Origin: Myxococcota bacterium
Lineage (GTDB): Bacteria > Myxococcota_A > UBA796 > CAJQPC01
Length of the DNA: 64,000 bases
Direction: 5' to 3'
Assembly (NCBI GenBank): GCA_036229005.1
Contig: JAZAMN010000057.1
Span: forward strand, 32,198 to 96,197
Every line of letters begins with the position of its first letter. The first letter of the stretch is position 1. The translations under genes and the position numbers were made by a program. Positions 1-64,000 of this stretch are shown here, piece after piece. The notes under the pieces are model-generated. The model saw nothing but the letters and a program-made list of their open reading frames with translations, made no database searches and had not been told where the DNA came from.

Positions 1-738
1 CCCGCGCTGCCGGGCCTGCGTCGCCGCCTGGAGACCCTGCAGGGGCAGACCCAGCTCGAGCAGCTCGGCGTGGGGCGCCGGACCCTGCTCTCCCGCAACC
101 TCAAGCGTAGCGAGCTGGAGTTCTGCTGGCAGACCGCCCGCGCGCCCTGGCTGCCCGCCAACTGGCGCAGCGCGAGCCCTGGTGTGCAGCAGGTCGTCGG
201 GGAGATCCGGGGCCTGCTGGACGGCAGCTTCAAGGAGCTCAGCGCGCCCGCCGCCTACGCCGAGGCCCTCTCCAGCGCCTGGCTGGCCCTGCCCCAGCAG
301 CAGAACGCCGCCGCCGAGGCCCTGGTCCAGCGCGCCCAGCGCGAGTGCGCCGCCGCCCGCTGGGACCGCGCCCTGGTGGTCCTCAAGAAGGTGCGCGAGA
401 CCAACCCCACCCACGCCCGCGCCGTGCTGCTGCAGGTCTACGCCCAGGTCGTCCAGGGGCGCATCCCCGCCGAGGACGCCGTGGCCTGGGTCTACGCCGT
501 CAGCCAGCGCCAGTCCGACCTCAAGCTGCGCGCCCAGGGCGCCTACACCGCCGGCCGGCTCATGGAGCGCCTCAAGCGCCCCGCGGACGCCCTGATCTGC
601 TACCGCGCCGCCGCCGCCTGGAAGCCGGATCACAGCCCCAGCGCCAAGCGCATCCGGGTCCTCCGCGAGCAGAAGCTCGGCGACCCCACGGGCCTGGGCC
701 GCTGCTTCGACCCCAGCGCCGAGCGCCCCGGAGCCTGA
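1..738 (+). CDS. TPR-like helical protein, 5'-partial (possible degenerate J-domain-like segment)
   Basis: Frame is open from base 1 to TGA at 738 with GC3-rich codons. TPR-like helices: ALVVLKKVRETNPTHARA and ALICYRAAAAWKPDH. Confidence 0.6.
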   Translation, partial: PALPGLRRRLETLQGQTQLEQLGVGRRTLLSRNLKRSELEFCWQTARAPWLPANWRSASPGVQQVVGEIRGLLDGSFKELSAPAAYAEALSSAWLALPQQQNAAAEALVQRAQRECAAARWDRALVVLKKVRETNPTHARAVLLQVYAQVVQGRIPAEDAVAWVYAVSQRQSDLKLRAQGAYTAGRLMERLKRPADALICYRAAAAWKPDHSPSAKRIRVLREQKLGDPTGLGRCFDPSAERPGA

Positions 739-808
739 GCCCCGGCCGGGTCGAATCCCGCCGCCAGCCCTGCTTTCGGGTGTTACGCTCCCAGCGCGCG
801 AGGTGTAC

Positions 809-1180
809 ATGTCCCTGCCCACTGATCAACCCCTGCACACGCCGCAGGGCCGCAGCCTCACCCTCCGGGAGGACAGCCCCGAGCAGGAGACCCTCCAGCT
901 CCGCAACGCCCAGGGCGAGCTGGAGTGCGAGCTCAAGCTCACCCGCGACGGCCCCGTCCTCCGCCTGAGCAGCGAGCGCATCGAGCTGCACGCCAGCGAG
1001 ACCGTCGCCGTCACCTGCAAGCGCTTCGAGGTCCAGGCCAGCGAGTCGGCCGAGATCCTCAGCAAGGGCAGCGCCCGCGTGCACGCCGACGGCGAGCTCG
1101 AGCTACACAGCGACGCCGAGATGCGCCTGCGCTCAGAAGACGAGATCAAGGCCATCGCCAACATGATCTGGCTGAACTAG
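809..1180 (+). CDS. Small VgrG/gp5 C-terminal beta-spike-like protein
   Basis: Alternating beta-strand repeats (IELHASETVAVTCKRFEVQASE..., ELELHSDAEMRLRSED) and a terminal IWLN resembling the IxLN end of VgrG/gp5 spikes. Lies directly upstream of a PAAR gene. Confidence 0.55.
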   Translation: MSLPTDQPLHTPQGRSLTLREDSPEQETLQLRNAQGELECELKLTRDGPVLRLSSERIELHASETVAVTCKRFEVQASESAEILSKGSARVHADGELELHSDAEMRLRSEDEIKAIANMIWLN

Positions 1181-1189
1181 GAGCACCGC

Positions 1190-1585
1190 ATGGGCCTCCC
1201 CGCATCCATCAAGGGCGACATGGTGCTCCAGACGCCCCCCGTGCACTGCCACCAGCCCCACCCCATGGGCCCCGCGCAGGTCCCGATCCCCTTGCCCGTG
1301 GCCCCGCCCCTCAAGATGGAGGCCACCCACGCCAAGAAGGTCAAGATCGGCGGCAAGGAGGCCATCCGCGTCGGCGACAAGACCAAGGACGACAACATCC
1401 CCGGCTGCCCCAAGCCCAAGGCCGGCCCCGGCGAGGTCGCCATGGGCAGCACCACGGTCAAGATCGAGGGCAAGTTCGCCGCCCGCATCCTGGACATGAC
1501 CAAGCACGCCGCCTGCACCGCCCCAATCCCCGCGCCCGTGGGCAAGATCATGGGCCCCGGCTGCGCCACGGTGATGATCGGCTAG
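1190..1585 (+). CDS. PAAR domain protein
   Basis: PAAR-like repeats VKIGGKEAIRVGD and VKIEGKFAARILD, C-terminal GCATVMIG, His/Cys candidates for Zn binding, RBS AGGAG. Confidence 0.85.
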   Translation: MGLPASIKGDMVLQTPPVHCHQPHPMGPAQVPIPLPVAPPLKMEATHAKKVKIGGKEAIRVGDKTKDDNIPGCPKPKAGPGEVAMGSTTVKIEGKFAARILDMTKHAACTAPIPAPVGKIMGPGCATVMIG

Positions 1586-2646
1586 TGCTCCCGGCTCACC
1601 TCCAGGCGCTGGAGCCCCAGTGCCCGCGCTGCCTCCAGCAAGGGCAGGCCCACCCCGTCGCCCTGGCCCGTGTTGACCTCGCCGACGCCGACCGGGTCCT
1701 CCAAGGTGCGCTGGGCTGCCCCGCCTGTGGGATGGAATACCCCATCCTGGACGGCATCCCGATCCTCCTCCCCTCCCTCCGGGACTGGGTGCGCGGGAGC
1801 CTGCTGCACCTGGTCCAGCGCCGCGACCTGTCCCCCGCCCTGGACAGCCTGATCGGCGACGCCTGCGGCCCCGGCTCCGCCTACGACGAGACCCGCAAGA
1901 CCCTGGCCACCTACGCCTGGGACCACTGGGGGCACCTGCTCAGCACCCCGGATCCCCACTGCCCCCCCGGCAGCCTGGCGGCCCTGCTCGACACCCTGCT
2001 CGACCACGCCCCTGAGCCCGCCGACGGCCCTCTGCTGGATCTCGGCTGCGGCCCTGGCGCCTCGGCACTCCGGCTCTCCGAGCGCTTTGAGGAGCGGCTC
2101 GTGGTGGGCGTGGACATGAACTTCTCACTGCTCTCGCTGGGTGCCCGCCTCCTCAGGGGTCAGGAGGCTGAGATCCCCCGGCGAGGACAGGGTCTGGTGA
2201 CCTGGTGGGAGCGCGCACAACTTCCAAACGCCCAGGATCAAGTCGCCCTTTGGTGCTGTGATGTGCGCGCACTCCCCTTCCGTGGCCAGAGCTTTGGGGG
2301 CGTGAGCAGCCTGAACCTGCTGGACTCCGTGGACCCGCCCCTCCAGCACCTGCAGGAGCTCAGCCGCGTGCTCGCGATCGGGGGCAGCGCCTGGATGGCC
2401 AGCCCCTTTGACTGGGCCAGCCGCGCCACCCCCTACGAACAGTGGCTGGGGGGCCACAGCCAGCGCGCGCCCCACCAGGGGGACTCCCGCAGCGTCCTGA
2501 TCGGGCTCATGGACCGGGGCGTGATCCCCCTGGAGCCCACCTGGGAGGGTCAGGGCCCATGGACCCTGCGAAACAGCGCCAGCAGCCAGACTCGGTACCA
2601 GTGTTGGCTCGGTGTCCTCTCGCGCAGGGACGAAACGGCTCGGTGA
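1585..2646 (+). CDS. Class I SAM methyltransferase with N-terminal Trm112-like zinc ribbon
   Basis: GTG overlaps the PAAR stop (TAGTG). CPRC...CPACGMEYPILDGIPILL zinc ribbon, motif I LLDLGCGPG, VGVD, CDVRALPF. Confidence 0.8.
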   Translation: MLPAHLQALEPQCPRCLQQGQAHPVALARVDLADADRVLQGALGCPACGMEYPILDGIPILLPSLRDWVRGSLLHLVQRRDLSPALDSLIGDACGPGSAYDETRKTLATYAWDHWGHLLSTPDPHCPPGSLAALLDTLLDHAPEPADGPLLDLGCGPGASALRLSERFEERLVVGVDMNFSLLSLGARLLRGQEAEIPRRGQGLVTWWERAQLPNAQDQVALWCCDVRALPFRGQSFGGVSSLNLLDSVDPPLQHLQELSRVLAIGGSAWMASPFDWASRATPYEQWLGGHSQRAPHQGDSRSVLIGLMDRGVIPLEPTWEGQGPWTLRNSASSQTRYQCWLGVLSRRDETAR

Positions 2647-2718
2647 CAGCGATCCAACGTGCTTGCGCAGCCGTTAGATCTGCGGACCCCGCCTGAGCAT
2701 CAGGCACTTGGAGGAACC

Positions 2719-4125
2719 ATGACCCGCATTTCCCTTAGCTTTGTGGGCCTTCTCGGCCTGAGCACCCTGGTCGCCTGCGACAAGGACACCCCGCCTGACG
2801 ACACCCAGGTCGAGACCGACGCCGACACCGACGCGGACAGCGACTCCGACACCGACTCCGACTCCGACGCGGACAGCGACTCCGACGCCGACTCCGACGC
2901 GGACACCGACTCCGACGCCGACGCCGACGTGGAGACCGAGGTCTACAAGGTCCGCACCGGCGTGTACAGCGCGGGCAACAGCAGCGACGTGACCGGCGAC
3001 ACCGTCACCGTGACCGGCATGCTGACCACCGAGGCCGGCAAGTACGGCTACTTCCTCAACGACGGCTACAGCGGCGGCTACCACAACATCCAGGTATTCC
3101 TGTACAACGCCGACAGCGCCGAGACCCTCTACAACCTCGGTGACATCGTCACCGTGACCGGTGAGTACGTCGAGTACGACGGCGCCAGCTACAGCGGCGT
3201 GGCCGAGACCGCGCAGGCCGAGATCGTCCTGGGCGACGTGACCGACATCAGCACCAGCACCGAGACCGTCGCCGAGATCGGCGCCACCGAGGCCACCATC
3301 GCCGAGATCCTGGCCGACGCCGAGGCCTACGAGTCCATGCTGGTCAAGATCAGCGGCGTGACCGTCACCGGCGAGCTCAACAGCTACGGCGAGTTCGAGA
3401 TCAACGATGGCACCGAGGCCATGAAGATCGACGACTACATCTACGGCCTCGAGGACGACAACACCGTCTCCGTCGACAGCACCGCAGACAGCGTCACCGG
3501 CGTGGTCATCTACAGCTACGGCGAGTACAAGCTCGCTCCCCGCAGCGCCGACGACTACGTCAACTACGTCGCCTACGTGGCCCCCTGCCCCGCCGACAAG
3601 TGCTTCGACGACCTGGTCGCAGGTGACCTGCTCGTCACCGAGATGATGTACGACACCGTCGCCGTCGACGACGACGACAACGAGTACATCGAGGTCTACA
3701 ACGCCTCCGGCGGCTCCGTGAACCTGGAGGGCCTGACCTTCGAGGACAACGGCTCCAACACCGGCACCATCTCCCAGGTGGACGCCACCGCGACCTTCGC
3801 CGCCGGCGAGTACATCGTCCTGGCCAAGGGCAGCGGCTCCAAGTGGAGCTGGACCACCTTCACCGCGGACGGCTACTACGGTGGCGTCACGCTGAACAAC
3901 GGCAGCAGCGGCGACGCCGCGAAGCTCTACAACGACACCGAGACCATCGCCCAGGCCCCCACCTACAGCGGGGACGAGGCCGGTGCCTCCATCGCGTTCG
4001 ACGGCTCCATGTCCCTGACCCAGGCCAACGTCGAGGACATCGCCAACTGGTGCCCCGCCACCAGCGAGATCGAGGGCGGCGACCTGGGCACCCCCGGCGC
4101 CGTCAACGACACCTGCGCCGAGTAG
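2719..4125 (+). CDS. Acidic lipoprotein with Asp/Ser linker, OB-fold-like repeats and lamin-tail domain
   Basis: RBS GGAGG, lipobox LVAC, DS/DA/DT repeat, G.Y.EY.G OB-like segments, LTD motifs LLVTEMMYD..EYIEVYN and terminal GTPGAVN. Confidence 0.75.
   Translation: MTRISLSFVGLLGLSTLVACDKDTPPDDTQVETDADTDADSDSDTDSDSDADSDSDADSDADTDSDADADVETEVYKVRTGVYSAGNSSDVTGDTVTVTGMLTTEAGKYGYFLNDGYSGGYHNIQVFLYNADSAETLYNLGDIVTVTGEYVEYDGASYSGVAETAQAEIVLGDVTDISTSTETVAEIGATEATIAEILADAEAYESMLVKISGVTVTGELNSYGEFEINDGTEAMKIDDYIYGLEDDNTVSVDSTADSVTGVVIYSYGEYKLAPRSADDYVNYVAYVAPCPADKCFDDLVAGDLLVTEMMYDTVAVDDDDNEYIEVYNASGGSVNLEGLTFEDNGSNTGTISQVDATATFAAGEYIVLAKGSGSKWSWTTFTADGYYGGVTLNNGSSGDAAKLYNDTETIAQAPTYSGDEAGASIAFDGSMSLTQANVEDIANWCPATSEIEGGDLGTPGAVNDTCAE
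2812..2928 (+). repeat. Coding low-complexity hexamer repeat (GAC-NNN) encoding a DS/DA/DT linker
   Basis: Repeated gactcc/gacgcc/gacacc/gacagc units. Confidence 0.8.
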
Positions 4126-4148
4126 TCCGCTCCCGCGCTGACCAAGCA

Positions 4149-4180
4149 GAGGGCGTCCTCCTACCCGGGGGGCGCCCTCT
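4149..4180 (+). terminator. GC-rich hairpin downstream of the LTD gene (no U-tract)
   Basis: gagggcgtcctcc...ggggggcgccctc inverted repeat about 25 nt after the stop. Confidence 0.4.
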
Positions 4181-4375
4181 CCTGCTCTGGGGCCCTGCGG
4201 GGCCGTCACTGGAGGGGGTGGGGGTGTCGGAAATGGGTGTCGGCCAGTGGACACCCTGCCGTCGAAGGGCTGACAGTGCCCGCCAGCGCTCGCTGAAAAC
4301 GCTCTTTGTTCCTTGGTCCCAAAGTGACCACCAGGCTGGCACGCCTCCTGCTCTATGCCCAGGCAGGAGGTCCCC

Positions 4376-5167
4376 ATGTACTGCATCATCGCCCTTTCCC
4401 ATCAAGACGACGGCCTGCTCTTCTTCTCCACCGAGCAGCGCCGCCGCTTCATCCGCCGGGCCGTCGAGCTGGGCGCCCGCTGGGGCGTCAAGGTCCTGGC
4501 CTGGCACCTCTGCGCGAGCGAGGTCGAGCTCCTGGTCCACGGCCGCCCCGACACCTTCAAGGGCTGGGTGCGGCTGCTGCACTCCAGCCACAGCACCGAG
4601 CTGCAGCAGCTCCGGGGGCGCCGCATCGACTGGGCCCGCCCCGAGCTGAGCATCGTCAGCGACCCGGTGAACGCCGCCCGCAACCTGCACAGCCTGGACC
4701 CCTTCAACCCGTGGAGCTCCCTCTGGGACGCCGCCGGGCTGCGCAGCACCCCCCAGTTCTCCGCCGCCTGGCTCCAGTCACAGGCCAGCCCCGAGCAGTG
4801 GTGGCAGTGGGCGGGCGGTCCCCACCTGCCCCTGGGCGCCGGCCCCATGGAGCCCGCCACCTGGCCCCAGGTCCTGCAGGCCGTCGACGCCGTCACCTGG
4901 CAGGGGGCCGCCCGTCAGAACCGGGTGCTGCTCACCCAGCTCGCCTTCCGCGCCGGCTGGCCGGTCGGGGCCCTCTGCGAGCAGATGGAGGTGGGGAGGG
5001 CTGCGATCCGCAAGAGCCTGAACAGCTCACCGCGCCCAGAGCTTGGCGCCGCGCAAGCTCACCTGCGACACCCTGGCCTCAGCGAGGTGCTCGAGGACGA
5101 GATGCCCACCCTGGCCTCGCACACCCTGCCGCGCCCCATCATCGAGGCCCTGGAGGCCGCGAGCTGA
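4376..5167 (+). CDS. Degenerate RAYT/IS200-like Y1 transposase homologue with C-terminal HTH
   Basis: RBS AGGAGG. Collinear with the RAYT pattern (LFFSTEQRRRF; WGVKVLAWHLCASEVELLV vs xHAYCLMxNHxHLLV; RNLHSLDP vs RYIHxNP; NPWSS vs YPWSS), but the HuH histidines and catalytic Tyr are replaced. Confidence 0.6.
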   Translation: MYCIIALSHQDDGLLFFSTEQRRRFIRRAVELGARWGVKVLAWHLCASEVELLVHGRPDTFKGWVRLLHSSHSTELQQLRGRRIDWARPELSIVSDPVNAARNLHSLDPFNPWSSLWDAAGLRSTPQFSAAWLQSQASPEQWWQWAGGPHLPLGAGPMEPATWPQVLQAVDAVTWQGAARQNRVLLTQLAFRAGWPVGALCEQMEVGRAAIRKSLNSSPRPELGAAQAHLRHPGLSEVLEDEMPTLASHTLPRPIIEALEAAS

Positions 5168-5173
5168 GGGGGT

Positions 5174-5965
5174 TCAGGGGCGGACGCGCCCCATGACCCG
5201 CTCGCGGCGCTGCTCCCGCTGGGCCTCGCTGAGGTCCAGGCTGTGGAGCTCGGCGAGCACCGCGTCGAAGTCACCCAGATCCTCCTGGGCGATGGACAGG
5301 CCCAGGCGGGCCAGATCGTGCAGCTCGGTCGCGCTGGGCTCGGCCAGCACCTTCTCGTAGAGCTCCTGCGCGGCGGCCGGGTCCCCGACCTCCAGGCGCA
5401 TGCGCGCCATCGCGATCCAGGCCTCCGGGGCCCGCTCGGGGAAGCTGCGCACGCTGCGCTCGTAGAGGGTCCAGGCGGCCGTGGTGCGCTCGGACTTCTC
5501 CAGCAGCGCCGCGGCCTGGAGCATGCGGTCCGCAGCGCTGGGCGCCTGGGGCGCCAGCTCCGCCGCGCTCACCAGGTGGTCGGCCGCCTCACGCGGCGCC
5601 GAGTCCGCCAGGAGCACACCGAGCTGGGCGGAGGCCGAGGCCGCCCGGGGGTCTCCCGGCCAGCGCGCCAGGAAGGTCTCCAGGTGGGCGATGGCCTGGG
5701 CGTCGGCGCCCGCCAGCGCGGCCGCGGAGCCCGCGTGCCAGGCGGCGGTCGCTGCGCGCTCATCCGACCAGGACTGGGCCTCGATGTCGGTGTAGAGCGC
5801 CAGCGCGGCGTCCAGCTCCCCCTCCAGCACCAAGGCGTCCGCGCGCTCAAGCGCAGCGGGCCCGCGCGCGCCACCGACCACTCCAGCGAGCAGCAAGGGG
5901 AGCGCGACAGCTCCGGTGACGCCCAAGACCGTGCGCCACCCAAAGACGTGGGAGAAGAAACTCAT
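5174..5965 (-). CDS. Membrane-anchored TPR protein (BamD/CpoB-like repeats)
   Basis: N-terminal hydrophobic segment; AIAHLETFLARWPGDPRA and YERSVRSFPERAPEAW TPR repeats. Confidence 0.7.
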   Translation of the reverse strand: MSFFSHVFGWRTVLGVTGAVALPLLLAGVVGGARGPAALERADALVLEGELDAALALYTDIEAQSWSDERAATAAWHAGSAAALAGADAQAIAHLETFLARWPGDPRAASASAQLGVLLADSAPREAADHLVSAAELAPQAPSAADRMLQAAALLEKSERTTAAWTLYERSVRSFPERAPEAWIAMARMRLEVGDPAAAQELYEKVLAEPSATELHDLARLGLSIAQEDLGDFDAVLAELHSLDLSEAQREQRRERVMGRVRP

Positions 5966-6086
5966 TGTGCCGCTGCCCGTTTTAACAGACAGCGACACCT
6001 CGTGCGAAGCCAGGAGTCCTTCCGGAAGTCTTTCGACCCCCCTCAAGCCCCGATGGTGAGCCCCTGATCGCTCAGGGGCCCAGGCC

Positions 6087-8546
<2,460 letters not shown>

Positions 8547-8690
8547 TTAGGCGGGGTCACTGCTGGAGGGGGAATGGAAAGGGTCGATCCGGGTCCTCGT
8601 AACCCGTCTTCCACCCCCTTGCAGTCGGGATTTCCCATGCACTCCAGGGGGCTTTTGCGCCCCAGCGAGGACACCCTTCCCTCGCCCTCC

Positions 8691-9200
8691 TCAACCCCCC
8701 GCCCGAACACGCTCCGGCACATGCTCCACCGCCCCGATGCGCTCCAGCACAAAGTAGCTGGGCGTCCCCACCCGCCAGGGCCCGAGCTGCACCAGGCTGC
8801 GCCCCAACAAGCGCCCATCCGGCAGAGCCACCAGGGGGTCCCGCACCAGGGCCGTGGGGTCCAGCGCCGGGTTGCCCCCGCGGCCGTAGTCCAGCCAGAG
8901 CCCATCGGGCGCGTCCACGGCCTCGAAGAACCCAAAGCACAAGGGCGCCCCCCGCCGCATCAGCGGGACGACCGGGCCGTCCAGGCCGGTCTGCTCCAGC
9001 CGCACGTTCCAGCCCACGACCCGGTGACCTCGCCGATGGAACGCCTTCTCGAAGGTCTTCCAGGACAGCCGCTCGATCCAGGGCGGTAGGCCCAGCGACA
9101 CACCGCGGTAGCGGTGCCCGGCCAAGGAACCGCTCTCCACCCGCTGTCCCGAGTCCAGCGCCCGCTGCAGCTCCGTCCGGCTCGCGCTCAGGGGGTCCAC
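8691..9200 (-). CDS. Hypothetical protein (third gene of the GntR operon)
   Basis: GTG start overlaps the upstream gene end; protein-like composition (YRGVSLGLP..WKTFEKAF, GWNVRLEQ, LDYG). Confidence 0.65.
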   Translation of the reverse strand: MDPLSASRTELQRALDSGQRVESGSLAGHRYRGVSLGLPPWIERLSWKTFEKAFHRRGHRVVGWNVRLEQTGLDGPVVPLMRRGAPLCFGFFEAVDAPDGLWLDYGRGGNPALDPTALVRDPLVALPDGRLLGRSLVQLGPWRVGTPSYFVLERIGAVEHVPERVRAGG

Positions 9201-9856
9201 TGCAGGCCCTCCGGGAGCGAGAATCGCCCCGCGCGTCGGGCGGCCCGCAGCGCCTGTAGGCTCTCCGGCTGCCGCGCACACCAGTCCAGATACGCGAAGA
9301 AGCACACGTCCGGATCCCGGCTGTGTAGCCCCGGTGGCGCCGCCCGAAAGCGCGCGAGGCCCCGGGCCAGGTCCTCGTGGTAGCCCTCGTAGACGCAGAG
9401 GTCCCGCAGCCACTCGCCGCGGGGGTGGCGGCCCTCCAGCAGCAGGTCGAGCTCGGCCTGGAGGGCGTCCAGGTGCTCCGGGGTCGCCGCGAGCATCTGC
9501 AGGTCGTAGACGTATTGCTCCACGTCGTGGTGGGCGCCCATCAGGTGCCGCTGGACCCGCTTAGGCGAGCTGAGCAGCCCGCTCATGTCCCAGGGCGCGA
9601 TGGCCCGCTCCAGCATCAGGAAGGGGAAGCGGATCGGCCGCCACCGCAGCGCCCGCGCCCGCCAGCTCTCCCGCACCGGGTGCTCCGAGGAGAACCCCAC
9701 CGTCTCCGTCCGGAACAGCAGGCGGTGCCACATGCGCAGCACGCCGATCGAGAGCTGGAAGGGGGTGGGAACCCGGGGGTAGAGCCCGCTGTCCCGGAGC
9801 TGCCCGAGGCGCCGCCGGATGGTCCGGGGGGAGAGGAGGAGGATCGCGGTGATCAC
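9188..9856 (-). CDS. Hypothetical protein (second gene of the GntR operon)
   Basis: GTGA-coupled to the GntR stop; contains a His-rich segment RHLMGAHHD. Confidence 0.7.
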   Translation of the reverse strand: MITAILLLSPRTIRRRLGQLRDSGLYPRVPTPFQLSIGVLRMWHRLLFRTETVGFSSEHPVRESWRARALRWRPIRFPFLMLERAIAPWDMSGLLSSPKRVQRHLMGAHHDVEQYVYDLQMLAATPEHLDALQAELDLLLEGRHPRGEWLRDLCVYEGYHEDLARGLARFRAAPPGLHSRDPDVCFFAYLDWCARQPESLQALRAARRAGRFSLPEGLQWTP

Positions 9857-10545
9857 GGGGTCAGCGCCTGCACCGTCTGGACATCCCGGGCCTCCAGGAG
9901 CTGGAGGATGGCTGGAATCCCCGCCGGCGAGGGACTGCGTAGCCAGACGGCCAGCGCCTGCCAGCCGATCACGTTGCCGCGCGGCTCCCGGTACATGGCC
10001 TCGCGCAGCGCAGGCAGCTCGGCCAGCACCCGGCGAATGGGGTTCAAGGTGAGCTGGAGCACCGGCGAGTCCGTGGCCAGCAGGAGCTGCAGCAGGACCT
10101 CCGCGTCCAGGCGCGCGATCTCGTCGGAGTCAGCGCCCTGTTCGACGGCTTGGGCGAAGGCCTCGATGGCGTCCAGGGTGGGCTGCGGATCCGGGCGCCG
10201 GGCGGCGAGGCGCTCCAGCACCGCCTCCGCCAGCTTGCGCCGCACCAACAACAGGTCGGCCGCCGTCTCCGCCAGCGGGGCCTTCACCGTGCCGATCAGC
10301 TCGGGCCCCCCGGCCAGCCGGTAGTCCAGCACCGTGTAGCCGCGTCCTTGGCGCACCGTCAGCAGCCCCTGCGCCACCAGGCGGCCCAGCGCCGCCCGCA
10401 GCGTCCCACGGTTGACCCCGAGCTGCTCGGCGAGCGCGCGCTCGGTTGGGAGGCGCGCCCCAACAGGGAACGCGCCGTCCAGGATGGCCTGGCGCAGGCG
10501 GTCGGCGCAGTCGTCGGGCAGGGAGGAGGGGTTGAGGGCTCTCAT
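9853..10545 (-). CDS. GntR/FadR-family transcriptional regulator
   Basis: wHTH signature GARLPTERALAEQLGVNRGTLRAALGRLVAQGLL..RQGRG followed by an FCD-like helical C-terminal domain. Confidence 0.9.
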   Translation of the reverse strand: MRALNPSSLPDDCADRLRQAILDGAFPVGARLPTERALAEQLGVNRGTLRAALGRLVAQGLLTVRQGRGYTVLDYRLAGGPELIGTVKAPLAETAADLLLVRRKLAEAVLERLAARRPDPQPTLDAIEAFAQAVEQGADSDEIARLDAEVLLQLLLATDSPVLQLTLNPIRRVLAELPALREAMYREPRGNVIGWQALAVWLRSPSPAGIPAILQLLEARDVQTVQALTP

Positions 10546-10551
10546 TGGTCG

Positions 10552-10566
10552 ATTGGTACAACCAAT
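10552..10566. promoter_or_regulatory. FadR-type operator ATTGGT-N3-ACCAAT (probable autoregulation)
   Basis: Perfect palindrome 6 nt upstream of the GntR start, matching the TNGT-N3-ACNA FadR-subfamily consensus. Confidence 0.7.
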
Positions 10567-10591
10567 TCAGGGGGCCGTCAAGCGCCCATCC

Positions 10592-10881
10592 GCGCAAGTG
10601 GCCCCCAACGCAACAAGCCACCGCGCAAGTGGGTCCCAACGCAACAAGCCACGGCGCAAGTGGGCCCCAACGCAACAAGACACCGCGCAAGTGGGTCCCA
10701 ACGCAACAAGACACAGCCAAAACACAGCCTCCGGGGGCTTCCTGGCCCTGGTCCCGCCCGCCTCTGTTGCGTTCACCCCGACTTGCGCAGCCGACTGTTG
10801 CGTTCACCCCGACTTGCGCAGCCGGTTGTTGCGTTCACCCCGACTTGCGCAGCCGACTGTTGCGTTCAGACCGACTTGCGC
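10592..10881. repeat. 31-bp-phased inverted array element, family A, copy 1
   Basis: GCGCAAGT-N7-AACGCAACA at 10592/10623/10654/10685; inverted copies at 10765/10796/10827/10858; 56-bp centre. Confidence 0.9.
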
Positions 10882-10890
10882 GCCCCAGCC

Positions 10891-11763
10891 TCAGAGCCCG
10901 CCCTTGTCGAAGCTCGGATCCGGCGTCCCGCTCAGGCATCCCAGCACCCAGGGGTAGGTGTCGGTCACGTAGTAGCCGTACTGCCCGTCCACGGTCATCC
11001 CGTTGCATTCGTCCAGGTCGCCGGCGTCCGTGAACGCGTAGTCGTCCTCGTACATGCCGTCGTAGCTACCGCCGGGGGAGTCCTCGCCGCTGGGGCGCTC
11101 TCCCTCGCGCAGCGTGTAGCCGGACACGGCCTTGCGGACGGTGCCCTCCTCGTCCACGAACCAGCTCCCGTAGATGGGGAAGCCGTCGGCGGCGAAGCCG
11201 ATCACCGGGCTGCCGTTGGCCCCGGGCTGGTCGTCGAACATGGCCTTGGGGTTGCCGTGGTAGTGGTAGCCGCCGTCCGGCTGGGTGTGCGCGTTGTGGG
11301 CGTCCGCCCCCATCTTGTGCTCGGTGCCCAGGGGCGCGACCAGCCAGTCGTCGTCCACCTGGCAGCCGATCGGCGTGTTGCCGTCAGCGTCGGCCATGGG
11401 GTCGTCGGGCTTGTAGCAGCTCGCTGAGAGCAGATCGACGGGCACCCCGTTGAGCATGATCGCGTCGTAGGACCCGTGCCCCAGCGCGGTGGGCTGCGCG
11501 GCCAGCTCGGGGTCGCGGGGGATCTCGAAGCTGCGGCTCACCTCCTGGACCTGCGTGGCGAAGTCCGCGCTCTCGTCATCGAAGTCGTGGTTGGGGATGT
11601 TGTTGGAGACCAGCACGCAGTGGTCGTCCTGGGCCTCGATGTCGACCTCGCCCAGGAAGCCCTCGTTGCGCTGCAGGTCCAGGACGCTGGAGAAGTACGA
11701 CTCGTCGTAGTCCGCACAGTCCGCGCTGCGGTTGCCCCTCAGCGCCGCAGCCCCATCCACCAC
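10891..11763 (-). CDS. YHYH domain protein (N-terminus uncertain)
   Basis: NNIPNH, AHTQPDGGYHYHG, SPVIGFAADGFPIYG, GDLDECNG..YGYYVTDTYP. Confidence 0.85.
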   Translation of the reverse strand: MVDGAAALRGNRSADCADYDESYFSSVLDLQRNEGFLGEVDIEAQDDHCVLVSNNIPNHDFDDESADFATQVQEVSRSFEIPRDPELAAQPTALGHGSYDAIMLNGVPVDLLSASCYKPDDPMADADGNTPIGCQVDDDWLVAPLGTEHKMGADAHNAHTQPDGGYHYHGNPKAMFDDQPGANGSPVIGFAADGFPIYGSWFVDEEGTVRKAVSGYTLREGERPSGEDSPGGSYDGMYEDDYAFTDAGDLDECNGMTVDGQYGYYVTDTYPWVLGCLSGTPDPSFDKGGL

Positions 11764-13193
11764 CCCAGCGCCCGCGCCGTCCCCTCACCAAGCTGCTCCC
11801 GCCGCCACGCGCTGGCCACGCGGAACAGCAGCTCGCTGCGGGTCGGGTACGGATGCACGGTCGTCGCGATCTGTGAAAGGCCCAGGCCCTGCGTCATGGC
11901 CAGGGTCAGCGGCGCCAGCAGCTCCCCCGCGTGCGGCGCCGCGATGCAGGCCCCGTGGATGCGCCCGCCCCTGTCCGCGTAGACCTCGCACAGACCCTGC
12001 TCCCCCTCGGCGCGGCCGCGATCCAGCTCCTCCAGGCGGTGGGAGAAGCAGCGCAGACCCAGCCGCTCCGCCTCCTCCGGCCCCACCCCGACCCAGGCCA
12101 GCTCCGGCTCCGTGTAGAGCACCCTGGGGATCACCAGCGCCCCCGCGTCCTTGCCGCCCGGGAACAGCGCGTTCTGCAGCACGACCCGCGCCTGGTGATC
12201 CGCCCCGTGGGTGGACCCCACCCCGATGACATCCCCGCAGGCGTACACATCCGGGTTCGTGCTGCGCAGCCGACCATCGACCACCACCCCCTGCGCGCCC
12301 ACCTGCACCCCGGCCTTGTCCGGATCGAAGTCCAGGCGAGGGGCGCGGCCCGTGGCCACCAACACCCGCTGGCACACCACCTGGGCCTGCCCCTCCACAC
12401 ACACCTCCACCGGCCCCTCTCCCGCCAGCGAGGTCACCCTGGCGCCAACCTGGATCTGTACGCCATCCCTACGGAGCTGCTCCTTCAGCACCTCGACGGC
12501 GGACATCGGCCAGTCCGGCAGGAGACGGGGTCCCCGCTCCAGGAGGTGGACCCGGGCCCCCAAGCGGCCGAAGGCCTGCGCCAGCTCACACCCCACCGCG
12601 CCTCCTCCCAGCACGACCAGGGACTCCGGGAGCGCCTCCAGCGCCCAGAGACTGTGGGTGTCCAGCGCGCGCTCGATGCCGGGGATCCGGGGTCGGGTGG
12701 GGCCCGCGCCGGTGGCGATCAGGGCCTTGGCGAAGCGCAGGGTGTGCTCCCCCACCTGCACGCGATCTCGCCCGGCAAAGCGCCCGTGCCCCAGGAACAC
12801 GTCCACGCCGGTCTCGCGCAGGCGCTCCGGGCTGTCGTGGGGGGCGATGTCCGCGCGGGTCTTGCGCGCCCGCTCCATGACCGCGGCGAAGTCGACCTGG
12901 ACCTCTGTCGCACAAACCCCCAGATGCGACAGGGAGCGGGCCCGCGCGGCGGCGTGGGCGCTGGCAAGCAGGACCTTGGAGGGGACGCAGCCCTGGTTCA
13001 GGCAGTCCCCGCCCAAGAGGGCACTCTCCACCAGCGCGACCTTGGCCCCCAGCCCCGCCGCGCCCAGGGCGGCGATCAGGCCCGCGGGGCCGCCACCCAG
13101 CACCACCAGGTTGTAGCGGGCCGCCGGCTCCGGGTTCACCCAGTCCGGGGGGCGCAAGGTCTGGCGCAGGCGCGCATCGTGGGAGCTGGGCAT
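11739..13193 (-). CDS. Class I pyridine nucleotide-disulfide oxidoreductase (Lpd/MerA-like)
   Basis: GGGPAG FAD motif, GGDCLNQGCVPSK redox Cys pair, GGGAVG, HPYPTRSE. No C-terminal Cys-Cys pair. Confidence 0.9.
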   Translation of the reverse strand: MPSSHDARLRQTLRPPDWVNPEPAARYNLVVLGGGPAGLIAALGAAGLGAKVALVESALLGGDCLNQGCVPSKVLLASAHAAARARSLSHLGVCATEVQVDFAAVMERARKTRADIAPHDSPERLRETGVDVFLGHGRFAGRDRVQVGEHTLRFAKALIATGAGPTRPRIPGIERALDTHSLWALEALPESLVVLGGGAVGCELAQAFGRLGARVHLLERGPRLLPDWPMSAVEVLKEQLRRDGVQIQVGARVTSLAGEGPVEVCVEGQAQVVCQRVLVATGRAPRLDFDPDKAGVQVGAQGVVVDGRLRSTNPDVYACGDVIGVGSTHGADHQARVVLQNALFPGGKDAGALVIPRVLYTEPELAWVGVGPEEAERLGLRCFSHRLEELDRGRAEGEQGLCEVYADRGGRIHGACIAAPHAGELLAPLTLAMTQGLGLSQIATTVHPYPTRSELLFRVASAWRREQLGEGTARALGWWMGLRR

Positions 13194-13217
13194 GTTCCTT
13201 CCCTATACGGAAGCAGA

Positions 13218-13246
13218 TTGACGCATGATAGCCCCCCGCGTAGGCT
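13218..13246 (+). promoter_or_regulatory. Sigma70-type promoter, probably leaderless
   Basis: TTGACG-N17-TAGGCT, then 7 nt to the ATG at 13254. Confidence 0.6.
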
Positions 13247-13253
13247 GAGGCCC

Positions 13254-13712
13254 ATGACCGAGCGAGACCCGCAGCTTGTCCAGGACGGCGAAGCCGCCGC
13301 CCGCGCCCTCAGTGAGCACCCCGCCGACGCGCGGCAGGAGCTCTTTGGCATCCGGGACCTGGCCAAGGAGTTCGGCATCACCCCCCGGGCCATCCGCTTC
13401 TACGAGGACAAGGGGCTGCTGGCGCCCCAGCGCGTCAACAACAGCCGGGTCTACAGCCGGAGGGAGCGGGCGCGCCTGGCGCTGATCCTCCGTGGCAAGG
13501 CCATCGGCTGCAGCCTCTCCGAGATCGCCCACTACCTGGAGCTCTACGGCGAGCAGGGCAAGGGCCGCCGCGCCCAGCTCGAGTTCGTGATCGAGCGCAC
13601 CCAGCAGGAGATCGACGCCCTGGAGACCCGCAAGGCCCACCTGGAGGCCCAGCTTGAGCGCCTGCGCTGGTACAATGAGAGCGCGCGGGGGAGCTTGGGA
13701 GAGCTGGAGTAG
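13254..13712 (+). CDS. MerR-family regulator, LiuR-like
   Basis: FGIRDLAKEFGITPRAIRFYEDKGLLAPQR..RVYSRRERARLALILRGKAIGCSLSEI. A LiuR-type site precedes the carboxylase operon. Confidence 0.85.
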   Translation: MTERDPQLVQDGEAAARALSEHPADARQELFGIRDLAKEFGITPRAIRFYEDKGLLAPQRVNNSRVYSRRERARLALILRGKAIGCSLSEIAHYLELYGEQGKGRRAQLEFVIERTQQEIDALETRKAHLEAQLERLRWYNESARGSLGELE

Positions 13713-13734
13713 CGGCTGGACGTCACAGCGGCGG

Positions 13735-13982
13735 GCGCAAGTTGGGCTGAACGCAACAGCGGCGGGCGCAAGTCGGGCTGAACGCAACAGCGGCGGGCGC
13801 AAGTCGGGCTGAACGCAACAGCGGCGGGCGCAAGTCGGGCTGAACGCGACAATGCCGGGCTCAGCGGGGCCGAGTTCGGTGGCTTCTTGGCTCCGATGTT
13901 GCGTTCAGAGGCACTTGCGCAGCCCCGTGTTGCGTTCACAGGCACTTGCGCAGCCCCGTGTTGCGTTCACGGGCACTTGCGC
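13735..13982. repeat. 31-bp-phased inverted array element, family A, copy 2
   Basis: GCGCAAGT-N7-AACGCAACA at 13735/13766/13797/13828; inverted at 13897/13928/13959; 45-bp centre; lies between convergent genes. Confidence 0.9.
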
Positions 13983-13983
13983 C

Positions 13984-14802
13984 CTACTCCACCTGGGCAT
14001 TCAACTCCGTCACCACCTCGAACACCTCCCCAATCTGTGCGAAGTCCACCAGGATGAGCTGCGGGCTGCGCCCGATGGCCTCGCACTGGGCGATGCGGTC
14101 CCAGAGCACCTGGGCGGTGTTGGCCTGCGCGGCGAGCTCTTCGCTGGCCAAGGGGTCGGTCAGGAAGTGGGCCATGTAGGTGTAGCTCTGGTCCTCCCCG
14201 CCGCGTCGGAAGCCGCAGTCGAAATCGTCGACCGTCTCGTAGGCGTAGTCGGTCTCCCAGACCTGCGCGTTGATGTCCCCGTACCAGTCGGGGTCGCCCC
14301 CCTCGCGGTCCGTCCAGACCACCAGGCGCTGGCCGCTGTCGATCATCTGTTGGAGGGTGGGCCAGGGCTCCGCCGGGTCCCGCGTGGCGACGTGATCGAT
14401 CAGCCCGGAGGCCTCGAACGCGCCCACCATCTGCTCGGCGGAGATGTAGGCCTCGAAGGTCAGGGACAGGACCTGGTCCGGGTTGGCGTCCAGCCACGCA
14501 GACAGCTCCGAAAGGACCTCCACCAGAGGCCTGGAGCCCAGCGAGCAGTATCCGTGGCAGGTGAGCAGCGCGCCCAGCTCTTCGTAGACATCCAGGTTCA
14601 ACGCCCGGACTCCGCTGTCGAGCTGCTCGAGCATGTCCAGGTTCTGGTTGGGCGGCTTGAAGTCCCAGCCAGGGCTGCTCATGGAGTTGTGGGTGCCCAC
14701 GACCACGACCTGATCGAAGGGCCGCGCGCAGTGTTCAGCGGCGCCGTTGCAGGAGGGCGGCTGGATGGTCTCGGGGGCGCAGGCCAGAAAGAGCAGGAGC
14801 AT
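13984..14802 (-). CDS. PI-PLC X-domain / PLC-like phosphodiesterase lipoprotein
   Basis: MLLLFLAC; GTHNSMS, NQNLDMLEQLDSGVRALNLD, LTCHG, WLDANPDQVLSLTFE. TACGCT lies 6 nt upstream of the ATG. Confidence 0.85.
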   Translation of the reverse strand: MLLLFLACAPETIQPPSCNGAAEHCARPFDQVVVVGTHNSMSSPGWDFKPPNQNLDMLEQLDSGVRALNLDVYEELGALLTCHGYCSLGSRPLVEVLSELSAWLDANPDQVLSLTFEAYISAEQMVGAFEASGLIDHVATRDPAEPWPTLQQMIDSGQRLVVWTDREGGDPDWYGDINAQVWETDYAYETVDDFDCGFRRGGEDQSYTYMAHFLTDPLASEELAAQANTAQVLWDRIAQCEAIGRSPQLILVDFAQIGEVFEVVTELNAQVE

Positions 14803-14931
14803 CCTGCGAGCGTAGAACAGCGCCCCGCAGGACCCAAGCGACACTTGCAGGTTTACGGATTCCCGCGGCATGACACCCTCTGGTTGACATTGCCGCTTCA
14901 AGCGGCAACGCTGAGAGCCGAGGGATGTCCT

Positions 14932-15747
14932 ATGTTCCACCTGATCCTGCTTGCCTGCACCACCGAGCCCGCCGACTCGGAGACCGACTGCTTTGACGGC
15001 GTCGACGAGGACCGCGACGGCCTGATGGACTGCGAGGACGCCGACTGCGCCGACGCCTGGGCGTGTACCGAGAGCGACTGCTCGGACGGCTCGGACAACG
15101 ACGGGGACGGCCTCGCTGACTGCGACGACGACGACTGCCTGGCGCGGCAGGAGTGCGGCCTGGAGCGGGAGCTGGTGCTCAGTAGCGCGCAGCTCTACCG
15201 CACGGAGACCCACGGCCGGCTCAAGGACGGAGATATCGAACAATTGAGCACGCGGTACGCCGCCACCCTTGCCGACCTGGAGGGCAGCATTCGCTACTCC
15301 AAGGTCCCCGGGGCCGCCCTGTCCACTGCGAGCCAGGTGGGAAGCTGTAGCTTCCACTTTGACCGTCTGGAGCTGGGCTTCAACACCAGCAGCTTCGCGA
15401 TGCAGCACAGCTTCACCGAGCCCTCCAGCTCTGGGCTCGTGCTGGGTAGTGGCTGCGAGGGACTGAGCGCCGAGGACCTGTTCCCGCTCCAGAAGCAGCT
15501 CCACTACCTGGACCGGGATCCCCTCCGCTCCTACGGCTTCATCGGGCATGGGGTGGGCGAGATCTGGGCGCAGTCCTCCACCGCCGTCGTCGTGCCCTGG
15601 GTCTCCGGTTCGGAAGAGATCGGGCGCACCACCACCAGCGACGGCGCGGGCTCCGGCAGCAGCTATCTGGGCAGCTCGGTCCAGGTGATCGAGTTCAGCG
15701 GGGAGGTGTCCGGGAGAGAGCCGCTGGTGTGGACGAAGACGGAGTAG
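14932..15747 (+). CDS. Lipoprotein with Cys/Asp-rich Ca-binding-type repeats
   Basis: MFHLILLAC; CFDGVDEDRDGLMDCEDADC and CSDGSDNDGDGLADCDDDDC. Confidence 0.75.
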   Translation: MFHLILLACTTEPADSETDCFDGVDEDRDGLMDCEDADCADAWACTESDCSDGSDNDGDGLADCDDDDCLARQECGLERELVLSSAQLYRTETHGRLKDGDIEQLSTRYAATLADLEGSIRYSKVPGAALSTASQVGSCSFHFDRLELGFNTSSFAMQHSFTEPSSSGLVLGSGCEGLSAEDLFPLQKQLHYLDRDPLRSYGFIGHGVGEIWAQSSTAVVVPWVSGSEEIGRTTTSDGAGSGSSYLGSSVQVIEFSGEVSGREPLVWTKTE

Positions 15748-15812
15748 GGTCAAGCGCGTGGTCAGGGGGGAACGGTGGTGGCGGGCTGACCGAGCCCAAG
15801 CACCGCTGCGAG

Positions 15813-16081
15813 GGGCATCGCCACCTGAACGCCCGGTATCGCCGGGCATCGGCACCTGAATGCCCGGTATTGCCGGGCATCGGCACCTGAACGCCCGCCC
15901 CTTCCGAGCATCAACACCTGAACGCCCGGTCTTTCCGAGCATCGGCACTTGAATGCCCGATTTCGCAGGTCATCGGAACCTCAACGCCCAGGTTCTGGTG
16001 CCAAAGCCGCGCTGAGGCGGGATCTGGCGGGCGTTCGGACCCAGATGCTCCCCGGAGTCGTGCGTTTGCCCCGGGATGCCC
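15813..16081. repeat. 31-bp-phased inverted array element, family D
   Basis: Six direct units of about GGGCATCG-N7-AACGCCCGG starting at 15813 with period 31; two inverted degenerate units at 16027 and 16058; 35-bp centre. Confidence 0.8.
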
Positions 16082-16147
16082 TCCTGCGCGTGGCACACGG
16101 GGACGTACGGCAGTGGGTGCTGACGGACCGGAATGGGCAGTCGACGC

Positions 16148-16840
16148 TCAGAAGCTGCCTGCCAGGCCCAGGGCGGGCTGGCCGTCGACGACGGTGACCA
16201 TGGGCTCCACCGTGAAGTGCATCAGAATCCGGTGCTCGGTGGTGGCTTCCCGAGGCCCGCCGGGGGCGAGCTGGAGCATCTGCTCGATCTGGATGACCGG
16301 AGCGGCGATCCAGAAGAGGGTGGCGACGCAGACACCACCAAAGCCCAGCAAAGAGGCCGCTTGGGGGGCCACGTTGTAGAGGAGTGCCGCGCCTGCGACG
16401 CTGAAGCTGGCCACGGCCACACCGGAGACCAGCCAGCGTGCTCCCGCAGAGGGGAGGTCGGTGTCCAGATGGTTGTAGGCGCGCAGGCCCGAGATGGTGG
16501 CCACACCCAGTCCGCCAACGACACCCACCTCACCGGCAAACACCGCAGTGAATCCGACCAGGGCGGCTGCGGTCCCTGCCACGGGAAAGGGCTCAATGAG
16601 CGCCGCACCTATGAGCCCTACGCCGAGGCCCCCGAACACGACCGGCAGCGACCACAGAACCGTTCGCTCCGCGAGCTGCGCCCGGCGCAGGAACTTCTCG
16701 AAGTCCAGCAGCTCAGGGGGCGAGGGCGCCAATACCTCGGGGCTGGGGGCCGCCTCGACCGAGTTCGGGGCTTCGGCGGCGTGCGCGGAGAGGGTCATGG
16801 CGAGAGCGAGGATCACTGCCAGAGCATACGCTTGAACCAC
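16148..16840 (-). CDS. Hypothetical membrane/exported protein (start uncertain)
   Basis: Signal-like N-terminus (AHA/AE), several Gly-rich hydrophobic segments, C-terminal PALGLAGSF. Confidence 0.6.
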   Translation of the reverse strand: MVQAYALAVILALAMTLSAHAAEAPNSVEAAPSPEVLAPSPPELLDFEKFLRRAQLAERTVLWSLPVVFGGLGVGLIGAALIEPFPVAGTAAALVGFTAVFAGEVGVVGGLGVATISGLRAYNHLDTDLPSAGARWLVSGVAVASFSVAGAALLYNVAPQAASLLGFGGVCVATLFWIAAPVIQIEQMLQLAPGGPREATTEHRILMHFTVEPMVTVVDGQPALGLAGSF

Positions 16841-16934
16841 CCGGACCAGGCAGTACGTAAATGTGGTGGGCGGAGACCTGAGGGCCACCGAAATCTGAGC
16901 GCCCCTGCCGCGTAGCCCTCCCCAGAGGAGCGCC

Positions 16935-17924
16935 GTGCAGCCCCCAGGACCACACCCCGACCAAGCCCGCAGGCGCCTGCAGTGGGCGAGCTCCCTGAGC
17001 TTCGCCTGGACCGTCGCCGGCCTGATGGCCTACAGTACAGAACCGTGGGTGGACACCCTTGGGCTGGGCGCAGCAGCCGCCATGACCCTCATCATCCGCA
17101 CCCTGCTGTCCAGCGCGCGCCTCATCGGCGCTCGGGAGCGCGCTGCCTTCTTTGTGTTCGCCTCCGGTCTGCTCGCCCTCGGCCTGAGCGGCTGGCTGGT
17201 GCGCCTGGAGCCCGGGCCTCACCGAGCCGCGCTGCGGGACATCGCCATCGCGTACCAGCCCCTGTGGCTGCAGGCCTGGCTGATGCTCGGCTACGGCTTG
17301 CTGGCGCGGGTGCATCGGCCGACCCTGGGGCCCCTGTCCACCCGCCTGGTAGCCCTGGTCTACCCGTTTGTGGGCCTGCCCTCTCTGTGGTTGTTCTCCA
17401 GGGTCTACGGTGTCGAGCCCGGTCTTGGTCCCCTCCCAGCGATCTGTGCCACCTTGGTCCTGATCGGCGTCGCCACCACCCCCGAGTCCGAAGCCCAGCT
17501 CCGCCTCGCCGCGGAGCGCCTCTCAGATCCCCGCGTCCAGCTCCGTGGGGACACCCTGCCCCTGCGCGTCGAGATCTGTGTTCCATGCTCCTGGCGCCAC
17601 CGCGCCGCACCTCGCCGGCGGAACCCAGTGCTTGACGAGCTGCTGGGCCCTGGACTGGAGGCGGTGGACCTGGGTGTGCTGGAGCGAGAGGATCCGGGCC
17701 CTCTGTTGGCTGTGTTCCACAACTTCCCACAGTCTCGGCTGGAGCCCGGCACCCTGACCCTGGTGGCCACCGACGAGGACATGGCGGCGCTGGCCAAGGC
17801 CACACAGACCGACGTGACCCAGGCGCTGCGGGTTTGTGTCGCTCGGGCGGAGCGGCTGGCGGGGTTGCTCGGGCGCGAGCCCCTCGACCTCACCGCTTCC
17901 GACCCGCCACCTCCTCGCGCTTGA
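16935..17924 (+). CDS. Hypothetical polytopic membrane protein
   Basis: RBS GAGGAG with GTG start; about 6 hydrophobic segments followed by a soluble domain. Confidence 0.6.
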   Translation: MQPPGPHPDQARRRLQWASSLSFAWTVAGLMAYSTEPWVDTLGLGAAAAMTLIIRTLLSSARLIGARERAAFFVFASGLLALGLSGWLVRLEPGPHRAALRDIAIAYQPLWLQAWLMLGYGLLARVHRPTLGPLSTRLVALVYPFVGLPSLWLFSRVYGVEPGLGPLPAICATLVLIGVATTPESEAQLRLAAERLSDPRVQLRGDTLPLRVEICVPCSWRHRAAPRRRNPVLDELLGPGLEAVDLGVLEREDPGPLLAVFHNFPQSRLEPGTLTLVATDEDMAALAKATQTDVTQALRVCVARAERLAGLLGREPLDLTASDPPPPRA

Positions 17925-18573
17925 CCAGCTCCCACATGGTGCCGCCGCAGCCCCCCCAGGCGGCCTCTTCCACGGGCTCGCCCGTCCACTCCTCAAGGGC
18001 CTGCCAGAAGAGCCAGGTGCGCTCCGGAAAACGCTGGTGCTCCCTACAGACGCTGTCGAGAAGGACCAGAGTGGTGTCCGTCCAGAGCCAGACCTCACCG
18101 GAGTAGTCCGTGATGCATCCCTCGGCGACGGCGGAGAGCACCAGGCGCTCGGGCTCGCCGCTGGGAAGCTCGGCGATGTGGACCGCAAAGTGAGGGTCGT
18201 GGCTGCCAGGATTCCGCTCGATGTGGTTTGGCTCCCGCGGGTGACGCCTGAACCAGCCCGAGGCGACCTGCGTCTCGACCATCAGCGCGCCGTTGGCCCA
18301 GCCAGGGACACGCTCGCGAGCCTGACGCATGACGGGTGTGACCCCCGCCTCGCCGTAGCTGTGGCAGCGCTCGCCGTCCCGGCCAGGCGGACCTCCAGGG
18401 CCGATGCGCATGGTGTGCACCTCGTAGTCGGCAGTGGGACTCGCGCCTGCCCAGTGCGCATAGATGCTGGGCTCCAGGTCGGAGTGGAACCAGGCCTCCA
18501 GGCGCTCGCGCCAGACTTCGAGAGAGCTGGGCGCAGGAGAACTCTGGGCCACAAGAAGGGGTAGGAGCAGCAT
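17890..18573 (-). CDS. Hypothetical exported protein
   Basis: RBS GAGG, short hydrophobic N-terminus MLLLPLLVA, protein-like composition. Confidence 0.55.
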   Translation of the reverse strand: MLLLPLLVAQSSPAPSSLEVWRERLEAWFHSDLEPSIYAHWAGASPTADYEVHTMRIGPGGPPGRDGERCHSYGEAGVTPVMRQARERVPGWANGALMVETQVASGWFRRHPREPNHIERNPGSHDPHFAVHIAELPSGEPERLVLSAVAEGCITDYSGEVWLWTDTTLVLLDSVCREHQRFPERTWLFWQALEEWTGEPVEEAAWGGCGGTMWELVKREEVAGRKR

Positions 18574-18653
18574 GGGAACCTCTTGAAGGCAGACAGCTGC
18601 TGGCCCGTCGCGGTTCCGGCTGAACTAGCGACTCCCCCGGGTCGAAGGCCCCG

Positions 18654-19229
18654 TCAGGAGGCCGATGGCTCAGGCCATGTGAGCCCATCGGGCCGGAACC
18701 ACAGCTGCACCTCGATCTCCATCCACAGCGGGCGCGACCAGGGAATCCCGGCCCAGCGCTCCAGCTGGCTGTTCAGCTCAGTCAGCAGATGGACCTCCCC
18801 GACCGCGGGGTGCTCGATTCCCCGAGCGCGCCGGAACTGCGGGTCCAGGCAGAAGCTGTCGAAGAAGGTGAAGGAGGCAGCGTCCCCCGGGACGGCAGCG
18901 AGCGCGAGCTGGACGCCGACACGCTCGGGACTCCGGCGCTCCACCGCCTGACTCCGACCCAACAGGGCGTAGAAGGGAAAGCGGACCTGAGCCCGACCAC
19001 CCCGCGCCTCGAAGCCCGTGCGCAGCTCGTCCTCCACCCGCTGGCGCGTCCGCACGTAGTCCGGATCTGCATAGCGGGCGGCGTTGGGGACGTGGCCCGC
19101 CGCCAGGACCTCCGCCCGCTCGGCGGGGGTGAGGGCCATCAGGCTCTGGAAGGGGCGGCCGCAGAAGTAGTGGGTGAGGAAGGTCGCGACCTCTCCCTGC
19201 GCGTCGGAGGCTTCGCTCACGGACTTCAC
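18654..19229 (-). CDS. Hypothetical protein
   Basis: GTGA-coupled to the 2OG oxygenase; motifs LTHYF..PFQSL, FPFYALLG, SFTFFDS, IEVQLW. Confidence 0.65.
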   Translation of the reverse strand: MKSVSEASDAQGEVATFLTHYFCGRPFQSLMALTPAERAEVLAAGHVPNAARYADPDYVRTRQRVEDELRTGFEARGGRAQVRFPFYALLGRSQAVERRSPERVGVQLALAAVPGDAASFTFFDSFCLDPQFRRARGIEHPAVGEVHLLTELNSQLERWAGIPWSRPLWMEIEVQLWFRPDGLTWPEPSAS

Positions 19230-20401
19230 TCCCGAACCAGGACGACCGCCGCCTGGTGATACCACTGCTCGGCGGTGCCGCCCTCGTTGCCGTTCCACGG
19301 CTCGGCGGACAGGCTGTAGGGGTTCCGCTCCAGCGCGGACATCAGGGAGATGACCTGCCGGGCCTCCACCGGCCCAGCCATCCCTCGGATGCGCTGTCCA
19401 GCGCCATCAAAGACGACCACGAGACGGAGCTCCCGCTCCAGGAGCCCCTCGAAGGCATCGCGATTCACCGCCTGGCCCTCGAGCGTCCCTCCTTCTCCGC
19501 CCTCCTCCCCATCGACATACTCGTAGGCCTCCCGGACATCGACAAAGGCCAACGCGCAACGCAGCCCCAAATCCTCTGCGCACGCCCGGAGCGCCCCCAC
19601 CCGCTCAGCATCCAGCAGCCGGAGGCGGTCCCACCCAAAGCGCTGCTCGGTGTAGACGTGGTCCAGCATCACGACCAAGCGCTCCTCGGACTCAAAGTAG
19701 CGTTCCAGCAGCGCGCCGAGCTCCGAAGGGTCGGCCCCTACCCGCGGAGCGTGCCGGACCCGACCCCGGAGGGCGAAGGTCAGGGACACCCGGCGGCCTC
19801 CCTGCACTGGCTCGATCTCGTGCACGCAGTCCGCGTAGAAGGCCACAAACCCCAGGCGACGCTCCTGCGCCAGGGCGCCCAGCTCGAAGCGCTCGGTCCG
19901 TCCCCCGTGCCGGACCACCAGCGCGCCGCCTTCGTGCTCGGTCGGCAGCACCACCACCAAGCTGCCCCACATGCGCTCGTCCAGCTCGGTGTCCCGATGG
20001 GGCGCAAAGAAGCCCCCAGGCTCGTACACGATGAGCTTCTGCAGGGAGGCCTCGACCTCCACGTCTGCGCGGATCTCCAGGCGCTCCTTGAGCTGCTGGA
20101 TCGCCCGCTTGAGCCGCCGCTCCCAGCCCGAGCTGAGCTCGATCTGCGCCGCCAGCACCTCGCTTGAGCGGCGAACCGTCTCATCGTGCAGCGTCTGGTC
20201 GCGCCGTCCAAAGGGTGAGGGGCGACCCTCTTGGATCAGCCCGTCAACGAACTCATCCGTCAGAGGAAGCCGCGAGCGACCGACACCCTCCACCGTGAGG
20301 GCGAGCCCCATGCAGGCCAGATCCACGCTGGCTGCGACAGCGCCAGGAGACTCCATCGCTCGGAGCCAGTGTGCGATGCGCTCGGTGTGAAGTCGGTCCA
20401 T
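19226..20401 (-). CDS. 2OG-Fe(II) oxygenase superfamily protein
   Basis: KLIVYEPGGFFAPHRDTE (HxD), GSLVVVLPTEHEGG, AFYADCVHEIEPV..GRRVSLTF. Confidence 0.88.
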   Translation of the reverse strand: MDRLHTERIAHWLRAMESPGAVAASVDLACMGLALTVEGVGRSRLPLTDEFVDGLIQEGRPSPFGRRDQTLHDETVRRSSEVLAAQIELSSGWERRLKRAIQQLKERLEIRADVEVEASLQKLIVYEPGGFFAPHRDTELDERMWGSLVVVLPTEHEGGALVVRHGGRTERFELGALAQERRLGFVAFYADCVHEIEPVQGGRRVSLTFALRGRVRHAPRVGADPSELGALLERYFESEERLVVMLDHVYTEQRFGWDRLRLLDAERVGALRACAEDLGLRCALAFVDVREAYEYVDGEEGGEGGTLEGQAVNRDAFEGLLERELRLVVVFDGAGQRIRGMAGPVEARQVISLMSALERNPYSLSAEPWNGNEGGTAEQWYHQAAVVLVRE

Positions 20402-20417
20402 CCACCCTCCAGGGTAC

Positions 20418-21275
20418 TCAGGATAGCCCCATCAACCCCCGCGCCTCCTCCGGACTCGCGACCTCCCGCCCGGCCCGCCTCGCACAGTCCGCGAGCGCCT
20501 CGATCAACGCTCCATTGCTGTCGGCCTTCTCGCCGCTGGGCAGGTAGAAGGTGTCCTCGAGTCCGGTCCGCAGCATCCCGCCCAATTCGGCGGCCCGCTG
20601 GTGCAGGGCCCAGATCTCCTGCCGCCCAATGAGCGTGGCCTGCCACAGACTGCCCTGGGGCTTGTAGCGAAGCAGCAGCTCCAGCAGGTCGGCGTCCAGG
20701 GGCATGCCGCTGGCGACGCCCATGACGAAGTTGACCTGGGCGGAGGGGGCCATGCCGGCCTTCAGATACAGATCGACGCTGCGCAGGATGCCCACATCAA
20801 AGCACTCGAACTCGGGCAGGGCGCCCACGCGCTCCATGCCGTCCAGCATGGCCTGGACCTTCTCGACGGGGTTGTCAAACAGCATGGGCTTCCAGGCCCA
20901 CTGGCCGTTGCTGCGCAGCTTGAGGTAGTTCAGGCTGCCCGCGTTGCAGGCCGCAAGCTCGGGCTTCACGGCGTCCATGCAGGCGATGGGGCCGCTCACG
21001 TCAGGACCCACCACGCCGGTGCTCTGGTTGATCAGGGCGCCCGGACAGGCCTGCCGCACGGCATCGACACAGTCCTTGGCGACCGCAGGATCCCAGCTCG
21101 GCAGGTGGCCCATGCCGGGCTCCTGGCGCCGAAAGTGGATGTGGAACACGCTGGCCCCAGCGTCAAAGGCCTGCCGCGCGGACAGGGCGAGCTGCTCGGG
21201 GGTGACGGGCACAGGGTGCCGCGCCGGGTCGGTGAGCACGCCGTTGAGGGCGCAGGTCAGGATGGCCTTGTTCAT
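20418..21275 (-). CDS. Beta-keto acid cleavage enzyme (BKACE/Kce, DUF849)
   Basis: ILTCALNG..VPVTPEQ, GASVFHIHFR, PEFECFD, RTGLEDTFYL. Confidence 0.9.
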   Translation of the reverse strand: MNKAILTCALNGVLTDPARHPVPVTPEQLALSARQAFDAGASVFHIHFRRQEPGMGHLPSWDPAVAKDCVDAVRQACPGALINQSTGVVGPDVSGPIACMDAVKPELAACNAGSLNYLKLRSNGQWAWKPMLFDNPVEKVQAMLDGMERVGALPEFECFDVGILRSVDLYLKAGMAPSAQVNFVMGVASGMPLDADLLELLLRYKPQGSLWQATLIGRQEIWALHQRAAELGGMLRTGLEDTFYLPSGEKADSNGALIEALADCARRAGREVASPEEARGLMGLS

Positions 21276-23203
21276 TCGCTCAGCTCCAGCTCGATAAGAA
21301 GGGCGCCGGCCTGGACTTGCTCTCCCAGGGCGGCGTGGATGGCCCGCACAGTCCCCGCGGACTGGGCCAGCACGCGGGTCTCCAGCTTCATGGCCTCGAC
21401 CCTGGCCAAGGTCTGTCCGGGCTCCACGGCATCCCCCACAGACACAGAGATCGCACACAGATTTCCGGCGGTGGGCGAGAGGATCTGGGAGGCGTCCAGC
21501 TCCGCCTGCACCGCCTGACCCGGCCGCACCTCGCGGATGGGAAGGAGTCCAGATCCGCAGTCGAGGACACACTGGCCGTCTTCAAGGTAGACCCAGATCC
21601 AGCGGCGGCCCCGGTCCCGCTCCTCCACCTGCACCCGCCCCTGGGGGAGGCCCATGGCCAGATGGAACACGGTCTCCCCGACGGCCAGCTCGAAGAAGGG
21701 CCGCCCCGGCGAGACCCGCACGGTCTGTGTGGTGCTCCCACAGACCAGCTCCAGGTCGAAGGCGCAGTGGCCGCTGCTGCGCAGCCAGGCCGCTTGAGGC
21801 TCACACAGAGCCAGGGCGGCCAGGGCCCAGTCCCGCTCGGTGGGGGTCGGGCGCTCGAAGAGGGGGTGCCCCGCCTGCGCCCAGTGGTCGATGTGGCCGG
21901 TGTGCAGGGTGCCTGACACGAACTCGGGGGTCTGTAGCAGGCGCAGCAGCCAGTCGCGGTTGGTCTGTACGCCCAGCAACCGGAGCTCGCTCAGGGCCCG
22001 CCGCAGCCGGGCCAGAGCCTGGCCCCGGTCGGGCCCCCAGGCGATCAGCTTGCCCAGCATGGGATCGTAGTAGGGGCTGACCGCGCTGCCGGGCTCCAGG
22101 GCCAGGTGGAGCTGCAGGTGCTCACTGGTCTGGGGTCGGGTGATCTGTGTGAGCACGCCGGTCTGGGGGGCGAAGCCGGCGGAGGGGTCCTCGGCGCAGA
22201 TCCGCACCTCGATGGCTGCGCCCTGGGGAGCGGGCAGGGTCTGTGGCAGGTGGGCGCCCTGGGCGATGCGGAGCTGCCAGCCCACCAGGTCCTGGCCCCA
22301 GCACATCTGGGTGACGGCGAACTCCACCTGCAGGCGGGTGTTCATCTCCAGGAACCAGAACTCGCCGCCCTGGACCAGGAACTCCACGGTCCCGGCGCCC
22401 ACGTAGCCCACGGCCTGGGCGGCCTGGACGGCGGCCGCACACAGTCTCGCGCGCAGGGCCGGATCCAGGCTGGGGGCGGGGGTCTCCTCGATGACCTTCT
22501 GGCGGCGGCGCTGGGCGCTGCAGTCGCGCTCCCCCAGGTGGAGGACGTGGCCGTGGGTGTCGGCCAGGATCTGTACTTCGACGTGACGGCCGCCGTCGAT
22601 CAGGCGCTCCAGCATCAGGCGACCGTCCCCGAAGGCAGCGGTGGCCTCGCGGGCGGCGGAGGTGATGGCCTCGGAGAGCTCGGCCGGCTCGCGGACCACG
22701 CGCATGCCGCGACCGCCTCCCCCGGCGGTGGCCTTGACCAGCAGCGGGAAGCCGATGTCCTGGGCGTGGGCAGACAGACCCCCTACAGATTGGTCGTCGC
22801 CGCGGTAGCCAGGCAGCAGCGGGACGCCGGCCTGGGCCATGCGCTCCTTGGCGGCGGCCTTGTCGGCCATCGCGTGCATGGCGGCGGGGGGCGGGCCCAC
22901 CCAGATCAGACCGGCATCGAGCACGGACTGTGCAAAGTCGGCGTTCTCGGCCAGGAAGCCGTAGCCCGGGTGGATGGCGTCGGCGCCGCTGTCCGCGGCG
23001 GCCTGGAGCACCCGGTCCCCGCGCAGGTAGGAGTCGGCGGCGGGCGCGGCCCCCACACAGATGGCCTGGTCGGCCAGCGCCAGCCAGGGGCCCTGGGCGT
23101 CGGCCTGGGAGTACACACAGACCGTCTCCAGGCCCAGGCCGCGGGCCGTGCGCAAGATGTGGGCGGCGATCTCGCCGCGGTTGGCGACCAGCAGGCGCTT
23201 CAT
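21272..23203 (-). CDS. Acyl-CoA carboxylase alpha subunit (biotin carboxylase + BCCP), AtuF/LiuD-like
   Basis: LLVANRGEIA, HPGYGFLAEN, GGGGRGMR, FLEMNTRLQVE, biotinyl motif EAMKL. Confidence 0.93.
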   Translation of the reverse strand: MKRLLVANRGEIAAHILRTARGLGLETVCVYSQADAQGPWLALADQAICVGAAPAADSYLRGDRVLQAAADSGADAIHPGYGFLAENADFAQSVLDAGLIWVGPPPAAMHAMADKAAAKERMAQAGVPLLPGYRGDDQSVGGLSAHAQDIGFPLLVKATAGGGGRGMRVVREPAELSEAITSAAREATAAFGDGRLMLERLIDGGRHVEVQILADTHGHVLHLGERDCSAQRRRQKVIEETPAPSLDPALRARLCAAAVQAAQAVGYVGAGTVEFLVQGGEFWFLEMNTRLQVEFAVTQMCWGQDLVGWQLRIAQGAHLPQTLPAPQGAAIEVRICAEDPSAGFAPQTGVLTQITRPQTSEHLQLHLALEPGSAVSPYYDPMLGKLIAWGPDRGQALARLRRALSELRLLGVQTNRDWLLRLLQTPEFVSGTLHTGHIDHWAQAGHPLFERPTPTERDWALAALALCEPQAAWLRSSGHCAFDLELVCGSTTQTVRVSPGRPFFELAVGETVFHLAMGLPQGRVQVEERDRGRRWIWVYLEDGQCVLDCGSGLLPIREVRPGQAVQAELDASQILSPTAGNLCAISVSVGDAVEPGQTLARVEAMKLETRVLAQSAGTVRAIHAALGEQVQAGALLIELELSE

Positions 23204-23979
23204 TGGACCACCCAGGGTGCGGGCTTGCGGGAGAGGAAGGCGGCGGTGCCGGCGGCGGCCTCGGGGCGGCGGGCGGCGGCGGCGAAGGTCTGTGCGGCGA
23301 GCTGCACCTGCGCGAGGTCCACCGGAGAGGAGAGGCTGGCGAGCAGCGCTTTGGTCGTCGCGAGCGCCCCTGGGGCGGACTGGAGCACGGACTGTGTGAG
23401 GGACTGGAGCCCGCGGTCGAGGTCGTCGTGGAGCTGGTGCACCAGGCCGATGTCCAGGGCGGTCTGCGCCGAGATGACCTCGCCGGCGAGCGCCAGTCTG
23501 CGGGCTTGGGCAGGGCCGACCCGGGCGATCAAGGTGGGGGCGATCTGTGCGGGGATCAAGCCCAACCTCGTCTCCGGGAGCGAGAGCTTGAGGCTGCGGT
23601 CGGCGATGGAGATGTCGCACGCGCAGGCCAGCCCCACCCCGCCCCCCATCACGGCGCCCTGCAGCGCCGAGACGACGACCAGGGGGCTGTCCTGGAGCAG
23701 GAGCTGGAGCTGGCCGAAGCGGGCGTTGAGGGCCACCAGGGGGTCCCCGGAGTCTGTGGGAGGCTGGCGCAGGGCCCCGGCCATCTCGGCGATGTCGCCC
23801 CCAGCACAGAAGTTCCCGCCGGCCCCGCGCAGCACCAGCACGCGCACCCCAGCGGCGGGGGCCTGGGTGATGGCGTCCTCCAGGGCGGAGAGCAGCGCGA
23901 GGTTCAGGGCGTTGCGGCGCTCGGGGCGGTCCAGCAGCAGGGTGCGGACCGGGCCGTTGTCGTGGATCTGCAGGCTCAC
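23200..23979 (-). CDS. Enoyl-CoA hydratase/isomerase, AtuE/LiuC-like
   Basis: RPERRNAL, FCAGGDI, GAVMGGGVGLACACD, LPETRLGLIPA. Confidence 0.9.
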   Translation of the reverse strand: MSLQIHDNGPVRTLLLDRPERRNALNLALLSALEDAITQAPAAGVRVLVLRGAGGNFCAGGDIAEMAGALRQPPTDSGDPLVALNARFGQLQLLLQDSPLVVVSALQGAVMGGGVGLACACDISIADRSLKLSLPETRLGLIPAQIAPTLIARVGPAQARRLALAGEVISAQTALDIGLVHQLHDDLDRGLQSLTQSVLQSAPGALATTKALLASLSSPVDLAQVQLAAQTFAAAARRPEAAAGTAAFLSRKPAPWVVQ

Positions 23980-23986
23980 GGGGCCC

Positions 23987-25147
23987 TCACTTGCGGCGGC
24001 GGCTGGGGAGGGTGCCTTCGAGCTTGCAGAGGATGCCCAGCATGACCTCGTCGGCGCCGCCCCCGATGGAGATGAGGCGGAGATCCCGATGGATCCGGGA
24101 GATACGGGCTTCGTGTGAGTAGCCCATGCCTCCCCAGAACTGCAGGCAGGAGTCGGTGACCTCCCGACACAGTCGGCCGGACTTGAGCTTGGCCATGGAG
24201 GCCAGCCGGGTGACGTCCTGGCCCTGGGTGTACAGATCGGTGGCGCGGTAGACCAGGGCGCGCAGGGCCTCGACCTCGGTGCGCAGCTCGGCGAGTCTGT
24301 AGTGGACCACCTGGTTGTAGAGGATGGGCTTGCCGAAGGCGACGCGGCCGCGGGTGTATTCGATGGTGTCGTCGATGACCCGGTCCAGGGTGCGCAGGGT
24401 GTTGGCGGCGCCCCAGAGCCGCTCCTGCTGGAACTGCATCATCTGATACATGAACCCGGCGCCCTCCTGACCGATCAGGTTGCGCTTGGGGACCCGCACG
24501 TTGTCGAAGAAGATCTGTGCGGTGTCGCTGCAGTGCATGCCCATCTTCTCGATCTTCTGCAGCTCGATGCCGGCGGCGTCCATGGGGACCACGATCAGGG
24601 ACTTGTTGCCGTGGGGGCCGCCCTGATCCGAGGTGTTGGCCAAAAGGCAGCACCAGTCGGCCTGCAGACCGTTGGTGATCCACATCTTGGAGCCGTTGAT
24701 GACATAGTCATCGCCCTCGCTGCGGGCGTGGGTCTGTAGCCCAGCCACGTCGGAGCCGGCCTGGGGCTCGGACACGCCCAGGCAGGCCACCATGTCGCCG
24801 GCCAGGGCGGGGGCCAGGTACTCGCGCTTGAGCTCGGGGCTGCCGAAGCGGGCCAGGGCGGGGGTGCACATGTCGGTCTGTACGCCGATGGCCATGGGGA
24901 TGCCGCCGGCGTCGCAGGCGCCCAGGGCCTCGGCCATGACCATGTGGAAGGAGAAGTCCAGGCCGCCGCCGCCGAACTCCGGGTCGTACTCCATGCCGAT
25001 CAGGCCCAGATCGCCCAGCTTCTTGAAGAGCTCGTGGGCGGGGAAGGTGCGCTGCTCCTCCCACAGTTCAATGTGGGGGTTGATCTCGGACTGTACGAAG
25101 CGGGTGACCGTCTCGGCCACGGCCTTGTGCTCTTCGGTGAACTGCAT
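23987..25147 (-). CDS. Acyl-CoA dehydrogenase, AtuD (citronellyl-CoA DH)-like
   Basis: GVSEPQAGSDVA, INGSKMWITNG, QFQQERL, CLQFWGGMGY, SIGGGADEVM. Confidence 0.93.
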   Translation of the reverse strand: MQFTEEHKAVAETVTRFVQSEINPHIELWEEQRTFPAHELFKKLGDLGLIGMEYDPEFGGGGLDFSFHMVMAEALGACDAGGIPMAIGVQTDMCTPALARFGSPELKREYLAPALAGDMVACLGVSEPQAGSDVAGLQTHARSEGDDYVINGSKMWITNGLQADWCCLLANTSDQGGPHGNKSLIVVPMDAAGIELQKIEKMGMHCSDTAQIFFDNVRVPKRNLIGQEGAGFMYQMMQFQQERLWGAANTLRTLDRVIDDTIEYTRGRVAFGKPILYNQVVHYRLAELRTEVEALRALVYRATDLYTQGQDVTRLASMAKLKSGRLCREVTDSCLQFWGGMGYSHEARISRIHRDLRLISIGGGADEVMLGILCKLEGTLPSRRRK

Positions 25148-25159
25148 GGGGGGCTCCGG

Positions 25160-26770
25160 TCAGGGGCGGGCGACGCCAAAGGTGTTGGGGTGCAGGGTGC
25201 GGGCGCGGGCCTCGGCGCAGACGCGCAGGCACATGCCCAGGATCCAGCGGGTGTCCCGGGGGTCGATGACGCCGTCGTCGAAGAGGCGGGCGGTGCCAAA
25301 GAGCACGTGGGACTCGGCGTCCAGGCGCTGCTGGATCTGCTGGGTGGTGTGGGCCAGGAACTGTTCGTTCAGGGGCAGACCCTTGGCGGCGTGCTTGGCC
25401 CGGGTGATGAGCTCCATGACCTGGGCTGCCTGGGCGCCCCCCATCACAGCGGTGCGGGCGGTCGGCCAGGAGAAGATGAAGTCCGGGTCGAAGCCGCGGC
25501 CGCACATGCCGTAGTTGCCGGCGCCGAAGCTGCCGCCCACCACGACGGTGAGCTTGGGGACGCGCAGGTTGGCGACGGCCTGGATCATCTTGGAGCCGTG
25601 CTTGACGGACCCGGCGCGCTCGGCGGCGCTGCCGACCATGTAGCCCTGGGTGTTCTGCAGGAAGACGACGGGGGTGCCGGTCTGGTCGCAGAGCTGCAGG
25701 AAGTGGGTGGCCTTGGCGCTGCCCTGGGGCTGGATGGCGCCGTTGTTGCCGACGATGCCCACGGGCATGCCCTGGATGCGGGCGTGGCCGCAGACGGTCT
25801 CGGGGCCGAAGCGGGCCTTGAACTCCAGGAAGTCGGAGCCGTCGACCAGGCGGGCGATGATCTCGCGGCAGTCGTAGGGCTCGCGGGGGTCGGCGGGGAC
25901 CACGCCCAACAGCTCGTCGGGGGAGAAGGCGGGCAGCCTGTCCTCGCTTGGGCCGGTGGCGGGGTCCCAGTTGAGGGCGGCCATGAGCTCCCGGAGTTGG
26001 GCCAGGGCGTGGGCGTCATCCTCCGCCTCGTACTCCCCGAGACCGGTGACGGTGGCGTGCATCTCGGAGCCGCCGAGCTGCTCGTCGCTGCAGTCCTCGC
26101 CGATGGCGGCTTTGACCAGGGGGGGGCCGGCCAGGAAGATCTTGGAGCGCTCGCGGACCAGGATGACGTGGTCCGAGAGGCCGGGGAGGTAGGCGCCGCC
26201 GGCGGTGCTGGAGCCGTGGACGACGGAGATCTGGGGGATGCCCGCGGCGGAGTTCCGGGCGAGGTTGGCGAAGCTGCGGCCGCCGCCCACGAACATCTCG
26301 GACTGGTAGAGCAGGTTCGCGCCGCCGGACTCCACCAGGTAGAGCAGCGGGAGCTTGAGCTTTCGGGAGAGCTCCTGGACGCGCAGGGTCTTCTGGGCGC
26401 CCATGGGGGAGATGGAGCCGCCCTTGATTCCGCTGTCGTTTGCAAGGATCAAGCAGCGCTTGCCGGCGACCGTCCCGACGCCCGCGATGCTGCCGCCGCC
26501 CATGACGGTCTTGGCGCCGTCGTCGTCGTGCATGCGCAGGCCGGCCAGGGTGGAGAGCTCCAGGAAGGGGGCGCCGCGGTCCAGCAGGCGCTCGACGCGC
26601 TCCCGGGGGAGGAGCTGGCCGCGGGCGTCAAAGCGCTCCTTGCGGCGGGCGGAGGTGGCGCGGACCTGGGCCTCCAGGGCGCGGATCTCCTGCAGCTTCT
26701 CGGTCATGGCCGCGGCGTTGGCGGCGAACTCTGGGCCGGTGGGCCGCAAGGCGGAGGTCAAGGGGGGCAT
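25160..26770 (-). CDS. Acyl-CoA carboxylase carboxyltransferase subunit, AtuC/LiuB-like
   Basis: LLPRERVERLLD, LVESGGANL, GSSTAGGAYLP, GGSFGAGNYGMCGR, DDGVIDPRDTR. Confidence 0.93.
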   Translation of the reverse strand: MPPLTSALRPTGPEFAANAAAMTEKLQEIRALEAQVRATSARRKERFDARGQLLPRERVERLLDRGAPFLELSTLAGLRMHDDDGAKTVMGGGSIAGVGTVAGKRCLILANDSGIKGGSISPMGAQKTLRVQELSRKLKLPLLYLVESGGANLLYQSEMFVGGGRSFANLARNSAAGIPQISVVHGSSTAGGAYLPGLSDHVILVRERSKIFLAGPPLVKAAIGEDCSDEQLGGSEMHATVTGLGEYEAEDDAHALAQLRELMAALNWDPATGPSEDRLPAFSPDELLGVVPADPREPYDCREIIARLVDGSDFLEFKARFGPETVCGHARIQGMPVGIVGNNGAIQPQGSAKATHFLQLCDQTGTPVVFLQNTQGYMVGSAAERAGSVKHGSKMIQAVANLRVPKLTVVVGGSFGAGNYGMCGRGFDPDFIFSWPTARTAVMGGAQAAQVMELITRAKHAAKGLPLNEQFLAHTTQQIQQRLDAESHVLFGTARLFDDGVIDPRDTRWILGMCLRVCAEARARTLHPNTFGVARP

Positions 26771-26805
26771 TCAGGCTCCGGAGGCGCGACCGCGTGAGGG
26801 TTGCC

Positions 26806-26835
26806 ATTATGGGAGCCGCTTTACGTATACGTCAA
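26806..26835 (-). promoter_or_regulatory. LiuR-type operator overlapping the -35 box of the carboxylase operon promoter
   Basis: Palindrome TTTACGTATACGTCAA at 26820-26835; minus strand reads TTGACG-N18-CATAAT. Confidence 0.75.
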
Positions 26836-26891
26836 GCTCGCCAGGGTGACCTCGCCTTTGGGAGGATTGTCGGGAAGTGAGAGGTGCCCAC

Positions 26892-27314
26892 ATGTCCGAG
26901 AACGTGACCCAGCCCACCGGAGAGGACGTTCAGGCCTTCCTCGACTCCGTGGAGAACCCTGGCCGGCGCGAGGACGCTGCGCTGGTGCTCCGGATGATGC
27001 GCGAGGTCACGGGGCTGGAGCCGGTCATGTGGGGGCAGTCCCTCATCGGATTCGGTACGTACCACTACCGATATGACTCGGGGCGCGAGGGCGACTTCTT
27101 CCGGGTGGGGTTCTCGCCGCGCAAGGCCAAGCTCGTGGTCTACATCATGCCGTACCAGGACGACTTCGAGCCGCTGCTGGCGCGCCTGGGGCCGCACAAG
27201 CTGGGCAAGAGCTGCCTATACCTGGGCCGGCTGAGCCGGATCGACCTGGACGTGTTGCGCAAGGTGATTCAGCTCTCCTGGGAGCTGATGGCTCAGAAGT
27301 ACCCTGACTCCTGA
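26892..27314 (+). CDS. DUF1801 (YdhG-like) protein
   Basis: EPVMWGQSLIGFGTYHYRYDSGREGD, GFSPRK, LGPHKLGKSCLY; RBS GAGG. Confidence 0.88.
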   Translation: MSENVTQPTGEDVQAFLDSVENPGRREDAALVLRMMREVTGLEPVMWGQSLIGFGTYHYRYDSGREGDFFRVGFSPRKAKLVVYIMPYQDDFEPLLARLGPHKLGKSCLYLGRLSRIDLDVLRKVIQLSWELMAQKYPDS

Positions 27315-27387
27315 GCGCTCCTGCGCGACACTTGTTTCAGCATTTGTTTCAGCCTCACCCTGTTAGCCCTGGTGGCTTGGAGGTCCA

Positions 27388-28923
27388 ATGATCTTGGGTG
27401 TTCCCAGAGAGAGTCACGCGGGCGAACGCCGGGTCTCGGCCACGCCGGAGACGGTCACGCGCTTTGTGAAGGAGGGCTTTGAGGTCCTGGTGGAGCGAGG
27501 CGCTGGGGCGCAGGCGAGCTTCCCCGACGCGGCCTACGAGGAGGCCGGGGCCACGCTGGTCTCCAAGGAGCAGGCGTGGGCTGCGCAGGTCGTGCTGCAC
27601 GTGAACCCTCCTGAGGCGGAGGAGGTGGGGCTCTTGCAGCCCGGCGCCACGCTGATCTCCATCCTCCGGCCGGATCAGAACGCGGACATGGTGGAGGCTC
27701 TGTCCACCCGCGAGGTCACCGCGCTGGCGTTGGACAAGATCCCGCGCATCAGCCGGGCCCAGAAGATGGACGTGCTCTCGTCGATGGCGAACATCGCGGG
27801 CTACCGGGCGGTGATCGAAGCCAGCCAGCACTTCGGCGGCTTCTTTGGCGCTCAGATGACGGCGGCGGGCAAGTCCGCGCCGGCCAAGGTGCTGGTCATC
27901 GGGGCGGGCGTGGCGGGTCTGGCGGCCATCGGCGCGGCCCGGGGCCTGGGGGCGACGGTGTACGCCTTCGACGTGCGCCCCAGCGTGAAGGAGCAGGTCG
28001 AGAGCCTGGGCGGTCGCTTCCTGACGGTGGAGCTGGAGGAGAGCGGCGAGGACGCGGGCGGCTACGCCAAGACCATGTCCAAGGAGTTCATCGACGCGGA
28101 GATGGCGCTGTTCCGCGAGCACGCGCCGAGCTGCGATGTGGTCATCACGACGGCGCTCATTCCCGGTCGGGCCGCGCCCAAGCTCTGGCTGGCGGACATG
28201 GTGGAGGCCATGAAGCCGGGCTCCGTGGTGGTGGACCTGGCCGCCGAGCAGGGCGGCAACTGCGAGGGGACCGTGGCCGGGCAGGTCGTGCAGGTCTCCG
28301 GCGTGAGCATCATCGGGTACACCGACCTGGTCTCCCGCCTGCCCACGGTGGCCAGCCGCTTCTTCTCCAAGAACATCCAGAACCTGATCGACGATCTGGG
28401 CTGGGCCCCCGGCTGGCACATCGACCACGAGGACGAGGCCGTCCGGGGCGCGCTGGTGCTGGAGGAGGGTGAGAGCCGCTGGCCCCCGCCCAAGATCGAA
28501 CGGCCCCCTCCCCCCAAGCCGGCGCCCGCCCCCGAGCCCATCGCCGCCCCCGAACCCGAAGAGGAGTCGGGCACCTGGCGCGTGGTGCTGGGCATCGTGC
28601 TGGCCGCCGTGTTCGGCGCGGTGGGCTGGTGGGCCCCGACGGAGTTCGTCGGGCACTTCTCCGTGTTCGTGCTGGCCTGTTTTGTGGGCTGGCAGCTCAT
28701 CTGGAACGTGCACCACTCCCTGCACACCCCGCTCATGAGCGTGACCAACGCCATCAGCGGCATCATCCTGGTCGGCGGCATCCTGCAGGCCGGCAGCGGC
28801 GGGTCGGTCACGGGCCTGCCCATCATCCTGGCCGTGCTCGCCATCATCCTGGCCAGCATCAACATCGTGGGCGGCTTCATGGTCACCCACCGCATGCTCG
28901 CCATGTTCCGGAAGGGGGACTGA
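27388..28923 (+). CDS. pntA: NAD(P) transhydrogenase subunit alpha (unsplit)
   Basis: [53 protein letters not shown]. Confidence 0.95.
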
Positions 28924-28924
28924 G

Positions 28925-30319
28925 ATGCAGATCCCTGAGTCCTTCGCCCCCGTCGCCTACCTGGGCGCGGGCGTGCTGTTCATCCTGTCCATCGGCGGCC
29001 TGACCAGCCAGGAGAGCGCCCGACGCGGCAACGTCCTGGGCATGATCGGCATGGCCATCGCCCTGGGGGCCGCCCTGCTGACCCCCGGCCTGACCGGCTT
29101 CGGCATCATCGCGGGCGCGATCGGCGTCGGCGCGGTCATCGGCGCGCTGATGGCCACCCGGGTCGCCATGACCTCGATGCCCCAGATGGTCGGCGTGCTC
29201 AACGCCTTCGTGGGCCTGGCGGCGGTGCTGGTGGGCTTCTCCACCTACCTGGAGCACGGGGCCGAGCTGAGCGGCGGCGAGTCTCTGGTCCACAGCCTGG
29301 AGATCTACCTGGACATCGCCATCGGCGCGATCACCTTCACCGGCTCCATGGTGGCCTGGGCCAAGCTGGACGGGCGCCTGTCGGGCAAGCCCCTGCTGAT
29401 CCCCGGCCGCCACGTGCTCAACGCCCTGATGGCCCTGGCCATCGTGGGCCTGGCGGTGCCGCTGCTGCTGGCCGCGCCCGGGACAGGGGTGATGTGGATC
29501 TTCATCATGTCCATCATCGCCAGCATCCTGGGCGTACACCTGGTGCTGAGCATCGGCGGCGCGGACATGCCCGTGGTGGTCTCGCTGCTCAACTCCTACT
29601 CGGGGTGGACCGCGGCGGCGGCCGGCTTCATGCTGGGCAACGACCTGCTGATCATCACCGGCGCGCTGGTCGGCGCGAGCGGCGCCATCCTCTCGGCCAT
29701 CATGTGCAAGGCCATGAACCGCAGCATCTGGAACGTGGTGTTCGGCGGCTTCGGCACCGACGGGGGCGCCCCCGCCTCCACCGAGGGTCCCCAGGGCGAG
29801 TGGCAGGAGATCAGCCTGGAGGGCCTGGTCGAGGCCCTGGAGGACGCCCAGGAGATCCTGATCGTCCCCGGCTACGGCATGGCGGTGGCCCAGGCCCAGC
29901 GGGCCGTCGACTCCTTCGTCCGCAAGATGCAGGACAAGGGCGCCAGAGTGCGCTTCGGCATCCACCCCGTCGCGGGCCGCCTGCCGGGCCACATGAACGT
30001 GCTGCTGGCCGAGGCCGGCGTGCCCTACGACATCGTGCACGAGATGGACGAGGTCAACCCGGACTTCCCCAAGACCGACGTGGTGCTGGTCATCGGCGCC
30101 AACGACATCGTGAACCCCTCGGCCCAGACCGATCCGGGATCGCCCATCGCGGGCATGCCGGTGCTGGAGGTCTGGAAGTCCGAGCTCACGGTTGTCTTCA
30201 AGCGAGGCCGAGGAATGGGCTACGCGGGCGTCGTGAATCCGCTCTTTTTCAAAGACAAGACACGCATGTTCTTTGGCGATGCGCGAGACTCCATGGAGCA
30301 GATCAACGCCAAGCTCTGA
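28925..30319 (+). CDS. pntB: NAD(P) transhydrogenase subunit beta
   Basis: IGGADMPVVVSLLNSYSG, PGYGMAVAQAQ, HPVAGRLPGHMNVLLAEA. Confidence 0.96.
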   Translation: MQIPESFAPVAYLGAGVLFILSIGGLTSQESARRGNVLGMIGMAIALGAALLTPGLTGFGIIAGAIGVGAVIGALMATRVAMTSMPQMVGVLNAFVGLAAVLVGFSTYLEHGAELSGGESLVHSLEIYLDIAIGAITFTGSMVAWAKLDGRLSGKPLLIPGRHVLNALMALAIVGLAVPLLLAAPGTGVMWIFIMSIIASILGVHLVLSIGGADMPVVVSLLNSYSGWTAAAAGFMLGNDLLIITGALVGASGAILSAIMCKAMNRSIWNVVFGGFGTDGGAPASTEGPQGEWQEISLEGLVEALEDAQEILIVPGYGMAVAQAQRAVDSFVRKMQDKGARVRFGIHPVAGRLPGHMNVLLAEAGVPYDIVHEMDEVNPDFPKTDVVLVIGANDIVNPSAQTDPGSPIAGMPVLEVWKSELTVVFKRGRGMGYAGVVNPLFFKDKTRMFFGDARDSMEQINAKL

Positions 30320-30325
30320 GGTCCA

Positions 30326-31870
30326 ATGCTCCTGCTCCTGCTCGTCGCCTGTGGATCTGGGGTGGAGACGCTCCCGCCGGACAGCGCGCCGGTGACGGAG
30401 CGCTTCGCTGTGCCACGCTTTGACCTCGCCGATGGGCTGGAGTCCAAGGATCTGGGCAGGGGCGTGAGCGTGCTGGATGTGGACGGAGATGGGCTACTGG
30501 ACCTGCTCTCGGCCTCCTCCAACCTCTCCTTCCCCGGGGGGAGCTCGGTGCAGCTTCACCTGCAGAACCCGGACGGCAGCTACCGCCGGGTGACCGAAGA
30601 GTGGGGCCTGCGCAGTCAGATGGACGTGTGGGGCCTGGTCCCCCTGGACCACGACAACGACGGGGAGCTGGAGATCCTGATGACGGGCGCGGCCTGGAAC
30701 GGGGTCACCAACAACCTCTGGCTCACCCTGCGGCCCGAGGGCCCGGCGATGGAGAGCGGCCCCTACGGCGCCTGCGGACCGGGGGCGACGATGGGCGCCT
30801 CCGTCGCGGATCTGAACCGGGACGGCCACCTGGATCTGGTGATGGCCAACGGCGCCGCGCACCGCTGGGGGGGCTGTACGGACATCCTGCTGGGGAGCGA
30901 GCAGGGGCTCAGTCGGCTCACCAACGTCGGCCGGGGCTCCGAGGAGGGCTTTGGGACCGTGGTCCACGACCTGAGCGGAGACGGCTACCCGGAGATCGTC
31001 CTCACCGAGGGCATCGGCGTGGTGATCTACGAGAACCTGGGGGAGCCTCCTTGGTTCGAGATGGACGACCCGGCCCACCGCTACAGCCTGCGCATCCGGG
31101 CGGAGGAGGACGACGCGGCGTGGACCAAGGCGAGCCTGGCGGTGCTGCTGCTGGACTACGACCAGGACGGTGACCTGGACCCCTTCGTGTGCACCTACGA
31201 CGACCCCGACGCCCCGGGCGAGTCCTACAACCAGCGGCTGCTGCGCAACGACGGGGACATGGTGTTCACCGACGTCAGCCAGGAGCAGGGGGTGCGCTTC
31301 GGCCCGGGCTGCATGGGCGCCGGGGTCGGCGACATCGACATGAACGGCTACCCCGACCTGTACCTGGGCACCGGCGGGCCCGAAGCGGGCCACGAGACCG
31401 ACAACATCCTCTACCTGAACACCGGCGACGGCTTCGTGGACGTCAGCCAGGAGGCCGGGACGACCTGGAAGGGGCGCACCCACGGCATCGAGTTCGCCGA
31501 CATGAACCAGGACGGGGCGATGGACCTGATCCTGAACAGCGGCGGCGCCTATGCCGGCCAGGACGAGGGCCTGCGCGTCGCCCTCCAGCGCGGCGGCCCC
31601 TTCAACGGTGTCCCCGTGGTCATCAAGGGCCCCGCCAACAACCCGGACGGCGTGGGCGCGCGGGTGGTCGCGGAGACGGACAAGGGCACCTTCTACGCCT
31701 ACAACCTGCGCGGGAGCGGCTTCGGCTCCACCAACCTGGGCCCGGTGTGGGTGGGCGTGGCCGACGCCAGCACCGCGACCGTGCGCGTGGAGTTCCCGGA
31801 CGGAGCGGTGACGACCTCCCAGGAGCTCAGCCTGCCGGTGGAGCCCATCACCCTGCGCTGGGGCGACTGA
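30326..31870 (+). CDS. FG-GAP repeat / CRTAC1-ASPIC-UnbV-like lipoprotein
   Basis: Multiple DxDxDGxxDL repeats, NPDGVGARV ASPIC-like C-terminus, MLLLLLVAC. Confidence 0.85.
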   Translation: MLLLLLVACGSGVETLPPDSAPVTERFAVPRFDLADGLESKDLGRGVSVLDVDGDGLLDLLSASSNLSFPGGSSVQLHLQNPDGSYRRVTEEWGLRSQMDVWGLVPLDHDNDGELEILMTGAAWNGVTNNLWLTLRPEGPAMESGPYGACGPGATMGASVADLNRDGHLDLVMANGAAHRWGGCTDILLGSEQGLSRLTNVGRGSEEGFGTVVHDLSGDGYPEIVLTEGIGVVIYENLGEPPWFEMDDPAHRYSLRIRAEEDDAAWTKASLAVLLLDYDQDGDLDPFVCTYDDPDAPGESYNQRLLRNDGDMVFTDVSQEQGVRFGPGCMGAGVGDIDMNGYPDLYLGTGGPEAGHETDNILYLNTGDGFVDVSQEAGTTWKGRTHGIEFADMNQDGAMDLILNSGGAYAGQDEGLRVALQRGGPFNGVPVVIKGPANNPDGVGARVVAETDKGTFYAYNLRGSGFGSTNLGPVWVGVADASTATVRVEFPDGAVTTSQELSLPVEPITLRWGD

Positions 31871-32508
31871 TGCTCGCCCGACGCAGCATGCACGGTGCTG
31901 CCTGGCTGGACTTCGACCCACACTGGCTCTCTCCGGCGCAGGCCGACCAGGTGCAGCGAGCGCTCACCGAGCAGGAGCCCTGGGAGCAGAAGCCCATCAA
32001 GGTCTTTGGCAAGGAGATCCTGCAGCCCCGCCTGGTCTCCTGGGCCGGCGAGCTGCCCTACCGCTACAGCGGCCAGACCCTGCCCCCGCGCCCCCTCTCC
32101 CCCCTGCTGGAGTCGCTGCGCCAGGACATGGTCCAGGCCACCGGCGTCCCCTTCAACCACGTCCTGCTCAACCGCTACCGGGATGGCGCGGACTACATGG
32201 CGCGCCACGCCGACAACGAGCCCGAACTGGGCTACTGCCCCGTCATCGCCGCCCTGTCCTTTGGCACCGAGCGCCCCTTCCGCTGCACCCCCAAGTTCAC
32301 CCGGGACAAGAAGCTGACCCGTCGCCTGCGCTTCTCGGTCATGCTCAGCCATGGCAGCCTGATGGTCATGGGAGGTCGCATGCAGCACACCTGGCGCCAC
32401 GAAGTCCCCAAGGCCCTGCGCACCCGCGGCGAGCGGATCAACCTGACCTTCCGCCTCCTCAAGGGGCCTCCGGGCTGGAGAGAGCCCCGGGGGGGACGCA
32501 AGCTGTGA
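31870..32508 (+). CDS. AlkB-family (ALKBH2/3-like) dioxygenase
   Basis: TGATG overlap; QPRLVSW, YRYSG, FNHVLLNRYRDG..HADNE, WRHEVPK, RINLTFR. Confidence 0.92.
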   Translation: MLARRSMHGAAWLDFDPHWLSPAQADQVQRALTEQEPWEQKPIKVFGKEILQPRLVSWAGELPYRYSGQTLPPRPLSPLLESLRQDMVQATGVPFNHVLLNRYRDGADYMARHADNEPELGYCPVIAALSFGTERPFRCTPKFTRDKKLTRRLRFSVMLSHGSLMVMGGRMQHTWRHEVPKALRTRGERINLTFRLLKGPPGWREPRGGRKL

Positions 32509-33743
32509 TGCTCACCCTCCTGGCCTCTCTGGCCTGCACCAAAGCCGACGATCCCGGCACCGACGAGGTCACCTGGACGCAGGACGTGCAGCCCTTGATG
32601 GCGCAGCACTGCCTGCGCTGCCACACCGCGGGCGCCATGAGCCCCCTGACCCTGGACAGCTACGAACAGGCCAGCGTGATCGCGGGCACCATCGCGGAGT
32701 CCGTGAGCGAGCGGCGCATGCCCCCCCACATCGCCGACAACTCCGGCGCCTGCCAGACCTACCAGGACCACGGCCAGTGGCTGGAGGACGACGCCATCGC
32801 GGCTTTCGTGGACTGGGCCGAGGCCGGCGCCCCCCAAGGTCCCGAGCAGGAGCCCGTGGCGGCCGTCCAGACCCAGGGGCTGCAGGACCCCAGCGCCGTG
32901 CTCGCGCCGCCCCAGCCCTACGCCCCGGACTTCTCGGGCGGCGACGACTGGCGCTGCTTTGTGCTGGAGGTCAACCCCGGCACCGAGACCCGCTACCTGC
33001 AGGCCTACGAGGTGATCCCCGAGCGGGTCGAGCGCGTCCACCACGTCACCCTGTTCAAGCCCATCAACAGCCAGACCGCGGACATCGCCCGGGGGCTGGA
33101 TGACGGCGGCGGCTACACCTGCTTTGGGGACGCCGGCGTGCCCGGCGCCCTGGTCGGGGTGTGGTCTGCGGGGAGGAGGACCTTCACCTACCCAGAGGGC
33201 ACGGGTGTACCGATCGAGCCTGGGATCCCCGTCATCATGCAGATCCACTACACCCCCGACGGCGAGGACGGGCTGGCCACGACCACCCGCATGGCCGTGC
33301 AGTTGGAAGACCAGGCCCGGCCGCTCTACCCCCTCTGGCTGCTCAACGACAACTTCACCCTCCAGCCGGACACCCCCGACCAGTGGGACAGCGAGTCCGG
33401 CACCATCCGGGAGGCGCTCAACGAGTTCAGCCTCTACGACGTGCAGGGGGAGCTGGAGGTCATCGGGACCGCCGGGCACATGCACCTGCTGGGCAGCGCG
33501 CTGCACATCGACATCGAGCACGAGAGCGGCGGGGAGACCTGCCTGCTGGACATCCGCCGCTTTGACTACAACTGGCACGATGTCTTCCTGCTGGAGACCC
33601 CCGTGCCCGTGACGGACCGGGACACCATCCAGATGGACTGCGCCTGGGACACCACGGGCGTGGACCAGACCGTGTCCTGGGGCGACGGCATCGACGAAGA
33701 GATGTGCGTGGCGCTGCTGCTGACCAGCCCCAGAGAGGACTGA
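32505..33743 (+). CDS. Copper type II ascorbate-dependent monooxygenase-like lipoprotein with c-type heme motif
   Basis: CLRCH heme motif, VHH, QIHY, GHMHLLG and EEMC copper-ligand motifs. Confidence 0.85.
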   Translation: MMLTLLASLACTKADDPGTDEVTWTQDVQPLMAQHCLRCHTAGAMSPLTLDSYEQASVIAGTIAESVSERRMPPHIADNSGACQTYQDHGQWLEDDAIAAFVDWAEAGAPQGPEQEPVAAVQTQGLQDPSAVLAPPQPYAPDFSGGDDWRCFVLEVNPGTETRYLQAYEVIPERVERVHHVTLFKPINSQTADIARGLDDGGGYTCFGDAGVPGALVGVWSAGRRTFTYPEGTGVPIEPGIPVIMQIHYTPDGEDGLATTTRMAVQLEDQARPLYPLWLLNDNFTLQPDTPDQWDSESGTIREALNEFSLYDVQGELEVIGTAGHMHLLGSALHIDIEHESGGETCLLDIRRFDYNWHDVFLLETPVPVTDRDTIQMDCAWDTTGVDQTVSWGDGIDEEMCVALLLTSPRED

Positions 33744-33816
33744 GCGCTCGCTGCTGGCTTCGCTGGCGCGTCCGGTGGCCCAGGCCGCCCACCCCGGAGA
33801 GTGAGCGGCCCAACCC

Positions 33817-34146
33817 TCAGCTCCGGGTGCGCTCGGTGTAGAGCGCGGCGGCCTCGGGGTCCAGGGAGACCTCGTACATCAGGGCCTCCAGGTCAGCCTG
33901 GCTCAGGCCCTTCTCCTTCAAGATGGCCTCGGCGCTGTCGGGCTCGGCCTTGATGGCCTTGGCGACCGAGATCGCCAGCTCCAGGCGCTCAGCGTCCATC
34001 TTGGGGGTGGTGGCCGGGGTCTCCGGCACCTTGGCCTCCGGCGCGGGGGGCGCCGGGGTGGTGGCCGGGGTCTCAGGCGTGGGCGCCGGGGTCTCTCCCC
34101 CGGTGCAGCCCAGCGCGGCGAACAGGACAAAGAGGAGCGTGCTCAC
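33817..34146 (-). CDS. Small lipoprotein
   Basis: Lipobox ALGC, Pro/Thr linker, helical C-terminus; GTGA-coupled to the upstream gene. Confidence 0.7.
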   Translation of the reverse strand: MSTLLFVLFAALGCTGGETPAPTPETPATTPAPPAPEAKVPETPATTPKMDAERLELAISVAKAIKAEPDSAEAILKEKGLSQADLEALMYEVSLDPEAAALYTERTRS

Positions 34147-34826
34147 TTGTTGCCTCCACGGCGGTCGGATCCACCTGCAGCGCCGCCCGCTGGGGCGTCG
34201 GTGCCAGCCTTGCCGCCCTTGCGCTCAGAGGGCGGGGCCTCCGGGGGCTTGCCCCCCTTGCGCCCAGAGCTCGGGTCCGAAGGGCGCCCCTCGGGGGCCA
34301 CCCCATCCGGGGAGTCCTTGGGCTCGGGCTTGCCCTTGCCTTCGGGCGCCCCCTTCCCATCGGGCGGTCCCTTGTCGTTGCTCACGTCGCCGTCGGGCTT
34401 GCCCTCGTGCATCTTGCCCTTGCCGTGGGCGCGGTGCTCCTCGTGGATGGCGTCGGCCAGGTCGTTGCCGCGCTTGCCCTCCTTGAGCTGTCCCTGCACA
34501 AAGGCCCCGAAGTTGTCGGTGGGCCCATGCTCCCGGGCGGCCTGGTTGGCCTGCTCCATGGTCTGGGCGGCCTCGGCGGCGGGGACACCGGCCTCCTGCA
34601 TCGAGCGCAGGGCCTGGCCCGTATCTGCCTCGCTGGCACCCGATTGCCGATAGCGGTCCGCGGCGGACGGGAGCTCCAGGAGTTGCAGGATCTCGGGCTT
34701 GGCGGCCAGATCTCCGTTCTCCGAAGAAGGGGGGGCCTGCTCCTCGGCGGCGGGAGCGTCGGCCTCTCCCTCCTGGGCCAGGGCGGGCGCGCTCAAGGCG
34801 AGCATCAACATCCAGGGTCCGGTCAT
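34143..34826 (-). CDS. Exported hypothetical protein with low-complexity G/K/P tail
   Basis: RBS AAGGAGG, signal peptide ending ALA/Q, conserved-looking DNFGAFVQGQLKEGKRG. Confidence 0.7.
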   Translation of the reverse strand: MTGPWMLMLALSAPALAQEGEADAPAAEEQAPPSSENGDLAAKPEILQLLELPSAADRYRQSGASEADTGQALRSMQEAGVPAAEAAQTMEQANQAAREHGPTDNFGAFVQGQLKEGKRGNDLADAIHEEHRAHGKGKMHEGKPDGDVSNDKGPPDGKGAPEGKGKPEPKDSPDGVAPEGRPSDPSSGRKGGKPPEAPPSERKGGKAGTDAPAGGAAGGSDRRGGNK

Positions 34827-34891
34827 TCGGTCCTCCTTGCGGCGTCAAGACTAGCACAGCGGGGGGCCGAAATCAGTGATACGCCAATGTC

Positions 34892-35707
34892 ATGCCCAAC
34901 ATCGAACCCGGCTACGACTTCGGTGACGCCCGCTTTGACCTCGCCGATGCCCGAGATCGCGAGATCGTGCGCTTCATCCTCTCCCAAGCCCTCTTTGGTG
35001 AGGCCACCGGTGTCTACTGCGGGAAGAGCCTCTACCAGGCCCGCTCCCTGGAGGCCGCGCGCTTCTACCTGCGTCAGGCGCGCCAGGAGCTCAACCACCT
35101 GGAGCACTTCGCGGAGATCTTCAGGCTGCTGGAGATGGAGCCGGAGCCCGGTCACTGGGTGATCCGGCTGATGTCGTCGCACAACAACTACTACCCGCTC
35201 AAGGTGCTCATGGAGCACGCCATCGGCGAGGGCATGGTGCTCGACATCTTCAAGGACGTGCTGCTGCAGACCCTGCCCGACGACCACCCCGGCGTCGACA
35301 AGGTCAAGAAGCGCCTGCGCGCCATCGCGATGGAGGAGGTCGAGCACGTGGAGTGGGGCGAGAAGGAGACCCGGTACAACCTGGAGAAGTCCCCCTGGCT
35401 CAAGTGGCCCTACTACGGCCTGCTGGAGCTGCAGCTCCTGGTCGCGCCCTTGATCCTCAAGCCCTACCAGAGAGAGTCCGAAGGGCACCCTGTGCTGTCC
35501 CACCTGCCCGCGTTCGTCGACCACGTCAGCCAGCGCGTGTGGAAGCAGGGCCAGGACATGGGGTTTGTCCCCGCTGAGCGGCCCGGGCTGCTCACCCGCC
35601 TGTTCGCGATGACCGCCGGCGCGCTGCTCTTCCTGCGCTCGCAGGTGGCCAAGGCGGACTCCACCCTGGACAAGACCTACCTGTCGGAGCTGGGCTTTTC
35701 ACGATGA
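34892..35707 (+). CDS. Ferritin-like diiron protein
   Basis: Pattern GE...QELNH...GE...EEVEH (two ExxH motifs). Confidence 0.8.
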   Translation: MPNIEPGYDFGDARFDLADARDREIVRFILSQALFGEATGVYCGKSLYQARSLEAARFYLRQARQELNHLEHFAEIFRLLEMEPEPGHWVIRLMSSHNNYYPLKVLMEHAIGEGMVLDIFKDVLLQTLPDDHPGVDKVKKRLRAIAMEEVEHVEWGEKETRYNLEKSPWLKWPYYGLLELQLLVAPLILKPYQRESEGHPVLSHLPAFVDHVSQRVWKQGQDMGFVPAERPGLLTRLFAMTAGALLFLRSQVAKADSTLDKTYLSELGFSR

Positions 35708-36189
35708 CGCTGTTGTGGGGACTGCTGGCCTGCCTGGGCCCTTGGGAAGACACGGACGCCGCCACCCTGCAGCTCGATCTGCCGGCCGAGGGCTCCGTCG
35801 AGGGCTACTTCACCCTGCGCCTGACCGGCAGCACCACGGGCGGGGACACCGGCGGGGGCGGCAGCGACCAGGACGTGGACTTCCACGCCGACCTGAGCCT
35901 GCGCGGCGTCGAGCAGCCTGTGCGTGTGCTCTTCTACAGCGAGACCGCGGAGCTCGTGCCCCCCGTCACCGACCTGAGCGCCGACGGGAGCTGGAGCACC
36001 GCCACCCACCGCTGCGAGGTCCTGGCCGGCACCACCACCGAGTGCTGGCAGGACTACCGCGTGCGGGTGGAGTCCAGCCCCGGCGCCCTGCCCCAGACCC
36101 TGATGCTGGACGTGGTCGCGCAGGCCCAGGGGGAGGAGGGGAGCTGGGATGATCTCCAGGATGCCTTCCTCACCGTGGAGACACCGTGA
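35704..36189 (+). CDS. Hypothetical lipoprotein
   Basis: ATGA overlap; MTLLWGLLAC. Confidence 0.65.
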   Translation: MTLLWGLLACLGPWEDTDAATLQLDLPAEGSVEGYFTLRLTGSTTGGDTGGGGSDQDVDFHADLSLRGVEQPVRVLFYSETAELVPPVTDLSADGSWSTATHRCEVLAGTTTECWQDYRVRVESSPGALPQTLMLDVVAQAQGEEGSWDDLQDAFLTVETP

Positions 36190-36635
36190 TCCTCTTTCTG
36201 CTGGCCTGCAAGCCCACCTACAGCGAGGTCACCAGTGCGCAGGGCCCGGTCGTGGTGCTGGACGCCGAGACCCCCGAGCAGCGCATGGAGTGGAGCGCCT
36301 CGCTGCAGGCCGAGTCCCCCAAGGTGATGGACGCCACCCTGTGGGTGTGGTTCGAGGCCACTTGGGAGGGCTCCGGTGCCCTCCGGGCCTTCTATCAGGG
36401 CGTGGAGCTGGCCCCCCAGCCCGTCGAGGACACCCAGCTCCTCTCCCTGGGCGCCCTGGAGACCGACTGCGTGGACGACGAGGTCATCCTCTGCGAGCTC
36501 TCCGGCACCGTGACCGTGCAGCTCCTCCAGGGCGAGTCCGTGGAGCTCACGCCCGTGCTGTGGGTGGAGGCGGAGATGGGCCGGCCGGCGGAGGAGAAGC
36601 TGGAGGGGGTGGAGCTGGTTGGGGTGTTGGAGTAG
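36186..36635 (+). CDS. Hypothetical lipoprotein
   Basis: GTGA overlap; MILFLLAC. Confidence 0.65.
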   Translation: MILFLLACKPTYSEVTSAQGPVVVLDAETPEQRMEWSASLQAESPKVMDATLWVWFEATWEGSGALRAFYQGVELAPQPVEDTQLLSLGALETDCVDDEVILCELSGTVTVQLLQGESVELTPVLWVEAEMGRPAEEKLEGVELVGVLE

Positions 36636-36645
36636 CGGTGCCTTG

Positions 36646-37263
36646 ATGCTCGTTCTCCTCCTGCCCGGGTGCTTCTTCGGCCAAGAACCGGACACGATCT
36701 TCCCCTGCGACTACACCGCCGAACAGGCCGGGTGGGACCAGGAGGTGCTCGGAACCACGGCGAGCGCCCTGCTCGCAGACTGGGAGGGAGCGCACCACTA
36801 CATCGCGGTGGGCGTGCCCGACTCCAGTCGGCCAGCCCCTGCAGACTGGATGACCGGGTGGACCGTCACCCTGGAATCCAGCGGTCCCCCAAGCGTCCGC
36901 GAGTCCTTTGACTGCGCGCCCCACCTGTCCGTGCCTGTGCGCTGGACCTTGGCGCTGGACAACAGGGCCATCTCCCAACAGGGAGACGGAGCGACCGTAC
37001 AGGAGAGCCCGTTCAATCACGGAGAGCTGCGCGCTCTCGGTCCCGAGCGCTCCGACCAGCGCCTGCGGCTGAACACACTGGAGGACGCCGGAGAAGCCGG
37101 CGAGGCCTTCTACTGGAGCTACCCCGAGTTCAAGCGCAACCAGGCGCCCACACTGAGCCTGTCGGGCACCGGCGATGTGGCTGAGCTGTACGGGAGCTAC
37201 CGCCACAGCGAGACCCTCATTGCCTCCTTCCGGCTCCAGGGCGTTCGGGAGCCGACCCCATGA
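36646..37263 (+). CDS. Hypothetical lipoprotein
   Basis: MLVLLLPGC; weak similarity to the next gene. Confidence 0.6.
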   Translation: MLVLLLPGCFFGQEPDTIFPCDYTAEQAGWDQEVLGTTASALLADWEGAHHYIAVGVPDSSRPAPADWMTGWTVTLESSGPPSVRESFDCAPHLSVPVRWTLALDNRAISQQGDGATVQESPFNHGELRALGPERSDQRLRLNTLEDAGEAGEAFYWSYPEFKRNQAPTLSLSGTGDVAELYGSYRHSETLIASFRLQGVREPTP

Positions 37264-37835
37264 TCTGGCTGCTCGTGGCCTGTCTGGCCTCCCCGACGCC
37301 TGCTCCTTGTGGACCCTCGGAGTCCGTGTCGCCCGACGACGACTCCCTGGGCTACTCCGCCCAAGACCTGTGGGAGGGCGTCGGGGCTGAGTGGTTCCTG
37401 GAGCCCACGTGGTCCACCACCCCACTGACTGAGCTGCACCCCACCCTGACGGTCACCGGTCCCATCAGCGAGGCCACCCTGGTGGAGACGCCCAGCGACT
37501 GCCGACCCAGCCTGCGTGCGCAGGCCCCCGTGACCCTGGACCTGGGCGAGCAGTCCGGCGTGGTCCTGGAGGGCACCGCGGTGCTCTCGGGGACTCCGAA
37601 CGCCCCTCACCTGTCTGCTGCGTTGGAGACCCAGGAGCTGGACGAGAGCACAAACGCGTGGCTCACCCAACAGCGGAACGCGCTGCACGACACACCAGAG
37701 GCCGCCGAACGCACCCTCTGGACGCTGCGCGTGCTGGTGCATGGCACCCAAGAGCAGGGTGCGGTTCATGTGTTGGACGCAACCGCGAGCCACGAGCGGG
37801 ATGGCGCCGAGATGGTGCTGTCGGGGAGCTGGTAG
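37260..37835 (+). CDS. Hypothetical lipoprotein
   Basis: ATGA overlap; MIWLLVAC. Confidence 0.65.
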   Translation: MIWLLVACLASPTPAPCGPSESVSPDDDSLGYSAQDLWEGVGAEWFLEPTWSTTPLTELHPTLTVTGPISEATLVETPSDCRPSLRAQAPVTLDLGEQSGVVLEGTAVLSGTPNAPHLSAALETQELDESTNAWLTQQRNALHDTPEAAERTLWTLRVLVHGTQEQGAVHVLDATASHERDGAEMVLSGSW

Positions 37836-37863
37836 CACCCGGCCTCCCGGCGTCCGCTGGGGC

Positions 37864-37890
37864 TCAGGGGGGTCGCGAGCCCCCCCTACA
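37864..37890 (-). repeat. GTAG-type REP-like palindrome overlapping the priA stop
   Basis: Minus strand TGTAGGGGGGGCTCGCGACCCCCCTGA; near-identical to copies at 61767 and 61959. Confidence 0.65.
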
Positions 37891-40306
37891 TAAGATGCCT
37901 CGGATCCACATCCAGCGACACCCGCACCCCCTTCCCCGGGTGACTCAGGTCCACCCCGCGCAGCCACCGCCGAAAGGCGCGGGGGTCGTTGCCGCGGAGC
38001 ATGATCTGGTAGCGCCAGCGGCCGACGAGGCGGGGCATGGCGGCCTGGGCGGGGCCCAGGACCTCGATGGTCTTGCCATCGCAGGTGGCCCGGAGGCGGC
38101 GAAGCAGGGTCCAGGAGGCGTCCAGGGCCTGCTGCTGGACGCTGCCCTCGACGCGGAGCAGAGCCAGGCGGGCGACGGGGGGGTAGCGCAGCAGCTCCCG
38201 GTGCTTGATCTCCTCGGCGGCGAAGTCGGCGTAGTCGCCCAGGAGCTGGAAGACGTAGTGCCCGCCGTTTGAGGTCTGCACCATCATGCGACCGGCCCTA
38301 TCCCCGCGGCCGGCGCGGCCCCCGAGCTGGGTGAGCAGGGCGAAGCTGCGCTCGGCGGCCCGGAAGTCGGGCATGCGCAGGACGTGGTCGGCGCCCAGCA
38401 CGACGGCCAGGGAGACGTCGGGGAAGTCGTGGCCCTTGGCGACGATCTGGGTGCCCACGAGCAGCCGTGCCTCGCCTTTGCGGAAGGTCTCGAGGATCTC
38501 GAAGTGGGCCCCCCGTGCGGCGGTGGTGTCCGCGTCCATGCGGGCTACGGGCACCTCTGGAAACATCTCGACCAACACCTGCTCGATGCGCTCAGTGCCC
38601 TTGCCCATGACCTCCAAGGTGCCGCCGCAGGCCGGGCAGTCATCGACCATGCGCCGGTGGAAGCCGCAGTAGTGGCAGCTCAGGGTGGCCTTGGAGCGGT
38701 GCAGGACCAGGGAGACCCCGCAAGACGGGCAGCTATAGGCGGACCCGCAGTCGCCACACTCGACCAGGGTGGCGAAGCCGCGGCGGTTGTAGAGCACGAT
38801 GGCCTGGCCACCCTCGGCGAAGCACTGGGTGAGGGCGTGGCGCACAGGCTCGGAGACGATGGGGCGGCGGCCGTCCTCGTCGCGGGGCTGCTGGGTCATG
38901 TCGACCAGCTCGACGGTGGGGACGGGCCGGGGGGTGGGCCGCTCCAGGAGCTGGATGAGGCCGTAGCGGTCGGCCTGGGCGTTGTGCCAGCTCTCCAGGC
39001 TGGGGGTCGCGGAGCCCAGGACCACGGGGCACTTGGACATGCCGCCGCGCACGACGGCCAGGTCGCGGGCGTTGTAGCGCACGCCGTCGTCCTGCTTGTA
39101 GGAGTCGTCGTGCTCTTCGTCCACGATGAGCAGGCCCAGGTCCTGGAAGGGGGCGAAGAGCGCGGAGCGGGCCCCCACGGCGACCTGCGCGACCTGCGCC
39201 CGGATGCGCCGCCACTCCTGCAGGCGCTGGGCGGGGGTGAGGCCGCTGTGGAGCACGGCCACGGAGTCCCCAAAGCGCGCCCTGAAGCGGCCGGTGAGCA
39301 AGGGGGTGAGCCCGATCTCCGGGACGAGCACCAGGACCTGCTGGCCGCGCTGGATGACCTCGGCGGCGGCGCGCAGGTAGACCTCGGTCTTGCCCGCGCC
39401 GGTGACGCCGTAGAGCAGGTGGGGGCGGGGCGGGCCCAGGATGGCGTCGACGGCGCCCTGCTGAGCGGGGGTGAGGGAGGGGGGCTCGCGGGTCTCCGGG
39501 AGCTCGCCGTGCACCACCGGGTCATGGCGTTCGCGCAGCTCTTCTTGGAGCACCCCGGCATCGGCGAGGGACTTGGCAGCCGATCGGGCGTAGGGCCCCT
39601 GCTCGGCCTTGAGGCGGGACTGCGCCATGGCGCCGCCGGCGTCTGCGATGGCCTGGACCACGCCCTTCTGGCGCTTGCCGGCCTTGGGGAGCAGGGTGGG
39701 CAGCTCCTGGGGGGCGATCTGCAGCACCCACCAGGCCTCGGTGCCGCCGGTGCCGCCGGACACGCGCTCCTCGACCTCTACCCACTCCTTGCGGATCAGG
39801 GCCTCCAGGGCGCGCTCGCACTCCTTGGGCTCCAGGATCTCCCGCAGGCGGCGCTGCAGGCCCCGCTTGGTGAGGCCGGGGCGCTGGATGACCTCACGCA
39901 GGACCTCGCCGGGGTGTCCGGTGGCGGCGTTGAGCGCCAGGGCGTCCACGCCCTGCTCGCTGGCGATGTGGACGCGGCGCGAGCTGGCCTTGAGGCGGGC
40001 TGGGAGCGCGGTCGAGATGACCTCGCCGAGGCCAGAGCGGTAGTAATCGGCGATCCAGCGGAAGAGCTGGAGCTGGGTGGGGTCGAAGGCTGGCTCAGGG
40101 TCCAGCAGCCGCTCGATCTTCCGGGCCTTGCCCTTGGGAGGGGGCGGGACGTGGGGGCCGACGTCCAGCACGTAGCCGGTGACCTTGCGGGGGCCGAAGG
40201 GGGCCAACACGGCGTGACCGAGCGCCAACTGCCCCTGGAGGGCGGCGGGGACGGCGTAGGTGAAGGCCTCGTGTACGGGGAGGGCCATGGCGAGGGTGCA
40301 GAACAC
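37886..40306 (-). CDS. priA: Primosomal protein N'
   Basis: GVTGAGKTEVY, VPEIGLTP, DEEHDDSYKQ, four CxxC motifs, GTQIVAKGHDFP, DVDP end. Confidence 0.96.
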   Translation of the reverse strand: MFCTLAMALPVHEAFTYAVPAALQGQLALGHAVLAPFGPRKVTGYVLDVGPHVPPPPKGKARKIERLLDPEPAFDPTQLQLFRWIADYYRSGLGEVISTALPARLKASSRRVHIASEQGVDALALNAATGHPGEVLREVIQRPGLTKRGLQRRLREILEPKECERALEALIRKEWVEVEERVSGGTGGTEAWWVLQIAPQELPTLLPKAGKRQKGVVQAIADAGGAMAQSRLKAEQGPYARSAAKSLADAGVLQEELRERHDPVVHGELPETREPPSLTPAQQGAVDAILGPPRPHLLYGVTGAGKTEVYLRAAAEVIQRGQQVLVLVPEIGLTPLLTGRFRARFGDSVAVLHSGLTPAQRLQEWRRIRAQVAQVAVGARSALFAPFQDLGLLIVDEEHDDSYKQDDGVRYNARDLAVVRGGMSKCPVVLGSATPSLESWHNAQADRYGLIQLLERPTPRPVPTVELVDMTQQPRDEDGRRPIVSEPVRHALTQCFAEGGQAIVLYNRRGFATLVECGDCGSAYSCPSCGVSLVLHRSKATLSCHYCGFHRRMVDDCPACGGTLEVMGKGTERIEQVLVEMFPEVPVARMDADTTAARGAHFEILETFRKGEARLLVGTQIVAKGHDFPDVSLAVVLGADHVLRMPDFRAAERSFALLTQLGGRAGRGDRAGRMMVQTSNGGHYVFQLLGDYADFAAEEIKHRELLRYPPVARLALLRVEGSVQQQALDASWTLLRRLRATCDGKTIEVLGPAQAAMPRLVGRWRYQIMLRGNDPRAFRRWLRGVDLSHPGKGVRVSLDVDPRHLM

Positions 40307-40364
40307 CCTGCGGGACTAACGCGGACTCACCCCGCCGACTCCGGACAGCCAGAGCACCCCGGGG

Positions 40365-41147
40365 CTATCTGCCGAGGATGTCCAGCAGCGCGTCCGCGAA
40401 GGCGTCCGGAGACTCGCGGTGCATGAAGTGTCCGCCCTTCAAGGTGATCACCTGGTAGCCGGCCGGGAAGGCCTCGGGGGGGAGCTTGGAGAGGTCCTCC
40501 GGCGGGAGCAGGTCCAAGGTCCCCGCGAAGCTCCAGGTGGGCGTGGAGATGGGGGCGGTCAGCCAGTCGGTGTCCTCGTCGGCGGCCGCAGCTCGGTAGT
40601 AGCCCAGGGCATTCTCCGGCCCAAGCGGTGCGGCGAAGCAGTTCTTGGCAGACTCCAGCTCCTCCACCCCGTAATCCCACTCGGGAGACCACCGCGAGGT
40701 GTACTTGCCCACGCCCTGGAAGTCGTCGCGAGCGAAGCACGCCGGAGCCCGCCTCTGAACCAGCCCCACAAAGTGCCGGCCGCGCCAGTAGTCTCCCCCC
40801 GCGGGCTCCCAGTAGCCGGGGTGCGGGATCGCCAGCGTCACCAGGGTGTCCAGCCGGTCGGGCTCCTGGATGGCCGCGCTGTAGGCCGCCAGAGCGCCCC
40901 AGTCGTGGCCGACCACGTGGACCCCCTGCCCTTGGTCGAGCAGCTCCACCAGCCCCAGGACGTCCTGGCCCAGGGTCTCCGCGCCGTAGTCGTCGCCGCT
41001 GGGGGCCTGGCTTGGCGCATAGCCACGCAGCCACGGACGAACCACGCGGTAGCCCGCATCGACCAGGGTGGGGGTCACCGCGTCCCAGGTGTGGGGTGTG
41101 TCCGGGAAGCCGTGGATCAGGAGCGTCCCAGAACCACCGGCGCTCAG
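40365..41147 (-). CDS. Alpha/beta hydrolase (epoxide hydrolase-like); no clear start codon
   Basis: HGFPD, LRGYAPS, GHDWG nucleophile elbow, GGHFMHRESP. Homology starts right at the galU stop. Confidence 0.75.
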   Translation of the reverse strand: MSAGGSGTLLIHGFPDTPHTWDAVTPTLVDAGYRVVRPWLRGYAPSQAPSGDDYGAETLGQDVLGLVELLDQGQGVHVVGHDWGALAAYSAAIQEPDRLDTLVTLAIPHPGYWEPAGGDYWRGRHFVGLVQRRAPACFARDDFQGVGKYTSRWSPEWDYGVEELESAKNCFAAPLGPENALGYYRAAAADEDTDWLTAPISTPTWSFAGTLDLLPPEDLSKLPPEAFPAGYQVITLKGGHFMHRESPDAFADALLDILGR

Positions 41148-42016
41148 GGCTGCTGGAACTCCCGCAGGACTGCGCGCATGCCGTCGGCCAGGTCGGGGCG
41201 CTTGAGGGCGAAGTGGATGCTGGCGCGCATCAGCCCCAGGGTGTTGCCGGTGTCGAAGCGGTCGCCCTGGAACTCCAGGCCCCACGCCTGACCCCGTCCG
41301 GCGAGCACGGCCAGGGCGTCGGTGAGCTGGATCTCGCCGCCGCGGCCGCGGGGGGTGGTGTCCAGGATCTCCAGGATCTCGCCGGGCAGCACGTAGCGGC
41401 CGACGATGGAGTAGGTGCTGGGGGCGTCGGCGGGCTCGGGCTTCTCGACCATGCCCGAGACGTGCATGAGCCCGGGGCCGACCATCTGACCGTCGCAGAT
41501 GCCGTAGCGGTTGGTCTGCTCGCGGGGGACGTCCATGAGCGCGACCACGCAGCCGCCGCGCTCGCGCTGGACCTCCAGGAGCTGACCGATCGCGGGGGTC
41601 TCGGCGTCGATGATGTCGTCGCCCAAGAGCACCGCGAAGTCCTCGTCTGGGCCGACGATGCCCTTGGCCTGGTGGACGGCGTGACCCAACCCCAGGCGTT
41701 GCACCTGCCGGACCGAGACCACCTTGGCCAGCTCGCCGACCCGCTTGACCTCCCGCAGATAGTCGAGCTTGCCGGCGGCTTCGAGCTGCGCCTCCAGGAA
41801 GAAGTCGCGGTGGAAGTAGTCCTCGATCGCGCCCTTGCCAGCGCCGGTGACGAAGATGAGCTCGTGCAGACCGGCCTCGACGGCCTCGGCGACGATGTAC
41901 TCCAGGCCCGGGCGGTCCACGACGGGGAGCATCTCCTTGGGCACGGACTTGGTGACCGGGAGGAAGCGGGTCCCCAGCCCGGCGACGGGCAGGACGGCCT
42001 TGGTGACGGCGGGCAT
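41144..42016 (-). CDS. galU: UTP--glucose-1-phosphate uridylyltransferase
   Basis: KAVLPVAGLGTRFLPVTKSVPKEMLPVVDRP, LGLGHAV, VEKP, GEIQLTDA. Confidence 0.95.
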   Translation of the reverse strand: MPAVTKAVLPVAGLGTRFLPVTKSVPKEMLPVVDRPGLEYIVAEAVEAGLHELIFVTGAGKGAIEDYFHRDFFLEAQLEAAGKLDYLREVKRVGELAKVVSVRQVQRLGLGHAVHQAKGIVGPDEDFAVLLGDDIIDAETPAIGQLLEVQRERGGCVVALMDVPREQTNRYGICDGQMVGPGLMHVSGMVEKPEPADAPSTYSIVGRYVLPGEILEILDTTPRGRGGEIQLTDALAVLAGRGQAWGLEFQGDRFDTGNTLGLMRASIHFALKRPDLADGMRAVLREFQQP

Positions 42017-42154
42017 TGTGACCTCTCAGTTGACGACACCATAGCTGTGGACGCTGGATGTCTCAAGGAGGCTCGCAGAAGTTCCGAGGACACCCGAGAA
42101 ACGCCAGGACTGGAGCGTGCCTGGGCCCCGGTGTGGAGCCCAGAGCGGCCTGCG

Positions 42155-42520
42155 TCAGGAGGCGTCGGCCTCGAGCTGGATCTCCAGGGTCTGGCCGTCG
42201 ACGTGGCAGCCGTCCTCGGTCATCTCGATGGTGAGGGTCTCCTCGGTCTCCAGGTGGCCCTCGGCGGAGGCGGTGATGACGAACTCGCCGGGCTGCTCCC
42301 AGCCGCAGACGTACTCGCCGACGACGTCGCCGATCTGGTCGCAGGACTCGGCCTCCCCGCCGTCGACGGCGTACTGGACGGGGCCGTCGATGGGCTCGCC
42401 GTCGGCGTCGAGCAGGGTGACGCTGAGCGAAGAGCGCAGGTCGTCGGTGCAGACGAGCCCGCCTCGGGCGCAGGCGGCGAGGGTGAGGGGCAAGAGGGCG
42501 GCGATCAGGGCGCGGTGCAT
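42155..42520 (-). CDS. Small lipoprotein (carboxypeptidase regulatory-like beta fold)
   Basis: Lipobox LAAC, YVCGWEQPGEFVITASAEG; paralogue of 43737-44111. Confidence 0.7.
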   Translation of the reverse strand: MHRALIAALLPLTLAACARGGLVCTDDLRSSLSVTLLDADGEPIDGPVQYAVDGGEAESCDQIGDVVGEYVCGWEQPGEFVITASAEGHLETEETLTIEMTEDGCHVDGQTLEIQLEADAS

Positions 42521-42679
42521 GGGGGGTCTCCGTTGGGTGCTCCGTAGCAGTGCAGTTGGCGTGCCAACAGGCGAGAAGGGCCTGCTGGTGGGGATCGTGC
42601 TCAGCCTGTCTTTGCGGGCGGGCGCAGTTCCACGACAGGGCTGTCGCGGATCTCAGCCCCGAGCGATAGGGACGAGCGC

Positions 42680-43555
42680 ATGTGGCAGATCCTGACCTCC
42701 TTGGCCCTCTGCGGAGAGCTGACGACCACCGAGCGCGCTGGACAGGCGGGCGCTGGCACCGCGAACCCCGGCGATCTGGCGGCGGGCCGGGACGTTCCGG
42801 CGGCGATGGTGCTGGACAGCGCCAAGTCCTCGCAGACGGACTTTGCTTGGAATGGCGGGTGGAACCTGGGGCTTGGCGCGATGGACAGCGAGACCAACGC
42901 GCTGGGTGCGGCGGTGGTCTACAGCCGGCGCTGGGCCGACGAGATGCCCGCAGCCGAGGACATGCCCGGCTGGGTCACGGTGGGCGAGGACGAGAACCGG
43001 GTACGGGAGAACGCGACGCGGCTGTCCCTGGGCTACGGCTTCGGCGAGCAGGCGGTGGCGGGTCCGATGGGCGCTCGGCGGGTTCGGCGGGCGGGGCTGG
43101 GGGCCTCGGTGATCTACGAGCACAACAGCAGCGATCTGCTGGGCAGCGAGGACCTCTACGAGCTGGACCTGTCCGCGGCGGCGCGCATCGGCCCCACGGC
43201 GGGCTTTGGCCACGACCTGACGGTGGCGGTGGCGGTGCGGGACCTGCTGCCGAACCAGGCCCGGCCGGTGAGCGGTCAGGCGGGGGTCTATTGGCGGCCG
43301 CTCCCGCCGATCTCGGTGTCGGCGGATGCGCTCTACGACCCGGATGCTGGGCGGACCTGGGGCGGCCGGGGCGGCGCACAGCTCCTGCTGAACCAGACGG
43401 TCTCCCTGACGGCCGGCTACGCAAACCAGGGCCAGCACCAGGTGGGGGCGGGCCTGGGAGCGCACGGCCAGGGCTTCAAGCTGCACGCCGCGGCGATGTG
43501 GACGCCGGCGACGCAGAGCTGGCTGTACACGGCGGGGCTGGTGACCCCGCTCTAG
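42680..43555 (+). CDS. Hypothetical outer-membrane beta-barrel-like protein
   Basis: Amphipathic beta strands throughout, with a C-terminal aromatic-containing strand. Confidence 0.55.
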   Translation: MWQILTSLALCGELTTTERAGQAGAGTANPGDLAAGRDVPAAMVLDSAKSSQTDFAWNGGWNLGLGAMDSETNALGAAVVYSRRWADEMPAAEDMPGWVTVGEDENRVRENATRLSLGYGFGEQAVAGPMGARRVRRAGLGASVIYEHNSSDLLGSEDLYELDLSAAARIGPTAGFGHDLTVAVAVRDLLPNQARPVSGQAGVYWRPLPPISVSADALYDPDAGRTWGGRGGAQLLLNQTVSLTAGYANQGQHQVGAGLGAHGQGFKLHAAAMWTPATQSWLYTAGLVTPL

Positions 43556-43565
43556 TTCTCCGAGT

Positions 43566-43731
43566 CACGCGTTCCGACACCCTTCGAGTGTCGGAACACG
43601 TGCTGCAGAGAACTGTTGCCTTCTCCGGGGACACCCCCGGAAATGCGCCTGGCGGCGCAACCCCCGCGGGTCCACTTGGACCCGGGTTCTGCCGGACGGT
43701 CTACAGGCTTGTCAATTCGGACCGGCAGAAC
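43566..43731. other. Highly structured intergenic segment (candidate ncRNA or palindromic element)
   Basis: Consecutive hairpins: gttccgacac/gtgtcggaac, tccgggg/ccccgga, cgggtcca/tggacccg, ttctgccgg/ccggcagaa. Confidence 0.45.
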
Positions 43732-43736
43732 CAGGG

Positions 43737-44111
43737 CTACTCGGCCTCGAGCTGCAGCTCGACGGACTCGGTGATGGGCATGCACTGGCCGCGGTACTCC
43801 TCGTCCAGGGCGACCTCGACCTCCTGCTCCTGGGTCACGTAGCCGTCGGCGCTGGCGCGCACCGCGTAGCTGCCGGTGTGCTCCCGGCCGCAGATGTAGG
43901 CGCCGAGGGTGTCGCCGTCCTCTTCGCAGGCTTCCCATCCGTCGGGGTCGATGTCGGGGCGGCTGTACTCCACGACGGCATCCATGGGCTCACCGTCGGG
44001 GTCCAGGACCTGTACCTCCACCGCAGGAGCCTCCATGCAGTCGACGTCCTGGCAGGCCACGAGGGCGAGCAGCGCGAGGGGGGCGAGGGCGAGCAGACGA
44101 CGGGCGGTCAT
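43737..44111 (-). CDS. Small lipoprotein, paralogue of 42155-42520
   Basis: Lipobox LVAC; VLDPDGEP..YICGREHTGSYAVRASADG. Confidence 0.7.
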   Translation of the reverse strand: MTARRLLALAPLALLALVACQDVDCMEAPAVEVQVLDPDGEPMDAVVEYSRPDIDPDGWEACEEDGDTLGAYICGREHTGSYAVRASADGYVTQEQEVEVALDEEYRGQCMPITESVELQLEAE

Positions 44112-44285
44112 TGGGGTCTCCATGTGTGCACTCAGGAGAACCCGCAGGCGCCGGGGTGGCGACGGCGAAGATGTGACCCTGTGTGACGGCGGGCTCAGGG
44201 CTGAGCCGGCAGGCACCGGGTTGGGTTGGGCCTGAATGGAGCCGGGCTTGGGGCTTGGGTTGGCCTGAAGGCCCCTCTGAACCCT

Positions 44286-44511
44286 GGCTACGGGGTGTCA
44301 ATGAGCGCTGTTCTGAGGCTACGCCCCACCGGTGAGCGCTGGAGCGACCGATCTGGGCTGGGAGCGCGCCTGATGGCCCTTTTCCGGGCGATTTTGGGCA
44401 CTTTTGGGGGGTCTGGGAGGGGAAAAGCGCTCACCGGTCAGGCGTAGCCTCAGCGCGTCGCTCATTCAGCCCCGGTAGCCAGGGGTGGGCGCTCACTGGG
44501 AGCGCTTAGCC
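44286..44511. repeat. 31-bp-phased inverted array element, family C, copy 1
   Basis: GGCTACG-N9-TGAGCG at 44286/44317; inverted at 44428/44459/44490; 89-bp centre. Confidence 0.85.
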
Positions 44512-46475
44512 CCACCCACTCGCTCCTCGAGCGCCCGCCGCTGCGTGCTCAACAACCCCTCCCCCAGGGAGTCCAGGGCCGCCTGCTGCCGAACCTTCCA
44601 GGGCTCACCGCCGGGCATCTGGGCCAGCACGGCGCAGGCCAAGGCCTGCTCCGGGCACCGGCGCATCGCCATCTCCTCCACCAGCGAGGTGCGGCGGTCC
44701 AGCCCCGCACGCAGCAGCGCCAGCGCCCGAAGCTGCGCGAGCGCCGGGGGCAGCGCATGGGGGACCCGCGCGACCAGCGCTGCCACGTGCGCAGGATCGG
44801 AGCTCCACATCGCCAGCTCCAGGGTGGCCTCGGTGACCACGGAGACCTCACCGACCTCAGCGAGCCGGTCCAGGGCCTCCTGGGCCTCCGACAGGGGGAG
44901 CGCCCCCCCCTCCAGCAGGCTGCAGGCCCGGTTGAACGCCGAGCGAAGGGCCATGTGCGGGCGGCCCGTGGCCCGGTGGACCTCGACCGCGCGCCCAAAG
45001 GCCTCGGCGGCCTCCTCCCAGCGCCCGCAGGCGCGCTCCACCTCGGCGCGGGTGTCCCAGGCATAGGCCAGTCGCGCGCCGGGATGCTCCAGCCCGCGCG
45101 CCAGGTTCAGCGCCTCGCTGGCCTCGCGGCGGGCCTGGCCCAGCTCCCCCTGGCGGCGCAGACAGTGACTCCGGTTGGCCCGCGCCAGCGACTCCCAGTC
45201 CGCGCGCCCCAGCTCACCGAACAGCAGCGCCGCCTCTCCAAAGCGCTTGCCCGCAGCTTCGACCCGCCCCAGTCGCTGCAGATCTCCACCCAGGTTGTTC
45301 AGCGCCGCGGCCGACGCCAGCAGCTCACCCTGCTCCCGGGCCAGACGAAGCGCCTCCCGGTGATGCTCCACCGCAGACTCCAGCGCCCCTCGCTTGCCCG
45401 CGATCGCCCCCAGCGTGGCGTGCGCGATGCGGCGCGCCCACGGGTCGCCCGTGCGGGAGGCCTCCTCCAGGTGGGGCTCCGCCTCCTGCAGCGCACCGCT
45501 CAAGAACAGCACCTGCCCCAGCACCGGCTGGACCAGCGCCACCAGGGTCTCCAGTCCGTGCTCCCGCGCCGTGCGCAGCGCCTCTTCGGCGGCGTCCTGG
45601 GCCTCGTCGAAGGCCCCCCGGGTCAGGCAGGCCTTGCCTCGGCCCAGAGCCGCCAGACACACCGCCTCTGGGTCCTGCGTCCGCAGCGCCAAGCCCTCGA
45701 GCCAAGCCTGCCCCGCGTCGGGATCGGCCTCCGCCCAGGCCAGCGCCAGGCGCCGCCGAAGCCCCAGGCTCGCCGCAGCCTGCGCAGCCAGCGAGAGGCG
45801 CCCCGCCTTCTCCCAGGCCAGCGCCGCGCAGTCCCCCTGACCCGCCGCCTCCCAGAGGGCCGCCGCGGAAGCCGGATCACTCTGCTCCCAGGCCCGAGCC
45901 ACCCGCGCCTGCAGCCCCGCGAGCTCCAGCGGGCGGAGGGTCACCGCCGGGAGCTCCTGCTCCAGCGCCGCCCCGAGCGCAGCCGGGTCGCACTCCAGGA
46001 CCCGGGCGAGCACCTCCAGCGGGGGCTCACACACCTCCAGGATCCGGGCCAGACGCCGCCGGAGATCCTGCGTCTGCTCCTGCCGAAGCAGCGAGTCCAG
46101 CCGGAGTTCATGCCGGGAGAGCAGATCGTCCATCGCGACGGTCGTGCCCAGCAGCTCCTCGCAGAAGGGCAGATCTGTGCCGGTGTCCGAGGGCTCCGGG
46201 GGCAAGATGGTGGGGTCGATCACCTGGAGGTGGGCCTCACTCACCTCGAGCCAAGACTCCGATCCCGCGAGCTGCCGGAGCTGGTAGATGGCTTGCCGCA
46301 GGTTGCGCAGCCGACCGGGACCCCAGAGCAGCTCGGCGAGCTCCTCCCGGCGCATGGGGCGGGCCTCCAGCGCCAGCGCGACCAGCAGACAGCGGGCCTT
46401 GTGGGAGCGGAGCTGCAGCGCGTGCTCCCCCCAGGCGAGCTGGAGGGGGCCGTGGAGGACCAGGGTGAGGGACAT
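44493..46475 (-). CDS. SARP/AfsR-like wHTH-TPR transcriptional regulator
   Basis: LHGPLQL..KARCLLVALAL..REELAELLW..NLRQAIYQLR followed by MalT-like TPRs (AAALNNLG). Confidence 0.8.
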   Translation of the reverse strand: MSLTLVLHGPLQLAWGEHALQLRSHKARCLLVALALEARPMRREELAELLWGPGRLRNLRQAIYQLRQLAGSESWLEVSEAHLQVIDPTILPPEPSDTGTDLPFCEELLGTTVAMDDLLSRHELRLDSLLRQEQTQDLRRRLARILEVCEPPLEVLARVLECDPAALGAALEQELPAVTLRPLELAGLQARVARAWEQSDPASAAALWEAAGQGDCAALAWEKAGRLSLAAQAAASLGLRRRLALAWAEADPDAGQAWLEGLALRTQDPEAVCLAALGRGKACLTRGAFDEAQDAAEEALRTAREHGLETLVALVQPVLGQVLFLSGALQEAEPHLEEASRTGDPWARRIAHATLGAIAGKRGALESAVEHHREALRLAREQGELLASAAALNNLGGDLQRLGRVEAAGKRFGEAALLFGELGRADWESLARANRSHCLRRQGELGQARREASEALNLARGLEHPGARLAYAWDTRAEVERACGRWEEAAEAFGRAVEVHRATGRPHMALRSAFNRACSLLEGGALPLSEAQEALDRLAEVGEVSVVTEATLELAMWSSDPAHVAALVARVPHALPPALAQLRALALLRAGLDRRTSLVEEMAMRRCPEQALACAVLAQMPGGEPWKVRQQAALDSLGEGLLSTQRRALEERVGGAKRSQ

Positions 46476-46537
46476 GCCCCCAACCTCTAGCGCGAGGCGG
46501 GGGCGGGCGCCGCTTCACCCACTTTCGGGCGAGACTT

Positions 46538-47728
46538 TCAGTCGCGGGCGTCCAGCAGATCGCCGCCCGCGTTGTCCGCGTAGGTGACGTTCACCGGGGT
46601 GAAGCTCACCTCGCCCAGGTCGTCGTCCAGCAGCACGCCCACGTCGGCGCTGCCGGCGATCAGCACGTTCTCGGCGCTCAGCGAGGCCTTGCCGTAGCCC
46701 AGGGTCAGGTTGGCGCCGCGCTCCTCCCAGGTCCAGGGGGCGTCGCCGCCGTTCCGGATCTCGACGTTCTCAAAGTGGTTGGAGGGGGTGCTGGTGGAGA
46801 TGCACACGCCCGACCACGCGCCAGCGACGTCGAGCACGCCGCGGAGCAGGATGGGGGCGTCCTGGGTGCCGTTGAGGGCCAGGCTGCCGGTGGTGTCGCC
46901 GTAGTCGGCGGTGGACAGGCCGGTGTTCTCGGGGAAGCGCAGCTCCATGCCCGGGCCGACGCTCAGGGCGGACTTGGCGACCACGCTGCTCTGGAAGACC
47001 AGGGGCACCGGGATGTCGGACCAGTCGTGCTCGCCCTCCAGGTCCTTGTTGGAGTTGGAGATGTAGACCTCGACGCCGGGGCTTCCGACCTCGGTCGCGG
47101 CGTAGCCGTCGAAGTCGATCCCGCTCACAAAGTGGCCCTCCGTCACGATGGAGGCGCCCTCCAGGCCGCTGAACGCCAGGCCCGGGCCGAACTCGCCGGG
47201 GTTCCGGTCGGCGTGCCCGTAGATGCCCAGGCCGATGCCGCCGCCGTTGCGGATCTCCAGGTTCTGGTAGGCGCCGTCGCTGTCCCCCCAGAGCACCAGC
47301 GAGGCCGCGTCGTCAAAGTAGATCATCGCGCCATCGCCCGCGCCGTCGATCACCGCGTGGCTGAACTCGGTCAGGCTGCTGGGGGCGTCGTTCTGGATGC
47401 CCTTCCAGGTGGGGCGGTCGGGGTTGGTGCCCTGGAGCACCACCGGCAGCTCTTCCGTGCCCGCCGCGATCAGCGCGCCGTCAAAGCCGATGAACACCGT
47501 CGCGCCGTCGGGGATCTCCACGGTGACGCCGGGCTCCAGGGTGACGCTGCCGTCCCAGATCTCCCAGCTATCGCAGCCCTCCTCCAGCACGTAGTCCACG
47601 CCATCGCCCAGGTCGGGGTAGGTGACATCGGCCTCGGGGGAGCAGGCGATCACGCCCTCGGGGCCGTCATCAACGACCACACAGGCGGACAGGGACAGGA
47701 GAGCAGACAGGGCAAGCAACGAGCGCAT
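46538..47728 (-). CDS. Lipoprotein with beta-helix repeats
   Basis: RBS GGAGG, lipobox LSAC, duplicated LxAxGTxxxPV/I..WxG motifs. Confidence 0.75.
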   Translation of the reverse strand: MRSLLALSALLSLSACVVVDDGPEGVIACSPEADVTYPDLGDGVDYVLEEGCDSWEIWDGSVTLEPGVTVEIPDGATVFIGFDGALIAAGTEELPVVLQGTNPDRPTWKGIQNDAPSSLTEFSHAVIDGAGDGAMIYFDDAASLVLWGDSDGAYQNLEIRNGGGIGLGIYGHADRNPGEFGPGLAFSGLEGASIVTEGHFVSGIDFDGYAATEVGSPGVEVYISNSNKDLEGEHDWSDIPVPLVFQSSVVAKSALSVGPGMELRFPENTGLSTADYGDTTGSLALNGTQDAPILLRGVLDVAGAWSGVCISTSTPSNHFENVEIRNGGDAPWTWEERGANLTLGYGKASLSAENVLIAGSADVGVLLDDDLGEVSFTPVNVTYADNAGGDLLDARD

Positions 47729-47813
47729 GGGAACCTCCGTTGGGGTGCTCCCAGCTTCATCCGCTGGCGTCAACGGAGCGTCATTGCAGAAATGACGGGC
47801 CCGCCGAGCAATA

Positions 47814-47855
47814 ATGTTTCCCCTCGCAACATATTAAAGTTGCACACCGCATCAT
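47814..47855. promoter_or_regulatory. Tandem palindromic operator pair upstream of the NAD salvage operon
   Basis: ATGTTTC-N5-GCAACAT and AAGTTGC-N5-GCATCAT, 23 bp apart, in an AT-rich patch. Confidence 0.6.
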
Positions 47856-47865
47856 TGGAGGCCTC

Positions 47866-49365
47866 GTGGACCTGATCGCCCTGGCACCCGCCCGCCCCTC
47901 GGCCCTGTGGACCGACCGCTACAAGCTGCTGATGGCCGAAGCCGGCTTCGCGATCCGCCCCGAGCGCTTTGTCCTCAGCTTCCGCCGCGGCGGCCCCACC
48001 TACGTCCCCCTGGACCTCGCCGCCTGGGTCCAGGCCCTGCGCCCAACGCCCCCCACCGCCGCCGAACTGGACTGGGTCGCCACCGAGAACGGCCTCCCAA
48101 TGGGCCCGGGCTACCGGCACGCGCTGCAGAAGGGGGAGCTGGAGGTGAGCTCTGCGCCCGCCGGGAGCTGGGTGGCCCAACACGAACCCCTCTGTGTGGT
48201 CTCGGGCCCCTCGGCGCTCGTGTCCACCGTCGAGGCCACCCTGATCGGAACCACCGCCTTCCTCCTGCAGGTCGCCACCCTGGGCAAGAAGGCCGTCATG
48301 GGCCTGCTCTCGCGGGAGGATCTACAGCGCCGCCTGGGCCGCGTGAGCTGCGACCAGGAGCGGGAGATCGTGGGCACCGTCCTGGAGTCCGTGGGCGCCC
48401 CCGCTGTGAAGATCCAGGTCGAATCCGAGGCCTACCAGGAGTCCGTGGCCGCCCGCGCCCACACCCTGGTTCAGCAGGTCGAGGGCGGCCGCATCGCCGA
48501 GGGGGGCCTGCGCTCCGCGACCTGCCCCGAGCAGCACCGCCTGGCCGTCGAGGCGGCCGCTCAGGGTGGCATCAGGGCGACCTCCAACGTGCAACTGGCC
48601 CGGGAGCTCGGGCTGCGCGCGGTCGGCACCACCGGCCACGAGCACTGCCAGCGGCACTTCTCCGACCTGGCCGCCTTCGAGGCCGCCGCCGACCGCATCC
48701 CCGGAGACGTCACGCTGCTGCTGGACACCTACGACACCCTCAGCAGCGGCATCCCCCGTGCCCTGGAGGTGATGGAGCGCTGGCGCGGCCGCACCCTGAG
48801 CGCCCGCCCCGACAACGAGTCCACCCAGGAGCGCGACGTGCGCGCGATGGTCCAGGGCATGGCCGAGCGCGGCCTGGACGGCGGGATCGCCCTGTCCGGG
48901 GGCTTCGACGCCGAGCGCACCGCCCGCTTCGAGGCCCTGCGCCGCGAGCTGGGCCGCCCGGCCCACAGCTTCTCCTACCTCTACGGCAGCCACCTGGTGC
49001 GCACGCACATCCCCGAGCTGCCCACGCGCTCCGACGCCAGCGCGGTCTTCAAGCTCTGCGAGAGCGCGGGCCGCCCCACCATGAAGCTCTCCTCGCTGGC
49101 CGGCGGGGCCCCCGGCCCCAAGTCCTCCAAGCCCGGCCGGCCCACGATCTTCCGCGCCCAGGTGCTGGACGGCAGCCGCCCCCCCAGCCTGATCGGCCAG
49201 CACGGCGAGACCCCACCCGCCGGCTACGCGCCCCTCCAGGCCCGCGAGCTGAGCGCCGCCGAGCTGCAGGTGCTCGCCCAGGGGTCCCAGGACAGCGCCA
49301 GGACGACCTCGCTGGTGAAGAGGTGTCTGTCCGAGCGCGCAGCGTCCATCCAAGCTCAAGGTTGA
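47866..49365 (+). CDS. Divergent nicotinate phosphoribosyltransferase (PncB-like)
   Basis: WTDRYKLLM, ATSNV, GTTGHE, LLDTYDT, RPD, AVFKL..PTMKLS..KSSKPG. Confidence 0.8.
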   Translation: MDLIALAPARPSALWTDRYKLLMAEAGFAIRPERFVLSFRRGGPTYVPLDLAAWVQALRPTPPTAAELDWVATENGLPMGPGYRHALQKGELEVSSAPAGSWVAQHEPLCVVSGPSALVSTVEATLIGTTAFLLQVATLGKKAVMGLLSREDLQRRLGRVSCDQEREIVGTVLESVGAPAVKIQVESEAYQESVAARAHTLVQQVEGGRIAEGGLRSATCPEQHRLAVEAAAQGGIRATSNVQLARELGLRAVGTTGHEHCQRHFSDLAAFEAAADRIPGDVTLLLDTYDTLSSGIPRALEVMERWRGRTLSARPDNESTQERDVRAMVQGMAERGLDGGIALSGGFDAERTARFEALRRELGRPAHSFSYLYGSHLVRTHIPELPTRSDASAVFKLCESAGRPTMKLSSLAGGAPGPKSSKPGRPTIFRAQVLDGSRPPSLIGQHGETPPAGYAPLQARELSAAELQVLAQGSQDSARTTSLVKRCLSERAASIQAQG

Positions 49366-49368
49366 ACC

Positions 49369-50415
49369 ATGATCCTCCCCGACTTCATCCAGCCCTTCCT
49401 CTCCCGACCTGAGCTCGGCGGCGCCCTCTACGCCACCCGAGAGGAGGCCGTCGCCGCACAGGCCCGCGCCCACCGCGACGCCCACGGGATCCGCCCTGCC
49501 AGCAGCGACCGGGAGCGCGTGATCGCCGTCCCCATCGACGTGCAGGTGGGCTTCTGCATGGACCCGGCCTTCGCGCCTCCGCTGCCCTTCCCCACCGGCG
49601 GCGGCAGCCTGCACGTGCCCAGCTCCGGCGCCGACACCACCCGCGCGGCCGCCTTCATGCTGCGCAACCTGGAGCGCATCACCGCGATCCGCCCCAGCCT
49701 GGACACGCACCGGGTGCACCAGGTCTTCCACGCGGACTTCTGGCGGGACGAGACCGGCGCGCCCCCGCCGCCCTTCACGGTCATGGAGGTCCAAGGTGAA
49801 TCCGTGCTCGGCCGCCTGCCCGACGGCTCGGCCCGCCCCTTCGCCGCCCGCCTGGACCCCGCCCTGGGCCTGGCCTACTGCCGCGCGCTGGCCGAGCAGG
49901 GCGCCGCCCCCCTGAGCATCTGGCCCTACCACTGCCGCCTGGGCTCCACCCACCACGCCCTGATGCCCCTGCTCAGCGAGCTCCAGCTCTTCTGGGCCAT
50001 CGCCCGCCAGGCCGCCGACCCCGTGGACCTCAAGGGCCAGCAGACCTGGACCGAGTCCTACGGCATCGTCGGCGACGAGGTCGAGTCCCTGGCCGGCCAG
50101 CGCGTCGGGGACAGCGAGCGCCCCGGCTACATCAACGCCCTGCTGCACTACGACCGCGTCGTGCTCTTTGGGCAGGCCCTCTCCCACTGTGTGCGCGCCA
50201 CCGTCGACCAGATCGCCGCCGCCTTCACCGCCCGCGGCGCCGCCCTCTCCCGCCTGGTCTTACTCCAGGACTGCTGCAGCCCCGTCCCCGCCATCCCCGG
50301 CTTCGAGCAGGACCCCGACAGCCCCCTCAACTTCCCCGCGGTCGGCCGAGCCGCTCTGGACCGCTGGCGCGCGCAGGGCATCCAGGTCATCGACAGCACC
50401 CAGGACCTGCCGTGA
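49369..50415 (+). CDS. Nicotinamidase/isochorismatase-family cysteine hydrolase (PncA-like)
   Basis: IDVQVGFC, SLDTH, IWPYHC, K, GQALSHCV. Confidence 0.85.
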   Translation: MILPDFIQPFLSRPELGGALYATREEAVAAQARAHRDAHGIRPASSDRERVIAVPIDVQVGFCMDPAFAPPLPFPTGGGSLHVPSSGADTTRAAAFMLRNLERITAIRPSLDTHRVHQVFHADFWRDETGAPPPPFTVMEVQGESVLGRLPDGSARPFAARLDPALGLAYCRALAEQGAAPLSIWPYHCRLGSTHHALMPLLSELQLFWAIARQAADPVDLKGQQTWTESYGIVGDEVESLAGQRVGDSERPGYINALLHYDRVVLFGQALSHCVRATVDQIAAAFTARGAALSRLVLLQDCCSPVPAIPGFEQDPDSPLNFPAVGRAALDRWRAQGIQVIDSTQDLP

Positions 50416-51131
50416 TCTGGGACCACCCCCAGCCGGCGGTGGGCGTGGATCTGGTGCTCCTCTCTCTGGGGGGCGAGGGGCTGGAGGTCCTGCTCCGTCA
50501 GCGCGCGACCCCACCCTTTGACGGCCAGCTCGCCCTCCCAGGGGGCATCGCCCGATCCCCAAGCGAGGTCACCCTGGCGCAGGCCGCTGCGCGGGGCCTG
50601 GACCTGAACCTGGGCAGCAGCGAGACCTGGGAGGGCATCCCCACCGAGCGCTGGGACCCCGACCTGGAAGCCGCCGCCCGCCGCGTGGCCCGCGAGTCGG
50701 TCGGCCTGGAGAGGCTGTGGCTGGAGCAGCTCTACACCTTCTCCGCGCTGGGCCGGGACCCCCGCGGGCCGGTGATCTCCGTGGCCTGGCTGGGGCTGCT
50801 GGCGCCCACCGAGCGCGCCTGCGCGCAGGGCCAATGGATCCCCTGGGACTCGTCGTTGTCGATCGCTTTTGACCACAACCAGATCCTGGATACCGCCCGC
50901 GAGCGCCTGCGCGGGAAGGTCGACTACGTGCCCGATCTCGCCCCCCGCCTGCTGGCCGCGCCCTTCACCGCCGCTGAGCTCCGGGCCGCCCACGCGGCGA
51001 TCCTGGGCCAGGTGCCCAACCGCGGCAGCATCTTCCGCCGCTTGGGTCGCTGGGTCGAAGACGGCGTGCTCACCCAGGTCGGCGAGCGCGCGACAGGCAG
51101 GCGACCGGCCAAGCTGTACGCTCTGGCCTGA
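50412..51131 (+). CDS. NrtR-family regulator (Nudix + wHTH)
   Basis: ALPGG, LEQLYTFS..RDPRG.VISVAW, AFDHNQI, FTAAEL, GRRPAKLY. Confidence 0.88.
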   Translation: MIWDHPQPAVGVDLVLLSLGGEGLEVLLRQRATPPFDGQLALPGGIARSPSEVTLAQAAARGLDLNLGSSETWEGIPTERWDPDLEAAARRVARESVGLERLWLEQLYTFSALGRDPRGPVISVAWLGLLAPTERACAQGQWIPWDSSLSIAFDHNQILDTARERLRGKVDYVPDLAPRLLAAPFTAAELRAAHAAILGQVPNRGSIFRRLGRWVEDGVLTQVGERATGRRPAKLYALA

Positions 51132-51143
51132 CAGGAGGAACTC

Positions 51144-51527
51144 ATGTTCCAAGGCATCGACCACTACGTGATCTTCGTGACCGATCTGGCTGCCTCGCGC
51201 GCCTGGTACGAGCGCTTGGGCCTGCTCTACGCCCACGGCGGGGAGCACGGGCACTTCTTCTCCCTGCCCGCCGGCGGTCTGCTCATGCTCCACCCAGCCA
51301 AGGACGGCCCCGCCGGCAGCATCCCCCAGCTCTACCTCAGCGTCGGGGACGTCCACGCCGCGCTCACCCAGCACCGTCAGGCCGGCATGGAAGCCTTCTC
51401 CGAGAACGGGAGCGGCGCGCTGCCGGCGCAGACCCCGTGGGGCAGCACCGAGTACAACCTGCGGGACCCGGATGGGCACGTCTGGGGAATCGTGCAGGCA
51501 CGCGGCGGAGCTACGCCCTCCGAGTGA
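51144..51527 (+). CDS. VOC/glyoxalase family protein
   Basis: IDHYVIFVTDLAASRAWYE..TPWG..RDPDGH; RBS AGGAGG. Confidence 0.88.
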   Translation: MFQGIDHYVIFVTDLAASRAWYERLGLLYAHGGEHGHFFSLPAGGLLMLHPAKDGPAGSIPQLYLSVGDVHAALTQHRQAGMEAFSENGSGALPAQTPWGSTEYNLRDPDGHVWGIVQARGGATPSE

Positions 51528-51785
51528 GCGAGGGGCTGAGGCTACGCCCCCTGAGTGAGCGACTTTCTGAGGCTACGCCCCACCGGTGAGCGCTTGGGCC
51601 ACCGATCCGCCCGTCCCAGCGCCCCCGAGGCCCGAAAAACAGCGGCTACGGCCCGCGGGTGAGCGATTCTCCGACCCAGCGCCGCAAAACGGTGGCCCGA
51701 TCGCTCACTGAGCCCCCGTAGCCTCAAGGGAGCGCTCACCCAGACCCCGTAGCCACAAGGCGGCGCTCACTCAGACCCCGTAGCC
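51509..51785. repeat. 31-bp-phased inverted array element, family C, copy 2
   Basis: Motif at 51509/51540/51571 and 51644; inverted at 51702/51733/51764. First unit supplies the VOC stop codon. Confidence 0.85.
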
Positions 51786-51856
51786 GTCCCCTCCAGCCCG
51801 CCACCCCCGCAATATTCTCGCCCCGACAACGTCAGAGGGACCCAACCGGAGCCTCC

Positions 51857-52483
51857 ATGCTGTTCGCCCTGCTCGCCGCCTGCACCCTCTCCACCCCGGA
51901 GCCCCAGGCCGCGCAGCCCGCTCCCAGCCCTGCAATCGAGGCCGGCGCCAAGGCCGTGATCGGCCAGCCCGCCCCCGAGTTCGCCCTGCTGGATCTGGAC
52001 GGCAAGCCCGTGAAGCTCTCCGATCACGCCGGCAAGGTCGTCGTCCTGGAGTGGTTCAACCCCGGCTGCCCCTTCGTCAAGGCCGCCTACAACGACGAGG
52101 TCCTGCCGCAGCTGCACGACCGCTACGCCAACCAGGAGGTCAGCTACCTGATGATCAACTCCGGCGCCGCGGGCAAGCAGGGCGCTGGCGTCGACGAGAA
52201 CAAGCGCGCCGTCAAGAGCTGGGACATCAGCACCCCCGTCCTCCAGGACCCCAGCGGCGCGGTCGGCATGGCCTACGGCGCCAAGACCACGCCCCAGATC
52301 GTGGTCATCGACCGCAGCGGCGTCGTGCGCTTCAACGGCGCTCTGGACAACGCCCCGCTCTCCAAGGTCGAGGGCACCCGCGTCCCCTACGCCGAGCAGG
52401 CCATCGACGCCGTGCTGGCCGGCGGCGACATCGAGACCACCAGCCCCAAGCCCTGGGGCTGCTCCGTGAAGTACGCCCAGTGA
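51857..52483 (+). CDS. Redoxin (AhpC/TSA-like thioredoxin-fold) lipoprotein
   Basis: APEFALLDLDG, LEWFNPGCPFV, YGAKTTP, PWGCSVKY. Confidence 0.9.
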   Translation: MLFALLAACTLSTPEPQAAQPAPSPAIEAGAKAVIGQPAPEFALLDLDGKPVKLSDHAGKVVVLEWFNPGCPFVKAAYNDEVLPQLHDRYANQEVSYLMINSGAAGKQGAGVDENKRAVKSWDISTPVLQDPSGAVGMAYGAKTTPQIVVIDRSGVVRFNGALDNAPLSKVEGTRVPYAEQAIDAVLAGGDIETTSPKPWGCSVKYAQ

Positions 52484-53121
52484 GCGCCGTCGACCCCGCG
52501 AGCCTCGTCGCGCTGCAGCTCCTGCTGGTCCCCGGTGGGGTGCCCGGTCACGACGGCCCCGCCGCCGTCATCCAGGCCGAGCTCGCCCCCAAGTGGCACA
52601 TCTACTGGGTCAACAGCGGCGACACCGGCATGCCCACCGAGGTGGACTGGACCCTCCCCGAGGGCGTCCAGAGCGGCGCCGAGGTCTGGAGCGTCCCCCA
52701 CGCCATCGAGCGCCCCGGCGGGCTCACCGACTTTGGCTACGAGGGCCACGCCACGATCGCCCTGCCCCTGAGCGGAGACACCGACAAGGCTGGCCAGATC
52801 ACCGCCAGCGTCAGCTACCTGGTGTGCCGCGCCGACCAGTGCATCCCCGGTAGCGCCGAGCTGAGCGTGCAGGAGAGCCCCCGATCTCCTCGCCTGCACG
52901 AGCTGCCTGAGCCGCTGGAGTGCGACCGGGAGGCTGGAGAGGTGCGGATCCCGGTGCAGAGCACCTCGGCCCACCTCTTCCCCGACCTGTCCCTGGCCGA
53001 AGCCTGGAAGGAGCCTGAGCCCGCCGGCGAGGCGCTGCGGGTCGCCCTGGATCCCGCCGCACAGGGCGTTCTGCTCGTGCGGGACGGCAAGCGCCTGGGG
53101 AGCTGCACCCTCCAGGACTGA
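52480..53121 (+). CDS. DsbD N-terminal domain protein
   Basis: GTGA overlap; WHIYWVNSGDTGMPT, YLVCRADQCIPG. Confidence 0.85.
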   Translation: MSAVDPASLVALQLLLVPGGVPGHDGPAAVIQAELAPKWHIYWVNSGDTGMPTEVDWTLPEGVQSGAEVWSVPHAIERPGGLTDFGYEGHATIALPLSGDTDKAGQITASVSYLVCRADQCIPGSAELSVQESPRSPRLHELPEPLECDREAGEVRIPVQSTSAHLFPDLSLAEAWKEPEPAGEALRVALDPAAQGVLLVRDGKRLGSCTLQD

Positions 53122-53245
53122 GCGCCGATTGTCCCAGAAAGCGGACAGCGCTCCCCAATCTCGGCACCTGCTCGCAGACTTTTCGGGACATAGGGTTGAA
53201 CCCGAACGGGGCCGCCTGCCGCCCCGAATCCACTGCGAGGAATGC

Positions 53246-54328
53246 ATGTCCACCGATCTGTTCAGCCCCACGACCCTCGGCTTCCTGGAGCTCCCCAACC
53301 GCATCGTCATGGCCCCCATGACCCGCTCCCGGGCCACCGCCGATCACGTCCCCACCCCGATCATGGCTGAGTACTACGCCGCCCGCGCCGACGCTGGCCT
53401 GATCATCACCGAGGGGGTCGCTCCGGTGGCCAACGGCGTGGGCTACGCGCGCATCCCCGGACTCTACAGCGACGAGCAGCTCGCTGAGTGGCGCAAGGTG
53501 ACCGACGCCGTGCACGCCAAGGGTGGCCGCATCGCCGTCCAGATCATGCACACCGGCCGCGTCAGCCACGCCGCCAACATGCCGGAAGGCACCCGCATCC
53601 TGGCCCCCAGCGCGATCGCGCTCGAGGGTGAGATGTACACCGACGCCGCCGGTCCCCAGGCCTACCCCGTGCCCGAGGCCATGACCGAGGCCGACATCGA
53701 GGAGGCCATCGCCGGCAACGTCAAGGCCGCCATCGCCGCCGTCGCGGTGGGCTTCGACATGGTCGAGATCCACGGCGCCAACGGCTACCTGATCGACCAG
53801 TTCATCTCCCCCAACATCAACCAGCGCACCGACGGCTGGGGTGGAGACATCAAGGGCCGCGCCCGCTTCGCCCTCGAGGTCGCCAAGCGCACCGTCGAGG
53901 CCATCGGCGCCGAGCGCACCGGCATCCGCCTGTCCCCCTTCGGCGTGTTCAACGGCGTGGTCCCCTGGGACGAGGTCGAGGCCGACTTCACCTGGCTCGC
54001 CGGTGAGCTGGGCAAGCTCAAGCTGGCCTACCTGCACATCGTCGACCACTCCGGCATGGGCGCCCCCGCCGTGCCCGAGAGCGTCAAGGTCGCCATGAGC
54101 GAGGCCTTCGGCGGCACCGTCATCCGCGTGGGTGGCTACGACCGCGCCAGCGCCGACGCCGACCTGGCCGCTGGCAAGGCCGACCTGATCGCCTTCGGCC
54201 GCCCCTTCGTGTCCAACCCGGACCTGGTCAAGCGCCTGGAGACCGGCGCCGAGCTCAACGCGCCCGACTTCAACACCTTCTACACGCCCGGTCCCAAGGG
54301 CTACACCGACTACCCCACCCTGGACTGA
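53246..54328 (+). CDS. Old yellow enzyme / NemA-like alkene reductase
   Basis: NRIVMAPMTRSRA, EIHGANGYLIDQF, NQRTDGWGG, FGRPFVSNPDL, GYTDYP. Confidence 0.94.
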   Translation: MSTDLFSPTTLGFLELPNRIVMAPMTRSRATADHVPTPIMAEYYAARADAGLIITEGVAPVANGVGYARIPGLYSDEQLAEWRKVTDAVHAKGGRIAVQIMHTGRVSHAANMPEGTRILAPSAIALEGEMYTDAAGPQAYPVPEAMTEADIEEAIAGNVKAAIAAVAVGFDMVEIHGANGYLIDQFISPNINQRTDGWGGDIKGRARFALEVAKRTVEAIGAERTGIRLSPFGVFNGVVPWDEVEADFTWLAGELGKLKLAYLHIVDHSGMGAPAVPESVKVAMSEAFGGTVIRVGGYDRASADADLAAGKADLIAFGRPFVSNPDLVKRLETGAELNAPDFNTFYTPGPKGYTDYPTLD

Positions 54329-54366
54329 GGGCGACCGGGTGCGGCGTGGCGGGCTAAGGCTCCGTC

Positions 54367-56898
54367 ATGCCCACCCTGTCCTCCTTGATCCCCGAGACCG
54401 GCTTCTCCTCTGACGATGAGGCCCTCGAGGCCTTCCTGGACTGGGTCATCGAGAAGGGCATCGAGCCCTACCCCGCCCAGGAAGAGGCCTTCCTGGAGCT
54501 CTTCTCCGACAGCTCCGTGATGCTCAAGACGCCCACGGGGTCGGGCAAGTCGCTGGTCGCCCTGGCCATGCACTTCCGGGCCTTCGCCTGGGGCAAGCGC
54601 TCGGTCTACACCGCCCCCATCAAGGCCCTGGTCTCCGAGAAGTTCCTGGCGTTGTGCGATGACTTTGGCGCAGAGGACGTGGGCCTGATGACCGGCGACG
54701 GCGCCGTGAACCGGGACGCCCCGATCATCTGCTGCACGGCCGAGATCCTGGCCAAGATGGCCCTCCGCCACGGCGATCAGACCCCCTTCGAAGCCGTCGT
54801 GATGGACGAGTTCCACTACTACGGCGACCGCGACCGCGGCATGGCCTGGCAGCTCCCTCTGCTGACCATGCCTCACGCCCGCTTCCTGCTGATGTCCGCC
54901 ACCCTGGGCGACACCACCCAGATTGAAGAGGACATCGAGGAGCGCACCGGCGCCCCCGTCGCGGTCGTCAGCTCCAACCAGCGCCCGGTGCCGCTGGACT
55001 TCGAGTACTCGGAGCTCCCCCTGGAGTCCAAGCTCCAGAACCTGGCCTGGCATGGCAAGGCCCCCGTGTACGCCGTGCACTTCACCCAGCGGGAGGCCAC
55101 CGCGCGGGCGCAGGCCCTGATGTCCTCGCGTCTGGCCGACAGCGACGAGAAGGCGGAGCTCAAGCGCGCGCTCAAGGGGGTGCGCTTCGACAGTCCCTTT
55201 GGCCCAACCCTCCGCCGCTACCTCGAACACGGCGTCGGCCTGCACCACGCCGGCCTGCTCCCCCGCTACCGCCTGGTGGTGGAGAAGCTCGCCCAGCGCG
55301 GCCGCTTCAAGGTCATCTGCGGCACCGACACCCTGGGCGTGGGCATCAACGTGCCCATCCGCACCGTCTTCTTCACCCAGCTCTGCAAGTACAACGGCCA
55401 GGTCACCGACATCCTGAGCCGCCGCCACTTCAAGCAGATCGCCGGGCGAGCCGGCCGCCGGGGCTTCGACACCCAGGGCTACGTGGTCGCGCAGGCGCCC
55501 GCCTGGGTCATCGAGAACGCCCAGCTCTCCGAGGACATCGCCTCCGGCAAGAAGAAAAAGTCCAAGGTCCGCCGGAAGAAGCCCCCCACCCGCGGCTACA
55601 AGCACTGGGACGAGGAGACCTTCCAGCGCCTGATCGAGGGCGCCCCCGAAGAGCTCGACCCCCAGTTCGTGGTCGACCACGGCCTGGTGCTCTCCCTGCT
55701 GCAGAAGGCCGCCGAGCTCCCCGGCCACGACCCCATGGCCGAGCTCCACGCCCTCATCGACGCCGCCCACGTCTCCCAGAAGGAGAAGGAGCACCTGCAC
55801 CAGCAGGCCGACCAGCGCCTGGACGAGCTCGAGCAGGCCGGCGTCGTACAGATCAGCGGCGACCGCGTCCAGCTCGACGAGGGCCTGGACGACGACTTCT
55901 CCCTGCACCACAGCCTCTCGCTCTTCCTGGTCGAGGCCCTCTCCGACTACGACCCCGAGCACCCCGAGTACGTCCTGCAGGTGCTCTCCCTGGTCGAGTC
56001 CATCCTGGAGCACCCCCGCCCCGTCATCGCCGCCCAGGTCAGCCGCGAGAAGGGCAAGCTGGTCGCCGCCCTCAAGGCCGACGGCGTCGAGTACGAGGAG
56101 CGCATGGCCATCCTGGAGGAGGTCACCCACCCCAAGCCCGACGCCGAGCGCATCTACGCCCTCTACAACGGCTTCCGCGAGCACCGCCCCTGGCTGACCG
56201 AAGACCCCATCCGCCCCAAGGCCATCGCCCGCGAGCTCTACGCCGAGCAGATCTCCTTCGCCAACTACGTGAACGACCTGCGCCTGGACCGCGTCGAGGG
56301 CGTGCTGCTCCGCTACCTCTCCCAGGTCTACCGCACCCTCCGCCAGAACGTCCCCGCCGCCTTCCGCACCCCCGACCTGGACGAAGCCGTCGCCTTCTTC
56401 CGCGCCCTGCTCGCCCGCGTCGACGACTCCCTGGTCCGCACCTGGGAGTCCATGCTCGAGCAGCCCGAGGACCCCAGCATCGAGCCCCCGCCCGTCGACA
56501 TCTCCCGCGACGACAAGGCCTTCCGCGCCCGCATCCGCGCCGAGCTCCACGCCCTGGTCCGCGCCCTGGCCGACGACGACTACGACGAGGCCGCCGCCCT
56601 CCAGCCCGAGCACCCCGAGTCCCTGGACGCCCGCGCCCTCCGCGAGCTCCTCCAGCCCTTCACCGACGAGCACGGCCCCGTGATCTGGGACCCCCGCGCC
56701 AAGCAGGGCTGGATGACCCGCCTCACCCCGGTCGAAGACCACCTCTGGCGCGCCTCCCAGACCCTCGTCCTGCCCGCCCAGCTCTCCGAGGAAGAGGAGG
56801 AGGAAGCAGGATCCTGGTCCATCGAAGCCTGGGTCGACCTCCGGGACGACCGCAACCCCTCGGGCACCCTTGTACGGGTGTTCGCCGTCGAGGACTGA
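54367..56898 (+). CDS. Ski2-like DEAD/DEAH helicase with DUF3516-type C-terminus
   Basis: PTGSGKS, APIKALVSEK, DEFHYY, SAT, GTDTLGVGINVP, QIAGRAGRRG. Confidence 0.92.
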   Translation: MPTLSSLIPETGFSSDDEALEAFLDWVIEKGIEPYPAQEEAFLELFSDSSVMLKTPTGSGKSLVALAMHFRAFAWGKRSVYTAPIKALVSEKFLALCDDFGAEDVGLMTGDGAVNRDAPIICCTAEILAKMALRHGDQTPFEAVVMDEFHYYGDRDRGMAWQLPLLTMPHARFLLMSATLGDTTQIEEDIEERTGAPVAVVSSNQRPVPLDFEYSELPLESKLQNLAWHGKAPVYAVHFTQREATARAQALMSSRLADSDEKAELKRALKGVRFDSPFGPTLRRYLEHGVGLHHAGLLPRYRLVVEKLAQRGRFKVICGTDTLGVGINVPIRTVFFTQLCKYNGQVTDILSRRHFKQIAGRAGRRGFDTQGYVVAQAPAWVIENAQLSEDIASGKKKKSKVRRKKPPTRGYKHWDEETFQRLIEGAPEELDPQFVVDHGLVLSLLQKAAELPGHDPMAELHALIDAAHVSQKEKEHLHQQADQRLDELEQAGVVQISGDRVQLDEGLDDDFSLHHSLSLFLVEALSDYDPEHPEYVLQVLSLVESILEHPRPVIAAQVSREKGKLVAALKADGVEYEERMAILEEVTHPKPDAERIYALYNGFREHRPWLTEDPIRPKAIARELYAEQISFANYVNDLRLDRVEGVLLRYLSQVYRTLRQNVPAAFRTPDLDEAVAFFRALLARVDDSLVRTWESMLEQPEDPSIEPPPVDISRDDKAFRARIRAELHALVRALADDDYDEAAALQPEHPESLDARALRELLQPFTDEHGPVIWDPRAKQGWMTRLTPVEDHLWRASQTLVLPAQLSEEEEEEAGSWSIEAWVDLRDDRNPSGTLVRVFAVED

Positions 56899-56929
56899 CT
56901 GGGCCTGACCGTGTGCGAAACTCCCGGCC

Positions 56930-57448
56930 ATGCTCGCTCTGCTCCTGGCCCTCTCCACCGCCCACGCCACCCCTGACTGGACCTACCCCGAGCGGTCCTG
57001 GACCGTCAGCGTGGACCCGCTGACCCTGGCCCTGGGCTTCACCCACCTGCAGGTCGAGCGAGTGGTGGGCCCCCACTGGTCGGTCTACGGCAGCCCCCAC
57101 CTCTTCGTCTTCCCCAGCCCCTTGCTGGCCGAGCTCCAGCAGCCATTCCGCGGCCTGGGGGCCGAGGCCGGCGTCCGCTACTTCTTCGACGACCACGCCC
57201 CCACCGGCTGCTGGGTCATGGCGCGCGGCGTGCTCGCCCACCTCAAGACCACCGAGGGCGCGGACACCCCAGGACTCACCTCAGCCGGCGGCTACGGCAG
57301 CGTGCTGGTGGGCTACACCGCCATCCTGGGCGAGCACCTGGTGCTCTCGGGCGGCGCCGGCGCGCAGTACCTGCGCTACCAGGTCGATGGGATGGGGGTG
57401 CTTGGGCCGGCGCCGGCGCTGCATACGAATGTTGGGTGGGCGTTCTGA
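56930..57448 (+). CDS. Small outer-membrane beta-barrel protein (DUF3575-like)
   Basis: Signal peptide ending AHA, GVRYFF, terminal NVGWAF. Confidence 0.7.
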   Translation: MLALLLALSTAHATPDWTYPERSWTVSVDPLTLALGFTHLQVERVVGPHWSVYGSPHLFVFPSPLLAELQQPFRGLGAEAGVRYFFDDHAPTGCWVMARGVLAHLKTTEGADTPGLTSAGGYGSVLVGYTAILGEHLVLSGGAGAQYLRYQVDGMGVLGPAPALHTNVGWAF

Positions 57449-57454
57449 GGGAGT

Positions 57455-57679
57455 GGGGTTCCGGGTATCGGGTATCGGGGGTCAGGGGTCAGGGGTGTGC
57501 GCGGCGACTGGCGACCGGGGACCGGCAACCGCCGATGACGCCGGGCCGGGCTCGAGGCGCTGGTGGCAGCCGACTTGGGGGGGGCGTCTCGGGGAGGGTC
57601 CGGCACTGCGTGCGGGCCACGGAGGCGCGGTCGCAGGATGGGGTTCCGGGTATCGGGTATCGGGTATCGGGTATCGGGT
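57455..57679. repeat. Partial copy of the ~238-bp repeat bounded by (GGGTATC)n heptamers
   Basis: 57492-57645 matches the unit at 58591 onward; heptamer runs on both sides. Confidence 0.85.
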
Positions 57680-57731
57680 AGGCGGAGACGCCGTCGTCGG
57701 AGGCCGCGGGCCGGAGCGATAGCGTTTCCCG

Positions 57732-58593
57732 CCCCGTTAGGTTCAGTCGGCCCGGCCAGCGGACAGGTGGGTTCAGCCATCGCCAGCAAGTGACAGTGTG
57801 GTCGTGGTGTTCGGGCTGCTCGGAGTGTCTCGGGCTGAACCCTGGTTGTTTCTGGACTTTGAGTTCTGTCCGGTCGGTATTTGGGGGCTTGCCTGCCGTT
57901 TCGGGGAACCGTCCAGCTATGGAGTTCTTCGTGGGTGGCTGGCGCCCAGCAGGCTAGGAAGGAGTGCCCCGGTCGCCGGTGTCCCGTTTCACGCGAGGTC
58001 GTTGACCAGCTGCAGAACGGCTGCAAAGAAGTCTTTGCGGCGGGTGGCGACAATGACGCGGTCCCCGTCTCCAACGTAGGAGATGGCGCCCAGTTGATTC
58101 AGGTGGTCCCAGAAAGCCGCCTGAAGCGGTCGCAACCAGTCGAGGACTCCAGTCTCCCAGGTTGGATCGAACGTAGATTCCAGCGTGCTTGGGGATTCTA
58201 GGTTGAACGTGGTGTACGTCACGAATCGGTTCGGAGGCGGAGCCAGTGGTGTTTCGTCGCCGGGGATGAAGTAGTACTCGTCATCGTGACTGGAGGGGAT
58301 GTTTGCAAGCTCCGATGGATTTCGATGGAGCAGACCGCCACCTGCCTGAACCCAACCCTCCGCTGCATCTCTCGACGACAAGGTCGGGGCACTGCAATGA
58401 AGGGTCGCGAGCCAGAGCGCTTGCTCTGGGTGAAAGCGCAGCGCGAGGTCGACTGTCCTACGGATAGGGAGGGTGGTCACCAGCCACGAGTAGTCGCCGT
58501 GCTGGCCAGTGAAGATGCGGTCATCCCAGCTCATTGCCTGTGATCCTCGATGTTGGCGAGTACAAAGTGTAGGGCCGATTGAACCTAACGGGG
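57732..58593. mobile_element. Inverted-repeat-bounded low-GC segment with one passenger gene
   Basis: 22-bp inverted repeats CCCCGTTAGGTTCAGTCGGCCC / GGGCCGATTGAACCTAACGGGG (1 mismatch); interior visibly lower in GC; no transposase. Confidence 0.55.
57989..58534 (-). CDS. Hypothetical protein with atypical codon usage
   Basis: MSWDDRIFTGQHGDYSWL...; upstream GAGG; 181 aa open frame inside the IR-bounded segment. Confidence 0.65.
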   Translation of the reverse strand: MSWDDRIFTGQHGDYSWLVTTLPIRRTVDLALRFHPEQALWLATLHCSAPTLSSRDAAEGWVQAGGGLLHRNPSELANIPSSHDDEYYFIPGDETPLAPPPNRFVTYTTFNLESPSTLESTFDPTWETGVLDWLRPLQAAFWDHLNQLGAISYVGDGDRVIVATRRKDFFAAVLQLVNDLA

Positions 58594-59547
58594 GTGTGCG
58601 CGGCGACAGGCGACCGGGGACCGGCAACCGCCGATGACGCCGGGCCGGGCTCGAGGCGCTGGTGGCAGCCGACTTGGGGGGCGTCTCGGGGAGGGCCCGG
58701 CACTGCGTGCGGGCCACGGAGGCGCCGGTCCCCGGATGGAGTGCCGGGTTCGGCCAGGAGCGCACGCCTCGGAGAGGAGCGGCGTGATGACTGAGACCTG
58801 AGACCCGATACCTGACCCCCGACGCTGAGCCCCCCTCACGGCGACAGGCGACCGGGGACCGGCAACCGCCGATGACGCACTGCCGGGCTCCCGCGTTGGT
58901 GGCAGCCGACTTGGGGGGGCGTCTCGGGGTGGGCCCGGCACCGCGTGCGGGCCACGGAGGCGCGGTCGCAGGATGGGGTTCCGGGTTCGGCCGGGAGAGC
59001 ACGCCTCGGACAGGAGCGGCGTGATGACTGAGACCCGAGACCCGATACCTGCCCCCCGACGCTGAGCCCCCTCACGGCGACAGGCGACCGGGGACCGGCA
59101 ACCGCCGATGACGCCGGGCCAGGCCGAGGCGCTGGTGGCAGCCGACTTGGGGGGGCGTCTCGGGGAGGGCCCGGCACTGCGTGCGGGCCACGGGAGCGCC
59201 GGTCCCCGGATGGAGTTTCGGGTTCGGCCAGGAGAGCACGCCTCGGAGAGGAGCGGCGTGATGACTGAGACCTGAGACCCGATACCTGACCCCCGACGCT
59301 GAGCCCCCCTCACGGCGACTGGCGACCGGGGACCGGCAACCTCCGATGACGCCGGGCCGGGCTCGAGGCGCTGGTGGCAGCCGACTTGGGGGGACGCCTT
59401 GGGGAGGGCCCGGCACTGCGTGCGGGGCACGGAGGCGCCGGTCCCCGGATGGAGTGCCGGGTTCGGCCGGGAGCGCACGCCTCGGAGAGGAGCGGCGTGA
59501 TGACTGAGACCCGAGACCTGAGACCTGAAACCTGAGACCTGAGACCC
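58591..59547. repeat. Four tandem ~238-bp repeats with GAGACCY/GATACCT heptamers
   Basis: Unit anchor cggcgac(a/t)ggcgaccggggaccggcaac at 58601, 58839, 59075, 59313. Confidence 0.92.
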
Positions 59548-59597
59548 AAGCCCCCAAAGCGAGCCGCAACCCCTCCGTCGCATTAAACCTACCCCAC

Positions 59598-60053
59598 TTG
59601 CGACCGGAGGCCCCCCTGAGCATCGAGCACACCCGCCTGGAGATGCGTGAGCGCCTGCGCGAGCTGGGCCTGCGGGCGACCAGTCCCCGGCTGCAGGTCC
59701 TGTGTGCCCTGCACCAGCACGCGGGGCCACTCTCGCACGAGGAGCTCACCGAGCGCCTGGGCGCCAGCGCCCTGGACCGGGCGACGCTCTACCGGATCCT
59801 CTCGCAGCTCTCCGAGAAGGGCCTGCTCAAGCGCATGGACCTCGGAGACAAGGTCTGGCGCTACGAGCTGCTGGATCACTGCCGCCGCATCTCCGACGAC
59901 CACGCCCACTTCCTGTGCACCGACTGCGGCGCGGTCACCTGCCTGCCCGAGCTCGAGCTGCGCGCCGCCAAGGGCTCCCTGCCCGCCCAGCTCCAGGGCG
60001 CCGAGCTGCACCTCAAGGTGACGGGCCGCTGCGCGGACTGCGTGGCGCAGTGA
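59598..60053 (+). CDS. Fur-family transcriptional regulator
   Basis: GLRATSPR, DRATLYRIL, HAHFLCTDCG, GRCADC. Start may be the ATG at 59643. Confidence 0.9.
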   Translation: MRPEAPLSIEHTRLEMRERLRELGLRATSPRLQVLCALHQHAGPLSHEELTERLGASALDRATLYRILSQLSEKGLLKRMDLGDKVWRYELLDHCRRISDDHAHFLCTDCGAVTCLPELELRAAKGSLPAQLQGAELHLKVTGRCADCVAQ

Positions 60054-60622
60054 GCCACCCCTTTGACCACGGCCCCAGCCTGCTGCTGGACAAGCCGCTG
60101 TGCATCACCGGGTTCATGGGCGCACGGGTGGACGCCACCGCCAAGGCGATCGCCGCCCTCTCCGGGCTGCCGGTGCTGGAGCTGGACCGCCAGATCGAAC
60201 ACGACAGCGGCAAGTCCATCGCCCACCTGGTCCTCCGTGAAGGCCAGGACAAGCGCCGACTCCTGGAGCGCGCCGCGCTGGACAAGGCCCTGAGCGGGCG
60301 CCCGCGCGTGATCGCCCTGGGGGACGGTGCGCTGCTCGATCCGCGCAGCGCCGTGGCGGTCAGCCAGCGCGCCCGGCTGGTCTACCTGGAGTGGAGCATC
60401 ATCGAGCTCAGCGCGGCCGTGCGGGAGCGCCTGGCCGAGAGCCCGGGCCGCTACCCCGAGCTCCCCGGTGCCGACCACATCAGCGCCCTGGGCCTGCAGC
60501 CCCTGCTCCAGGAGCGGCTGCCCGGCTACCTGCGCGCCGACCTCAGCGTGCCCGGCAAGGGGCGGCCGCCCTGGGCGCTGGCGCGGGAGATCCTGGCGTG
60601 GCTGGAGCCCCAGCTCGCCTGA
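60050..60622 (+). CDS. Shikimate kinase-like protein with degenerate P-loop
   Basis: ITGFMGARVD (canonical GxMGxGKS), LDRQIE..GKSI, VIALGDG, ERLPGYLRAD. Confidence 0.75.
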   Translation: MSHPFDHGPSLLLDKPLCITGFMGARVDATAKAIAALSGLPVLELDRQIEHDSGKSIAHLVLREGQDKRRLLERAALDKALSGRPRVIALGDGALLDPRSAVAVSQRARLVYLEWSIIELSAAVRERLAESPGRYPELPGADHISALGLQPLLQERLPGYLRADLSVPGKGRPPWALAREILAWLEPQLA

Positions 60623-60624
60623 AC

Positions 60625-61749
60625 TCACGCCTTCGGCGCGAACAGCCCCACAGGCTCTGAGACACCCTTCACCGCGACCCGAGCGACCTCCCGCCAGCTC
60701 TGGAACGCGAGCTGCGCGATGTCCTGACTGGCCAGCACGGGCTCGCCCAGCGTCGAGCACTGGCTCTCCACCCGCGCCGCCAGGTTCACCGCCGGCCCGA
60801 TGACCGTGAAGTCCAGGCGCCCCGGCGAGCCGATGTTGCCGTAGGACACCTCGCCCAGGTGCAGGCCCACGCCCATCCGGATGCGGGGCTCGCCGCCTCG
60901 GGCGTCCAGGCGCACCTGCAGGTCCTGAGCGGCGGAGAGGGCCCGATGTGCGGCCTCGCCGTCGTCGTCACCGTCCGAGGGGAACACCGCGAGCACGCCG
61001 TCTCCCATGAACTTGAGCACCTCGCCGCCGTGGTCCTCGACCACGCCCACCACGCGCTCGAAGGCGTCATTGAGCAGCCCCAGCAGCGCGTCCCGGGGCA
61101 GGGACTCGGAGAGCTGCGTGAACCCGCGGACATCCGAAAACCAGACCACGGCGCGGAGGGTCTCGCCATCTCCTCGCTTGACCTGTCCGTGAAAGACGCG
61201 TTTGCCCGCATTCCGACCCAGGTAGGTGCGCAGCAGTGTGTAGGTGACCAGATCTGCTGCCCTCGGCTCCAGGACCGTCGTGAGGACCGGCATCACACCC
61301 CGGAACAGGGCCACGTGCTCCTGGGTGAAGGCCTCGCGGGTGCTGAAGGTCAGGCCGCCCGCCCACACGCCGCGGAAGTGCACGGGCAGGGCGAACTGCT
61401 CGCGGTAGCCGCGGCCAAAGAGCGCCTCCAGGTCGGGCATGTCCGGCGCGGAGCCCACCTTGAACCAGGTCTCCGGCGCCCCGTGGCGCAGGCGCAGGAT
61501 GGGGCTGTCCCGCTGGGCCAGGTGGTCGAAGCGGGCGTAGGACATGGACGATTCGCGCACCTCGTCCCCCTCGCAGACCCAGAAGAAGGCGGCCGCCTGG
61601 GGGTGCAGCACCTTGGTGCCGAACCAGAAGCGGTCCACCGGCGCGTGGCGCCGGAGCTGCTGGGCGAATGCACCGACCACCTCGCGGACGGTGGGGAGCA
61701 TGCGGCCGTGGTCGAGCAGCCAGGCGGTCAGGTCCTCGGTGGGTGTCAT
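60625..61749 (-). CDS. Class III adenylate/guanylate cyclase with N-terminal GAF-like domain
   Basis: FSDVRGFT, KFMGDGVLAVF, GNIGSPGRLDFTVIGPAVNLAARVE. TATTCT lies 6 nt upstream of the ATG. Confidence 0.92.
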   Translation of the reverse strand: MTPTEDLTAWLLDHGRMLPTVREVVGAFAQQLRRHAPVDRFWFGTKVLHPQAAAFFWVCEGDEVRESSMSYARFDHLAQRDSPILRLRHGAPETWFKVGSAPDMPDLEALFGRGYREQFALPVHFRGVWAGGLTFSTREAFTQEHVALFRGVMPVLTTVLEPRAADLVTYTLLRTYLGRNAGKRVFHGQVKRGDGETLRAVVWFSDVRGFTQLSESLPRDALLGLLNDAFERVVGVVEDHGGEVLKFMGDGVLAVFPSDGDDDGEAAHRALSAAQDLQVRLDARGGEPRIRMGVGLHLGEVSYGNIGSPGRLDFTVIGPAVNLAARVESQCSTLGEPVLASQDIAQLAFQSWREVARVAVKGVSEPVGLFAPKA

Positions 61750-61766
61750 GGGGGGAGAATAATTAT

Positions 61767-62140
61767 TGTATGGGGGTCTCGCGACCCCCCTGAACCCCGG
61801 CGGAGCCGGGGTCACCCCCCGCGGGCCTTCCGGGGGGACAGAAGCGGAAGCAACCCTCGGCGCGTCGGCGCGGCTGCGCCGCTTCTTGGGCTTTGTCGGG
61901 TTGCTCCCAGCCCCCCTACAGGCCGGGCTGCAGGCGCAGGTTTGCGCGGGGTGTTTTTTGTATGGGGGTCTCGCGACCCCCCTGAACCCCGGCGGAGCCG
62001 GGGTCACCCCCCGCGGGGAGTTCGATCGGACGGGTACGAGGCGTTCGGCCCTGCGCGTCGGCGCGGCTGCGCCGCTTCTTGGGCTTGAGCCGATCGCCTC
62101 GGCCGACCGCCCTCCCGTGCAGGCGAGGGTCTACGCCGCG
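61767..62140. repeat. Two ~192-bp tandem units containing REP-like double hairpins
   Basis: TGTATGGGGGTCTCGCGACCCCCCTGAACCCCGGCGGAGCCGGGGTCACCCCCCGCGGG at 61767 and 61959; second shared block at 61861 and 62054. Confidence 0.85.
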
Positions 62141-62170
62141 CCCCCGCGGAGCCTGCGGCCGGTCATGAGC

Positions 62171-62408
62171 GCGCAACCCCAGCTGAATGCACCCACTCGC
62201 TGCGCAACCCCAGCCGAGTGCACCAACTCGCTGCGCAACCCCAGCCGAATGCACCAACTCGCTGCGCAACCCCAGCCGAGTGCACCACCAGGCACCGATC
62301 TGGGGCCCAGAAGGGGGCTCCCTGGTGCATTCGCCCCGGGTTGGGCCCGTCCACGGTGCATTCGCCCCGGGTTGCGCCCACCCGTGGTGCATTCACCCCG
62401 GGTTGCGC
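62171..62408. repeat. 31-bp-phased inverted array element, family B
   Basis: GCGCAACC-N7-ARTGCACCA at 62171/62202/62233/62264; inverted at 62323/62354/62385; 35-bp centre. Confidence 0.88.
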
Positions 62409-62457
62409 CCCTGCTGTGCACGTCTTACGCCTGTGCAGGCGTTAGACCGAACTCCCA

Positions 62458-62566
62458 GGCTGCAGGCGCAGGTTTGCGCGCTGCAACCTCCCAGTGGACT
62501 GGGTCGAAGCCCTCGGTAGACCGACCTCCTCGGCTGCAGACGCAGGTCTGCGCGCTGCAACCTCCC
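62458..62566. repeat. Dispersed repeat GGCTGCAGRCGCAGGTYTGCGCGCTGCAACCTCCC
   Basis: Two copies 74 bp apart (62458, 62532) plus a partial copy near 61927. Confidence 0.7.
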
Positions 62567-62609
62567 TATGAGCCAGGCCAGTCGCCTCGACAGACCGAAC
62601 TCCACCTGC

Positions 62610-62835
62610 GGCTACGGGCTCCCAATGAGCGCCCCCCCTTGGCTACGGGGCCTGAGTGAGCGATGCGCCGAGGCTACGCCCCACCGGTGAGCGCTCTTTG
62701 CGGCAGAAGGGCGCCCAAACCGGTGGTTCTGGCCCCAAAGAGGCCCCTCAGGACCTCCCAGACGCCAAATCGGTGGCCCGAACGCTCACCGGTGGGCCGT
62801 AGCCAAAAGAAAGCGCTCACTCGGCCCCCGTAGCC
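62610..62835. repeat. 31-bp-phased inverted array element, family C, copy 3
   Basis: GGCTACG-N9-TGAGCG at 62610/62641/62672; inverted at 62783/62814; 89-bp centre. Confidence 0.87.
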
Positions 62836-62843
62836 ACGGCCCC

Positions 62844-63467
62844 TCAGCCCATCATCGCCGAGGTCAGGTGCACCATCACCTGGCGCCGACCAAAGCCCAG
62901 CTCGCCGCACACTGGCAGGAGCTCGGCCACGTAGTCGCCCATAACGTCCGAGAACAGCAGGTCCAGGGGACCGCCAAAGCGCGCGTCCAGGGCCTCGCCA
63001 AGGTGGTCGAGCTGCTGCAACACGGGCTCAGAGCGGCCGGTGAACAGGGCAAAGTTGTCCTCGACGGTGAACCCCAGTGCAGAGATCTGGGCGGCAGCCA
63101 GAGCCGCGGTGGTGGAGGACGCCTGGAGCGCAAACGACGCAGCCGCCTCCCCCTCCGCAGACAAGCGCCCGCCCTGTTGGAGGGCCCGGTACAAGGTCAC
63201 CCCCAGCAGTTCGAGGAGGAGGCCCTGGATCCACAGGGCGTCGTGGGGCCCACCCTGGCCTTCGGCCGCACCCAGCAGCGGGGGCAAGACCTCGGCCAGC
63301 TCGGTGCCGGCGAGGACATCCTGGGACGGAACGAGCGCGGCGATCCGGGCGGCGGCCTCGCGCTTGTCGTCGGTCAGCAGGGCGGGGGCCTGGGCGGCGT
63401 AGCGGGCGGCGGTGTGGGTCTCGACGCGGTGGAGCAGGCTCCACAGGGCGGCCTCGTGCTCAGTCAT
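62844..63467 (-). CDS. Degenerate aldehyde-decarbonylase-like ferritin-fold protein
   Basis: ALWIQGLLLELLGVTLY and DVMGDY..ELGFGRRQVM resemble ADO helices; no ExxH motifs seen. Confidence 0.55.
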   Translation of the reverse strand: MTEHEAALWSLLHRVETHTAARYAAQAPALLTDDKREAAARIAALVPSQDVLAGTELAEVLPPLLGAAEGQGGPHDALWIQGLLLELLGVTLYRALQQGGRLSAEGEAAASFALQASSTTAALAAAQISALGFTVEDNFALFTGRSEPVLQQLDHLGEALDARFGGPLDLLFSDVMGDYVAELLPVCGELGFGRRQVMVHLTSAMMG

Positions 63468-63999
63468 GGGCGGGCTCCTGCTGCTGGCGGTACTTGCGGA
63501 TCAAGGGCATAAACAGGCCGACCACGTTGCGGGTGGCCTCGCGCTCGGAGACGCCGACGCGCTCCAGCAGCTCGGTGTAGCCGTCCATCATCGCGCCCGC
63601 GCAGTCCGCGCCGGAGAGGCCGATCCGGTCGAGCGCGTCGGCGATGTTCATCATCGAGCCGCCCACGCAGTCGATGCCCTGGACGTTGACCCGCTGGGTG
63701 AGGGCCACGAAGGCGTCCTCGCGGTCGAAGAAGCGCAGGCGCAGGCACCGGACGACCCAGTCCACGTGGTAGTGCTCCTCGGCCAGGGCGCGGGAGAAGG
63801 CCTCGCGGGCGCCCGGGTACTGATCCGCGATGGACAGGAAGGGCTGGTAGGTGGCGATGGCCAGGCTCTCGACGATGAAGCCCTAGACCACCAGCAGCGC
63901 GTCGAAGTCCCCGGCGGCGTAGTGGGCGTCGACCTGGTCGACCAGGTAGCCCAGCTCGGCCTCGGCGAACGCGCGGTCCGGGAGCACGCCGTTGTCCTG
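63460..63999 (-). pseudogene. Aldehyde-deformylating oxygenase (ADO)-like gene, 5'-partial, with in-frame TAG
   Basis: GVLPDRAFA..ALLVV*GFIVESLAIATY..EEHYH..MMDGYTELLERVG parallels cyanobacterial ADO. The TAG at 63883-63885 sits at the conserved Gln position. Confidence 0.7.
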
Positions 64000-64000
64000 G

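Follow-up and report, generated by a model that had tools for sequence, protein, structure and literature searches.

The seven intergenic elements of the 64-kb window (the whole stretch of DNA that was analyzed) are members of a superfamily of ~260-bp non-coding interspersed elements that occur among uncultured Myxococcota-like bacteria of one order, and the phenomenon far exceeds the window: it is genome-wide. In the source genome (G000; uncultured marine myxobacterium-like, 6.4 Mb, ~70% G+C, 74 contigs, 94% complete), a motif scan finds at least 118 two-armed elements, which make up 0.5% of the DNA and fall into five motif families, named A, A′, B, C, and C′. We give somewhat better than an even chance to these being MITE-like, helically phased candidate protein-binding scaffolds.

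All seven elements described in the initial annotation of the window are present where it placed them, as judged by reading of the sequence and by motif scan (Table 1), and the scan detects no further two-armed element in the 64 kb. TRF reports nine period-31 arrays in the window, in five of the seven elements; the two weakest family C elements (44285 and 62609) are detected by the motif scan only.

Table 1. Elements of the 64-kb window, with positions in window coordinates
Element	Position	Family	H1	H2	Left arm	Right arm	Center	Neighbors
1	10592-10881	A	GCGCAAGT	GAACGCAAC	4 units, + (10592-10707, to last H2)	4 units, - (10766-10881)	58 bp between inner H2 motifs	GntR-family gene (9853-10545, -); YHYH gene (10891-11763, -)
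2	13735-13982	A			4 units (13735-13850)	3 units, - (13898-13982)	47 bp	Starts ~20 bp past stop of MerR-type ORF 11931-13712
3	15813-16081	B	GGGCATCS	GAACGCCCG	5-6 units (15813-15959; TRF 5.7 copies)	2 units, - (16028-16081)	68 bp	
4	44285-44512	C	GGCTACG	GAGTGAGCG/CAATGAGCG	2 units, +	3 units, - (44428-44512)	89 bp, made of A/T tracts phased ~10.5 bp	
5	51508-51786	C			3 units, + (51508-51592)	3 units, - (51702-51786)	109 bp between outer arms; extra inner unit 51643-51665	Glyoxalase-family gene; AhpC/TSA gene
6	62171-62408	A′	GCGCAACC	GARTGCACC	4 units, + (62171-62286)	2-3 units, - (62324/62355-62408)	68 bp; 37 bp when variant inner unit counted	
7	62609-62836	C			3 units, + (62609-62693)	2 units, - (62783-62836)	89 bp, phased A/T tracts; inner inverted repeat (CCACCGATC-type) adjoining innermost H2 motifs	

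In each 31-bp unit, 6 bp separate an 8-bp motif (H1) from a 9-bp motif (H2), and a further 8 bp follow. Two to eight such units form a head-to-tail array, or arm, and two arms stand inverted to each other. The 31-bp period and the direct-center-inverted layout initially noticed in the window hold throughout the source genome. Among successive same-strand units up to 200 bp apart, 517 out of 558 pairs are spaced by exactly 31 bp and 21 by 62 bp; over the whole genome, period 31 accounts for 203 of 1853 TRF rows and the neighboring periods 29, 30, 32, and 33 for 6, 44, none, and 27, respectively. Neighboring arms within 400 bp form 133 pairs, of which 118 are direct-then-inverted (terminal inverted repeats, a MITE-like trait), six have the reverse arrangement, and nine are on the same strand. 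All strong single units in the source genome are members of arrays. The H1 and H2 motifs have no mutual complementarity.

The center lengths, which the initial annotation saw stepping by ~10.5 bp, are not randomly distributed in the genome but quantized: the distance between the inner H2 motifs equals 16 + 10.4k bp, with a best period of 10.40 bp (Rayleigh R = 0.953, n = 105; the lengths are not independent, family C center classes being partly shared by descent). Taken alone, each family gives a period of 10.40-10.50 bp and a common phase. All except one of the 105 centers lie within 0.15 turn of the series, and degenerate inner units missed by the scan would add 31 bp to a center and leave its phase unaffected. 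The value observed for families A, A′, and B together (n = 56) was reached by none of 1000 random length sets.

With a spacing of 10.3-10.5 bp, A/T-rich positions keep a single register across both arms and the center. The Fourier peak of A/T content in the centers lies at 10.5 bp for family C (power 2.49 vs. 0.23 shuffled), 10.7 bp for family A (0.80 vs. 0.22), and 10.3 bp for family B (1.02 vs. 0.23). Centers and arms agree in the phase of this modulation (mean difference 0 degrees, R = 0.87, n = 89), and the arm phase is common to all five families (-156 to -177 degrees). Placed between the recurring A/T-rich positions are runs of GGG or CCC, which occur in the H1-H2 spacer of 60%-70% of units in four of the five families, against 31%-36% expected; family A′ is without this enrichment (0.33 vs. 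0.28 expected). The interchangeability of GGG and CCC is a property of the duplex, a strand-symmetric constraint. Some long A and B centers have in common the motif CAAGYNNYTGAAATC, and eight of its 14 copies in the genome lie near element-center midpoints, which would fit a predicted site for a bending protein.

Conservation is confined to the half-motifs, as the initial annotation had it. Between loci, motif identity is 0.89-0.96 and spacer identity 0.41-0.58 (0.41-0.46 in four families and 0.58 in C′), with a random expectation of 0.315. The claim that spacers are alike within an arm is borne out, at 0.68-0.73, in families A, A′, B, and C′ but not in family C: there, identity inside the arm (0.44) is close to the between-locus level, with motifs and phase still kept. 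Across the arms, mirror units share 0.26-0.41 identity in their spacers, as do nonmirror pairs, and compensating changes are absent from elements with hybrid half-motifs; the hairpin is therefore not the conserved property, in line with the early remark that the arms are not simple hairpin complements. Folded as single strands, the elements give long, imperfect hairpin structures (-139.6 and -147.5 kcal/mol, z = -7.2 and -7.8 relative to shuffles) in which 14 of each 31 nt are unpaired between the arms. Taken singly, the 31-nt unit consensuses of each of the five families fold with the same mean energy as their shuffles (for example, -6.8 vs. -7.0 kcal/mol for A and -7.7 vs. -8.1 for C). Motifs strongly conserved in situ beside saturated spacers are not what a selfish MITE in neutral decay would be expected to show, and the pattern leans toward a function at the level of the host.

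By crude gene calls, 49 of the 94 elements that could be placed lie between convergent genes (52%; background 18%; P = 4e-14, binomial) and four between divergent genes. Element edges are, at the median, 19 bp away from a neighboring 3′ end and 91 bp away from a 5′ end. Eight of the 118 elements have their midpoint inside a called ORF, probably one with an over-extended start, and 16 are at contig edges. No protein family is enriched among the 403 flanking genes. The initial annotation had proposed looking for copies that enclose a transposase or recombinase; the direct-then-inverted arm pairs of the source genome enclose no gene.

Relatives in other genomes of the order have different motifs and an identical period and phase. 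The centers in G001 and G002 measure 16, 26, 57, 57, 57, and 88 bp, all six on the 16 + 10.4k series; those in G044 measure 5-6 bp, equal to 16 - 10.4; and 13 out of 15 in G136 fall on the series (four artifactual values dropped). The distribution is patchy, with several strong matches in nine out of 151 genomes of the order, motif sets that differ between genomes of the same genus, and no arrays found in G003. The A/T modulation in one phase, together with the same rule kept by other motifs, supports a reading as duplex DNA scaffolding a protein, and thereby the phased arrays of putative binding sites proposed in the initial annotation.

Its suggestion of a nonautonomous mobile element likewise gains support, from copies of graded identity in two other genomes. 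Two copies in G044 are 94.8% identical across 267 bp and have unrelated flanks; G136 has 17 near-full-length copies, from 100% to 75% identical, with sharp and shared alignment borders and inverted ends formed by the outermost units. The flanks of the graded G136 copies are likewise unrelated, and such families indicate copying. In the source genome, homology between copies ends at the element borders, where partial units blur the edge; no two unlinked loci carry near-identical copies, and this genome therefore gives no evidence of recent mobility. Inspection by eye of the sharp borders in nine aligned G136 copies and in the G044 copies revealed no target-site duplication. Neither empty sites, for which a search had been proposed, nor insertion polymorphism was seen; the three elements compared are carried by strains of three other studies. 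Unit number changes between strains by exactly 31 bp: in run X3 the left arm of element 3 is shorter by this length (15897->15935, 6 other letters). Contigs from independent runs of other studies carry the same elements, as does a 40-contig genome with contigs up to 1 Mb; many contigs break in or next to arrays.

PF01797 (Y1_Tnp/RAYT) has no match in five genomes (G000, G001, G002, G003, and G044; assemblies 75%-95% complete), and a control search matched six out of 14 reference genomes. The distribution of rve and IS110 genes does not track the arrays. PF00665 (rve) matches at two places in G000 and at one in G003, where no arrays were found, and nowhere else; on C60 of G000 the match is an IS3-like gene of two ORFs, and its end is ~430 bp short of the nearest element. 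An IS4-like transposase beside one G044 copy has no homolog in G000. Assemblies of this kind often lack insertion sequences, and no autonomous insertion sequence with matching ends was found, the rve, IS110, and Y1 searches giving nothing linked. The elements had not been recognized as a described repeat family, and they match none that we found: Rfam 15 has no match at the gathering threshold on either strand of the 64-kb window, and the literature yielded no corresponding repeat. CRISPR, in which direct repeats of 23-50 bp share one orientation and alternate with unique spacers of about their own length, is ruled out by the contiguous 31-bp units, whose variable stretches are just 6 and 8 bp, and by the two inverted arms. 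Its length of 31 bp excludes the unit as a coding repeat, and it is not a REP/BIME-REPIN unit, being nonpalindromic and without a RAYT in the five genomes.

From this anatomy we infer protein binding, pairing of the arms, and a mechanism of copying. An element is duplex DNA built to a single helical register, in which the 31-bp unit makes three turns of B-DNA. Each unit, with its asymmetric two-part H1+H2 site, would be bound by one asymmetric sequence-specific protein, a predicted monomer with two DNA-binding modules and family-specific paralogs. All bound copies would then be on the same side of a duplex that is curved or bends easily, and the center, bent intrinsically through phased A/T tracts or else by a protein at its site, would bring the arms together in one cooperative bridged, synapsed, or wrapped complex. 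The elements would have spread as nonautonomous, MITE-like copies that persist mainly directly downstream from stop codons; by analogy with REP and RAYT, the binder would most likely be the transposase or recombinase of the elements or a domesticated descendant. A bolder version, which we put forward as a tentative possibility, is a new kind of genome-encoded nucleoprotein scaffold of co-evolving sites and proteins, mobile, domesticated, unrelated to REP/RAYT, and looping gene ends. Each paralog of a protein family would then be matched to its own H1/H2 code and would zip or wrap the inverted arrays, with sites every three helical turns, about a center held to a whole number of turns, and the resulting defined DNA loop at gene ends would position a supercoil or plectoneme or block convergent transcription.

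We think it rather unlikely that the elements are architectural or topological elements of the host, that is, wrapping or bridging sites for a nucleoid protein held by selection at each locus, with mobility as their origin only. Possible roles would be to pin the tip of a plectoneme, to absorb supercoils between convergent units, or to act as a two-sided roadblock. Conserved motifs among near-random spacers, even within C arms, argue for purifying selection in place. The modulation of A/T and GGG/CCC, unbroken over ~260 bp, resembles that of wrapping-prone sequence, of which nucleosome-positioning and curved DNA are the familiar cases. Such a host role would also suit the convergent placement close to stop codons, the same loci being occupied in strains from three other studies, and the failure to find a transposase in arm pairs, among flanking genes, or by the Y1, rve, and IS110 searches. 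However, five motif families in one genome, differing sets within a genus, and none in G003 fit co-evolution of element and protein better; the occurrence across the order is patchy, the graded copy families of G136 and G044 resemble proliferation, and our searches produced no candidate nucleoid protein.

Action as RNA appears improbable. By analogy with REP, the arms would pair through H1 and H2 in a long interrupted hairpin, serving as a bidirectional terminator or as a stabilizer of mRNA 3′ ends, and the stability of the folds relative to shuffles, the position right after stop codons and between convergent genes, and a symmetry that would suit both directions of transcription are all consistent with this. 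Yet the unpaired 14 of 31 nt, mirror spacers no more alike than nonmirror ones, hybrid arms without compensatory change, and the lack of an Rfam family match in the window speak against it, and a hairpin offers no reason for loops quantized at 10.4 nt, for A/T modulation phased with the arms, or for the exchange of GGG and CCC, which belongs to the duplex. Functionless local tandem duplication or slippage combined with assembly artifact is very improbable indeed. Whole-unit changes between strains and contigs that break in or beside arrays are what it predicts, and slippage or unequal exchange has evidently acted in families A, A′, B, and C′, whose arms are internally homogeneous; but the elements recur in contigs from independent runs and in the 40-contig genome, and slippage fails to explain the predominance of inverted pairs, motif-only conservation, and quantized centers.

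The MITE-like, protein-scaffold reading places the elements near several known systems. A REP unit is a 20-40-bp imperfect palindrome that forms a stem-loop, its cognate RAYT is usually flanked by repeats, and in RIP/BIME-1 an IHF site lies between inverted REPs. The elements share with REP, BIME, and REPIN a high-copy, species-specific, extragenic distribution with several families per genome, inverted copies round a short center with a bending-protein-like site in some classes, location often at gene 3′ ends and between convergent genes, and long persistence with a conserved core (PMC3184786, PMC2817692). They differ in having arms of nonpalindromic units at exactly 31 bp, centers quantized in helical turns, and no Y1/RAYT gene in the five genomes. 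Bacterial MITEs (Correia, ERIC, Nezha, Chunjie, and others) are short and non-coding with inverted ends, and the likeness extends to multiple copies, sharp borders, graded identity, intergenic location, and foldability as RNA (PMC3184786). Here, in contrast, no target-site duplication was seen by eye, no parental insertion sequence sharing these ends was found, and in place of one terminal inverted repeat each end has a phased array of two-part sites; the motifs are conserved while the remainder is saturated, and lengths follow the 10.4-bp rule.

The ends of Mu (attL/attR), Tn7, Tn402/Tn5053, and IS21 carry several direct asymmetric two-part sites, with the two ends inverted; such multi-site ends must synapse, and their sites are ~19-23 bp and irregularly spaced. 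Were the ends of a very short element to synapse in this manner, helical phase would matter. Unlike these ends, the present arrays are strictly 31 bp, are not tracked by an rve transposase, and enclose no genes. Lrp/AsnC operator arrays and ParR-parC iterons have sites every ~30-32 bp or in regular arrays, are bound cooperatively on one DNA face, and yield wrapped or U-shaped DNA. Lrp sites are palindromic, parC sites are all direct, and they are located at promoters or on plasmids; to our knowledge neither occurs in mobile copy families, whereas here there are >100 dispersed copies at gene 3′ ends.

REP, BIME, and MITEs are usually explained by hairpins. The property conserved here is the geometry of the duplex: a three-turn unit, whole-turn centers, and one A/T phase across families and species. 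This provides a search rule for relatives (period 31, phase 16 + 10.4k) and is rare direct sequence evidence for a predicted large cooperative protein-DNA assembly, one that would bear on the synapsis of short mobile elements or on DNA organization at convergent gene ends.

All seven intergenic places for which the initial annotation proposed one shared layout do carry it: 31-bp units arranged head to tail, then a unique centre, then a run of such units on the opposite strand. Each unit opens with an 8-bp motif (H1) and has a 9-bp motif (H2) further on; 6 variable bp separate the two, and 8 more follow H2. This layout was read from the sequence; in five of the seven elements TRF reports nine arrays with a period of 31 (79-96% matches), and a motif scan recovers the two weaker family-C elements, 4 and 7, and reports no further element in the window.

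Two-armed elements and other features (window positions unless a contig, Cnn, is named; G044 is a genome of another family of the same order)
Feature	Position	Description
Element 1	10592	family A
Element 2	13735	family A
Element 3	15813	family B
Element 4	44285	family C
Element 5	51508	family C
Element 6	62171-62408	family A'
Element 7	62609	family C
A' elements downstream of element 6	C57:100189-100426; C57:103041-103278	share centre and flanks with element 6
Family-C elements elsewhere in the genome	C22:83830; C29:34181; C58:6356; C71:242993	common stretch of ~45 bp beyond the right arm, beginning CCCCGGCTTCAACAGG
Replaced segment, strain of run X3	16082-16139	56 bp that directly follow element 3's right arm; 494 other letters stand in their place
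6/12/30-bp periodic repeat	2799-2939	CCGACG-type, 76-84% matches, inside a long ORF
Short arrays of 7-bp units	57462-57680; 58601-59546	CGGGTAT x4.9, CGGCGAC x4.9, CTGAGAC x3.6-6.1
237-bp tandem repeat	58601-59528	x3.9, 91% matches; holds several of the 7-bp arrays
74-bp tandem repeat	62443-62603	x2.2, 78% matches; occupies the space from element 6 to element 7
L010, two overlapping ORFs	G044:C92 3225-5023	DruA/DUF4338 (E = 4e-31) and weak DDE_Tnp_1 match

The source genome, G000 (6.4 Mb in 74 contigs, ~70% G+C), has uncultured Myxococcota-like MAG lineages as its relatives by GyrA (best identity 88%). The window corresponds to C57:32198-96197 of this genome and is found in sequencing runs of marine and seawater metagenomes. 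Period 31 accounts for 203 of the 1853 TRF rows genome-wide; periods 29, 30, and 33 have 6, 44, and 27 rows, and period 32 none. Merging the 203 rows leaves 192 arrays, including a few unrelated repeats that are coding or low in complexity. A scan with five types each of H1 and H2 at a constant offset, requiring 14 or more matches out of 17, found 1229 units. The exact 31-bp period claimed for the window holds throughout the genome: same-strand neighbours within 200 bp are exactly 31 bp apart in 517 out of 558 cases (62 bp in 21, 30 bp in five). The reversed genome yields 497 units and 84 pairs at 31 bp, but is not a clean null, since reversed arrays stay periodic; the TRF period spectrum is the better control.

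There are 230 arms with at least two detected units. Neighbouring arms no more than 400 bp apart form 133 pairs, of which 118 are arranged plus then minus, six minus then plus, and nine on the same strand. Seven multi-unit arms are unpaired, mostly because the partner arm has a variant motif or the contig ends. With a median length of 259 bp, the 118 elements make up 0.48% of the genome. Assigned by left arm, they fall into families C (H1 GGCTACG, H2 GAGTGAGCG; 43 elements), A (GCGCAAGT, GAACGCAAC; 29), B (GGGCATCS, GAACGCCCG; 18), A' (GCGCAACC, GARTGCACC; 15), and C' (AGCTACG, CAGTGCGCG; 13), and hybrid H1/H2 combinations are also present. When 19 arms from two species are aligned without gaps, G3, C4, A16, and G19 are invariant in the first unit; the G, C, and G remain invariant in units 2 and 3, and the A exceeds 90% in unit 2.

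Centre length, measured from one innermost H2 motif to the other, falls into classes of 16-17 bp (13 elements), 26-27 (4), 36-38 (18), 46-48 (14), 58 (2), 68-69 (4), 78-79 (3), 88-90 (31), 99-100 (20), and 109 to 132 bp (7), with one outlier each at 7 and 203 bp. A Rayleigh scan of periods from 5 to 20 bp, over the 105 elements with at least two units detected in both arms, peaks at 10.40 bp (R = 0.953), although these 105 values are not independent, family-C centre classes being partly inherited. The steps of about 10.5 bp first noticed among a few centres are thus a genome-wide quantisation. In 104 of the 105, the centre deviates from 16 + 10.4k bp by no more than 0.15 turn; an undetected degenerate inner unit adds 31 bp and leaves the phase unaffected. 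Separate family peaks fall at 10.40-10.50 bp (R = 0.95-0.99) with one phase common to all, and none of 1000 random length sets reaches the value observed for families A, A', and B together (n = 56). Modulo 31, the residues (6, 16, and 26-27) are one turn apart from each other. Families A and B have centres of unrelated sequence.

A/T content within the centres is also modulated, with peaks at 10.5 bp in family C (power 2.49 vs. 0.23 shuffled), 10.7 bp in A/A' (0.80 vs. 0.22), and 10.3 bp in B (1.02 vs. 0.23). This modulation runs on without a phase break from A/T positions 5-6, 14-18, and 24-27 of the units (mean arm-centre phase difference 0 degrees, R = 0.87, n = 89), and arm phase is equal in all families. 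Phased A/T tracts confer curvature or directional bendability. In four of the five families, interchangeable GGG or CCC runs occupy the H1-H2 spacer in 60-70% of units, vs. 31-36% expected; no such excess between H1 and H2 was found in A'. A/T phasing and GGG/CCC interchange are properties of double-stranded DNA. The sequence CAAGYNNYTGAAATC occurs 14 times in the genome, eight of them near the midpoint of long A/A'/B centres; the other six lie elsewhere, in the extended form ...TGAAATCACG. It looks like a putative site of some DNA-binding factor, possibly of the IHF type, which it resembles.

Between loci of one family, motif identity is 0.89-0.96 and spacer identity 0.41-0.46 in four families and 0.58 in C' (composition-only expectation 0.315), which bears out the conservation contrast between half-motifs and cores or linkers that had been described. 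The two arms of one element have like motifs (0.90) and unlike spacers (0.31). Within an arm, spacer identity reaches 0.68-0.73 in A, A', B, and C', indicating local homogenisation; in family C it is 0.44, not above the between-loci level, with the 31-bp phase and motifs intact. Mirror-image and non-mirror spacers are equally unlike (0.26-0.41 for both), so that the arms, as the initial annotation held, are not hairpin complements beyond the motifs.

An exact two-unit family-A pattern has no match in the genome contigs searched; the family-A pattern with up to two mismatches has 158 matches in G000 and none in 40 relatives, three of them of the same genus. A degenerate three-unit pattern matches 268 times in G000 (89 in the reversed control), 25 and six times in the relatives G002 and G001, and seven times in G044; G003 has none and the remaining 56 genomes 0-1 each. 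Outside G000, reversed controls gave no match, save two in one genome. G001 and G002 contain two-armed period-31 elements with other motifs (e.g., GGCATCGG/GAACGCAAC and GGCTACG/GAGTGCAGC), as does G044 (GGGAGCC/GGAACATCTG). Within the order, 16 out of 151 genomes have a match (E <= 0.001) to a four-unit sequence-only covariance model, a lower bound since the model missed G044. Nine of these 16, spanning four families (G000, G001, G002, G021, G039, G077, G116, G136, and G150), have several matches with a best E below 1e-5. The phase rule replicates: all six G001/G002 centres (16, 26, 57, 57, 57, and 88 bp) are on the series, those of G044 are, by reading, 5-6 bp, one turn below 16, and 13 out of 15 in G136 fit (26 bp nine times, 78 and 88 bp twice each, 80 and 108 bp once each), four values of 7 having been dropped as both-strand matches inside one arm.

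Placement was assessed for 94 of the 118 elements, with genes called crudely as long ORFs rich in G+C at third positions (87.5% of the genome coding). Sixteen elements at contig edges were left out, as were eight with a midpoint inside a called ORF, probably through over-extended ORF starts. Flanking genes are convergent at 49 of the 94, against 18% of intergenic spaces (P = 4e-14, binomial), tandem at 41 (background 64%), and divergent at four (18%). The median distance from an element edge is 19 bp to a neighbouring 3' end (no more than 30 bp for 59%) and 91 bp to a 5' end.

Copies in G000 cease to be homologous at the element borders and are 68-76% identical; closer pairs are only local or segmental duplicates. 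One pair among element 6 and its two A' neighbours, 6-9 kb downstream, is inversely oriented and has 95% identity over 173 bp, which indicates a local, partly inverted segmental duplication. The stretch common to four family-C elements may represent a further repeat or a favoured neighbour. In G044, where at least eight loci carry this element family, two copies with unrelated flanks match at 94.8% identity across 267 bp. In G136 (40 contigs), one subfamily has 17 near-full-length copies, from 100% down to 75% identical; nine aligned copies have common sharp borders, a constant 4+2 units, and substitutions concentrated in the spacers. A non-autonomous element that proliferates leaves this pattern. 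Inspection by eye revealed no target-site duplications.

The gyrA-side synteny is not kept in the three closest relatives, and same-genus DNA is only 65-75% identical, with fragmented synteny. Three elements checked in contigs of three other studies are present in strains ~98% identical, and element 3 has lost exactly one 31-bp unit in another strain. Contigs of four runs break inside arrays and contain no joint skipping an element; joints of 20-25 letters in run contigs resemble cross-matches between repeats. The structural difference in the strain of run X3 abuts element 3.

The short 7-bp arrays form a second repeat class, with 78 period-7 TRF rows genome-wide (mainly ACCGGCG, 30, and ACCCGAT, 25); heptamer runs flank some 31-bp elements, and G136 has a CGTGGAC x21.7 array. 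Heptamer direct repeats are reported in other bacteria (PMC4679880). The 6/12/30-bp repeat probably encodes a repetitive low-complexity stretch, acidic or rich in Ser/Thr.

No gene is enclosed between any arm pair 0.4-6 kb apart in G000, clustering of 403 flanking genes gave no enriched protein family, and high-scoring single units led to no partner gene. A family search found no Y1_Tnp in G000, G001, G002, G003, or G044. The distribution of rve and IS110 genes does not follow the arrays, and an IS3-like gene on C60 was negative. The initial annotation had suggested looking for copies enclosing or adjoining a transposase or recombinase: No arm pair encloses one, and adjacency was seen for one G044 copy, ~50 bp beyond the end of the two overlapping L010 ORFs, which are probably one frameshifted IS4-like transposase gene. 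As partner it was rejected, having no G000 homologue. Seven ORFs between clustered G136 elements have no Pfam match. The absence of a transposase is weak evidence, since such assemblies often lack insertion sequences.

The literature searched contains no description of such elements, nor do passages of PMC3184786, in keeping with the initial annotation, which did not recognise them as REP, BIME, ERIC, or CRISPR. Mu/Tn7 ends, Lrp-type three-turn phasing, parC, and RIP/BIME-1 are analogies rather than memberships. The sequence argues for duplex DNA in fixed helical register as the functional object: one asymmetric two-part site per three turns, two inverted arms, and, joining them, a centre that spans whole turns and is bent or bendable. 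Cooperative binding by a family-specific protein with two DNA-binding modules would be the simplest mechanism, the bound protein bridging, synapsing, or wrapping the two arms. As single strands the elements nevertheless fold well (z = -7.2 and -7.8); single units have no self-structure beyond shuffled units, and a role as RNA hairpins, which leaves the helical rules unexplained, seems improbable.

A host architectural role, which would accord with motifs kept in place against saturated spacers and with the tight 3'-end placement, is a serious alternative, though the less likely one. The turnover of motif sets between species and the copy families graded in identity favour mobility instead. We therefore lean toward a mobile, REP/RAYT-like or MITE-like lifestyle, in which the binder would be a transposase or a domesticated relative.
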